A model generated the notes under the pieces. The model ran no database searches and had not been told where the DNA came from. It saw only the letters and a program-made list of their open reading frames with translations. Position numbers and translations under genes: made by a program. A DNA stretch of 64,000 bases from Anthoceros angustus. Taxonomy: Eukaryota > Plantae > Anthocerotophyta. The stretch is taken from positions 75,247 through 139,246 of the forward strand of contig VJWM01000281.1 of assembly GCA_010909165.1 (NCBI GenBank), read 5' to 3'. Below, in pieces: positions 1-64,000 of the stretch. Every line of letters begins with the position of its first letter. Within the stretch, counting starts at the first letter, position 1.

Positions 1-1367
1 AAATCTTCTGAGGCTATACGAGTCCTTGCGGTGGTTCATGGCGTGAAGCTTCAAGGAAGATCTGTCGACGCTAAGAGTAAATAGGGGACTCCATGCCGAG
101 GTCGACTTGTTTCTCACTGGCGCCACCATCGATAGGCGTATCCCTCCAACGACATAACACGTAATTTTAAGTCATCCTTGTCGAAGCGCAAGGTATTTAT
201 CAATCTTATCTAACTAGTGGACACTAAAGCATCCTTGGCTCCTCCATCAAAGGTGGTCGTCTTGATCTTGCGTTGGAGTTCTTTGTCAAGTTGAGGCCTG
301 GTTTGAATTGGTACTCCTCACCCTCTGCACCTCCCACTTGATTTCCTCATTTGGTTCTCGGTGCATTCTCATGGTACGCCTCAGAATGAGTTGTCCTTCG
401 CTAGGGCTCCACGACAAGTTTCTTGACTCCCTGTCTTGCTCAAGTCCGGTGCCGGGCTCTGGCGTGGCCTGCTTCCTCCTCGAGGGCCGTGCCCGTGGGC
501 GGAGGGGTGAGTGGTGCGTCCTTCAGGCGTGGGCTGGAAGTCTTGTGGCGGTGAGGGTGGCAGGGCCACGGGATGATCGCTCAAGATCGAGCACACCCTC
601 TGTTCTCCAGTGTGCCCTCCACTTGAGCTTGAGTTTCTTGATGGACTCCTCAACCTTTGATTGTTGTCTTTGGCAAGAGAAGGAACTCAAGAATTCGCTG
701 TGTGTTTCTGGGTCCTCCTTCCAAGCCGGAGAGCCGAGTCGCCAATTTTTGGGTGATCTGTGGGTCTTTTTGCGTGACATCTGTTTGATTCCACCCCGTT
801 CCGAGGTCGCGCCTCCGCAATCTGGTTGAACAATATCGGCGGTATCAACGCAGCTCGGGTTGTCAATTCCGAGTGAGCCTCCGCTTCCAGCTAGGCTTGA
901 GTAGGAGCTCCGCCGCCTCCTCGTCTCCTCCGCCTCAGCACCTCGCCGTGCACTGGGAGCGAGACGCGCCAAGCGAATTGCCTAGATGGCGCTTCGCGGC
1001 GGACATCCCCAATTCCCTCAAGGTGGTCTTCCTCACTCTCTGATTCGGTCCACTTGGAGTCGGCGTGAAAGCTCATGTTGTTCGGCTGCGCCAGTGTTCC
1101 CTCCTTGAAGCCGCAGATGGACCGGTTGTGGATTGTCCCAATTACCCAGTGCAGGTGTCTTCAATCACCTCAAGGTTGTTACGGGCGCTGGCGGTTGCGC
1201 TCGCATCCTCAGCAATCGGGTCTGGTGCCGGTCTGGAATCCTCATCCACGATCTTGGTCGGATTGGCCTCTCGCCTCCCGATCGTTGGGGCCTCCTTCCA
1301 ATCACACTTGCCTAGCCACGGCGATCTGTCCCGTCGATCTCGATCCGGTCTGAACCCAAGATTCGGC
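1..1367 (-). mobile_element. Ty3/gypsy LTR-retrotransposon gag region (frameshifted or noisy); gag core at about 1-330
   Basis: The minus strand of 1-330 reads, with frameshifts, ...IKTTTFDG...SLEGYAYRWW...MESPIYS..., matching the Retrotrans_gag pattern (PTFDG...L.G.A..WW...PI.TW). The second copy at 59405-59660 extends into FQQGN..IQEYCDKFYNL, the QG..SV.EY...F motif. 330-1367 is unique, GC-richer sequence upstream on the same strand. No PBS or LTR was recognised. Confidence 0.7.
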
Positions 1368-2233
1368 AAGGAGCGGTTACTAGGATTCAATACCGTATTT
1401 GTTCACACGATGGAACATATATAGTCTTTCTTTCGGTGAAATTTCTGGTATTTATTCAAAGATATTTACAAGCCAGCTCACAAAAACCCTATTGTGGCTA
1501 TCATGATGTGCAAGCTTGATCACATGTTGCTCACCCTAATAAACCCCACGGTCCTAGTTCATGTAGTTCAAATCCGCCACTTGGCCAATCACGATGATTA
1601 CTTTTGGTCTTTGCCCTCTTCCTCTTCTTGGCATTTTCGGCTGATTTGTGGAGCAACCCACTAATGTTTCATACTCAAGATGGGGTATTGTTATTCTTCT
1701 TGTTCAAGGTACAATACACTATTTCAAGATCGCAAAGTGGACATTTGAAAGGTCCTTGAGATAGCTTTGGCACGACTTTTGTGATTTTTGGTTTTGCCCA
1801 GCTCTTACGCTTGCCCATGTTTCTCAATGTCTTGTTCAAGGTACAATACACTATTTCAAGATCGCAGTGGACATTTGAAAGGTCCTTGAGATAGCTTTGG
1901 CACGACTTTTGTGATTTTTGGTTTTGCCCAGCTCTTACGCTTGCCCATGTTTCTCAATGTCTTGTTCAAACATGAAGATCACTTTTGGTCTTTGCCCTCT
2001 TCCTCTTCCTCTTCTTCATGCCCCTCGCCATGTGATTATTCTTTTACTTGTTCAAGGTACAATACACTATTTCAAGATCGCAAAGTGGACATTTGAAAGG
2101 TCCTTGAGATAGCTTTGGCTTCTTGATCCCACTCCTCGTGAGACAGTTTTATGAGCCTCCAATGCGCCATGTGATTATTCTATTACTTGGCCAATCACGA
2201 TGATTACTTTTGGTCTTTGCCCTCTTCCTCTTC

Positions 2234-2630
2234 TTGTTCAAGGTACAATACACTATTTCAAGATCGCAGTGGACATTTGAAAGGTCCTTGAGATAGCTTT
2301 GGCACGACTTTTGTGATTTTTGGTTTTGCCCAGCTCTTACGCTTGCCCATGTTTCTCAATGTCTTGTTCAAGGTACAATACACTATTTCAAGATCGCAGT
2401 GGACATTTGAAAGGTCCTTGAGATAGCTTTGGCACGACTTTTGTGATTTTTGGTTTTGCCCAGCTCTTACGCTTGCCCATGTTTCTCAATGTCTTGTTCA
2501 AGGTACAATACACTATTTCAAGATCGCAGTGGACATTTGAAAGGTCCTTGAGATAGCTTTGGCACGACTTTTGTGATTTTTGGTTTTGCCCAGCTCTTAC
2601 GCTTGCCCATGTTTCTCAATGTCTTGTTCA
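2234..2630. repeat. Three tandem 130-bp loops of the ELF1-like 5' half (also 1700-1962)
   Basis: TTGTTCAA restarts at 2234, 2364, 2494 and 2624. Confidence 0.9.
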
Positions 2631-3912
2631 AACATGAAGATCACTTTTGGTCTTTGCCCTCTTCCTCTTCTTGTTCAAACATGAAGATCACTTTTGGTCT
2701 TTGCCCTCTTCCTCTTCTTCATGCCCCTCGCCTCGCTCGCCTTCTTGTTCAAGGTACAATACACTCTTAAGTGCACAAGCACGAAGCAATTGTAACTATG
2801 GTTAGTTGATCCTAGGTTAGTCTCTCAAGCTAAACTAACCATAGTCGTGCTAGCCTAGGTTAACTCACTAGAGCATAGTTAGCAAACCGTAGTCAAGAAC
2901 CTCGGGTTACACAAATTGGACATCTTTTCATTGCTAGTTCTAAATAAAGCTCCAAAACATATACATATGTCCAAAGCAGTTCTAAATAAAGCTCCAAAAC
3001 ATATACATATGTCCAACAACCTTGGTTGTTGGCGGTTAAAAGTAACGTTTGGGTCGGACCGTTCGATGATAGTTCATGTAGTTCAAATCCGCCACTTGGC
3101 CAATCACGATGATTACTTTTGGTCTTTGCCCTCTTCCTCTTCTTGGCATGCAAGTCCTTGCACTACATGCTGGTGATCTAGGTAATTTAATAACGATTCA
3201 TCTAACACTTATCCTTCACCGGAGCTTGCTCAATCCGCCGTGATGCTTAACAAAAGCTCATACACTCTTAAGTGCACAAGCACGAAGCAATTGTAACTAT
3301 GGTTAGTTGATCCTAGGTTAACTCACTAGAGCATAGTTAGCAAACCGTAGTCAAGAACCTCGGGTTACACAAATTGGACATGGACACGGACCAAGCCGCA
3401 GGGCTACAAGTCACACGCGCCAAGATCAAGAAGACTCTCTTCATGCCCCTCGCCTCGCTCGCGGTCGAGGCCCTCGTCATGTGCGCTCATATATGGTATC
3501 AAAGCCTATCCATCGATCCGCTGCACCGATGTTTCTTGAAGATCTCAATGCACCGGAGTGGATCAAAAGAAGGAGATATGGGAGCTTGCCAACGATCGAG
3601 CAGTTAGGGCTTAGGCGAGAGCAGACAAGCCTTGTCATAGCATTAGGGCTTATCCACTAGAAAAGGTAGTTAATATAAGCGGCATCCTACGAGATGGGCA
3701 CCCACAGTGCACGAGGAGCGGCAAGCGAACGAGAGAGTCTCTTGGATCTTGGGAACGGATCAAGTAGCCCGCGCCTTGTCCGAGCACGTGTTCAAATATT
3801 TGACTCACCTTGTTCTTGACTAGAGTATGCCTAACTCGTTAGTTGATCCTAGGTTAGTCTCTCAAGCTAAACTAAGTACATCCTATAGCTAGCTAGCTAG
3901 CCCTCGTGCTTG

Positions 3913-4001
3913 CTATGTCCATCATAGCCTCGCGATCGACTATGTCCATCATAGCCTCGCGATCGACTATGTCCATCATAGCCTCGCGATCGACTATGTC
4001 C
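3913..4001. repeat. 27-bp tandem repeat x3 (CTATGTCCATCATAGCCTCGCGATCGA)
   Basis: Directly visible; single copy in regular units. Confidence 0.9.
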
Positions 4002-4410
4002 TTCACGGAGCTTGCTCAATCCGCCGTGATGCTTAACAAAAGCTCATACACTCTTAAGTGCACAAGCACGAAGCAATTGTAACTATGGTTGATATAAACA
4101 TAATTTCTAAGAAGGCACAAGTTGGTCTTGAAGATGGTCTTGTGTCGTATTCTGGCACCATTCTTGCGTGCCTTTTGAGACATGTTGTATGATTCCCCAA
4201 TGTGCCAAGAGATTATTCTTTTACTTGTTCAAACATGAAGATCACTTTTTGGTCTTTGCCCTCTTCCTCTTCTTGGCATTTTCGGCTGATTTGTGGAGCA
4301 ACCCACTAATGTTTCATTATAACTTATTCAAAAACTTTAATCAAATCCAAAACATATACATATGTCCAAAGCAGTTCAAATCAAAGCGTGAGGAAAATGC
4401 AAATGCTAGC

Positions 4411-4675
4411 CTAGTCTAGAAAAATAATGAGTTTTGCTTTCTCACGTCTTCTTGGACCGCGTCAACCCAGTAGTAGACATCGATTGGCACGCTTAGGCTA
4501 TGAATATCGGTCTCAAAATATTTTTCACAGGCGTCGAGGCCCTCGCCTCGCTCGCCTTCTTGTTCAAGGTACAATACACTATTTCAAGATCGCAGTGGAC
4601 ATTTGAAAGGTCCTTCGATAGCTTTGGCACGACTTTTGTGATTTTTGGTTTTGCCCAGCTCTTACGCTTGCCCAT
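4411..4675 (-). CDS. ELF1: Elf1/ELOF1-like zinc-ribbon transcription elongation factor, copy 1 (frameshifted as written)
   Basis: ATG at 4675 begins MGKRKSWAKPKITKVVPKL. The 3' part reads CEKYFETDIHSLSVPIDVY..WVDAVQED and stops at TAG 4411-4413. This matches the Elf1 family pattern MGKRK..KL...F.C..C...V.C.L.KK....SC..C...F.T.I..LS.PIDVY..W.DA. Confidence 0.75.
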
Positions 4676-4783
4676 GTTTCTCAATGTCTTGTTCGTGAGT
4701 TAGGCTCTTTATTTTCTTGGGATCTAAAAACGAAAGGAGGCGGTTACTAGGATTCAATACCGTATTTGTTCACACGATGGAAC

Positions 4784-4856
4784 ATATATAGTCTTTCTTT
4801 CGTGAAATTTCTGGTATTTATTCAAAGATATTTACAAGCCAGCTCACAAAACCCTA
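4784..4856 (-). promoter_or_regulatory. Candidate core promoter of the ELF1-like gene (TATA-like CTATATAT and telo-box AAACCCTA), present in each full unit
   Basis: CTATATAT (minus strand, 4784-4791) lies ~110 nt upstream of the ATG. AAACCCTA is at 4849-4856. The ATG context is AAACATGG. Motif matches only. Confidence 0.35.
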
Positions 4857-5010
4857 TTGTGGCTATCATGATGTGCAAGCTTGATCACATGTTGCTCACC
4901 CTAATAAACCCCACGGTCCTAGTTCATATCCGCCACTTGCCAACTACTAGTTGAACTACTAGTTGAACTGCAATTGCCAATGCGAGGAGGTCTTTACTAT
5001 GTAGAAAAGG

Positions 5011-5025
5011 TTTTTTTTTTTTTTT
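5011..5025 (+). repeat. Poly(T) tract, one per unit; about 12-19 nt among the copies counted
   Basis: GAAAAGG(T)nGGTTGG in each unit. Confidence 0.9.
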
Positions 5026-6621
5026 GGTTGGAAGTTTCATGCCAAAGCTGGTTAAAAAGTAACGCTTTGGGTCGGACCGTTCGATGATAGTTCATACATG
5101 CCACATAAGCAATCATGCTTTAGTAGAGAAATTGATCCAAAATAGAATGGGTGTAGTTTCTCTTTGATGTAGACTAGGTTTTCAAAGTTTTGGTGTTTCA
5201 TACTCAAGATGGGGTATTGTTATTCTTCTTCTATTTATCTATCTAGGTACATGATCGGCATCAACAAATCCATCAATTGCAAGAATGTATCCAATGATGG
5301 ACAATAAACACCAACAATATTTTTGCCAACTTCATTGCTAGTTCTAAATAAAGCTCCAAAACCTACATTATTTACATCGTCCTCGAAATTAGCATACAAT
5401 GAGCCTAATTGTGTGTCTTCGTATATGTGGGGCGTAGTTGATCTTGGCATGCAAGTCCTTGCACTACATGTCGGTACTAGGTGCTTCTTTGGCTTCTTGA
5501 TCCCACTCCTCGTGAGACAGTTTTATGAGCCTCCAATGCGCCATGTGATTATTCTATTACTTGGCCAATCACGATGATTACTTTTTGGTCTTTGCCCTTT
5601 TCTATTCTTGGAATTTTTGGTGATTTGTTGAGTAGCCTACCAACTACGGACCGTGATCCAAGGGCGAGCATAGTCTCGATGAGCTAAGCACCTAATCGGT
5701 GCAGACGAGCCGCGAGATGGTGGATCGCAAGGAGGCGGCTTGCGACTAACCATAGTCGTGCTAGCCTAGGTTAACTCACTAGAGCATAGTTAGCAAACCG
5801 TAGTCAAGAACCTCGGGTTACACAAATTGGACATGGACACGGACCAAGCCGCAGGGCTACAAGTCACACGCCAAGATCAAGAAGACTCTCTTCTTCATGC
5901 CCCTCGCCTCGCGGTCGAGGCCCTCGTCATGTGCGCTCATATATGGTATCAAAGCCTATCCATCGATCATTCGATGTTTCTTGAAGATCTCAATGCACCG
6001 GAGTGGATCAAAAGAAGGAGATATGGGAGCTTGCGACCAACGATCGGCATTTGTTAGGGCTTAGGGCGTGAACGGAGCAAGCCTTGTCATAGCATTAGGG
6101 CTTATCCGACTTCTAGAAAGGTAGTTAATATAAGCGGCATCCTACGAGATGGGCACCCAGCACGAGGAGCGCGGGAACGAGAGAGTCTCTTGGATCTTGG
6201 GAACGGATCAAGTAGCCCGCGCCTTGTCCGAGCACGTGTTCAAATATTTGACTCACCTTGTTCTTGACTAGAGTATGCCTAACTCGTTAGTTGATCCTAG
6301 GTTAGTCTCTCAAGCTAAACTAACGTACATCCTATAGCTAGCTAGCTAGCCCTCGTGCTTGCGCTATGTCGGACGCCGCCACGGCCCTCGGCGGATTAGG
6401 TGGCTCGGTGCTATGTCCATCATAGCCTCGCGATCGACTATGTCCTTCACGGTGGAGCTTGCTCAATCCGCCGTGACGATTAACAAAAGCTCATACACTC
6501 TTAAGTGCACAAGCACGAAGCAATTGTAACTATGGTTGATATAAACATAATTTCTAAGAAGGCACAAGTTGGTCTTGAAGATGGTCTGTGTCGTATTCTG
6601 GCACCATTCTTGCGTGCCTTT

Positions 6622-8176
6622 TGAGACATGTTGTATGATTCCCCAATGTGCCAAGAGATTATTCTTTTACTTGTTCAAACATGAAGATCACTTTTTGGTC
6701 TTTGCCCTCTTCCTCTTCTTGGCATTTTCGGCTGATTTGTGGAGCAACCCACTAATGTTTCATTATAACTTATTCAAAAACTTTAATCAAATCCAAAACA
6801 TATACATATGTCCAAACAGTTCTAAATCAAAGGTGGAGGAAAATGCAAATGCTAGCCTAGTCTAGAAAAATAATGAGTTTTGCTTTCTCACCGTCTTCTT
6901 GGACCGTCAACCCATTGTAGTAGACATCGATTGGCACGCTTAGGCTATGAATATCGGTCTCAAAATATTTTTCACAGGCGTCGAGGCCCTCGCCATGTGA
7001 TTATTCTTCTTGTTCAAGGTACAATACACTATTTCAAGATCGCAAAGTGGACATTTGAAAGGTCCTTGAGATAGCTTTGGCACGACTTTTGTGATTTTTG
7101 GTTTTGCCCAGCTCTTACGCTTGCCCATGTTTCTCAATGTCTTGTTCATGAGTTAGGCTCTTTATTTTCTTGGGATCTAAAAACGAAAGGAGACTACTAG
7201 GATTCAATACCGTATTTGTTCACACGATGGAACATATATAGTCTTTCTTTCGGTGAAATTTCTCGGTATTTATTCAAAGATATTTACAAGCCAGCTCACA
7301 AAAACCCTATTGTGGCTATCATGATGTGCAAGCTTGATCACATGTTGCTCACCCTAATAAACCCCACGGTCCTAGTTCATGTAGTTCAAATCCGCCACTT
7401 GGCCAACTACTAGTTGAACTGCAATTCAACGGCCAATTGGAGGAGGTCTTTACTATGTAGAAAAGGTTTTTTTTTTTTTTTGGTTGGAAGTTTCATGCCA
7501 AAGCTGGTTAAAAGTAACGTTTGGGTCGGACCGTTCGATGATAGTTCATACATGCCACATAAGCAATCATGCTTTAGTAGAGAAATTAATCCAAAATAGA
7601 ATGGGTGTAGTTTCTCTTTGATGTAGACTAAGACTAAGCTTGAACTATCATTGAACTACTAGTTTGGCATGGACCTCGTCTAATCAATAGTCTTTGCACT
7701 TTTGAATAGGTTTTCAAAGTTTTGGTGTTTCATACTCAAGATGGGGTATTGTTATTCTTCTTCTATTTATCTATCTAGGTACATGATCGGCATCAACAAA
7801 TCCATCAATTGCAAGAATGTATCCAATCGATGGACAATAAACACCAACAATATTTTTGCCAACTTCATTGCTAGTTCTAAATAAAGCTCCAAAACCTACA
7901 TTATTTACATCGTCCTCGAAATTAGCATACAATGAGCCTAATTGTGTGTCTTCGTATATGTGGGGCGTAGTTGATCTTGGCATGCAAGTCCTTGCACTAC
8001 ATGTCGGTACTAGGTGCTTCTTTGGCTTCTTGATCCCACTCCTCGTGAGACAGTTTTATGAGCCTCCAATGCGCCATGTGATTATTCTATTACTTGGCCA
8101 ATCACGATGATTACTTTTGGTCTTTGCCCTTTTCTATTCTTGGAATTTTTGGTGATTTGTTGAGTAGCCTACCAAC
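6622..8176. repeat. Diverged internal duplication within the unit: 6622-6756 versus 8046-8176
   Basis: TGAGACATGTTGTATGATTCCCCAATGTGCC...GATTTGTGGAGCAACCCACTAA aligns with TGAGACAGTTTTATGAGCCTCCAATGCGCC...GATTTGTTGAGTAGCCTACCAA at roughly 75-80% identity by eye over ~135 bp. Confidence 0.85.
6857..7128 (-). CDS. ELF1: Elf1-like, copy 2 (N-half in frame; second CxxC replaced by unit fragments)
   Basis: ORF-track 6940-7149 contains MGKRKSWAKPKITKVVPKLSQGPFKCPLCDLEIVYCTLNKK. The downstream frame gives EKYFETDIHSLSVPIDVY; stop at 6857. Confidence 0.8.
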
Positions 8177-8478
8177 CACGGACCGTGATCCAAGGACGAG
8201 CATAGTCTCGATGAGCTAAGCACCTAATCGGTGCAGACGGCACGAGATGGTGGATCAAAAGAAGGAGATGGGAGCTTGCGACTAACCATAGTCGTGCTAG
8301 CCTAGGTTAACTCACTAGAGCATAGTTAGCAAACCGTAGTCAAGAACCTCGGGTTACACAAATTGGACATGGACACGGACCAAGCCGCAGGGCTACAAGT
8401 CACACGCGCCAAGATCAAGAAGACTCTTCTTCATGCCCCTCGCCTCGCTCGCGGTCGAGGCCCTCGCCTCGCTCGCCT

Positions 8479-8594
8479 TCTTGTTCAAGGTACAATACAC
8501 TATTTCAAGATCGCAGTGGACATTTGAAAGGTCCTTGATAGCTTTGCACGACTTTTGTGATTTTTGGTTTTGCCCAGCTCTTACGCTTGCCCAT
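8479..8594 (-). pseudogene. ELF1: Elf1-like 5' half in a truncated unit
   Basis: ATG at 8594 through the CTLNKK codons; then fused to the GC-rich plus-ORF segment, with the 3' half absent. Confidence 0.65.
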
Positions 8595-10891
8595 GTTTCT
8601 CAATGTCTTGTTCGTGAGTTAGGCTCTTTATTTTCTTGGATCTAAAAACGAAAGGAGACTACTAGGATTCAATACCGTATTTGTTCACACGATGGAACAT
8701 ATATAGTCTTTCTTTCGGTGAAATTTCTCGGTATTTATTCAAAGATATTTACAAGCCAGCTCACAAAAACCCTATTGTGGCTATCATGATGTGCAAGCTT
8801 GATCACATGTTGCTCACCCTAATAAACCCCACGGTCCTAGTTCATGTAGTTCAAATCCGCCACTTGGCCAACTACTAGTTGAACTACATTATTTACATCG
8901 TCCTCGAAATTAGCATACAATGAGCCTAATTGTGTGTCTTCTTGTTCAAACATGAAGATCACTTTTGGTCTTTGCCCTTTTCTATTCTTGGAATTTTTGG
9001 TTGGAAGTTTCATGCCAAAGCTGGTTAAAAGTAACGTTTGGGTCGGACCGTTCGATGATAGTTCATACATGCCACATAAGCAATCATGCTTTAGTAGAGA
9101 AATTGATCCAAAATAGAATGGGTGTAGTTTCTCTTTGATGTAGACTAAGACTAAGCTTGAACTATCATTGAACTACTAGTTTGGCATGGACTAGGTTTTC
9201 AGAATAGGTTTTCAAAGTTTTGGTGTTTCATACTCAAGATGGGGTATTGTTATTCTTCTTCTATTTATCTATCTAGGTACATGGCATCAACAAATCCATC
9301 AATTGCAAGAATGTATCCAAGCGATGGACAATAAACACCAACAATATTTTTGCCAACTTCATTGCTAGTTCTAAATAAAGCTCCAAAACCTACATTATTT
9401 ACATCGTCCTCGAAATTAGCATACAATGAGCCTAATTGTGTGTCTTCGTATATGTGGGGCGTAGTTGATCTTGGCATGCAAGTCCTTGCACTACATGTCG
9501 GTACTAGGTGCTTCTTTGGCTTCTTGATCCCACCTCGTGAGACAGTTTTATGAGCCTCCAATGCGCCATGTGATTATTCTATTACTTGGCCAATCACGAT
9601 GATTACTTTTGGTCTTTGCCCTTTTCTATTCTTGGAATTTTTGACGATTTGTTGAGTAGCCTACCAACCACGGACCGTGATCCAAGGACGAGCATAGTCT
9701 CGATGAGCTAAGCACCTAATCGGTGCAGACGGCACGAGATGGTGGATCAAAAGAAGGAGATATGGGAGCTTGCGACTAACCATAGTCGTGCTAGCCTAGG
9801 TTAACTCACTAGAGCATAGTTAGCAAACCGTAGTCAAGAACCTCGGGTTACACAAATTGGACATGGACACGGACCAAGCCGCAGGGCTACAAGTCACACG
9901 CGCCAAGATCAAGAAGACTCTCTTCTTCATGCCCCTCGCCTCGCTCGCGGTCGAGGCCCTCGTCATGTGCGCTCATATATGGTATCAAAGCCTATCCATC
10001 GATCTGCGCGTTTCTTGAAGATCTCAATGCACCGGAGTGGATCAAAAGAAGGAGATATGGGAGCTTGCGACCAACGATCGAGCGGTGTTAGGGCTTAGGG
10101 CGAACGGAGCAAGCCTTGTCATAGCATTAGGGCTTATCCACTTCTAGAAAGGTAGTTAATATAAGCGGCATCCTACGAGATGGGCACCCAGCACGAGGAG
10201 CGGCAAGTCGAACGAGAGAGTCTCTTGGATCTTGGGAACGGATCAAGTAGCCCGCGCCTTGTCCGAGCACGTGTTCAAATATTTGACTCACCTTGTTCTT
10301 GACTAGAGTATGCCTAACTCGTTAGTTGATCCTAGGTTAGTCTCTCAAGCTAAACTAACCGTACATCCTATAGCTAGCTAGCTAGCCCTCGTGCTTGCGG
10401 CTATGTCGGACGCCGCCACGGCCCTCGGCGGATTAGGCGGCTCGGTGCTATGTCCATCATAGCCTCGCGATCGACTATGTCCTTCACTGGAGCTTGCTCA
10501 ATCCGCCGTGACGATTAACAAAAGCTCATACACTCTTAAGTGCACAAGCACGAAGCAATTGTAACTATGGTTGATATAAACATAATTTCTAAGAAGGCAC
10601 AAGTTGGTCTTGAAGATGGTGCTGTGTCGTATTCTGGCACCATTCTTGCGTGCCTTTTGAGACATGTTGTATGATTCCCCAATGTGCCAAGAGATTATTC
10701 TTTTACTTGTTCAAACATGAAGATCACTTTTGGTCTTTGCCCTCTTCCTCTTCTTGGCATTTTCGGCTGATTTGTGGAGCAACCCACTAATGTTTCATTA
10801 TAACTTATTCAAAAACTTTAATCAAATCCATATGGACATATACATATGTCCAAACAGTTCAAATCAGCGTGAGGAAAATGCAAATGCTAGC

Positions 10892-11158
10892 CTAGTCTAG
10901 AAAAATAATGAGTTTTGCTTTCTCACGTCTTCTTGGACCGCGTCAACCCATGTAGTAGACATCGATTGGCACGCTTAGGCTATGAATATCGATCTCAAAA
11001 TATTTTTCACGAGGCATCGCGAGGCGACCCTGATCGTCTTCTTGTTCAAGGTACAATACACTATTTCAAGATCGCAAAGTGGACATTTGAAAGGTCCTTG
11101 ATAGCTTTGGCACGACTTTTGTGATTTTTGGTTTTGCCCAGCTCTTACGCTTGCCCAT
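10892..11158 (-). CDS. ELF1: Elf1-like, copy 3 (frameshifted as written)
   Basis: ATG 11158, stop 10892. Retains GAGGCGACCCTG, which reads RVAS on the minus strand just before the second CxxC. Confidence 0.78.
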
Positions 11159-12444
11159 GTTTCTCAATGTCTTGTTACGTGAGTTAGGCTCTTTATTTTC
11201 TTGGGATCTAAAAACGAAAGGAGGCGGTTACTAGGATTCAATACCGTATTTGTTCACACGATGGAACATATATAGTCTTTCTTTCGGTGAAATTTCTCGG
11301 TATTTATTCAAAGATATTTACAAGCCAGCTCACAAAAAAAACCCTATTGTGGCTATCATGATGTGCAAGCTTGATCACATGTTGCTCACCCTAATAAACC
11401 CCCACGGTCCTAGTTCATGTAGTTCAAATCCGCCACTTGGCCAACTACTAGTTGAACTGCAATTCAACGACGCCCGAATTGCCAGTGCGAGGAGGTCTTT
11501 ACTATGTAGAAAAGGTTTTTTTTTTTTTTTGGTTGGAAGTTTCATGCCAAAGCTGGTTAAAAAGTAACGTTTGGGTCGGACCGTTCGATGATAGTTCATA
11601 CATGCCACATAAGCAATCATGCTTTAGTAGAGAAATTAATCCAAAATAGAATGGGTGTAGTTTCTCTTTGATGTAGACTAAGACTAAGCTTGAACTATCA
11701 TTGAACTACTAGTTTGGCATGGACCTCGCCTAATGAGTTTTGCTTTCTCACCGTCTTCTTGTTCAAACATGAAGATCACTTTTGAATAGGTTTTCAAAGT
11801 TTTGGTGTTTCATACTCAAGATGGGGTATTGTTATTCTTCTTCTATTTATCTATCTAGGTACATGATCGGCATCAACAAATCCATCAATTGCAAGAATGT
11901 ATCCAAGCGATGGACAATAAACACCAACAATATTTTTGCCAACTTCATTGCTAGTTCTAAATAAAGCTCCAAAACCTACATTATTTACATCGTCCTCGAA
12001 ATTAGCATACAATGAGCCTAATTGTGTGTCTTCGTATATGTGGGCGTAGTTGATCTTGGCATGCAAGTCCTTGCACTACATGTCGGTACTAGGTGCTTCT
12101 TTGGCTTCTTGATCCCACTCCTCGTGAGACAGTTTTATGAGCCTCCAATGCGCCATGTGATTATTCTATTACTTGGCCAATCACGATGATTACTTTTGGT
12201 CTTTGCCCTTTTCTATTCTTGGAATTTTTGATTTGTTGAGTAGCCTACCAACTACGGACCGTGATCCAAGGACGAGCATAGTCTCGATGAGCTAAGCACC
12301 TAATCGATTGCACGGCGCAGCACGAGATGGTGGACTGCGCAAGGAGGCGGCTTGCGACTAACCATAGTCGTGCTAGCCTAGGTTAACTCACTAGAGCATA
12401 GTTAGCAAACCGTAGTCAAGAACCTCGGGTTACACAAATTGGAC

Positions 12445-12879
12445 ATGGACACGGACCAAGCCGCAGGGCTACAAGTCACACGCCAAGATCAAGAAGACTC
12501 TCTTCTTCATGCCCCTCGCCTCGCTCGCGGTCGAGGCCCTCGCCATGTGCGCTCATATATGGTATCAAAGCCTATCCATCGATCTGCACCGATGTTTCTT
12601 GAAGATCTCAATGCCGGAGTGGATCAAAGAAGGAGATATGGGAGCTTGCGTAACGATCGAGCGTTAGGGCTTAGGGCGGGAGCAGCAAGCCTTGTCATAG
12701 CATTAGGGCTTATCCGACTTCTAGAAAAGGTAGTTAATATAAGCGGCATCCTACGAGATGGGCACCCACAGCACGAGGAGCGCAGCGGGAACGAGAGTCT
12801 CTTGGATCTTGGGAACGGATCAAGTAGCCCGCGCCTTGTCCGAGCACGTGTTCAAATATTTGACTCACCTTGTTCTTGA
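12445..12879 (+). CDS. Hypothetical ~145-codon ORF in the GC-rich part of the unit (representative copy)
   Basis: ATGGACACGGAC start in every unit. The frame stays open to 12879 in this copy and for 115 codons at 21595-21942. No recognised homology. Confidence 0.2.
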   Translation: MDTDQAAGLQVTRQDQEDSLLHAPRLARGRGPRHVRSYMVSKPIHRSAPMFLEDLNAGVDQRRRYGSLRNDRALGLRAGAASLVIALGLIRLLEKVVNISGILRDGHPQHEERSGNESLLDLGNGSSSPRLVRARVQIFDSPCS

Positions 12880-13487
12880 CTAGAGTATGCCTAACTCGTT
12901 AGTTGATCCTAGGTTAGTCTCTCAAGCTAAACTAAGTACATCCTATAGCTAGCTAGCTAGCCCTCGTGCTTGCTATGTCGGACGCCGCCACGGCCCTCGG
13001 CGAGGATTAGCGGCTCGGTGCTATGTCCATCATAGCCTCGCGATCGACTATGTCCTTCACGGTGGAGCTTGCTCAATCCGTGATGATTAACAAAAGCTCA
13101 TACACTCTTAAGTGCACAAGCACGAAGCAATTGTAACTATGGTTGATATAAACATAATTTCTAAGAAGGCACAAGTTGGTCTTGAAGATGGTCTTTGCCC
13201 TCTTCCTCTTCTTGGCATGCAAGTCCTTGCACCATTCTTGCGTGCCTTTTGAGACATGTTGTATGATTCCCCAATGTGCCAAGAGATTATTCTTTTACTT
13301 GTTCAAACATGAAGATCACTTTTGGTCTTTGCCCTCTTCCTCTTCTTGGCATTTTCGGTGATTTGTGGAGCAACCCACTAATGTTTCATTATAACTTATT
13401 TCAAAAACTTTAATCAAATCCATATGGACATATACATATGTCCAAACAGTTCAAATCCGCCGTGACGAGGAAAATGCAAATGCTAGC

Positions 13488-13742
13488 CTAGTCTAGAAAA
13501 ATAATGAGTTTTGCTTTCTCACCGTCTTCTTGGACCGCGTCAACCCGTAGTAGACATCGATTGGCACGCTTAGGCTATGAATATCGGTCTCAAATATTTT
13601 TCATGACGAGGCGACCCTGCTCTTCTTGTTCAAGGTACAATACACTATTTCAAGATCGCAAAGTGGACATTTGAAAGGTCCTTGATAGCTTTGGCACGAC
13701 TTTTGTGATTTTTGGTTTTGCCCAGCTCTTACGCTTGCCCAT
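13488..13742 (-). CDS. ELF1: Elf1-like, copy 4 (frameshifted as written)
   Basis: ATG 13742, stop 13488; both halves match the consensus. Confidence 0.75.
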
Positions 13743-16104
13743 GTTTCTCAATGTCTTGTTCGTGAGTTAGGCTCTTTATTTTCTTGGGATCTAAAAAGCG
13801 AAAGGAGGCGGTTACTAGGATTCAATACCGTATTTGTTCACACGATGGAACATATATAGTCTTTCTTCGGTGAAATTTCTCGGTATTTATTCAAAGATAT
13901 TTACAAGCCAGCTCACAAAACCCTATTGTGGCTATCATGATGTGCAAGCTTGATCACATGTTGCTCACCCTAATAAACCCCCACGGTCCTAGTTCATGTA
14001 GTTCAAATCCGCCACTTGGCCAACTACTAGTTGAACTGCTAGTTGAACTACATTGCCGGCGAGGAGGTCTTTACTATGTAGAAAAGGTTTTTTTTTTTTG
14101 GTTGGAAGTTTCATGCCAAAGCTGGTTAAAAAGTAACGTTTGGGTCGGACCGTTCGATGATAGTTCATACATGCCACATAAGCAATCATGCTTTAGTAGA
14201 AATTAATCCAAAATAGAATGGGTGTAGTTTCTCTTTGATGTAGACTAAGCTTGAACTATCATTGAACTACTAGTTTGGCATGGACCGTTCGATGATAGTT
14301 CATACATGCCACATAAGCAATCATGCTTTAGTAGAAATTGATCCAAAATAGAATGGGTGTAGTTTCTCTTTGATGTAGACTAGGTTTTCAAAGTTTTGGT
14401 GTTTCATACTCAAGATGGGGTATTGTTATTCTTCTTCTATTTATCTATCTAGGTACATGGTAGCATCAACAAATCCATCAATTGCAAGAATGTATCCAAG
14501 CGATGGACAATAAACACCAACAATATTTTTTGCCAACTTCATTGCTAGTTCTAAATAAAGCTCCAAAACCTACATTATTTACATCGTCCTCGAAATTAGC
14601 ATACAATGAGCCTAATTGTGTGTCTTCGTATATGTGGGGGCGTAGTTTGATCTTGGCATGCAAGTCCTTGCACTACATGTCGGTACTAGGTGCTTCTTTG
14701 GCTTCTTGATCCCACTCCTCGTGAGACAGGTTTTATGAGCCTCCAATGCGCCATGTGATTATTCTATTACTTGGCCAATCACGATGATTACTTTTTGATC
14801 TTTGCCCCTTTTCTATTCTTGGAATTTTTGACTGATTTGTTGAGTAGCCTACCAACTACGGACCGTGATCAGGGCGAGCATAGTCTCGATGAGCTAAGCA
14901 CCTAATCGGTGCAGACGACCGCGAGATGGTGGATGCGGCAAGGAGGCGGCTTGCGACTAACCATAGTCGTGCTAGCCTAGGTTAACTCACTAGAGCATAG
15001 TTAGCAAACCGTAGTCAAGAACCTCGGGTTACACAAATTGGACATGGACACGGACCAAGCCGCGGGGGCTACAAGTCACACGCCAAGATCAAGAAGACTC
15101 TCTTCTTCATGCCCCTCGCCTCGCTCGAGGCCCTCGTCATGTGCGCTCATATGGTATCAAAGCCTATCCATCGATCTGCGACCGATGTTTCTTGAAGATC
15201 TCAATGCACCGGAGTGGATCAAAAGAAGGAGATATGGGAGCTTGCTCAATCCGCCACTTGGCCAATCACGATGATTACTTTTGGTCTTTGCCCTTTTCTA
15301 TTCTTGGAATTTTGGTGATTTGTGGAGCAAGCCTTGTCATAGCATTAGGGCTTATCCACTTCTAGAAAAGGTAGTTAATATAAGCGGCATCCTACGAGAT
15401 GGGCACCCACGAGGAGCGGCAAGGCGAACGAGAGAGTCTCTTGGATCTTGGGAACGGATCAAGTAGCCCGCGCCTTGTCCGAGCACGTGTTCAAATATTT
15501 GACTCACCTTGTTCTTGACTAGAGTATGCCTAACTCGTTAGTTGATCCTAGGTTAGTCTCTCAAGCTAAACTAACAGTACATCCTATAGCTAGCTAGCTA
15601 GCCCTCGTGCTTGCGCTATGTCGGACGCCGCCACGGCCCTCGCCGGGATTAGGCGGCTCGGTGCTATGTCCATCATAGCCTCGCGATCGACTATGTCCTT
15701 CACGGTGGAGCTTGCTCAATCCGCCGTGTGATTAACAAAAGCTCATACACTCTTAAGTGCACAAGCACGAAGCAATTGTAACTATGGTTGATATAAACAT
15801 AATTTCTAAGAAGGCACAAGTTGGTCTTGAAGATGGTGCTGTCGTATTCTGGCACCATTCTTGCGTGCCTTTTGAGACATGTTGTATGATTCCCCAATGT
15901 GCCAAGAGATTATTCTTTTACTTGTTCAAACATGAAGATCACTTTTGGTCTTTGCCCTCTTCCTCTTCTTGGCATTTTCGGCTGATTTGTGGAGCAACCC
16001 ACTAATGTTTCATTATAACTTATTCAAAAACTTTAATCAAATCCAAAACATATACATATGTCCAAGCAGTTCTAAATCGGTGTGAGGAAAATGCAAATGC
16101 TAGC

Positions 16105-16364
16105 CTAGTCTAGAAAAATAATGAGTTTTGCTTTCTCACCGTCTTCTTGGACCGCGTCAACCTGTAGTAGACATCGATTGGCACGCTTAGGCTATGAATA
16201 TCGTCTCAAATATTTTTCACAGCGCCAAGATCAAGAAGACTCTCTTCTTGTTCAAGGTACAATACACTATTTCAAGATCGCAGTGGACATTTGAAAGGTC
16301 CTTGAGATAGCTTTGGCACGACTTTTGTGATTTTTGGTTTTGCCCAGCTCTTACGCTTGCCCAT
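16105..16364 (-). CDS. ELF1: Elf1-like, copy 5 (frameshifted as written)
   Basis: ATG 16364, stop 16105; the middle (16221-16243) is replaced by another unit segment. Confidence 0.75.
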
Positions 16365-18669
16365 GTTTCTCAATGTCTTGTTCGTGAGTTAGGCTCTTTA
16401 TTTTCTTGGGATCTAAAAAGCGAAAGGAGGCGGTTACTAGGATTCAATACCGTATTTGTTCACGATGGAACATATATAGTCTTTCTTTCGGTGAAATTTC
16501 TCGGTATTTATTCAAAGATATTTACAAGCCAGCTCACAAAAAAACCCTATTGTGGCTATCATGATGTGCAAGCTTGATCACATGTTGCTCACCCTAATAA
16601 ACCCCACGGTCCTAGTTCATGTAGTTCAAATCCGCCACTTGGCCAACTACTAGTTGAACTGCAATTCAACGCCGAATTGCGAGGAGGTCTTTACTATGTA
16701 GAAAAGGTTTTTTTTTTTTTTTGGTTGGAAGTTTCATGCCAAAGCTGGTTAAAAGTAACGTTTGGGTCGGACCGTTCGATGATAGTTCATACATGCCACA
16801 TAAGCAATCATGCTTTAGTAGAGAAATTGATCCAAAATAGAATGGGTGTAGTTTCTCTTTGATGTAGACTAAGACTAAGCTTGAACTATCATTGAACTAC
16901 TAGTTTGGCATGGACCTCGTCTAATCATTCTGCGTTCTCTTTGCACTTTTGAATAGGTTTTCAAAGTTTTGGTGTTTCATACTCAAGATGGGGTATTGTT
17001 ATTCTTCTTCTATTTATCTATCTAGGTACATGGCATCAACAAATCCATCAATTGCAAGAATGTATCCAAGCGATGGACAATAAACACCAACAATATTTTT
17101 GCCAACTTCATTGCTAGTTCTAAATAAAGCTCCAAAACCTACATTATTTACATCGTCCTCGAAATTAGCATACAATGAGCCTAATTGTGTGTCTTCGATA
17201 TGTGGGGCGTAGTTTGATCTTGGCATGCAAGTCCTTGCACTACATGTCGGTACTAGGTGCTTCTTTGGCTTCTTGATCCCACTCCTCGTGAGACAGGTTT
17301 TATGAGCCTCCAATGCGCCATTTGATTATTCTATTACTTGGCCAATCACGATGTTTACTTTTTGGTCTTTGCCCCTTTTCTATTCTTGGAATTTTTGACT
17401 GATTTGTTGAGTAGCCTACCAACTACCTGGACCGTGATCCAAGGACGAGCATAGTCTCGATGAGCTAAGCACCTAATCAGTGCCAGAAGAGCAGCCGCAC
17501 GAGATGGTGGACTGCAGCAAGGAGCTGGCTTGCGACTAACCATAGTCGTGCTAGCCTAGGTTAACTCACTAGAGCATAGTTAGCAAACCGTAGTCAAGAA
17601 CCTCGGGTTACACAAATTGGACATGGACACGGACCAAGCCGCGGGGCTACAAGTCACACGCCAAGATCAAGAAGACTCTCTTCTTCATGCCCCTCGCCTC
17701 GCTCGCGGTCGAGGCCCTCGTCATGTGCGCTCATATATGGTATCAAAGCCTATCCATCGATCTGCGACCGATGTTTCTTGAAGATCTCAATGCACCGGAG
17801 TGGATCAAAAGAAGGAGATATGGGAGCTTCACAACGATCGAGCATTAGGGCTTAGGGCGGGGAGCAGCAAGCCTTGTCATAGCATTAGGGCTTATCCACT
17901 TCTAGAAAAGGTAGTTAATATAAGCGGCATCCTACGAGATGGGCACCCACAGCACGAGGAGCGGCAGAACGAGAGAGTCTCTTGGATCTTGGGAACGGAT
18001 CAAGTAGCCCGCGCCTTGTCCGAGCACGTGTTCAAATATTTGACTCACCTTGTTCTTGACTAGAGTATGCCTAACTCGGTTAGTTGATCCTAGGTTAGTC
18101 TCTCAAGCTAAACTAACTGTACATCCTATAGCTAGCTAGCTAGCCCTCGTGCTATGTCCATCATAGCCTCGCGATCGACTATGTCGGACGCCGCCACGGC
18201 CCTCGGCGGATTAGGTGGCTCGGTGCTATGTCCATCATAGCCTCGCGATCGACTATGTCCTTCACTGGAGCTTGCTCAATCCGCCGTGACGATTAACAAA
18301 AGCTCATACACTCTTAAGTGCACAAGCACGAAGCAATTGTAACTATGGTTGATATAAACATAATTTCTAAGAAGGCACAAGTTGGTCTTGAAGATGGTCT
18401 GTGTCGTATTCTGGCACCATTCTTGCGTGCCTTTTGAGACATGTTGTATGATTCCCCAATGTGCCAAGAGATTATTCTTTTACTTGTTCAAACATGAAGA
18501 TCACTTTTTGGTCTTTGCCCTCTTCCTCTTCTTGGCATTTTCGGCTGATTTGTGGAGCAACCCACTAATGTTTCATTATAACTTATTTCAAAAACTTTAA
18601 TCAAATCCAAACATATACATATGTCCAAAGCAGTTCTAAATCGGGCGTGAGGAAAATGCAAATGCTAGC

Positions 18670-18933
18670 CTAGTCTAGAAAAATAATGAGTTTTGCTTTC
18701 TCACCGTCTTCTTGGACCGCGTCAACCCATGTAGTAGACATCGATTGGCACGCTTAGGCTATGAATATCGGTCTCAAAATATTTTTGCCAACTACTAGTT
18801 TGGCATGGACCTCGTCTTCTTGTTCAAGGTACAATACACTATTTCAAGATCGCAGTGGACATTTGAAAGGTCCTTGATAGCTTTGCACGACTTTTGTGAT
18901 TTTTGGTTTTGCCCAGCTCTTACGCTTGCCCAT
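18670..18933 (-). CDS. ELF1: Elf1-like, copy 6 (frameshifted as written)
   Basis: ATG 18933, stop 18670; the middle (18787-18815) is replaced by other unit segments. Confidence 0.75.
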
Positions 18934-21900
18934 GTTTCTCAATGTCTTGTTCGTGAGTTAGGCTCTTTATTTTCTTGGGATCTAAAAACGAAAGGAGATT
19001 ACTAGGATTCAATACGTATTTGTTCACACGATGGAACATATATAGTCTTTCTTTCGGTGAAATTTCTCGGTATTTATTCAAAGATATTTACAAGCCAGCT
19101 CACAAAAACCCTATTGTGGCTATCATGATGTGCAAGCTTGATCACATGTTGCTCACCCTAATAAACCCCACGGTCCTAGTTCATGTAGTTCAAATCCGCC
19201 ACTTGGCCAACTACTAGTTGAACTACTAGTTGAACTACATTGCCAATGCGAGGAGGTCTTTACTATGTAGAAAAGGTTTTTTTTTTTTGGTTGGAAGTTT
19301 CATGCCAAAGTGGTTAAAAAGTAACGCTTTGGGTCGGACCGTTCGATGATAGTTCATACATGCCACATAAGCAATCATGCTTTAGTAGAGAAATTGATCC
19401 AAAATAGAATGGGTGTAGTTTCTCTTTGATGTAGACTAAGACTAAGCTTGAACTATCATTGAACTACTAGTTTGGCATGGACCTCGTCTAATCCGTTCGT
19501 TCTCTTTGCACTTTTGAATAGGTTTTCAAAGTTTTGGTGTTTCATACTCAAGATGGGGTATTGTTATTCTTCTTCTATTTATCTATCTAGGTACATGATG
19601 GCATCAACAAATCCATCAATTGCAAGAATGTATCCAACGATGGACAATAAACACCAACAATATTTTTGCCAACTTCATTGCTAGTTCTAAATAAAGCTCC
19701 AAAACCTACATTATTTACATCGTCCTCGAAATTAGCATACAATGAGCCTAATTGTGTGTCTTCGTATATGTGGGCGTAGTTGATCTTGGCATGCAAGTCC
19801 TTGCACTACATGTCGGTACTAGGTGCTTCTTTGGCTTCTTGATCCCACTCCTCGTGAGACAGTTTTATGAGCCTCCAATGCGCCATGTGATTATTCTATT
19901 ACTTGGCCAATCACGATGATTACTTTTTGGTCTTTGCCCTTTTCTATTCTTGGAATTTTTGGTGATTTGTTGAGTAGCCTACCAACTACGGACGTGATCC
20001 AAGGGCGAGCATAGTCTCGATGAGCTAAGCACCTAATCGGTGCAGACGGCCGCACGAGATGGTGGATGCGGCAAGGAGGCGGCTTGCGACTAACCATAGT
20101 CGTGCTAGCCTAGGTTAACTCACTAGAGCATAGTTAGCAAACCGTAGTCAAGAACCTCGGGTTACACAAATTGGACATGGACACGGACCAAGCCGCAGGG
20201 CTACAAGTCACACGCGCCAAGATCAAGAAGACTCTCTTCTTCATGCCCCTCGCCTCGCTCGCGGTCGAGGCCCTCGCCATGTGCGCTCATATATGGTATC
20301 AAAGCCTATCCATCGATCTGCGACCGATGTTTCTTGAAGATCTCAATGCACCGGAGTGGATCAAAGAAGGAGATATGGGAGCTTCGATAGCTTTGGCACG
20401 ACTTTTGTGATTTTTGGTTTTGCCCAGCTCTTACGCTTGCCCATGTTTCTCAATGTCTTGTTCGTGAGTTAGGCTCTTTATTTTCTTGGGATCTAAAAAG
20501 CGAAAGGAGATTACTAGGATTCAATACCGTATTTGTTCACACGATGGAACATATATAGTCTTTCTTTCGTGAAATTTCTCGGTATTTATTCAAAGATATT
20601 TACAAGCCAGCTCACAAAAACCCTATTGTGGCTATCATGATGTGCAAGCTTGATCACATGTTGCTCACCCTAATAAACCCCACGGTCCTAGTTCATGTAG
20701 TTCAAATCCGCCACTTGGCCAACTACTAGTTGAACTGCAATTCAACAATGAGGAGGTCTTTACTATGTAGAAAAGGTTTTTTTTTTTTTTTTTTTGGTTG
20801 GAAGTTTCATGCCAAAGTGGTTAAAAAGTAACGCTTTGGGTCGGACCGTTCGATGATAGTTCATACATGCCACATAAGCAATCATGCTTTAGTAGAGAAA
20901 TTGATCCAAAATAGAATGGGTGTAGTTTCTCTTTGATGTAGACTAGGTTTTCAAAGTTTTGGTGTTTCATACTCAAGATGGGGTATTGTTATTCTTCTTC
21001 TATTTATCTATCTAGGTACATGATGGCATCAACAAATCCATCAATTGCAAGAATGTATCCAATCGATGGACAATAAACACCAACAATATTTTTGCCAACT
21101 TCATTGCTAGTTCTAAATAAAGCTCCAAAACCTACATTATTTACATCGTCCTCGAAATTAGCATACAATGAGCCTAATTGTGTGTCTTCGATATGTGGGC
21201 GTAGTTGATCTTGGCATGCAAGTCCTTGCACTACATGTCGGTACTAGGTGCTTCTTTGGCTTCTTGATCCCACTCGTGAGACAGTTTTATGAGCCTCCAA
21301 TGCGCCATGTGATTATTCTATTACTTGGCCAATCACGATGATTACTTTTTGGTCTTTGCCCTTTTCTATTCTTGGAATTTTTGATTTGTTGAGTAGCCTA
21401 CCAACTACGGACCGTGATCCAAGGACGAGCATAGTCTCGATGAGCTAAGCACCTAATCGGTGCAGACGGCCGCACGAGATGGTGGATCAAGAAGGAGATA
21501 TGGGAGCTTGCGACTAACCATAGTCGTGCTAGCCTAGGTTAACTCACTAGAGCATAGTTAGCAAACCGTAGTCAAGAACCTCGGGTTACACAAATTGGAC
21601 ATGGACACGGACCAAGCCGCAGGGCTACAAGTCACACGCGCCAAGATCAAGAAGACTCTCTTCTTCATGCCCCTCGCCTCGCTCGCGGTCGAGGCCCTCG
21701 CCATGTGCGCTCATATATGGTATCAAAGCCTATCCATCGATGCATTGCGACCGATGTTTCTTGAAGATCTCAATGCACCGGAGTGGATCAAAGAAGGAGA
21801 TATGGGAGCTTGCGCCAACGATCGAGCATTAGGGCTTAGGGCGGAGCAGACAAGCCTTGTCATAGCATTAGGGCTTATCCGACTTCTAGAAAAGGTAGTT

Positions 21901-22810
21901 AATATAAGCGGCATCCTACGAGATGGTGGAGCTTGCGACTAACCATAGTCGTGCTAGCCTAGTCTAGAAAAATAATGAGTTTTGCTTTCTCACCGTCTTC
22001 TTGGCATGCAAGTCCTTGCACTACATGTCGGTACTAGGTGCTTCTTTGGCTTATCCGACTTCTAGAAAAGGTAGTTAATATAAGCGGCATCCTACGAGAT
22101 GGGCACCCACAGCACGAGGAGCGGCAAGTCGGGAACGAGAGTCTCTTGGATCTTGGGAACGGATCAAGTAGCCCGCGCCTTGTCCGAGCACGTGTTCAAA
22201 TATTTGACTCACCTTGTTCTTGACTAGAGTATGCCTAACTCGTTAGTTGATCCTAGGTTAGTCTCTCAAGCTAAACTAACCGTACATCCTATAGCTAGCT
22301 AGCTAGCCCTCGTGCTTCGCTATGTCGGACGCCGCCACGGCCCTCGCCGGATTAGGCGGCTCGGTGCTATGTCCATCATAGCCTCGCGATCGACTATGTC
22401 CTTCACGGTGGAGCTTGCTCAATCCGCCGTGACGATTAACAAAAGCTCATACACTCTTAAGTGCACAAGCACGAAGCAATTGTAACTATGGTTGATATAA
22501 ACATAATTTCTAAGAAGGCACAAGTTGGTCTTGAAGATGGTGCTGTGTCGTATTCTGGCACCATTCTTGCGTGCCTTTTGAGACATGTTGTATGATTCCC
22601 CAATGTGCCAAGAGATTATTCTTTTACTTGTTCAAACATGAAGATCACTTTTTGGTCTTTGCCCTCTTCCTCTTCTTGGCATTTTTGATTTGTGGAGCAA
22701 CCCACTAATGTTTCATTATAACTTATTTCAAAAACTTTAATCAAATCCATATGGACATATACATATGTCCAAACAGTTCAAATCGGTGCGAGGAAAATGC
22801 AAATGCTAGC

Positions 22811-23077
22811 CTAGTCTAGAAAAATAATGAGTTTTGCTTTCTCACCGTCTTCTTGGACCGCGTCAACCCGGTGTAGTAGACATCGATTGGCACGCTTAGG
22901 CTATGAATATCGGTCTCAAATATTTTTCACAGGCGACGAGGCGACCCTGATTCTTCTTCTTGTTCAAGGTACAATACACTATTTCAAGATCGCAAAGTGG
23001 ACATTTGAAAGGTCCTTGAGATAGCTTTGGCACGACTTTTGTGATTTTGGTTTTGCCCAGCTCTTACGCTTGCCCAT
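22811..23077 (-). CDS. ELF1: Elf1-like, copy 7 (single-base homopolymer frameshifts)
   Basis: ATG 23077, stop 22811; CPLC intact. Frameshifts fall at T4 versus T5 and A3 versus A4 runs and at the GC-rich site. Confidence 0.78.
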
Positions 23078-24836
23078 GTTTCTCAATGTCTTGTTCGTGA
23101 GTTAGGCTCTTTATTTTCTTGGGATCTAAAAAGCGAAAGGAGGCAGTTACTAGGATTCAATACCGTATTTGTTCACACGATGGAACATATATAGTCTTTC
23201 TTCGGTGAAATTTCTGGTATTTATTCAAAGATATTTACAAGCCAGCTCACAAAAACCCTATTGTGGCTATCATGATGTGCAAGCTTGATCACATGTTGCT
23301 CACCCTAATAAACCCCACGGTCCTAGTTCATGTAGTTCAAATCCGCCACTTGGCCAACTACTAGTTGAACTACTAGTTGAACTACTAGTTGAACTGCAAG
23401 GAGGTCTTTACTATGTAGAAAAGGTTTTTTTTTTTTTTGGTTGGAAGTTTCATGCCAAAGTGGTTAAAAAGTAACGTTTGGGTCGGACCGTTCGATGATA
23501 GTTCATACATGCCACATAAGCAATCATGCTTTAGTAGAGAAATTAATCCAAAATAGAATGGGTGTAGTTTCTCTTTGATGTAGACTAAGACTAAGCTTGA
23601 ACTATCATTGAACTACTAGTTTGGCATGGACCTCGTCTAATCAAATCCAAAATAGAATGGGTGTAGTTTCTCTTTGCACTTTTGAATAGGTTTTCAAAGT
23701 TTTGGTGTTTCATACTCAAGATGGGGTATTGTTATTCTTCTTCTATTTATCTATCTAGGTACATGATGGCATCAACAAATCCATCAATTGCAAGAATGTA
23801 TCCAAGCGATGGACAATAAACACCAACAATATTTTTGCCAACTTCATTGCTAGTTCTAAATAAAGCTCCAAAACCTACATTATTTACATCGTCCTCGAAA
23901 TTAGCATACAATGAGCCTAATTGTGTGTCTTCGTATATGTGGGGCGTAGTTTGATCTTGGCATGCAAGTCCTTGCACTACATGTCGGTACTAGGTGCTTC
24001 TTTGGCTTCTTGATCCCACTCGTGAGACAGTTTTATGAGCCTCCAATGCGCCATGTGATTATTCTATTACTTGGCCAATCACGATGATTACTTTTTGGTC
24101 TTTGCCCTTTTCTATTCTTGGAATTTTTGATCGATTTGTTGAGTAGCCTACCAACTACGGACCGTGATCCAAGGACGAGCATAGTCTCGATGAGCTAAGC
24201 ACCTAATCGGTGCAGACGAGCACGAGATGGTGGATCAAAGAAGGAGATATGGGAGCTTGCGACTAACCATAGTCGTGCTAGCCTAGGTTAACTCACTAGA
24301 GCATAGTTAGCAAACCGTAGTCAAGAACCTCGGGTTACACAAATTGGACATGGACACGGACCAAGCCGCAGGGCTACAAGTCACACGCCAAGATCAAGAA
24401 GACTCTTCTTCATGCCCCTCGCCTCGCTCGCGGTCGAGGCCCTCGTCATGTGCGCTCATATATGGTATCAAAGCCTATCCATCGATGCATTGCGACCGAT
24501 GTTTCTTGAAGATCTCAATGCACCGGAGTGGATCAAAAGAAGGAGATATGGGAGCTTGCGACCAACGATCGGCATTGTTAGGGCTTAGGGCGAGGACGGA
24601 GCAAGCCTTGTCATAGCATTAGGGCTTATCCGACTTCTAGAAAAGGTAGTTAATATAAGCGGCATCCTACGAGATGGGCACCCACAGCACGAGGAGCGGC
24701 AAGCGAGAGTCTCTTGGATCTTGGGAACGGATCAAGTAGCCCGCGCCTTGTCCGAGCACGTGTTCAAATATTTGACTCACCTTGTTCTTGACTAGAGTAT
24801 GCCTAACTCGTTAGTTGATCCTAGGTTAGTCTCTCA

Positions 24837-24879
24837 AGCTAGCTAGCTAGCTAGCTAGCTAGCTAGCTAGCTAGCTAGC
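24837..24879. repeat. (GCTA)n expansion, ~10 units
   Basis: Expansion of the (GCTA)3 present in regular units. Confidence 0.9.
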
Positions 24880-25822
24880 CTAGGTTAACTCACTAGAGCA
24901 TAGTTAGCAAACCGTAGTCAAGAACCTCGGGTTACACAAATTGGACATGGACACGGACCAAGCCGCAGGGCTACAAGTCACACGCCAAGATCAAGAAGAC
25001 TCTCTTCTTGGCATGCAAGTCCTTGCACTACATGTCGGTACTAGGTGCTTCTTTGGCTTCTTGATCCCACTCCTCGTGAGACAGTTTTATGAGCCTCCAA
25101 TGCGCCATGTGATTATTCTATTACTTGGCCAACTACTAGTTGAACTACATTATTTACATCGTCCTCGAAATTAGCATACAATGAGCCTAATTGTGTGTCT
25201 TCGTATATGTGGGGCGTAGTTTGATCTTGGCATGCAAGTCCTTGCACTACATGTCGGTACTAGGTGCTTCTTTGGCTTCTTGATCCCACTCCTCGTGAGA
25301 CAGTTTTATGAGCCTCCAATGCGCCATTTGATTATTCTTTTACTTGTTCAAGGTACAATACACTATTTCAAGATCGCAAAGTGGACATTTGAAAGGTCCT
25401 TGAGATAGCTTTGGCACGACTTTTGTGATTTGTTGAGTAGCCTACCAACTACGGACCGTGATCCAAGGACGAGCATAGTCTCGATGAGCTAAGCACCTAA
25501 TCGGTGCAGACGAGATGGTGGATCAAAAGAAGGAGATATGGGAGCTTGCGACTAACCATAGTCGTGCTAGCCTAGGTTAACTCACTAGAGCATAGTTAGC
25601 AAACCGTAGTCAAGAACCTCGGGTTACACAAATTGGACATGGACACGGACCAAGCCGCAGGGCTACAAGTCACACGCCAAGATCGCAATTTTTGATTTGT
25701 GGAGCAACCCACTAATGTTTCATTATAACTTATTTCAAAAACTTTAATCAAATCCATATGGACATATACATATGTCCAAACAACACAAATCAAAGCGTGA
25801 CGAGGAAAATGCAAATGCTAGC

Positions 25823-26134
25823 CTAGTCTAGAAAAATAATGAGTTTTGCTTTCTCACCGTCTTCTTGGCATTTTCGGCTGATTTGTGGAGCAACCCACTG
25901 TAGTAGACATCGATTGGCACGCTTAGGCTATGAATATCGATCTCAAATATTTTTGCCAACTTCATTGCTAGTTCTAAATAAAGCTCCAAAACCTACATTA
26001 TTTACATCCTCCTTCTTGTTCAAGGTACAATACACTATTTCAAGATCGCAAAGTGGACATTTGAAAGGTCCTTGAGATAGCTTTGGCACGACTTTTGTGA
26101 TTTTTGGTTTTGCCCAGCTCTTACGCTTGCCCAT
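25823..26134 (-). pseudogene. ELF1: Elf1-like, copy 8 (mosaic, with inserted unit fragments)
   Basis: ATG 26134, stop 25823; N-half in frame (ORF-track 25943-26371), with insertions in the 3' half. Confidence 0.65.
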
Positions 26135-28656
26135 GTTTCTCAATGTCTTGTTCAAGGTACAATACACTCTTAAGTGCACAAGCACGAAGCAATTGTAACT
26201 ATGGTTGATATAAACATAATTTCTAAGAAGGCACAAGTTGGTCTTGAAGATGGTCTTTGCCCTCTTCCTCTTCTTGGCATTTTCGGCTGATTTGTGGAGC
26301 AACCCACTAATGTTTCTTGAAGATGGTCTTTGCCCTTTTGAGACATGTTGTATGATTCCCCAATGTGCCAAGAGATTATTCTTTTACTTGTTCAAGGTAC
26401 AATACACTATTTCAAGATCGCAGTGGACATTTGAAAGGTCCTTGAGATAGAGCAAGATGCAAGAAGGAGATGGGAGCTTGCGACTAACCATAGTCGTGCT
26501 AGCCTAGTCTAGAAAAATAATGAGTTTTGCTTTCTCACCGTCTTCTTGTTCAAACATGAAGATCACTTTTTGGTCTTGAAGATCTCAATGCACCGGAGTG
26601 GATCAAAGAAGGAGATGGGAGCTTGCTCAATCCGCCGTGACGATTAACAAAAGCTCATACACTCTTAAGTGCACAAGCACGAAGCAATTGTAACTATGGT
26701 TGATATAAACATAATTTCTAAGAAGGCACAAGTTGGTCTTGAAGATCTCAATGCACCGGAGTGGATCAAAGAAGGAGATGGGAGCTTGCGACTAACCATA
26801 GTCGTGCTAGCCTAGTCTAGAAAAATAATGAGTTTTGCTTTCTCACCGTCTTCTTGGCATGCAAGTCCTTGCACTACATGTTTCTTGAAGATCTCAATGC
26901 ACCGGAGTGGATCAAAAGAAGGAGATGGGAGCTTGCGACTAACCATAGTCGTGCTAGCCTAGGTTAACTCACTAGAGCATAGTTAGCAAACCGTAGTCAA
27001 GAACCTCGGGTTACACAAATTGGACATGGACACGGACCAAGCCGCAGGGCTACAAGTCACACGCCAAGATCAAGAAGACTCTCTTCTTCTATTTATCTAT
27101 CTAGGTACATGATGGCATCAACAAATCCATCAATTGCAAGAATGTATCCAAGATGGGGTATTGTTATTCTTTTACTTGTTCAAGGTACAATACACTATTT
27201 CAAGATCAAGAAGACTCTCTTCTTCTTCTTGTTCAAACATGAAGATCACTTTTTGGTTGGAAGTTTCATGCCAAAGCTGGTTAAAAGTAACGTTTGGGTC
27301 GGACCGTTCGATGATAGTTCATACATGCCACATAAGCAATCATGCTTTAGTAGAGAAATTGATCCAAAATAGAATGGGTGTAGTTGATCTTGGCATTTTC
27401 GGCTGATTTGTGGAGCAACCCACTAATGTTTCTCAATGTCTTGTTCAAGGTACAATACACTATTTCAAGATCGCAAAGTGGACATTTGAAAGGTCCTTGA
27501 GATAGCTTTGGCACGACTTTTGTGATTTTTGGTTTTGCCCAGCTCTTACGCTTGCCCATGTTTCTCAATGTCTTGTTCAAGGTACAATACACTATTTCAA
27601 GATCGCAGTGGACATTTGAAAGGTCCTTGAGATAGCTTTGGCACGACTTTTGTGATTTTTGGTTGGAAGTTTCATGCCAAAGCTGGTTAAAAGTAACGTT
27701 TGGGTCGGACCGTTCGATGATAGTTCATACATGCCACATAAGCAATCATGCTTTAGTAGAGAAATTAATCCAAAATAGAATGGGTGTAGTTTCTCAATGT
27801 CTTGTTCAAACATGAAGATCACTTTTTGGTCTTGAAGATCTCAATGCACCGGAGTGGATCAAAGAAGGAGATGGGAGCTTGCGACTAACCATAGTCGTGC
27901 TAGCCTAGTCTAGAAAAATAATGAGTTTTGCTTTCTCACCGTCTTCTTGTTCAAGGTACAATACACTATTTCAAGATCGCAGTGGACATTTGAAAGGTCC
28001 TTGAGATAGCTTTGGCACGACTTTTGTGATTTTTGGTTGGAAGTTTCATGCCAAAGCTGGTTAAAAGTAACGTTTGGGTCGGACCGTTCGATGATAGTTC
28101 ATGTAGTTCAAATCCGCCACTTGGCCAATCACGATGATTACTTTTGGTCTTTGCCCTTTTCTATTCTTGGAATTTTGGTGATTTGTGGAGCAACCCACTA
28201 ATGTTTCATTATAACTTATTCAAAAACTTTAATCAAATCCAAAATAGAATGGGTGTAGTTTCTCTTTGATGTAGACTAGGTTTTCAAAGTTTTGGTGTTT
28301 CATACTCAAGATGGGGTATTGTTATTCTTTTACTTGTTCAAGGTACAATACACTATTTCAAGATCGCAGTGGACATTTGAAAGGTCCTTGATAGCTTTGG
28401 CACGACTTTTGTGATTTTTGGTTGGAAGTTTCATGCCACATAAGCAATCATGCTTTAGTAGAGAAATTGATCCAAAATAGAATGGGTGTAGTTTCTCTTT
28501 GATGTAGACTAGGTTTTCAAAGTTTTGGTGTTTCATACTCAAGATGGGGTATTGTTATTCTTTTACTTGTTCAAGGTACAATACACTATTTCAAGATCGC
28601 AAAGTGGACATTTGAAAGGTCCTTGATAGCTTTGGCACGACTTTTGTGATTTTTGG

Positions 28657-29050
28657 TTGGAAGTTTCATGCCAAAGCTGGTTAAAAGTAACGTTTGGGTC
28701 GGACCGTTCGATGATAGTTCATGTAGTTCAAATCCGCCACTTGGCCAATCACGATGATTACTTTTGGTCTTTGCCCTTTTCTATTCTTGGAATTTTGGTT
28801 GGAAGTTTCATGCCAAAGCTGGTTAAAAGTAACGTTTGGGTCGGACCGTTCGATGATAGTTCATGTAGTTCAAATCCGCCACTTGGCCAATCACGATGAT
28901 TACTTTTGGTCTTTGCCCTTTTCTATTCTTGGAATTTTGGTTGGAAGTTTCATGCCAAAGCTGGTTAAAAGTAACGTTTGGGTCGGACCGTTCGATGATA
29001 GTTCATGTAGTTCAAATCCGCCACTTGGCCAATCACGATGATTACTTTTG
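28657..29050. repeat. 142-bp tandem loop, ~3 copies
   Basis: TTGGAAGTTTCATGCC restarts at 28657, 28799 and 28941. Confidence 0.9.
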
Positions 29051-29298
29051 GTCTTTGCCTTTTGAGACATGTTGTATGATTCCCCAATGTGCCAAGAGAT
29101 TATTCTATTACTTGGCCAATCACGATGATTACTTTTGGTCTTTGCCTTTTGAGACATGTTGTATGATTCCCCAATGTGCCAAGAGATTATTCTTTTACTT
29201 GTTCAAGGTACAATACACTATTTCAAGATCGCAAAGTGGACATTTGAAAGGTCCTTGATAGCTTTGGCACGACTTTTGTGATTTTTGGTTGGAAGTTT

Positions 29299-30600
29299 CA
29301 TGCCAAAGCTGGTTAAAAGTAACGTTTGGGTCGGACCGTTCGATGATAGTTCATACATGCCACATAAGCAATCATGCTTTAGTAGAGAAATTGATCCAAA
29401 ATAGAATGGGTGTAGTTTCTCTTTGATGTAGACTAGGTTTTCAAAGTTTTGGTGTTTCATGCCAAAGCTGGTTAAAAGTAACGTTTGGGTCGGACCGTTC
29501 GATGATAGTTCATACATGCCACATAAGCAATCATGCTTTAGTAGAGAAATTGATCCAAAATAGAATGGGTGTAGTTTCTCTTTGATGTAGACTAGGTTTT
29601 CAAAGTTTTGGTGTTTCATACTCAAGATCAAGAAGACTCTCTTCTTCATGCCACATAAGCAATCATGCTTTAGTAGAGAAATTGATCCAAAATAGAATGG
29701 GTGTAGTTGATCTTGGCATTTTCGGCTGATTTGTTGAGTAGCCTACCAACTACGGACCGTGATCCAAGAAGACTCTCTTCATGCCAAAGCTGGTTAAAAG
29801 TAACGTTTGGGTCGGACCGTTCGATGATAGTTCATACATGCCACATAAGCAATCATGCTTTAGTAGAGAAATTGATCCAAAATAGAATGGGTGTAGTTTC
29901 TCTTTGATGTAGACTAGGTTTTCAAAGTTTTGGTGTTTCATACTCAAGATCAAGAAGACTCTCTTCTTCATGCCAAAGCTGGTTAAAAGTAACGTTTGGG
30001 TCGGACCGTTCGATGATAGTTCATACATGCCACATAAGCAATCATGCTTTAGTAGAGAAATTGATCCAAAATAGAATGGGTGTAGTTTCTCTTTGATGTA
30101 GACTAGGTTTTCAAAGTTTTGGTGTTTCATACTCAAGATGGGGTATTGTTATTCTTCTTCATGCCAAAGCTGGTTAAAAGTAACGTTTGGGTCGGACCGT
30201 TCGATGATAGTTCATACATGCCACATAAGCAATCATGCTTTAGTAGAGAAATTGATCCAAAATAGAATGGGTGTAGTTTCTCTTTGATGTAGACTAGGTT
30301 TTCAAAGTTTTGGTGTTTCATGCCAAAGCTGGTTAAAAGTAACGTTTGGGTCGGACCGTTCGATGATAGTTCATACATGCCACATAAGCAATCATGCTTT
30401 AGTAGAGAAATTGATCCAAAATAGAATGGGTGTAGTTTCTCTTTGATGTAGACTAGGTTTTCAAAGTTTTGGTGTTTCATGCCAAAGCTGGTTAAAAGTA
30501 ACGTTTGGGTCGGACCGTTCGATGATAGTTCATGTAGTTCAAATCCAAAATAGAATGGGTGTAGTTTCTCTTTGATGTAGACTAGGTTTTCAAAGTTTTG
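29299..30600. repeat. 159-bp loops and variants
   Basis: CATGCCAAAGCTGG at 29299 and 29458, and at 30160, 30319 and 30478. Confidence 0.85.
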
Positions 30601-32107
30601 GTGATTTGTTGAGTAGCCTACCAACTACGGACCGTGATCCAAGGACGAGCATAGTCTCGATGAGCTAAGCACCTAATCGCTGCACGAGCAGCCGCACGAG
30701 ATGGTGGATCGCAGCAGCTGGCGACTAACCATAGTCGTGCTAGCCTAGGTTAACTCACTAGAGCATAGTTAGCAAACCGTAGTCAAGTTGGTCTTGAAGA
30801 TGGTGGATCAAAAGAAGGAGCGAAATTGGAGAAACATTTTAGCACAAGTCATGCGAGACCCACCTCTGGACAAGAGATTATTCTTTTACTTGTTCAAGGT
30901 ACAATACACTATTTCAAGATCAAGAAGACTCTCTTCTTGGCATGCAAGTCCTTGCACTACATGTCGGTACTAGGTGCTTCTTTGGCTTCTTGATCCCACT
31001 CCTCGTGAGACAAGTTTTATGAGCCTCCAATGTGCCAAGAGATTATTCTTTTACTTGTTCAAGGTACAATACACTATTTCAAGATCAAGAAGACTCTCTT
31101 CTTGTTCAAGGTACAATACACTATTTCAAGATCGCAGTGGACATTTGAAAGGTCCTTGATAGCTTTGGCACGACTTTTGTGATTTTGGTGATTTGTTGAG
31201 TAGCCTACCAACTACGGACCGTGATCCAAGAAGGAGATATGGGAGCTTGCTCAATCCGCCGTGATAGCTTTGGCACGACTTTTGTGATTTTGGTGATTTG
31301 TGGAGCAACCCACTAATGTTTCATTATAACTTATTTCAAAAACTTTAATCAAATCCAAAATAGAATGGGTGTAGTTTGGGTCGGACCGTTCGATGATAGT
31401 TCATACATGCCACATAAGCAATCATGCTTTAGTAGAGAAATTGATCCAAAATAGAATGGGTGTAGTTTGGGTCGGACCGTTCGATGATAGTTCATACATG
31501 CCACATAAGCAATCATGCTTTAGTAGAGAAGGAGATATGGGAGCTTGCTCAATCACGATGATTACTTTTGGTCTTGAAGATGGTGGATCAAAAGAAGGAG
31601 ATATGGGAGCTTGCTCAATCACGATGATTACTTTTGGTCTTTGCCCTTTTCTATTCTTGGAATTTTTGGTTGGAAGTTTCATGCCAAAGCTGGTTAAAAG
31701 TAACGTTTGGGTCGGACCGTTCGATGATAGTTCATACATGCCACATAAGCAATCATGCTTTAGTAGAGAAATTGATCCAAAATAGAATGGGTGTAGTTTC
31801 TCTTTGATGTAGACTAAGCTTGAACTATCATTGAACTACTAGTTTGGCATGCAAGTCCTTGCACTACATGTCGGTACTAGGTGCTTCTTTGGCTTCTTGA
31901 TCCCACTCCTCGTGAGACAAGTTTTATGAGCCTCCAATGCGCCATGTGATTATTCTTTTACTTGTTCAAGGTACAATACACTATTTCAAGATCAAGAAGA
32001 CTCTCTTCTTGTTCAAGGTACAATACACTATTTCAAGATCGCAGTGGACATTTGAAAGGTCCTTGATAGCTTTGGCACGACTTTTGTGATTTGTTGAGTA
32101 GCCTACC

Positions 32108-32202
32108 AACTACTAGTTGAACTACTAGTTGAACTACTAGTTGAACTACTAGTTGAACTACTAGTTGAACTACTAGTTGAACTACTAGTTGAACTACTAG
32201 TT
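32108..32202. repeat. (AACTACTAGTTG)n, ~8 copies
   Basis: Perfect 12-bp period. Confidence 0.95.
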
Positions 32203-33245
32203 TGGCATGCAAGAAAAGGTTTTTTTTTTTTTTGGTTGTTTCATTATAACTTATTTCAAAAACTTTAATCAAATCCATATGGACATATACATGCCACATA
32301 AGCAATCATGCTTTAGTAGAGAAATTGATCCAAAATAGAATGGGTGTAGTTTCTCTTTGATGTAGACTAAGCTTGAACTATCATTGAACTACTAGTTGAA
32401 CTACTAGTTGAACTACTAGTTTGGCATGCAAGTCCTTGCACTACATGTTTCTTGAAGATGGTGGATCAAAAGAAGGAGATATGGGAGCTTGCTCAATCCG
32501 CCGTGATAGCTTTGGCACGACTTTTGTGATTTTGGTTGGAAGTTTCATGCCAAAGCTGGTTAAAAGTAACGTTTGGGTCGGACCGTTCGATGATAGTTCA
32601 TACATGCCACATAAGCAATCATGCTTTAGTAGAGAAATTGATCCAAAATAGAATGGGTGTAGTTCAAATCCATATGGACATATACATGCCACATAAGCAA
32701 TCATGCTTTAGTAGAGAAATTGATCCAAAATAGAATGGGTGTAGTTTCTCTTTGATGTAGACTAAGCTTGAACTATCATTGAACTACTAGTTTGGCATGC
32801 AAGTCCTTGCACTACATGTTTCTTGAAGATCACTTTTGGTCTTTGCCTCTTCTTGTTCAAACATGAAGATCACTTTTGGTCTTGAAGATCACTTTTGGTC
32901 TTTGCCTCTTCTTGTTCAAGGTACAATACACTATTTCAAGATCGCAGTGGACATTTGAAAGGTCCTTGATAGCTTTGGCACGACTTTTGTGATTTTGGTG
33001 ATTTGTGGAGCAACCCACTAATGTTTCATTATAACTTATTTCAAAAACTTTAATCAAATCCATCAATTGCAAGAATGTATCCAAGATGGGGTATTGTTAT
33101 TCTTCTTCTATTTATTCAAAGATATTTACAAGCCAGCTCACAAAACCCTATTGTGGCTATCATGATGTGCAAGCTTGATCACATGTTGCTCACCCTAATA
33201 AACCCCACGGTCCTAGTTCATGTAGTTCAAATCCGCCACTTGGCC

Positions 33246-33377
33246 AACTACTAGTTGAACTACTAGTTGAACTACTAGTTGAACTACTAGTTGAACTACT
33301 AGTTGAACTACTAGTTGAACTACTAGTTGAACTACTAGTTGAACTACTAGTTGAACTACTAGTTGAACTACTAGTTG
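33246..33377. repeat. (AACTACTAGTTG)11
   Basis: Perfect 12-bp period. Confidence 0.95.
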
Positions 33378-34779
33378 AAGAGGAGGAAAATGCAAATGCT
33401 AGCCTAGTCTAGAAAAATAATGAGTTTTGCTTTCTCACCGTCTTCTTGTTCAAACATGAAGATCACTTTTGGTCTTGAAGATGGTGGATCAAAAGAAGGA
33501 GATATGGGAGCTTGCTCAATCCGCCGTGATTAACAAAAGCTCATACACTCTTAAGTGCACAAGCACGAAGCAATTGTAACTATGGTTGATATAAACATAA
33601 TTTCTAAGAAGGCACAAGTTGGTCTTGAAGATGGTGGATCAAAAGAAGGAGATATGGGAGCTTGCTCAATCCGCCGTGATTAACAAAAGCTCATACACTC
33701 TTAAGTGCACAAGCACGAAGCAATTGTAACTATGGTTGATATAAACATAATTTCTAAGAAGGCACAAGTTGGTCTTGAAGATCACTTTTGGTCTTGAAGA
33801 TCTCAATGCCTTTTGAGACATGTTGTATGATTCCCCAATGTGCCAAGAGATTATTCTATTACTTGGCCAATCACGATGATTACTTTTGGTCTTTGCCCTT
33901 TTCTATTCTTGGAATTTTGATGTAGACTAGGTTTTCAAAGTTTTGGTGTTTCATACTCAAGATGGGAGCTTGCTCAATCCGCCACTTGGCCAATCACGAT
34001 GATTACTTTTGGTCTTGAAGATGGTGGACCGTTCGATGATAGTTCATACATGCCACATAAGCAATCATGCTTTAGTAGAGAAATTGATCCAAAATAGAAT
34101 GGGTGGAAAGGCAAGGAGTTGGAGATACATGGAGTCGCACAAAACCCTATTGTGGCTATCATGATGTGCAAGCTTGATCACATGTTGCTCACCCTAATAA
34201 ACCCCACGGTCCTAGTTCATGTAGTTCAAATCCGCCACTTGGCCAATCACGATGATTACTTTTGGTCTTTGCCCTCTTCCTCTTCTTGTTCAAGGTACAA
34301 TACACTATTTCAAGATCGCAGTGGACATTTGAAAGCAAGCTAGAGAAGGAGAGGCACCACCGAGATGTTTTGGTTTTGCCCAGCTCTTACGCTTGCCCAT
34401 GTTTCTTGAAATGCAAATGCTAGCCTAGGTTAACTCACTAGAGCATAGTTAGCAAACCGTAGTCAAGAACCTCGGGTTACACAAATTGGACATGGACACG
34501 GACCAAGCCGCAGGGCTACAAGTCACACGCGCCAAGATCAAGAAGGCACAAGTTGGTCTTGAAGATGGTGGATCAAAAGAAGGAGATATGGGAGCTTGCT
34601 CAATCCGCCACTTGGCCAATCACGATTAACAAAAGCTCATACACTCTTAAGTGCACAAGCACGAAGCAATTGTAACTATGGTTGATATAAACATAATTTC
34701 TAAGAAGGCACAAGTTGGTCTTGAAGATGGTGGATCAAAAGAAGGAGATATGGGAGCTTGCTCAATCCGCCACTTGGCC

Positions 34780-34862
34780 AACTACTAGTTGAACTACTAG
34801 TTGAACTACTAGTTGAACTACTAGTTGAACTACTAGTTGAACTACTAGTTGAACTACTAGTT
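34780..34862. repeat. (AACTACTAGTTG)n, ~7 copies
   Basis: Perfect 12-bp period. Confidence 0.95.
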
Positions 34863-35366
34863 TGGCATGCAAGTCCTTGCACTACATGTCGGTACTAGGT
34901 GCTTCTTTGGCTTGATCACATGTTGCTCACCCTAATAAACCCCACGGTCCTAGTTCATGTAGTTCATGTAGTTCAATCTAGGTACATGATCATCAACAAA
35001 TCCATCAATTGCAAGAATGTATCCAACGATGGACAATAAACACCAACAATATTTTTGCCAACTTCATTGCTAGTTCTAAATAAAGCTCCAAAACTACATT
35101 ATTTACATCGTCTCAAATTAGCATACAATGAGCCTAATTGTGTGTCTTCGTATATGTGGGCGTAGTTGATCTTGGCATGCAAGTCCTTGCACTACATGTC
35201 GGTACTAGGTGCTTCTTTGGCTTGATCCCACTCCTCGTGAGACAGTTTTATGAGCCTCCAATGCGCCATGTGATTATTCTATTACTTGGCCAATCACGAT
35301 GATTACTTTTTGGTCTTTGCCCTTTTCTATTCTTGGAATTTTGATCGATTTGTTGAGTAGCCTACC

Positions 35367-35533
35367 AACTACTAGTTGAACTACTAGTTGAACTACTAGT
35401 TGAACTACTAGTTGAACTACTAGTTGAACTACTAGTTGAACTACTAGTTGAACTACTAGTTGAACTACTAGTTGAACTACTAGTTGAACTACTAGTTGAA
35501 CTACTAGTTGAACTACTAGTTGAACTACTAGTT
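35367..35533. repeat. (AACTACTAGTTG)n, ~14 copies
   Basis: Perfect 12-bp period; a further 5 copies lie at 35846-35905. Confidence 0.95.
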
Positions 35534-37682
35534 TGGCATGGACCTCTAATAGTTTTGAATAGGTTTTCAAAGTTTTGGTGTTTCATACTCAAGATGGGGT
35601 ATTGTTATTCTTCTTCTATTTATCTATCTAGGTACATGGTAGCATCAACAAATCCATCAATTGCAAGAATGTATCAAGAAGACTCTCTTCTTCATGCCAA
35701 AGCTGGTTAAAAGTAACGTTTGGGTCGGACCGTTCGATGATAGTTCATACATGCCACATAAGCAATCATGCTTTAGTAGAGAAATTGATCCAAAATAGAA
35801 TGGGTGTAGTTCAAATCCGCCATGTGATTATTCTATTACTTGGCCAACTACTAGTTGAACTACTAGTTGAACTACTAGTTGAACTACTAGTTGAACTACT
35901 AGTTGAACTACATTATTTACATCGTCCTCAAATATTTTTGCCAACTACTAGTTGAACTACTAGTTTGGCATGCAAGTCCTTGCACTACATGTCGGTACTA
36001 GGTGCTTCTTTGGCTTGATCACATGTTGCTCACCCTAATAAACCCCACGGTCCTAGTTCAAATCCAAAATAGAATGGGTGTAGTTCAAATCCGCCACTTG
36101 GCCAATCACGATGATTACTTTTGGTCTTTGCCCTCTTCCTCTTCTTGTTCAAGATCGCAGTGGACATTTGAAAGGTCCTTCACGGTGGAGCTTGCTCAAT
36201 CCGCCGTGATTAACAAAAGCTCATACACTCTTAAGTGCACAAGCACGAAGCAATTGTAACTATGGTTGATATAAACATAATTTCTAAGAAGGCACAAGTT
36301 GGTCTTGAAGATCTCAATGCACCGGAGTGGATCAAAGAAGGAGATAGTTCATACATGCCACATAAGCAATCATGCTTTAGTAGAGAAATTGATCCAAAAT
36401 AGAATGGGTGTAGTTTCTCTTTGATGTAGACTAGGTTTTCAAAGTTTTGGTGTTTCATACTCAAGATGGGAGCTTGCTCAATCCGCCACTTGGCCAATCA
36501 CGATGATTACTTTTGGTCTTTGCCCTCTTCCTCTTCTTGGCATGCAAGTCCTTGCACTACATGTCGGTACTAGGTGCTTCTTGATGATGAAGATTAAGGC
36601 CCTATCTAGGTACATGGTAGCATCAACAAATCCATCAATTGCAAGAATGTATCCAACGATGGACAATAAACACCAACAATATTTTTGCCAACTTCATTGC
36701 TAGTTCTAAATAAAGCTCCAAAACTACATTATTTACATCGTCCTCGAAATTAGCATACAATGAGCCTAATTGTGTGTCTTCGTATATGTGGGGCGTAGTT
36801 GATCTTGGCATGCAAGTCCTTGCACTACATGTCGGTACTAGGTGCTTCTTTGGCTTCTTGATCCCACTCCTCGTGAGACAGGTTTTATGAGCCTCCAATG
36901 CGCCATGTGATTATTCTATTACTTGGCCAATCACGATGATTACTTTTGGTCTTTGCCCTTTTCTATTCTTGGAATTTTGGTGATTTGTTGAGGTATTTGT
37001 TCACACGATGATTACTTTTGGTCTTGAAGATCTCAATGCACCGGAGTGGATCAAAGAAGGAGATAGTTCATACATGCCACATAAGCAATCATGCTTTAGT
37101 AGAGAAATTGATCCAAAATAGAATGGGTGTAGTTTCTCTTTGATGTAGACTAGGTTTTCAAAGTTTTGGTGTTTCATACTCAAGATGGGGTATTGTTATT
37201 CTTCTTCTTGTTCAAACATGAAGATCACTTTTGGTCTTGAAGATCTCAATGCACCGGAGTGGATCAAAGAAGGAGATATGGGAGCTTGCTCAATCCGCCA
37301 CTTGGCCAATCACGATGATTACTTTTGGTCTTTGCCCTCTTCTTGTTCAAACATGAAGATCACTTTTGGTCTTGAAGATCTCAATGCCATGTGATTATTC
37401 TTTACTTGTTCAAGGTACAATACACTATTTCAAGATCGCAGTGGACATTTGAAAGGTCCTTGAGATAGCTTTACGCTTGCCCATGTTTCTCAATGTCTTG
37501 TTCAAACATGAAGATCACTTTTGGTCTTGAAGATCTCAATGCACCGGAGTGGATCAAAGAAGGAGATATGGGAGCTTGCTCAATCCGCCGTGATTAACAA
37601 AAGCTCATACACTCTTAAGTGCACAAGCACGAAGCAATTGTAACTATGGTTGATATAAACATAATTTCTAAGAAGGCACAAG

Positions 37683-37772
37683 TTGGTCTTGAAGATCACT
37701 TTTGGTCTTGAAGATCACTTTTGGTCTTGAAGATCACTTTTGGTCTTGAAGATCACTTTTGGTCTTGAAGAT
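37683..37772. repeat. 19-bp tandem repeat (TTGGTCTTGAAGATCACTT), ~4.7 copies
   Basis: Directly visible. Confidence 0.9.
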
Positions 37773-39489
37773 CTCAATGCACCGGAGTGGATCAAAGAAG
37801 GAGATGTTTCTTGAAGATCACTTTTGGTCTTTGCCCTCTTCCTCTTCTTGTTCAAACATGAAGATCACTTTTGGTCTTTGCCCTTTTCTATTCTTGGAAT
37901 TTTGATGCATTAAGCGAGGAAAATGCAAATGCTAGCCTAGTCTAGAAAAATAATGAGTTTTGCTTTCTCACCGTCTTCTTGTTCAAACATGAAGATCACT
38001 TTTGGTCTTGAAGATGGGAGCTTGCTCAATCCGCCACTTGGCCAATCACGATGATTACTTTTGGTCTTGAAGATCTCAATGCACCGGAGTGGATCAAAGA
38101 AGGAGATATGGGAGCTTGCTCAATCCGTGATTAACAAAAGCTCATACACTCTTAAGTGCACAAGCACGAAGCAATTGTAACTATGGTTGATATAAACATA
38201 ATTTCTAAGAAGGCACAAGTTGGTCTTGAAGATCTCAATGCACCGGAGTGGATCAAAGAAGGAGATAGTTCATACATGCCACATAAGCAATCATGCTTTA
38301 GTAGAGAAATTGATCCAAAATAGAATGGGTGTAGTTTCTCTTTGATGTAGACTAGGTTTTCAAAGTTTTGGTGTTTCATACTCAAGATGGGGTATTGTTA
38401 TTCTATTACTTGGCCAATCACGATGATTACTTTTGGTCTTGAAGATCTCAATGCACCGGAGTGGATCAAAGAAGCTTGATCACATGTTGTATGATTCCCC
38501 AATGTGCCAAGAGATTATTCTATTACTTGGCCAATCACGATGATTACTTTTGGTCTTTGCCCTCTTCCTCTTCTTGTTCAAGGTACAATACACTATTTCA
38601 AGATCGCAGTGGACATTTGAAAGGTCCTTGAGATAGCTTTGGCACGACTTTTGTGGAGCAACCCACTAATGTTTCATTATAACTTATTTCAAGATCGCAA
38701 AGTGGACATTTGAAAGGTCCTTGAGATAGCTTTGGCACGACTTTTGTGATTTTGGTTTTGCCCAGCTCTTACGCTTGCCCATGTTTCTCAATGTCTTGTT
38801 CAAACATGAAGATCACTTTTGGTCTTGAAGATCTCAATGCCATGTGATTATTCTTTTACTTGTTCAAGGTACAATACACTATTTCAAGATCGCAAAGTGG
38901 ACATTTGAAAGGTCCTTGAGATAGCTTTGGCACGACTTTTGTGATTTTGGTTTTGCCCAGCTCTTACGCTTGCCCATGTTTCTCAATGTCTTGTTCAAAC
39001 ATGAAGATCACTTTTGGTCTTTGCCCTCTTCCTCTTCTTGGCATTTTCGGCTGATTTGTGGAGCAACCCACTAATGTTTCATTATAACTTATTTCAAGAT
39101 CGCAAAGTGGACATTTGAAAGGTCCTTGAGATAGCTTTGGCACGACTTTTGTGATTTTGGTTTTGCTTTCTCACCGTCTTCTTGGCATTTTCGGCTGATT
39201 TGTGGAGCAACCCACTAATGTTTCATTATAACTTATTTCAAGATCGCAAAGTGGACATTTGAAAGGTCCTTGAGATAGCTTTGGCACGACTTTTGTGGAG
39301 CAACCCACTAATGTTTCATTATAACTTATTTCAAAAACTTTAATCAAATCCAAAATAGAATGGGTGTAGTTTCTCTTTGATGTAGACTAGGTTTTCAAAG
39401 TGGACATTTGAAAGGTCCTTGAGATAGCTTTGGCACGACTTTTGTGGAGCAACCCACTAATGTTTCATTATAACTTATTTCAAGATCGC

Positions 39490-39850
39490 AAAGTGGACAT
39501 TTGAAAGGTCCTTGAGATAGCTTTGGCACGACTTTTGTGATTTTGGTTTTGCTTTCTCACCGTCTTCTTGTTCAAGGTACAATACACTATTTCAAGATCG
39601 CAGTGGACATTTGAAAGGTCCTTGAGATAGCTTTGGCACGACTTTTGTGATTTTGGTTTTGCTTTCTCACCGTCTTCTTGTTCAAGGTACAATACACTAT
39701 TTCAAGATCGCAGTGGACATTTGAAAGGTCCTTGAGATAGCTTTGGCACGACTTTTGTGATTTTGGTTTTGCTTTCTCACCGTCTTCTTGTTCAAGGTAC
39801 AATACACTATTTCAAGATCGCAAAGTGGACATTTGAAAGGTCCTTGAGAT
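39490..39850. repeat. 110-bp tandem loop, ~3 copies
   Basis: GTCTTCTTGTTCAAGG restarts at 39562, 39672 and 39782. Confidence 0.85.
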
Positions 39851-42411
39851 AGCTTTGGCACGACTTTTGTGGAGCAACCCACTAATGTTTCATTATAACT
39901 TATTTCAAGATCGCAAAGTGGACATTTGAAAGGTCCTTGAGATAGCTTTGGCACGACTTTTGTGATTTTGGTTTTGCCCAGCTCTTACGCTTGCCCATGT
40001 TTCTCAATGTCTTGTTCAAGGTACAATACACTATTTCAAGATCGCAGTGGACATTTGAAAGGTCCTTGAGATAGCTTTGGCACGACTTTTGTGATTTTGG
40101 TTTTGCCCAGCTCTTACGCTTGCCCATGTTTCTCAATGTCTTGTTCAAACATGAAGATCACTTTTGGTCTTTGGAAGATGTGCAAGCTTGATCACATGTT
40201 GCTCACCCTAATAAACCCCACGGTCCTAGTTCATGTAGTTCAACCGCCACTTGGCCAACTACTAGTTGAACTGCAATTCAACGCCTGCCAATCGAGGAGG
40301 TCTTTACTATGTAGAAAAGGTTTTTTTTTTTTTTTTGGTTGGAAGTTTCATGCCAAAGTGGTTAAAAGTAACGTTTGGGTCGGACCGTTCGATGATAGTT
40401 CATACATGCCACATAAGCAATCATGCTTTAGTAGAGAAATTGATCCAAAATAGAATGGGTGTAGTTTCTCTTTGATGTAGACTAGGTTTTCAAAGTTTTG
40501 GTGTTTCATACTCAAGATGGGGTATTGTTATTCTTCTTCTATTTATCTATCTAGGTACATGATGGCATCAACAAATCCATCAATTGCAAGAATGTATCCA
40601 AGCGATGGACAATAAACACCAACAATATTTTTGCCAACTTCATTGCTAGTTCTAAATAAAGCTCCAAAACCTACATTATTTACATCGTCCTCAAATTAGC
40701 ATACAATGAGCCTAATTGTGTGTCTTCGTATGTGGGGGCGAGTTTGATCTTGGCATGCAAGTCCTTGCACTACATGTCGGTACTAGGTGCTTCTTTGGCT
40801 TCTTGATCCCACTCCTCGTGAGACAGTTTTATGAGCCTCCAATGCGCCATGTGATTATTCTATTACTTGGCCAATCACGATGATTACTTTTGGTCTTTGC
40901 CCTTTTCTATTCTTGGAATTTTTGACGATTTGTTGAGTAGCCTACCAACTACGGACCGTGATCCAAGGACGAGCATAGTCTCGATGAGCTAAGCACCTAA
41001 TCGGTGCAGACGAGCTTGCGAGATGGTGGATGCGGCAAGGGCTGCGACTAACCATAGTCGTGCTAGCCTAGGTTAACTCACTAGAGCATAGTTAGCAAAC
41101 CGTAGTCAAGAACCTCGGGTTACACAAATTGGACATGGACACGGACCAAGCCGGGGCTACAAGTCACACGCCAAGATCAAGAAGACTCTCTTCTTCATGC
41201 CCCTCGCCTCGCGGCCGAGGCCCTCGTCATGTCGCTCATATATGGTATCAGCCTATCCATCGATGCATTGCGACCGATGTTTCTTGAAGATCTCAATGCA
41301 CCGGAGTGGATCAAGAAGGAGATAGTTCATACATGCCACATAAGCAATCATGCTTTAGTAGAGAAATTGATCCAAAATAGAATGGGTGTAGTTTCTCTTT
41401 GATGTAGACTAGGTTTTCAAAGTTTTGGTGTTTCATACTCAAGATGGGGTATTGTTATTCTTCTTCTATTTATCTATCTAGGTACATGATGGCATCAACA
41501 AATCCATCAATTGCAAGAATGTATCCAAGCGATGGACAATAAACACCAACAATATTTTTGCCAACTTCATTGCTAGTTCTAAATAAAGCTCCAAAACCTA
41601 CATTATTTACATCGTCCTCAAATTAGCATACAATGAGCCTAATTGTGTGTCTTCGTATATGTGGGGCGTAGTTGATCTTGGCATGCAAGTCCTTGCACTA
41701 CATGTCATTTAGGTGCTTCTTTGGCTTCTTGATCCCACTCCTCGTGAGACAGTTTTATGAGCCTCCAATGCGCCATGTGATTATTCTATTACTTGGCCAA
41801 TCACGATGATTACTTTTTGGTCTTTGCCCTTTTCTATTCTTGGAATTTTTGGTGATTTGTTGAGTAGCCTACCAACTACGGACCGTGATCCAAGGACGAG
41901 CATAGTCTCGATGAGCTAAGCACCTAATCGTGCAGACGAGCACCGCGACGAGATGGTGGATCGCAGTGGACATTTGAAAGGTCCTTGATAGCTTGCGACT
42001 AACCATAGTCGTGCTAGCCTAGGTTAACTCACTAGAGCATAGTTAGCAAACCGTAGTCAAGAACCTCGGGTTACACAAATTGGACATGGACACGGACCAA
42101 GCCGAGGGGCTACAAGTCACACGCGCCAAGATCAAGAAGACTCTCTTCTTCATGCCCCTCGCCTCGCCGCGGCCGAGGCCCTCGTCATGTCGCTCATATA
42201 TGGTATCAGCCTATCCATCGATGCTGCACCGATGTTTCTTGAAGATCTCAATGCACCGGAGTGGATCAAAAGAAGGAGATATGGGAGCTTGCTCAATCCG
42301 CCGTGATTAACAAAAGCTCATACACTCTTAAGTGCACAAGCACGAAGCAATTGTAACTATGGTTAGTTGATCCTAGGTTAGTCTCTCAAGCTAAACTAAC
42401 AGTACATCCTA

Positions 42412-42455
42412 TAGCTAGCTAGCTAGCTAGCTAGCTAGCTAGCTAGCTAGCTAGC
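42412..42455. repeat. (GCTA)n expansion, ~11 units
   Basis: Directly visible. Confidence 0.9.
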
Positions 42456-44988
42456 CCTCGTGCTATGTCCATCATAGCCTCGCGATCGACTATGTCCTTC
42501 ACGGGAGCTTGCTCAATCCGCCACTTGGCCAATCACGATGATTACTTTTTGGTCTTTGCCCTCTTCCTCTTCTTGGCATTTTCGGCTGATTTGTTGAGTA
42601 GCCTACCAACTACGGACCGTGATCCAAGGACGAGCATAGTCTCGATGATAGTTCATGTAGTTCAAATCCGCCGTGATTAACAAAAGCTCATACACTCTTA
42701 AGTGCACAAGCACGAAGCAATTGTAACTATGGTTGATCTTGGCATTTTCGGCTGATTTGTTGAGTAGCCTACCAACTACGGACCGTGATCCAAGGACGAG
42801 CATAGTCTCGATGATAGTTCATGTAGTTCAAATCCGCCACTTGGCCAACTACTAGTTGAACTGCAATTCAACGGCCTTAATCGAGAGGTCTTTACTATGT
42901 AGAAAAGGTTTTTTTTTTTTTTTGGTTGGAAGTTTCATGCCAAAGTGGTTAAAAAGTAACGTTTGGGTCGGACCGTTCGATGATAGTTCATACATGCCAC
43001 ATAAGCAATCATGCTTTAGTAGAGAAATTAATCCAAAATAGAATGGGTGTAGTTTCTCTTTGATGTAGACTAGGTTTTCAAAGTTTTGGTGTTTCATACT
43101 CAAGATGGGGTATTGTTATTCTTCTTCTATTTATCTATCTAGGTACATGATGGCATCAACAAATCCATCAATTGCAAGAATGTATCCAAGCGATGGACAA
43201 TAAACACCAACAATATTTTTGCCAACTTCATTGCTAGTTCTAAATAAAGCTCCAAAACCTACATTATTTACATCGTCCTCGAAATTAGCATACAATGAGC
43301 CTAATTGTGTGTCTTCGTATATGTGGGGCGTAGTTGATCTTGGCATGCAAGTCCTTGCACTACATGTCGGTACTAGGTGCTTCTTTGGCTTCTTGATCCC
43401 ACTCCTCGTGAGACAGTTTTATGAGCCTCCAATGCGCCATGTGATTATTCTATTACTTGGCCAATCACGATGATTACTTTTTGGTCTTTGCCCTTTTCTA
43501 TTCTTGGAATTTTTGGTTTGTTGAGTAGCCTACCAACTACGGACCGTGATCCAAGGACGAGCATAGTCTCGATGAGCTAAGCACCTAATCGGGCGAGCGG
43601 CCGCACGAGATGGTGGATCGGCAAGGCTGGCTGCGACTAACCATAGTCGTGCTAGCCTAGGTTAACTCACTAGAGCATAGTTAGCAAACCGTAGTCAAGA
43701 ACCTCGGGTTACACAAATTGGACATGGACACGGACCAAGCCGGGCTACAAGTCACACGCCAAGATCAAGGACGAGCATAGTCTCGATGAGCTAAGCACCT
43801 AATCGCGTGACGAGTACCGTGACGAGATGGGCACCCACAGCACGAGGAGCGGCTTGCGACTAACCATAGTCGTGCTAGCCTAGGTTAACTCACTAGAGCA
43901 TAGTTAGCAAACCGTAGTCAAGAACCTCGGGTTACACAAATTGGACATGGACACGGACCAAGCCGCAGGGCTACAAGTCACACGCGCCAAGATCAAGAAG
44001 ACTCTCTTCTTCATGCCCCTCGCCTCGCCTCGCCGTCGAGGCCCTCGTCATGTGCGCTCATATATGGTATCAGCCTATCCATCGATGCATTGCGACCGAT
44101 GTTTCTTGAAGATCTCAATGCACCGGAGTGGATCAAAAGAAGGAGATATGGGAGCTTCGAACGATCGAAAGCTGTTAGGGCTTAGGCAGACAAGCCTTGT
44201 CATAGCATTAGGGCTTATCCAGCTTCTAGAAAGGTAGTTAATATAAGCGGCATCCTACGAGATGGGCACCCACGAGCACGAGGAGCGCGGCAAGCTGGGA
44301 ACGAGAGAGTCTCTTGGATCTTGGGAACGGACTGAAGTAGCCCGCGCCCTTGTCCGAGCACGTGTTCAAATATTTGACTCACCTTGTTCTTGACTAGAGT
44401 ATGCCTAACTCTGGTTAGTTGATCCTAGGTTAGTCTCTCAAGCTAAACTAACCGTACATCCTATAGCTAGCTAGCTAGCCCTCATGCTTGCAGCTATGTC
44501 GGACGCCGCCACGGCCCTCGGCGATTAGGTGGCTCGGCTATGTCCATCATAGCCTCGCGATCGACTATGTCCTTCACGGCTGGAGCTTGCTCAATCCGCC
44601 GTGATTAACAAAAGCTCATACACTCTTAAGTGCACAAGCACGAAGCAATTGTAACTATGGTTGATATAAACATAATTTCTAAGAAGGCACAAGTTGGTCT
44701 TGAAGATGGTGCTGTGTCGTATTCACGGCACCATTCTTGCGTGCCTTTTGAGACATGTTGTATGATTCCCCAATGTGCCAAGAGATTATTCTTTTACTTG
44801 TTCAAACATGAAGATCACTTTTTGGTCTTTGCCCTCTTCCTCTTCTTGGCATTTTCGGCTGATTTGTGGAGCAACCCACTAATGTTTCATTATAACTTAT
44901 TTCAAAAAACTTTAATCAAATCCAAAACATATACAGATGTCCAAACAGTTCACAAATCAGGCGTGACGAGGAAAATGCAAATGCTAGC

Positions 44989-45248
44989 CTAGTCTAGAAA
45001 AATAATGAGTTTTGCTTTCTCACCGTCTTCTTGGACCGCGTCAACCCGTAGTAGACATCGATTGGCACGCTTAGGCTATGAATATCGCCTCAAATATTTT
45101 TCACAGTATGCCGAGGCGACCCTGATTCTTCTTGTTCAAGGTACAATACACTATTTCAAGATCGCAAAGTGGACATTTGAAAGGTCCTTGATAGCTTTGG
45201 CACGACTTTTGTGATTTTTGGTTTTGCCCAGCTCTTACGCTTGCCCAT
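44989..45248 (-). CDS. ELF1: Elf1-like, copy 9 (frameshifted as written)
   Basis: ATG 45248, stop 44989; same motifs as the consensus. Confidence 0.75.
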
Positions 45249-48200
45249 GTTTCTCAATGTCTTGTTCGTGAGTTAGGCTCTTTATTTTCTTGGGATCTAA
45301 AAACGAAAGGAGACGGTTACTAGGATTCAATACCGTATTTGTTCACACGATGGAACATATATAGTCTTTCTTTCGGTGAAATTTCTGGTATTTATTCAAA
45401 GATATTTACAAGCCAGCTCACAAAAAACCCTATTGTGGCTATCATGATGTGCAAGCTTGATCACATGTTGCTCACCCTAATAAACCCCACGGTCCTAGTT
45501 CATGTAGTTCAAATCCGCCACTTGGCCAACTACTAGTTGAACTACATTGCTGGCGAGGAGGTCTTTACTATGTAGAAAAGGTTTTTTTTTTTTTTTGGTT
45601 GGAAGTTTCATGCCAAAGTGGTTAAAAAGTAACGTTTGGGTCGGACCGTTCGATGATAGTTCATACATGCCACATAAGCAATCATGCTTTAGTAGAGAAA
45701 TTAATCCAAAATAGAATGGGTGTAGTTTCTCTTTGATGTAGACTAAGACTAAGCTTGAACTATCATTGAACTACATTATTTACATCGTCCTCGAAATTAG
45801 CATACAATGAGCCTAATTGCTTCTCTTTGCATGAATAGGTTTTCAAAGTTTTGGTGTTTCATACTCAAGATGGGGTATTGTTATTCTTCTTCTATTTATC
45901 TATCTAGGTACATGATGGCATCAACAAATCCATCAATTGCAAGAATGTATCCAAGCGATGGACAATAAACACCAACAATATTTTTGCCAACTTCATTGCT
46001 AGTTCTAAATAAAGCTCCAAAACTACATTATTTACATCGTCCTCGAAATTAGCATACAATGAGCCTAATTGTGTGTCTTCGTATATGTGGGGCGTAGTTG
46101 ATCTTGGCATGCAAGTCCTTGCACTACATGTCGGTACTAGGTGCTTCTTTGGCTTCTTGATCCCACTCCTCGTGAGACAGTTTTATGAGCCTCCAATGCG
46201 CCATGTGATTATTCTATTACTTGGCCAATCACGATGATTACTTTTTGGTCTTTGCCCTTTTCTATTCTTGGAATTTTGGTGATTTGTTGAGTAGCCTACC
46301 AACTACGGACCGTGATCCAAGGACGAGCATAGTCTCGATGAGCTAAGCACCTAATCGTGCAGACGAGCACGAGATGGTGGATCAAAAGAAGGAGAGATGG
46401 GAGCTTGCGACTAACCATAGTCGTGCTAGCCTAGGTTAACTCACTAGAGCATAGTTAGCAAACCGTAGTCAAGAACCTCGGGTTACACAAATTGGACATG
46501 GACACGGACCAAGCCGGGGCTACAAGTCACACGCGCCAAGATCAAGAAGACTCTCTTCTTCATGCCCCTCGCCTCGATGATAGTTCATGTAGTTCAAATC
46601 CGCCACTTGGCCAATCACGATGATTACTTTTTGGTCTTTGCCCTTTTCTATTCTTGGAATTTTGGTTGGAAGTTTCATGCCAAAGCTGGTTAAAAAGTAA
46701 CGTTTGGGTCGGACCGTTCGATGATAGTTCATGTAGTTCAAATCCGCCACTTGGCCAATCACGATGATTACTTTTTGGTCTTTGCCCTTTTCTATTCTTG
46801 GAATTTTGGTTGGAAGTTTCATGCCAAAGCTGGTTAAAAAGTAACGTTTGGGTCGGACCGTTCGATGATAGTTCATACATGCCACATAAGCAATCATGCT
46901 TTAGTAGAGAAATTAATCCAAAATAGAATGGGTGTAGTTTCTCTTTGATGTAGACTAGGTTTTCAAAGTTTTGGTGTTTCATACTCAAGATGGGGTATTG
47001 TTATTCTTCTTCTATTTATTCAAAGATATTTACAAAGCTCACAAAAACCCTATTGTGGCTATCATGATGTGCAAGCTTGATCACATGTTGCTCACCCTAA
47101 TAAACCCCCACGGTCCTAGTTCATACATGCCACATAAGCAATCATGCTTTAGTAGAAATTGGGCTTAAGTTTTGTTGTTATTGGGCTTAAGTTTTGTGGT
47201 TTGTATTTACTAACTTTGTTTTTTTTGGTTGGAAGTTTCATGCCAAAGCTGGTTAAAAAGTAACGTTTGGGTCGGACCGTTCGATGATAGTTCATGTAGT
47301 TCAAATCCAAAATAGAATGGGTGTAGTTTCTCTTTGATGTAGACTAAGACTAAGCTTGAACTATCATTGAACTACTAGTTTGGCATGGACCTCGATGATA
47401 GTTCATACATGCCACATAAGCAATCATGCTTTAGTAGAGAAATTGATCCAAAATAGAATGGGTGTAGTTTCTCTTTGATGTCTTGTTCAAGGTACAATAC
47501 ACTATTTCAAGATCGCAAAGTGGACATTTGAAAGGTCCTTGAGATAGCTTTGGCACGACTTTTGTGATTTTTGGTTTTGCCCAGCTCTTACGCTTGCCCA
47601 TGTTTCTCAATGTCTTGTTCAAACATGAAGATCACTTTTGGTCTTTGCCCTTTTCTATTCTTGGAATTTTTGGTTGTTTTGATGTAGACTAGGTTTTCAA
47701 AGTTTTGGTGTTTCATACTCAAGATGGGGTATTGTTATTCTTCTTCTATTTATCTATCTAGGTACATGATGACATCAACAAATCCATCAATTGCAAGAAT
47801 GTATCCAAGCGATGGACAATAAACACCAACAATATTTTTGCCAACTACTAGTTGAACTACATTATTTACATCGTCCTCGAAATTAGCATACAATGAGCCT
47901 AATTGTGTGTCTTCTTGTTCAAGGTACAATACACTATTTCAAGATCGCAAAGTGGACATTTGAAAGGTCCTTGAGATCAAGAAGACTCTCTTCTTCATGC
48001 CCCTCGCCTCGCCGCGGCCGAGGCCCTCGTCATGTGCGCTCATATGGTATCAGCCTATCCATCGATCTGCACCGATGTTTCTTGAAGATCTCAATGCAGG
48101 AGTGGATCAAAAGAAGGAGATATGGGAGCCGCACCAACGATCGAAAAATTTAGGGCTTAGGGCAAGAGCAAGCCTTGTCATAGCATTAGGGCTTATCCGA

Positions 48201-49602
48201 CTAGAAAGGTAGTTAATATAAGCGGCATCCTACGAGATGCACGAGGAGCGCAAGTGGGAACGAGAGAGTCTCTTGGATCTTGGGAGAAGTGTGGACCGCC
48301 ATAAAAGCATCTGGATTCTCAAGGTAATATGTTTTGCTTTCTCACCGTCTTCTTGTTCAAACATGAAGATCACTTTTGGTCTTTGCCCTCTTCCTCTTCT
48401 TGTTCAAACATGAAGATCACTTTTGGTCTTTGCCCTCTTCCTCTTCTTGTTCAAGGTACAATACACTATTTCAAGATCGCAAAGTGGACATTTGAAAGGT
48501 CCTTGAGATAGCTTTGGCACGACTTTTGTGATTTTGAGACATGTTGTATGATTCCCCAATGTGCCAAGAGATTATTCTTTTACTTGTTCAAGGTACAATA
48601 CACTATTTCAAGATCGCAAAGTGGACATTTGAAAGGTCCTTGAGATAGCTTTGGCACGACTTTTGTGATTTTTGGTTTTGCCCAGCTCTTACGCTTGCCC
48701 ATGTTTCTCAATGTCTTGTTCAAACATGAAGATCACTTTTGGTCTTTGCCCTCTTCCTCTTCTTGGCATGCAAGTCCTTGCACTACATGTCGGTACTAGG
48801 TGCTTCTTTGGCTTCTTGATCCCACTCCTCGTGAGACAGTTTTATGAGCCTCCAATGCGCCATGTGATTATTCTTTTACTTGTTCAAACATGAAGATCAC
48901 TTTTGGTCTTTGCCCTTTTCTATTCTTGGAATTTTGGTGATTTGTTGAGTAGCCTACCAACTACGGACCGTGATCCAAGGGCGAGCATAGTCTCGATGAG
49001 CTAAGCACCTAATCGTGAGACAGTTTTATGAGCCTCCAATGCGCCATGTGATTATTCTATTACTTGGCCAATCACGATGATTACTTTTGGTCTTTGCCCT
49101 TTTCTATTCTTGGAATTTTTGGTTTTGCCCAGCTCTTACGCTTGCCCATGTTTCTCAATGTCTTGTTCAAACATGAAGATCACTTTTGGTCTTTGCCCTC
49201 TTCCTCTTCTTGGCATGCAAGTCCTTGCACTACATGTCGGTACTAGGTGCTTCTTTGGCTTCTTGATCCCACTCCTCGTGAGACAGTTTTATGAGCCTCC
49301 AATGCGCCATGTGATTATTCTTTTACTTGTTCAAACATGAAGATCACTTTTGGTCTTTGCCCTCTTCCTCTTCTTGTTCAAGGTACAATACACTATTTCA
49401 AGATCGCAAAGTGGACATTTGAAAGGTCCTTGAGATAGCTTTGGCACGACTTTTGTGATTTTGAGACATGTTGTATGATTCCCCAATGTGCCAAGAGATT
49501 ATTCTTTTACTTGTTCAAAAACTTTAATCAAATCCATATGGACATATACATATGTCCAAGCAGTTCTAAATCAGGCGTGGCGAGGAAAATGCAAATGCTA
49601 GC

Positions 49603-49860
49603 CTAGTCTAGAAAAATAATGAGTTTTGCTTTCTCACCGTCTTCTTGGACCGCGTCAACCCAAAAGACATCGATTGCACGCTTAGGCTATGAATATCAAT
49701 CTCAAATATTTTTCCAGTGCCACGAGGCACGACCCTGCTCTTCTTGTTCAAGGTACAATACACTATTTCAAGATCGCAGTGGACATTTGAAAGGTCCTTG
49801 AGATAGCTTTGGCACGACTTTTGTGATTTTTGGTTTTGCCCAGCTCTTACGCTTGCCCAT
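49603..49860 (-). CDS. ELF1: Elf1-like, copy 10 (frameshifted as written)
   Basis: ATG 49860, stop 49603; noisy 3' half. Confidence 0.7.
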
Positions 49861-52452
49861 GTTTCTCAATGTCTTGTTACCGTGAGTTAGGCTCTTTATT
49901 TTCTTGGGATCTAAAAACGAAAGGAGATTACTAGGATTCAATACCGTATTTGTTCACACGATGGAACATATATAGTCTTTCTTTCGGTGAAATTTCTGGT
50001 ATTTATTCAAAGATATTTACAAGCCAGCTCACAAAAACCCTATTGTGGCTATCATGATGTGCAAGCTTGATCACATGTTGCTCACCCTAATAAACCCCCA
50101 CGGTCCTAGTTCATGTAGTTCAAATCCGCCACTTGGCCAACTACTAGTTGAACTACTAGTTGAACTACACCCGAATTGCCAATGCGAGGAGGTCTTTACT
50201 ATGTAGAAAAGGTTTTTTTTTTTTTTTTTTGGTTGGAAGTTTCATGCCAAAGCTGGTTAAAAGTAACGCTTTGGACCTCGATGATAGTTCATACATGCCA
50301 CATAAGCAATCATGCTTTAGTAGAGAAATTGATCCAAAATAGAATGGGTGTAGTTTCTCTTTGATGTAGACTAGGTTTTCAAAGTTTTGGTGTTTCATAC
50401 TCAAGATGGGGTATTGTTATTCTTCTTCTATTTATTCAAAGATATTTACAAGCCAGCTCACCTTGTTCTTGACTAGAGTATGCCTAACTCGTTAGTTGAT
50501 CCTAGGTTAACTCACTAGAGCATAGTTAGCAAACCGTAGTCAAGAACCTCGGGTTACACAAATTGGACATGGACACGGACCAAGCCGCAGGGCTACAAGT
50601 CACACGCCAAGATCAAGAAGACTCTCTTCTTCATGCTTCTTTGGCTTCTTGACTAGAGTATGCCTAACTCGTTAGTTGATCCTAGGTTAGTCTCTCAAGC
50701 TAAACTAACGTACATCCTATAGCTAGCTAGCCCTCGTGCTTGCACTACATGTCGGTACTAGGTGCTTCTTTGGCTTCTTGATCCCACTCCTCGTGAGACA
50801 GTTTTATGAGCCTCCAATGCGCCATGTGATTATTCTATTACTTGGCCAATCACGATGATTACTTTTGGTCTTTGCCCTCTTCCTCTTCATCAATTGCAAG
50901 AATGTATCCAAGCGATGGACAATAAACACCAACAATATTTTTGCCAACTTCATTGCTAGTTCTAAATAAAGCTCCAAAACCTACATTATTTACATCGTCC
51001 TCGAAATTAGCATACAATGAGCCTAATTGTGTGTCTTATATGTAGTTGATCTTGGCATGCAAGTCCTTGCACTACATGTCGGTACTAGGTGCTTCTTTGG
51101 CTTCTTGATCCCACTCCTCGTGAGACAGTTTTATGAGCCTCCAATGCGCCATTTGATTATTCTATTACTTGGCCAATCACGATGATTACTTTTGGTCTTT
51201 GCCCTTTTCTATTCTTGGAATTTTTGGTGATTTGTTGAGTAGCCTACCAACTACGGACCGTGATCCAAGGGGCGAGCATAGTCTCGATGAGCTAAGCACC
51301 TAATCGGTGCAGGCAGCACGAGATGGTGGGCTGCGGCAAGGAGCTGGCTGCGACTAACCATAGTCGTGCTAGCCTAGGTTAACTCACTAGAGCATAGTTA
51401 GCAAACCGTAGTCAAGAACCTCGGGTTACACAAATTGGACATGGACACGGACCAAGCCGCAGGGCTACAAGTCACACGCCAAGATCAAGAAGACTCTCTT
51501 CTTCATGCCCCTCGCCTCGCTCGCTGTCGAGGCCCTCATGCGCTCATATATGGTATCAAAGCCTATCCATCGATCTCATGCGGTGTTTCTTGAAGATCTC
51601 AATGCCTGGAGTGGATCAAAAGAAGGAGATATGGGAGCTGACCGCATCGATGTTAGGGCTTAGGGCAGGAGCAAGCCTTGTCATAGCATTAGGGCTTATC
51701 CGCTTCTAGAAAAGGTAGTTAATATAAGCGGCATCCTACGAGATGGGCACCCACAGCACGAGGAGCGGCAAGGGAACGAGAGAGTCTCTTGGATCTTGGG
51801 AACGGATGGTAGCGCGCCTTGTCCGAGCACGTGTTCAAATATTTGACTCACCTTGTTCTTGACTAGAGTATGCCTAACTCGTTAGTTGATCCTAGGTTAG
51901 TCTCAAGCTAAACTAACGTACATCCTATAGCTAGCTAGCTAGCCCTCGTGCTTGCAGCTATGTCGGACGCCGCCACGGCCCTCGCCGTGGATTAGGCGGC
52001 TTGCTATGTCCATCATAGCCTCGCGATCGACTATGTCCTTCACTGGAGCTTGCTCAATCCGCCGTGATTAACAAAAGCTCATACACTCTTAAGTGCACAA
52101 GCACGAAGCAATTGTAACTATGGTTGATATAAACATAATTTCTAAGAAGGCACAAGTTGGTCTTGAAGATGGTGCTGTGTCGTATTCTGGCACCATTCTT
52201 GCGTGCCTTTTGAGACATGTTGTATGATTCCCCAATGTGCCAAGAGATTATTCTTTTACTTGTTCAAACATGAAGATCGCTTTTGGTCTTTGCCCTCTTC
52301 CTCTTCTTGGCATTTTCGGCTGATTTGTGGAGCAACCCACTAATGTTTCATTATAACTTATTTCAAAAACTTTAATCAAATCCATATGGACATATACATA
52401 TGTCCAAAGTTCTCAAATATTTTTCAAAGGTGAGGAAAATGCAAATGCTAGC

Positions 52453-52712
52453 CTAGTCTAGAAAAATAATGAGTTTTGCTTTCTCACCGTCTTCTTGGAC
52501 CGTCAACCTTGTAGTAGACATCGATTGGCACGCTTAGGCTATGAATATCGCCTCAAATATTTTTCAGCCCACGAGGCTGACCCCTGCTAAATCTTCTTGT
52601 TCAAGGTACAATACACTATTTCAAGATCGCAGTGGACATTTGAAAGGTCCTTGAGATAGCTTTGGCACGACTTTTGTGATTTTGGTTTTGCCCAGCTCTT
52701 ACGCTTGCCCAT
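52453..52712 (-). CDS. ELF1: Elf1-like, copy 11 (frameshifted as written)
   Basis: ATG 52712, stop 52453; same motifs. Confidence 0.72.
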
Positions 52713-54796
52713 GTTTCTCAATGTCTTGTCACCGTGAGTTAGGCTCTTTATTTTCTTGGGATCTAAAAAGCGAAAGGAGATTACTAGGATTCAATACCGT
52801 ATTTGTTCACACGATGGAACATATATAGTCTTTCTTTCGGTGAAATTTCTGGTATTTATTCAAAGATATTTACAAGCCACTCACAAAACCCTATTGTGGC
52901 TATCATGATGTGCAAGCTTGATCACATGTTGCTCACCTAATAAACCCCCACGGTCCTAGTTCATGTAGTTCAAATCCGCCACTTGGCCAACTACTAGTTG
53001 AACTACATTGCCGTGAGGAGGTCTTTACTATGTAGAAAAGGTTTTTTTTTTTTTTTTTGGTTGGAAGTTTCATGCCAAAGCTGGTTAAAAGTAACGTTTG
53101 GGTCGGACCGTTCGATGATAGTTCATACATGCCACATAAGCAATCATGCTTTAGTAGAAATTGATCCAAAATAGAATGGGTGTAGTTTCTCTTTGATGTA
53201 GACTAGGTTTTCAAAGTTTTGGTGTTTCATACTCAAGATGGGGTATTGTTATTCTTCTTCTATTTATTCAAAGATATTTACAAGCCAGCTCACAAAACCC
53301 TATTGTGGCTATCATGATGTGCAAGCTTGATCACATGTTGCTTCTCTTTGATGTAGACTAAGACTAAGCTTGAACTATCATTGAACTACTAGTTTGGCAT
53401 GGACTCTAAGTTTGCACTTTTGAATAGGTTTTCAAAGTTTTGGTGTTTCATACTCAAGATGGGGTATTGTTATTCTTCTTCTATTTATCTATCTAGGTAC
53501 ATATCAACAAATCCATCAATTGCAAGAATGTATCCAACGATGGACAATAAACACCAACAATATTTTTGCCAACTTCATTGCTAGTTCTAAATAAAGCTCC
53601 AAAACCTACATTATTTACATCGTCCTCGAAATTAGCATACAATGAGCCTAATTGTGTGTCTCGACACGTAATAGTTGATCTTGGCATGCAAGTCCTTGCA
53701 CTACATGTCGGTACTAGGTGCTTCTTTGGCTTCTTGATCCCACTCCTCGTGAGACAGGTTTTATGAGCCTCCAATGCGCCATGTGATTATTCTATTACTT
53801 GGCCAATCACGATGATTACTTTTTGGTCTTTTCTATTCTTGGAATTTTGATTTGTTGAGTAGCCTACCAACGGACCGTGATCCAAGGACGAGCATAGTCT
53901 CGATGAGCTAAGCACCTAATCGGTGACGAGCAGCCGACGAGATGGTGGATCGCAGAAGGAGCGCTTGCGACTAACCATAGTCGTGCTAGCCTAGGTTAAC
54001 TCACTAGAGCATAGTTAGCAAACCGTAGTCAAGAACCTCGGGTTACACAAATTGGACATGGACACGGACCAAGCCGCAGGGCTACAAGTCACACGCGCCA
54101 AGATCAAGAAGACTCTCTTCTTCATGCCCCTCGCCTCGCTCGAGGCCCTCGCGCTCATGGTATCAAAGCCTATCCATCGATCGCATCGGCGTTTCTTGAA
54201 GATCTCAATGCACCGGAGTGGATCAAAGAAGGAGATGGGAGCGCACAACGAATCAGTTAGGGCTTAGGTGAACAGCCTTGTCATAGCATTAGGGCTTAGG
54301 CTATGAATATCGCCTCAAATATTTTTGCCAACTTCATTGCTAGTTCTAAATAAAGCTCCAAAACCTATTGTGGCTATCATGATGTGCAAGCTTGATCACA
54401 TGTTGCTCACCTAATAAACCCCCACGGTCCTAGTTCATACATGCCACATAAGCAATCATGCTTTAGTAGAGAAATTGATCCAAAATAGAATGGGTGTAGT
54501 TTCTCTTTGATGTAGACTAGGTTTTCAAAGTTTTGGTGTTTCATACTCAAGATGGGGTATTGTTATTCTTCTTCTATTTATTCAAAGATATTTACAAGCC
54601 AGCTCACAAAACCCTATTGTGGCTATCATGATGTGCAAGCTTGATCACATGTTGCTCACCTAATAAACCCCCACGGTCCTAGTTCATGTAGTTCAAATCC
54701 GCCACTTGGCCAATCACGATGATTACTTTTTGGTCTTTGCCCTCTTCCTCTTCTTGTTCAAACATGAAGATCACTTTTTGGTCTTTGCCCTCTTCC

Positions 54797-55019
54797 TCTT
54801 CTTGGACCGCGTCAACCCTTGTAGTAGACATCGATTGGCACGCTTAGGCTATGAATATCATCTCAAATATTTTTCACAGCGTCGCCGAGGCACGACCCTC
54901 GTCTTCTTGTTCAAGGTACAATACACTATTTCAAGATCGCAGTGGACATTTGAAAGGTCCTTGATAGCTTTGGCACGACTTTTGTGATTTTGGTTTTGCC
55001 AGCTCTTACGCTTGCCCAT
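54797..55019 (-). pseudogene. ELF1: Elf1-like copy lacking its last ~12 codons
   Basis: ATG 55019 to the WVDAVQE codons, then joined to another unit segment. ORF-track 54858-55103 shows remnants (...RRCEKYL). Confidence 0.68.
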
Positions 55020-56086
55020 GTTTCTCAATGTCTTGTTAGTGTGAGTTAGGCTCTTTATTTTCTTGGGATCTAAAAAGCGAAGGAGGCGGTTACTAGGATT
55101 CAATCGTATTTGTTCACACGATGGAACATATATAGTCTTTCTTTCGGTGAAATTTCTGGTATTTATTCAAAGATATTTACAAGCCAGCTCACAAAACCCT
55201 ATTGTGGCTATCATGATGTGCAAGCTTGATCACATGTTGCTCACCTAATAAACCCCCACGGTCCTAGTTCATGTAGTTCAAATCCGCCACTTGGCCAACT
55301 ACTAGTTGAACTACATTGCCAGTGCGAGGAGGTCCTTACTATGTAGAAAAGGTTTTTTTTTTTTTTTTTTTGGTTGGAAGTTTCATGCCAAAGCTGGTTA
55401 AAAAGTAACGTTTGGGTCGGACCGTTCGATGATAGTTCATACATGCCACATAAGCAATCATGCTTTAGTAGAGAAATTGATCCAAAATAGAATGGGTGTA
55501 GTTTCTCTTTGATGTAGACTAGGTTTTCAAAGTTTTGGTGTTTCATACTCAAGATGGGGTATTGTTATTCTTCTTGTTCAAACATGAAGATCACTTTTTG
55601 GTCTTTGCCCTCTTCCTCTTCTTGTTCAAGGTACAATACACTATTTCAAGATCGCAAAGTGGACATTTGAAAGGTCCTTGATAGCTTTGGCACGACTTTT
55701 GTGATTTTTGGTGATTTGTGGAGCAACCCACTAATGTTTCATTATAACTTATTTCAAAAACTTTAATCAAATCCAAAATAGAATGGGTGTAGTTTCTCTT
55801 TGATGTAGACTAGGTTTTCAAAGTTTTGGTGTTTCATACTCAAGATGGGGTATTGTTATTCTTCTTGTTCAAACATGAAGATCACTTTTTGGTTGGAAGT
55901 TTCATGCCAAAGTGGTTAAAAAGTAACGTTTGGGTCGGACCGTTCGATGATAGTTCATACATGCCACATAAGCAATCATGCTTTAGTAGAGAAATTGATC
56001 CAAAATAGAATGGGTGTAGTTTCTCTTTGATGTAGACTAGGTTTTCAAAGTTTTGGTGTTTCATACTCAAGATGGGGTATTGTTAT

Positions 56087-56890
56087 TCTTCTTGTTCAAA
56101 CATGAAGATCACTTTTTGGTCTTTGCCCTCTTCCTCTTCTTGTTCAAACATGAAGATCACTTTTTGGTCTTTGCCCTCTTCCTCTTCTTGTTCAAACATG
56201 AAGATCACTTTTTGGTCTTTGCCCCTTTTCTATTCTTGGAATTTTTGGTTGGAAGTTTCATGCCAAAGTGGTTAAAAAGTAACGTTTGGGTCGGACCGTT
56301 CGATGATAGTTCATACATGCCACATAAGCAATCATGCTTTAGTAGAGAAATTGATCCAAAATAGAATGGGTGTAGTTTCTCTTTGATGTAGACTAGGTTT
56401 TCAAAGTTTTGGTGTTTCATACTCAAGATGGGGTATTGTTATTCTTCTTCTTGTTCAAACATGAAGATCACTTTTTGGTCTTTGCCCTCTTCCTCTTCTT
56501 GGCATGCAAGTCCTTGCACTACATGTCGCTCATATATGGTATCAAAGCCTATCCATCGATCACATGTTGCTCACCCTAATAAACCCCCACGGTCCTAGTT
56601 CATACATGCCACATAAGCAATCATGCTTTAGTAGAGAAATTGATCCAAAATAGAATGGGTGTAGTTTCTCTTTGATGTAGACTAGGTTTTCAAAGTTTTG
56701 GTGTTTCATACTCAAGATGGGGTATTGTTATTCTTCTTCTTCTTGTTCAAACATGAAGATCACTTTTTGGTCTTTGCCCTCTTCCTCTTCTTGTTCAAAC
56801 ATGAAGATCACTTTTTGGTCTTTGCCCTCTTCCTCTTCTTGTTCAAACATGAAGATCACTTTTTGGTCTTTGCCCTCTTCCTCTTCTTGG
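56087..56890. repeat. 48-bp tandem loops (TCTTCTTGTTCAAACATGAAGATCAC...), two blocks of ~3
   Basis: Restarts at 56087, 56135 and 56183; a second block lies at about 56740-56890. Confidence 0.85.
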
Positions 56891-57119
56891 CATGCAAGTC
56901 CTTGCACTACATGTCGGTACTAGGTGCTTCTTTGGCTTTGATGTAGACTAGGTTTTCAAAGTTTTGGTGTTTCATACTCAAGATGGGGTATTGTTATTCT
57001 TCTTGTTCAAGGTACAATACACTATTTCAAGATCGCAAAGTGGACATTTGATTATTCTTTTACTTGTTCAAGGTACAATACACTATTTCAAGATCGCAAA
57101 GTGGACATTTGATTATTCT

Positions 57120-57340
57120 ATTACTTGGCCAATCACGATGATTACTTGGCCAATCACGATGATTACTTGGCCAATCACGATGATTACTTTTTGGTCTTTG
57201 CCCTCTTCCTCTTCTTGTTCAAGGTACAATACACTATTTCAAGATCGCAAAGTGGACATTTGATTATTCTATTACTTGGCCAATCACGATGATTACTTGG
57301 CCAATCACGATGATTACTTGGCCAATCACGATGATTACTT
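57120..57340. repeat. 21-bp tandem loops (ATTACTTGGCCAATCACGATG) x3, twice
   Basis: Blocks at 57120-57188 and 57271-57340. Confidence 0.9.
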
Positions 57341-57889
57341 TTTGGTCTTTGCCCTCTTCCTCTTCTTGTTCAAGGTACAATACACTATTTCAAGATCGCA
57401 AAGTGGACATTTGAAAGGTCCTTGAGATAGCTTTGGCACGACTTTTGTGATTTTGGTGATTTGTTGAGTAGCCTACCAACTACGGACCGTGATCCAAGGG
57501 CGAGCATAGTTAGCAAACCGTAGTCAAGAACCTCGGGTTACACAAATTGGACATGGACACGGACCAAGCCGCAGGGCTACAAGTCACACGCGCCAAGATC
57601 AAGAAGACTCTCTTCTTCTTGGCATTTTGTGTCGTATTCTCGCACCATTCTTGCGTGCCTTTTGAGACATGTTGTATGATTCCCCAATGTGCCAAGAGAT
57701 TATTCTTTTACTTGTTCAAACATGAAGATCACTTTTTGGTCTTTGCCCTCTTCCTCTTCTTGGCATTTTCTGATTTGTGGAGCAACCCACTAATGTTTCA
57801 TTATAACTTATTTCAAAAACTTTAATCAAATCCAAAACATATACATATGTCCAAGCACAAATCGGTGAGAGGAAAATGCAAATGCTAGC

Positions 57890-58142
57890 CTAGTCTAGAA
57901 AAATAATGAGTTTTGCTTTCTCACCGTCTTCTTGGACGCGTCAACCCGGTAGTAGACATCGATTGGCACGCTTAGGCTATGAATATCTCAAAATATTTTT
58001 CACAGGCCGCACGAGGCGACCTGTCTTCTTGTTCAAGGTACAATACACTATTTCAAGATCGCAGTGGACATTTGAAAGGTCCTTGAGATAGCTTTGGCAC
58101 GACTTTTGTGATTTTGGTTTTGCCAGCTCTTCGCTTGCCCAT
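57890..58142 (-). CDS. ELF1: Elf1-like, copy 12 (frameshifted as written)
   Basis: ATG 58142, stop 57890. CACAGGCCGCACGAGGCGACC preserves the ASC..ACE codons on the minus strand. Confidence 0.72.
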
Positions 58143-59404
58143 GTTTCTCAATGTCTTGTCACCGTGAGTTAGGCTCTTTATTTTCTTGGGATCTAAAAAG
58201 CGAAAGGAGATTACTAGGATTCAATACCGTATTTGTTCACGATGGAACATATATAGTCTTTCTTTCGGTGAAATTTCTCGGTATTTATTCAAAGATATTT
58301 ACAAGCCAGCTCACAAAACCCTATTGTGGCTATCATGATGTGCAAGCTTGATCACATGTTGCTCACCCTAATAAACCCCCACGGTCCTAGTTCATGTAGT
58401 TCAAATCCGCCACTTGGCCAACTACTAGTTGAACTACAACGGCCGAGTGTGCAGGAGGTCTTTACTATGTAGAAAAGGTTTTTTTTTTTTTTTTTGGTTG
58501 GAAGTTTCATGCCAAAGTTAAAAAGTAACGTTTGGGTCGGACCGTTCGATGATAGTTCATACATGCCACATAAGCAATCATGCTTTAGTAGAGAAATTAA
58601 TCCAAAATAGAATGGGTGTAGTTTCTCTTTGATGTAGACTAAGCTTGAACTATCATTGAACTACTAGTTTGGCATGGACGTAATTAGGTTCTTTGCACTT
58701 TGAATAGGTTTTCAAAGTTTTGGTGTTTCATACTCAAGATGGGGTATTGTTATTCTTCTTCTATTTATCTATCTAGGTACATGATGGCATCAACAAATCC
58801 ATCAATTGCAAGAATGTATCCAAGCGATGGACAATAAACACCAACAATATTTTTGCCAACTTCATTGCTAGTTCTAAATAAAGCTCCAAAACTACATTAT
58901 TTACATCGCCCTCGAAATTAGCATACAATGAGCCTAATTGTGTGTCTTCGTATATGTGGCGTAGTTGATCTTGGCATTTTCGGTGAAATTTCTCGGTATT
59001 TATTCAAAGATATTTACAAGTTGCTCACCCTAATAAACCCCCACGGTCCTAGTTCATGTAGTTCAAATCCGCCACTTGGCCAATCACGATGATTACTTTT
59101 TGGTCTTTGCCCTCTTCCTCTTCTTGTTCAAACATGAAGATCACTTTTTGGTCTTTGCCCTCTTCCTCTTCTTGGCATGCAAGTCCTTGCACTACATGAT
59201 TTTGGTTGGAAGTTTCATGCCAAAGCTGGTTAAAAGTAACGTTTGGGTCGGACCGTTCGATGATAGTTCATAGTTCAAATCCGCCACTTGGCCAATCACG
59301 ATGATTACTTTTTGGTCTTTGCCCTCTTCCTCTTCTTGGCATGCAAGTCCTTGCACTACATGTCGGTACTAGGTGCTTCTTTGGCTTCTTGATCCCACTC
59401 CTCG

Positions 59405-59660
59405 TCCAACCCGGGCATATCAAGTGTAAGTTGTAAAACTTGTCACAATATTCTTGAATTGCCTTGTTGGAAAATCTTCCAACGCTGCACAGTCCTTGCG
59501 GTGGTTCAACGCGTGAACTGTCAAGGAAGATCTACGAAAGCCAAGAGTAAATAGGGGACTCCATGCCGAGGTCGACTTGTTTACCGCGCCACCATCGAGC
59601 AGCGTATCCCTCCAACGACATAACATGAATCAATTTTCAAGTCATCCTTGTCGGGCGAAG
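59405..59660 (-). mobile_element. Ty3/gypsy gag fragment, second copy
   Basis: Homologous to 20-200. The minus strand reads SLEGYAARWWRGKQVDLGMESPIYSW...FQQGN..IQEYCDKFYNL (with frameshifts). Confidence 0.75.
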
Positions 59661-60312
59661 GTATTTATTCAAAGATATTTACAAGCCAGCTCACAAAACC
59701 CTATTGTGGCTATCATGCTTGATCACATGTTGCTCACCCTAATAAACCCCCCTAGTTCATGTAGTTCAAATCCGCCACTTGGCCAACTACTAGTTGAACT
59801 ACAACGGCCGAGTGTGCAGGAGGTCTTTACTATGTAGAAAAGGTTTTTTTTTTTTTTTTTGGGAAGTTTCATGCCAAAGTTAAAAAGTAACGTTTGGGTC
59901 GGACGTGGATGATAGTTCATACATGCCACATAAGCAATCATGCTTTAGTAGAGAAATTAATCCAAAATAGAATGGGTGTTTGATGTAGACTAAGCTTGAA
60001 CTATCATTGAACTACTAGTTTGGCATGGACGTAATTAGGTTCTTTGCACTTTTGAATAGGTTTTCAAAGTTTTGGTGTTTCATACTCAAGATGGGGTATT
60101 GTTATTCTTCTTCTATTTATCTATCTAGGTACATGATGGCATCAACAAATCCATCAATTGCAAGAATGTATCCAAGCGATGGACAATAAACACCAACAAT
60201 ATTTTTGCCAACTTCATTGCTAGTTCTAAATAAAGCTCCAAAACTACATTATTTACATCGCCCTCGAAATTAGCATACAATGAGCCTAATTGTGTGTCTT
60301 CGTATACGTAGG

Positions 60313-60440
60313 TTTGATCTTGCGTTGGAGTTCTTTGTCAAGTTGAGGCACAGGTTTGAATTGGTACTCCTCACCCTCACACCTCCCCACTTGATTTCCC
60401 TCACTGGTTCTCCGGCTCAGACTCATCACCAGACGTCACC
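60313..60440 (-). mobile_element. Gypsy gag-region island homologous to 263-400
   Basis: TTGATCTTGCGTTGGAGTTCTTTGTCAAGTTGAGGC...TTGAATTGGTACTCCTCACCCTC is shared with 264-331. Confidence 0.75.
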
Positions 60441-61104
60441 ATGGCTTTGATGTAGACTAGGTTTTCAAAGTTTTGGTGTTTCATACTCAAGATGGGGTAT
60501 TGTTATTCTTCTTCTATTTATCTATCTAGGTACATGATCATCAACAAATCCATCAATTGCAAGAATGTATCCAAGCGATGGACAATAAACACCAACAATA
60601 TTTTTGCCAACTTCATTGCTAGTTCTAAATAAAGCTCCAAAACCTACATTATTTACATCGTCCTCAAATTAGCATACAATGAGCCTAATTGTGTCTCTTC
60701 GTATATGTGGGCGCGTAGTTTGATCTTGGCATGCAAGTCCTTGCACTACATGTCGGTACTAGGTGCTTCTTTGGCTTCCTGATCCCACTCCTCGTAGGAC
60801 AGGTTTTATGAGCCTCCAATGCGCCATGTGATTATTCTATTACTTGGCCAATCACGATGATTACTTTTTGGTCTTTGCCCCTTTTCTATTCTTGGAATTT
60901 TTGAGTGATTTGTTGAGTAGCCCACCAACTACGGACCGTGATCCAAGGGCGAGCATAGTCTCGATGAGCTAAGCACCTAATCTGCAGACGCAACCGCCGA
61001 GATGGTGGACGCAGCAAGGAGGCGGCTTGCGACTAACCATAGTCGTGCTAGCCTAGGTTAACTCACTAGAGCATAGTTAGCAAACCGTAGTCAAGAACCT
61101 CGGG

Positions 61105-61228
61105 TCTGTGGTTGCGTGACATTCTGTGCTGATTCCACCCGCTTCCGAGGTCGCCCCGCCCGCAATCACTTCGAGCAATATTCTATCAACGCAGCTTCCT
61201 TGCCATTAATCTCCACGAGTGAGCCTCC
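61105..61228 (-). mobile_element. Island homologous to 757-885 of the left gypsy region
   Basis: TCTGTGG..TTGCGTGACAT..TGATTCCACCC..TTCCGAGGTCGC..CGCAATC..TATCAACGCAGC..GAGTGAGCCTCC is shared and collinear. Confidence 0.7.
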
Positions 61229-62515
61229 AATGCGCCATTTGATTATTCTATTACTTGGCCAATCACGATGATTACTTTTTGGTCTTTGCCCTTTTCTATT
61301 CTTGGAATTTTTGATCGATTTGTTGAGTAGCCTACCAACTACGGACCGTGATCAGTGATCAGCATAGTCTCGATGAGCTAAGCACCTAATCGCAGTACGA
61401 GGAGAGATGGTGGAGTGCAGCGAGGCTTGCGACAACCATAGGGTATAGCCTAGGTTAACTCACTAGAGCATAGTTAGCAAACCGTAGTCAAGAACCTCGG
61501 GTTACACAAATTGGACATGGACACGGACCAAGCCGCGGGGCTACAAGTCACAGCGCCAAGATCAAGAAGACTCTCTTCTTCATGCCCCTCGCCTCGCGGC
61601 CGAGGCCCTCGTCATGTGCGCTCATATGGTATCAAAGCCTATCCATCGATGGCAGGCTGTTTCTTGAAGATCTCAATGCAGGAGTGGATCAAAGAAGGAG
61701 AGATGGGAGCGCAACGGCAAGCATGTTGAGGGGCTTAGGTGGCGGGAGCAAGCCTTGTCATAGCATTAGGGCTTATCCAAAACTAGAAAAGGTAGTTAAT
61801 ATAAGCGGCAGCCTACGAGATGGGCACCCACAGGAGGATGCAAGCGAACGAGAGAGTCTCTTGGATCTTGGGAACGGATCAAGTAGCCCGCGCCTTGTCC
61901 GAGCACGTGTTCAAATATTTGACTCACCTTGTTCTTGACTAGAGTATGCCTAACTCGGTTAGTTGATCCTAGGTTAGTCTCTCAAGCTAAACTAAGTACA
62001 TCCTATAGCTAGCTAGCTAGCCCTGCTTATACCTATGCTGACGCCGCCACGGCCCTGCTGGCGAGATTAGCGGCTCGCTATGTCCATCATAGCCTCGCGA
62101 TCGACTATGTCCTTCACGAGCTAGCTTGCTCAATCCGCCGTGACATCAAAAGCTCATACACTTAAGTGCACAAGAAGCAATTGTAACTATGGTTGATATA
62201 AACATAATTTCTAAGAAGGCACAAGTTGGTCTTGAAGATGGTCTTGTGTCGTATTCTGGCACCATTCTTGCGTGCCTTTTGAGACATGTATGATTCCCCA
62301 ATGTGCCAAGAGATTATTCTTTTACTTGTTCAAACATGAAGATCACTTTTTGGTCTTTGCCCTCTTCCTCTTCTTGGCATTTTCGGCTGATTTGTGGAGC
62401 AACCCACTAATGTTTCATTATAACTTATTTCAAAAACTTTAATCAAATCCATATGGACATATACATATGTCCAAAATAGTTCAAATCAGTGAGCGAGGAA
62501 AATGCAAATGCTAGC

Positions 62516-62764
62516 CTAGTCTAGAAAAATAATGAGTTTTGCTTTCTCACCGTCTTCTTGGACCGCGTCACAACCAGTAGACATCGATTGTAGGCTATGA
62601 ATATCGGTCTCAAATATTTTTCACGGGCGTGCGCGAGGCCGACCCTGCTCTTCTTGTTCAAGGTACAATACACTATTTCAAGATCGCAGTGGACATTTGA
62701 AAGGTCCTTGATAGCTTTGGCACTTTTGTGATTTTGGTTTTGCCTTGACTCTTCGCTTGCCCAT
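62516..62764 (-). CDS. ELF1: Elf1-like, copy 13 (noisy, frameshifted)
   Basis: ATG 62764, stop 62516; several small deletions. Confidence 0.68.
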
Positions 62765-63900
62765 GTTTCTCAATGTCTTGTTGTGAGTTAGGCTCTTTAT
62801 TTTCTTGGGATCTAAAAAGCGAAAGGAGGTTACTAGGATTCAATACCGTATTTGTTCACGATGGAACATATATAGTCTTTCTTTCGGTGAAATTTCTCGG
62901 TATTTATTCAAAGATATTTACAAGCCAGCTCACAAAAACCCTATTGTGGCTATCATGATGTGCAAGCTTGATCACATGTTGCTCACCCTAATAAACCCCA
63001 CGGTCCTAGTTCATAGTTCAAATCCGCCACTTGGCCAACTACTAGTTGAACTACAATTGCCGAATGAGGAGGTCTTTACTATGTAGAAAAGGTTTTTTTT
63101 TTTTTTTGGTTGGAAGTTTCATGCCAAAGCTGGTTAAAAAGTAACGTTTGGGTCGGACCGTTCGATGATAGTTCATACATGCCACATAAGCAATCATGCT
63201 TTAGTAGAGAAATTAATCCAAAATAGAATGGGTGTAGTTTCTCTTTGATGTAGACTAGGTTTTCAAAGTTTTGGTGTTTCATACTCAAGATGGGGTATTG
63301 TTATTCTTCTTCTATTTATCTATCTAGGTACATGGCATCAACAAATCCATCAATTGCAAGAATGTATCCAAGCGATGGACAATAAACACCAACAATATTT
63401 TTGCCAACTTCATTGCTAGTTCTAAATAAAGCTCCAAAACCTACATTATTTACATCGTCGAAATTAGCATACAATGAGCCTAATTGTGTGTCTTCGTATA
63501 TGTGGGCGTGGTTTGATCTTGGCATGCAAGTCCTTGCACTACATGTCGGTACTAGGTGCTTCTTTGGCTTCTTGATCCCACTCCTCGTGAGACAGTTTTA
63601 TGAGCCTCCAATGCGTGATTATTCTATTACTTGGCCAATCACGATGATTACTTTTTGGTCTTTGCCCTTTTCTATTCTTGGAATTTTTGGTGATTTGTTG
63701 AGTAGCCTACCAACTACGGACCGTGATCCAAGGGAGCATAGTCTCGATGAGCTAAGCACCTAATCGATTGCAGACAGCAACCGCGAGATGGTGGACGCAG
63801 GGGAGTCGGCTTGCGACTAACCATAGTCGTGCTAGCCTAGGTTAACTCACTAGAGCATAGTTAGCAAACCGTAGTCAAGAACCTCGGGTTACACAAATTG

Positions 63901-63982
63901 GACATCTTTCATTGCCGAGATACGGGTATATATGTGAGATGGGGAGCCAAGAAGGTTTTGTCTCGTCCAACAACCTTGGTTG
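63901..63982 (-). mobile_element. Probable gypsy integrase zinc-binding (H2C2) fragment
   Basis: The minus strand reads ..VGRDKTFL..., then (frameshift) ..MKDV. The G-to-DV spacing (68 nt) fits the 22-residue G..KT......YW..M..DV motif. Short and noisy. Confidence 0.4.
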
Positions 63983-64000
63983 GAAGTTTCATGCCAAAGC

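Follow-up and report, generated by a model that had tools for sequence, protein, structure and literature searches.

ELF1/ELOF1, normally encoded by one or few genes, is a small core factor on RNA polymerase II that acts in elongation and in transcription-coupled repair. The window, which is the whole 64,000-nt stretch of DNA analysed, had been described in a first-pass annotation as a tandem amplicon of a divergent ELF1/ELOF1 gene, raising the question whether a land-plant genome really holds many copies of such a gene when every copy is broken as assembled. A blastn self-comparison and an alignment of seven units bore out the proposed head-to-tail repeat of ~2.6 kb. The unit measures ~2.56 kb (2453-2852 bp), the units are 93-96% identical as assembled, and long blocks are invariant from unit to unit in the 7-unit alignment. 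According to blastn, the period is constant, the copies lie strictly head-to-tail and there is no spacer between units. With unit 8595-11158 as query against the window, the whole tandem array was located at 1378..64000, with the gene on the minus strand; its left boundary is at 1378, and on the right it continues past the window end (64000). The extent originally given, 4411-62764, is exact in its coordinates, the first full copy having its stop at 4411 and the final one its ATG at 62764, and falls short of the array as a whole. Thirteen gene-bearing units plus fragments are contained within 62.6 kb.

Approximately 40% of the window lies outside the regular array and consists of shuffled unit fragments. 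The largest shuffled zone (24881..40150), delimited by blastn and exact-match tiling, is covered to 96% by 265 tiles (median 41 nt) that each match the regular array exactly over at least 20 nt, and every 4 kb of it contains 39-64 rearrangement jumps; a further zone at 53200..57630 was delimited by the same two methods. In the zone at 46577..49602 there are N-terminal fragments of the gene, with start codons at 47601, 48702 and 49149, and the zone at 1579..3311 on the minus strand includes a 130-bp sub-array (1698-2631) corresponding to the first ~120 nt of the gene. The non-array flank (1..1377) has a G+C content of 51% and ORFs without a Pfam match. Pfam also gave no match for the other recurrent ORFs of the unit, transposase and reverse transcriptase being absent, and Rfam and tRNA scans of the window yielded no match.

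The assignment to the ELF1 family was evaluated with profiles and solved structures. Pfam PF05129 (Zn_ribbon_Elf1) matched the N-terminal half over profile positions 1-41 (21.7-23.2 bits) and, colinear with it, the C-terminal half over positions 51-79 (19.3-23.4 bits). The Pfam gathering score of 29.8 bits is reached by no single assembled ORF, as the frame breaks in all assembled copies leave stop-to-stop pieces that score 19-23 bits each. A composite of the two halves bridged by X residues, searched with an ELF1 profile that we built from 87 ELF1 proteins, scored 59.1 bits (E = 2e-20) and was colinear over the whole domain. Against PDB sequences, all 12 matches of the C-terminal half were Elf1/ELOF1 chains, and the N-terminal half also matched such chains colinearly (solved chains including 5xog_M, 6ir9_M, 8b3d_M and 8tvy_O). 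Of the family features named in the first-pass annotation, the MGKRK tail, the V.C.L strand and the PIDVY..W.D helix are present in the profile and PDB alignments; the basic N-terminal tail MGKRKSWAKPK occurs in 27 copies, and the C-terminal helix SLSVPIDVYY.WVDAV is aligned to yeast SLSQPVDVYSDWFDAV in the PDB chains. Invariant sequence contains the first CxxC, CPLC, as well as the last Cys, in C-EKYF. The third zinc-binding Cys position falls into a GC-rich patch of 20-33 nt that no two copies have in common; only some of them, for example the copy at 58142, show a TGC codon there, and nine codons that include the second CxxC would fit the patch versions without being proved by them. By these profile and structure matches the repeated gene is a divergent ELF1/ELOF1-family member, as had been proposed.

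Each full unit contains one intronless gene of this type on the minus strand, for which ~90 codons are predicted. Twelve copies run from an ATG to the same stop: 4411..4675 (265 nt), 6857..7128 (272 nt, the longest, with the GC-rich patch replaced by a detour), 10892..11158 (267 nt), 13488..13742 (255 nt), 16105..16364 (260 nt, the patch being a 28-nt exact copy of another unit part), 18670..18933 (264 nt, with a 21-nt exact copy of another unit part in this place), 22811..23077 (267 nt), 44989..45248 (260 nt), 49603..49860 (258 nt), 52453..52712 (260 nt), 57890..58142 (253 nt) and 62516..62764 (249 nt, the most damaged). All are frame-broken, and none of these 249-272 nt copies is longer than the presumed full length of 273 nt. 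The thirteenth (54797..55019) starts with the ATG at 55019, jumps into another unit part and is devoid of the last ~11 codons and the stop. The earlier count of 13 start-to-stop copies thus holds for 12, and none is intact as assembled. The 23-nt gene start is present in 27 exact copies in the window and a looser 11-nt pattern in 30, and at least 14 N-terminal gene fragments were found in the shuffled zones. An uninterrupted ORF was found in 0 assembled copies, the longest run from an ATG comprising 75 codons; the protein originally proposed is accordingly a mosaic across copies, as its author had stated, of a gene that never appears whole among the ORFs. Choosing the long allele at every indel site brings both gene halves into frame with zero stops. 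A putative 30-nt intron after the QED codons (GTGAG...CTAG) was rejected as too short for a plant intron.

Upstream of the gene, a TATA-like element CTATATATG (4775..4795, minus strand) is located ~100-120 nt from the ATG and might serve as a promoter. The window contains 16 identical sites, 15 of them at ~100 nt upstream of gene starts (the 13 main copies and the truncated ones at 8594 and 20444); the sixteenth, at 1408, lies at the left boundary of the array and has no gene start beneath it. In the unit read, the stop is not followed by an A-run. A processed retrocopy, expected to be intronless with a poly(A) remnant and a target-site duplication, is not supported: the gene is intronless, but it has no A-run after the stop and a TATA-like element upstream.

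The frame breaks themselves have an unusual composition. Isolated differences among seven units comprised 19 one-base indels and 3 substitutions, and at three indel sites within 60 bp 7 of the 8 possible combinations occur among 27 copies. Windows with more noise have higher G+C and CpG contents (rho -0.39, p = 3e-4). In 4 of the 13 copies, the same GC-rich patch is filled with exact unit pieces of 16-28 nt at matched length. A 219-nt read-derived contig (depth 163) spans a patch that reads differently in each of the eight assembled copies, and it has 13 letters more than the assembly. Most frame breaks therefore look technical, and the length-matched detours suggest that the shuffled arrangement may be an artefact as well. 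Some indel variants were also found at comparable depth in read contigs, for example 123/250 at position 23215 in run X1, indicating that some of the variation may be real or that run X1 shares systematic errors. Assembly noise prevents any call on the coding integrity of the copies. In the repeat arrays of this assembly, deletion-type noise and length-matched detours mimic pseudogenes and recombination, so that accurate reads are needed before frameshifts, decayed copies or microhomology shuffling are claimed for this genome.

The predicted protein agrees with the ELF1 family in colinearity over the whole domain, the MGKRKS start, the first CxxC, the V.C.L strand, the last zinc Cys followed by ..F.T.I..LS.PIDVY..W.DA and a predicted length of ~90 residues, which is that of the family. 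In contrast to the family, near-invariant positions are changed (CPFCNH to CPLCDL, LSEP to LSVP, DAC to DAV), the acidic tail is missing, and the gene occurs in tens of tandem copies instead of the canonical one or few. Identity to streptophyte ELF1s is 42-46%, whereas those share 64-86% among themselves, and the terminal branch of the array gene is the longest in the ELF1 tree (2.2 versus a median of 0.13). Its grouping with another long branch (Pedinophyceae) was treated as long-branch attraction and not as kinship. Of the conserved columns (>=90%) 18/27 are retained, compared to 3/22 of the variable ones. Since conserved columns were kept despite ~55% divergence, the gene would once have been under protein-level constraint. 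Between copies, conservation is no higher in the coding part than elsewhere in the unit, and the array itself accordingly shows no sign of selection.

Close relatives were sought in several collections. A phmmer search with the 41-residue N-terminal half against 1.84 billion representatives found no close relative; the one ELF1 match, P0007 from a Pedinophyceae alga, showed 51% identity, and the remaining matches were spurious C2H2 zinc-finger arrays. For the same half, a word-indexed protein search returned no candidate with three shared 5-residue words. An ESM Atlas feature search yielded only generic small zinc-ribbon clusters (0.76-0.79, below the useful level), and an invariant 26-mer from the gene had 0 matches when scanned against metagenomes. 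A peptide-pattern scan produced one 10-residue coincidence (L001), which was not considered a relative.

These observations bear on the possibility that the array is dead, i.e., that an ELF1-derived sequence such as an old retrocopy was caught in an amplified repeat, the frameshifts being real and the copies non-coding relics in silent heterochromatin. The breaks in all copies, the lack of introns, the equal homogeneity of coding and non-coding parts of the unit, the high depth of some indel alleles in read contigs and the failure to find a similar predicted protein for the N-terminal half would all agree with such a fate; a search of RNA runs for the gene matched no run, and one RNA-type run of the same sample gave no contig on the stretch. 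However, a ratio of 19:3 between indels and substitutions is the reverse of natural divergence, and indel alleles that combine freely over 60 bp, together with the length-matched detours, fit a consensus artefact and not inheritance. Furthermore, the deep contig is uniform at a place where the assembled copies disagree, the long-allele reading is free of stops and retains the core residues of the family despite ~55% divergence, and the gene is not followed by a poly(A) tract. We regard decay of the copies as possible, and as rather doubtful on this balance.

An array made by the assembler out of one or two genomic copies appears very improbable. The fact that ~40% of the window strings together pieces of its own unit would be in line with false expansion, but contigs of the unit blocks in run X1 reach a word depth of 160-500 (up to ~1000 summed per bin), compared to 6-17 for minor-variant contigs, the single-copy baseline being a presumed one. 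In addition, the noise differs among the regular units, which argues that they were not copied from one another. The read-contig depths, with this presumed baseline, support many genomic copies, and we estimate the copy number at tens of units; the label "satellite-like" hence suits the layout, whereas a copy number in the thousands does not follow. At the gene copy 22811-23077 no contig of run X1 was placed, a hole that proves nothing. Hardly any credence is given to a host ELF1 fragment captured by a Pack-MULE- or Helitron-like element, with the window as a nest of such elements, as an intronless and divergent gene would allow, but strict head-to-tail order, a constant period without inter-unit spacer, the absence of transposase, reverse transcriptase or any other Pfam domain from unit and flank, and the absence of terminal inverted repeats bounding the units in the sequence read all speak against it.

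We lean towards a real multi-copy ELF1-like array in a land-plant genome, the breaks originating from an error-prone assembly and the copies being near-identical. According to this model, error-prone, deletion-biased long-read assembly rather than decay of the copies would account for the frameshifts and the hypervariable GC-rich patches, and probably for much of the shuffling, and the true copies would probably be near-identical to one another. An ELF1 paralogue may have had a long history as a protein-coding gene before it was amplified with the surrounding DNA, a course that has its parallel on the Marchantia V chromosome, where gene families were amplified together with repeats. If produced, the protein might occupy the ELF1 site of RNA polymerase II, either as a variant of the canonical factor or in competition with it. 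That the copies are intact and expressed at a restricted stage, for example during male gametogenesis, forming an ampliconic, possibly sex-linked and fast-evolving ELF1 paralogue that acts in dosage or genetic conflict, is a more speculative proposal which we consider unlikely. The roles put forward in the first-pass annotation, dosage amplification or a tissue-specific, sex- or B-chromosomal or selfish locus, found no support here and stay hypothetical.

An ELF1 paralogue that is lineage-specific, highly divergent and tandemly repeated tens of times would be out of the ordinary, and consistent with the first-pass annotation, whose author knew of no array like it, our literature search found no described array of ELF1/ELOF1. 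If intact and expressed, the copies would represent the first ampliconic ELF1 family and a natural experiment on a variant elongation or repair factor. Ampliconic families of animal sex chromosomes, for example the human and great-ape Y, are near-identical, testis-expressed and sex-linked, and they collapse or are garbled in ordinary assemblies. The array would share with them the arrangement of multicopy, near-identical genes as tandem or repeated blocks; testis expression and sex linkage are established for those families, and the unit here (2.56 kb) is much smaller than theirs.

The closest precedent for the array, by analogy of organization, is the YR1 repeat of the Marchantia polymorpha V (Y) chromosome, in which the ORF162 gene family is embedded and which is put at a few hundred copies over 2-3 Mb (Okada 2001 and Yamato 2007, as summarised in bioRxiv 10.1101/2021.02.08.430207 and PMC9516144). 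The former summary describes short YR1 repeat elements recombined in various arrangements and gives no function for ORF162 (bioRxiv 10.1101/2021.02.08.430207). The two systems differ in cargo, an ELF1-type zinc ribbon here instead of ORF162, and in size, with tens of copies compared to the few hundred given there; sex linkage and male-organ expression belong to the Marchantia case and would be hypothetical for the array described here. The recombined short elements of YR1 resemble the shuffled zones of the window, which may be an assembly artefact. In both cases, a lineage-specific repeat has been amplified together with a family of protein-coding genes, and intact, expressed copies would make the ELF1-like array the second bryophyte case, beside Marchantia ORF162, of genes co-amplified with private repeats.

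Searching the whole window by blastn with the reference unit of approximately 2.56 kb (8595-11158) revealed head-to-tail copies spanning 1378-64000, and the array continues rightwards past the window edge. The array reported in the first-pass annotation is therefore present in the sequence and extends beyond the limits noted there (4411-62764), which correspond exactly to the stop codon of the leftmost full gene copy and the ATG of the rightmost one. In the regular stretches at 3312-24880, 40177-46576, 49861-53200 and 57628-64000, likewise defined by blastn of the unit, unit length ranges over 2453-2852 bp, and the assembled units share 93-96% identity. The array begins mid-unit at 1378, adjoining a G+C-richer flank (1-1377, 51% G+C) without a recognisable domain, in which several ORFs, the longest of 173 codons, overlap on both strands, none with a match in a Pfam search. 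An Rfam search and a tRNA scan of the whole window found nothing. Within every unit, a sub-repeat of ~120 bp occurs three times with ~80-90% identity (unit positions 347-407, 944-1062 and 2064-2185 of 8595-11158, plus strand). Inside invariant blocks, and on the minus strand like the gene, lies another recurrent ORF reaching 98 codons (9265-9561), which is seen again in other units, for example at 5235-5450 and 7771-7983; a Pfam search of the unit ORFs besides the gene gave no match.

Each full unit carries on its minus strand the gene start ATGGGCAAGCG; exact matching of this 23-mer gave 27 occurrences, and a looser pattern of 11 nt gave 30. The Pfam profile PF05129 (Zn_ribbon_Elf1) matched the N-terminal half of the encoded protein over profile positions 1-41 with up to 23.2 bits and the C-terminal half over positions 51-79 with up to 23.4 bits. 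All 12 matches of the C half among PDB sequences were Elf1/ELOF1 chains, and residues 1-41 of the N half align to the same chains. A composite protein, in which the two halves were pieced together across copies with X at ambiguous places, was compared with a profile constructed from 87 ELF1 proteins and scored 59.1 bits (E 2e-20), colinear across the whole domain. On the basis of these Pfam, PDB-chain and profile matches, the assignment of the predicted protein to the ELF1 family holds, as the first-pass annotation had proposed from a protein that was, by its own statement, a mosaic across copies.

The composite is only 42-46% identical to streptophyte ELF1 proteins (fern, gymnosperms, legumes and Chara), which are 64-86% identical among themselves, and maximum-likelihood analysis gave it a terminal branch of 2.2, the median being 0.13. 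In this tree it groups only with the other long branch, a placement that was treated as attraction. A search with the N half against 1.84 billion representative proteins retrieved one ELF1, that of a pedinophyte alga (51% identity), and no closer protein. A soil metagenome contig (L001, 1144-1173) was rejected as a relative and attributed to zinc-finger coincidence; it was retrieved only via the eight residues PFKCPLCD, within a ten-residue match of 100% identity. Conservation of the composite is uneven: it retains 18 of the 27 columns with ≥90% conservation, compared to 11 of 20 intermediate and 3 of 22 variable columns. When the longer variant is taken at each indel site, both halves are in frame and no stop is encountered. 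This stop-free reading and the uneven column retention suggest that a long period of protein-level constraint may have preceded the amplification. The array itself offers no test of selection, as its coding sequence is neither more nor less homogeneous than its non-coding sequence.

As assembled, no copy is open; the longest run from an ATG comprises 75 codons and most comprise about 30. Thirteen start-to-stop copies had been claimed, and an ATG followed by the common stop was indeed found in 12, with lengths of 249-272 nt, but the copy at 55019 departs from the gene ahead of the stop and none is an intact frame. No copy exceeds the expected 273 nt (41 + 9 + 40 codons plus stop). The main rival reading, namely that the repeat is a dead satellite whose frameshifts are real, takes these breaks at face value, and we regard it as less likely. 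We think that the breaks are mostly technical. In an alignment of seven units, 2104 of 3399 columns were invariant, including 29 invariant blocks of at least 25 columns, and variation was concentrated in short patches. Of the 22 isolated variable columns, only three were substitutions and 19 were single-base indels, most of which fell in short runs; this ratio is the opposite of natural divergence. Noisy windows were richer in G+C (0.51 versus 0.40) and in CpG (rho -0.39, p 3e-4). Three indel sites of the gene within 60 bp (A5/A4, TCTC/TC and TTT/T) occurred in seven of the eight possible combinations among 27 copies, which would not be expected of inherited mutations over such a distance. Furthermore, the GC-rich patch between the halves holds, in 4 of 13 copies, exact copies (16-28 nt) of sequence from elsewhere in the unit, and the replaced patch as a whole (26-33 nt) is about as long as the patch of the other copies (20-30 nt). 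Four independent, length-matched replacements from different donors are hard to explain biologically and easy to explain as wrong paths of a consensus or graph step.

Read-derived contigs of sequencing run X1 were compared over 22700-28699. A 219-nt contig with a depth of 163 crosses a patch where all eight assembled copies compared differ from one another and carries 13 letters more than the assembly, so that the true copies are uniform there and the assembly is deletion-biased. Some indel alleles were found at comparable depth (e.g., 123/250 at 23215). At 23215, 23312, 23424 and 28062, X1 contigs of high depth exist for the assembled form and likewise for a variant with one or two additional letters; either the copies truly differ at these sites, or X1 and the assembly have a systematic read error in common. 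Run X1, whose type is unrecorded, may share systematic errors with the assembly, or some of the variation may be real, as the dead satellite would have it. No X1 contig covers the gene copy 22811-23077, a gap that proves nothing. Word depth of X1 contigs was 160-500 for unit blocks, up to ~1000 when summed per bin, and 6-17 for minor-variant contigs; if the latter baseline approximates single copy, the genome would hold tens of copies of the unit blocks, which agrees with the assembly.

In approximately 40% of the window (1579-3311, 24881-40150, 46577-49602 and 53200-57630), fragments of the unit follow one another in new orders. Exact matches of at least 20 nt to the regular array, 265 tiles with a median length of 41 nt, cover 96% of the zone 24881-40150, where 39-64 jumps occur per 4 kb compared to 4-11 in the regular array. 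Many jumps recur, either at the ~120-bp sub-repeat or at the motif TTGAACAAGAAG, which is common to this sub-repeat and the gene; one recurrent junction connects unit positions ~2539 and ~399. The window also contains small sub-arrays with 98-100% identity. Those at 1698-2631 and 39476-40148 (period 110-130 bp) repeat the first ~120 nt of the gene, ATG through CTLNK, head to tail and yield runs of N-terminal fragments. Perfect arrays of the 12-mer AACTACTAGTTG lie at 33246-33379 (11 copies) and 35367-35533 (14 copies), 100% identical. This 12-mer can be obtained by joining two unit segments with ~11 nt in common and therefore looks as much like the product of looping in a small-word graph as like a true minisatellite. 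Considering also the length-matched patch detours, we lean towards an artefact for much of the shuffling, and some real structure may be present in these zones.

Each ATG is preceded, at a distance of ~100-120 nt, by a TATA-like element, CTATATATG, whose 21-nt context was counted 16 times compared to 0 expected by chance. Fifteen of these sites are upstream of a gene start, the sixteenth (1408) being located at the left boundary of the array with no gene start below it. A search of RNA runs for the gene listed none, and no contig of one RNA-type run from the same sample fell on the 6-kb stretch 22700-28699. A simple processed retrocopy is not supported, as no poly(A) tract follows the gene stop.

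With modest confidence, we read the window as a genuine array in which a very divergent ELF1 paralogue has been amplified, viewed through a noisy assembly. The sex-chromosome, dosage and selfish roles suggested in the first-pass annotation are conjectural. A full-text literature search retrieved no description of an ELF1/ELOF1 tandem array. The nearest precedent is the co-amplification of gene and repeat on the Marchantia V chromosome, where the ORF162 family has a few hundred members spread over 2-3 Mb (bioRxiv 10.1101/2021.02.08.430207) and V-specific repeats are located at one end of the chromosome (PMC9516144).
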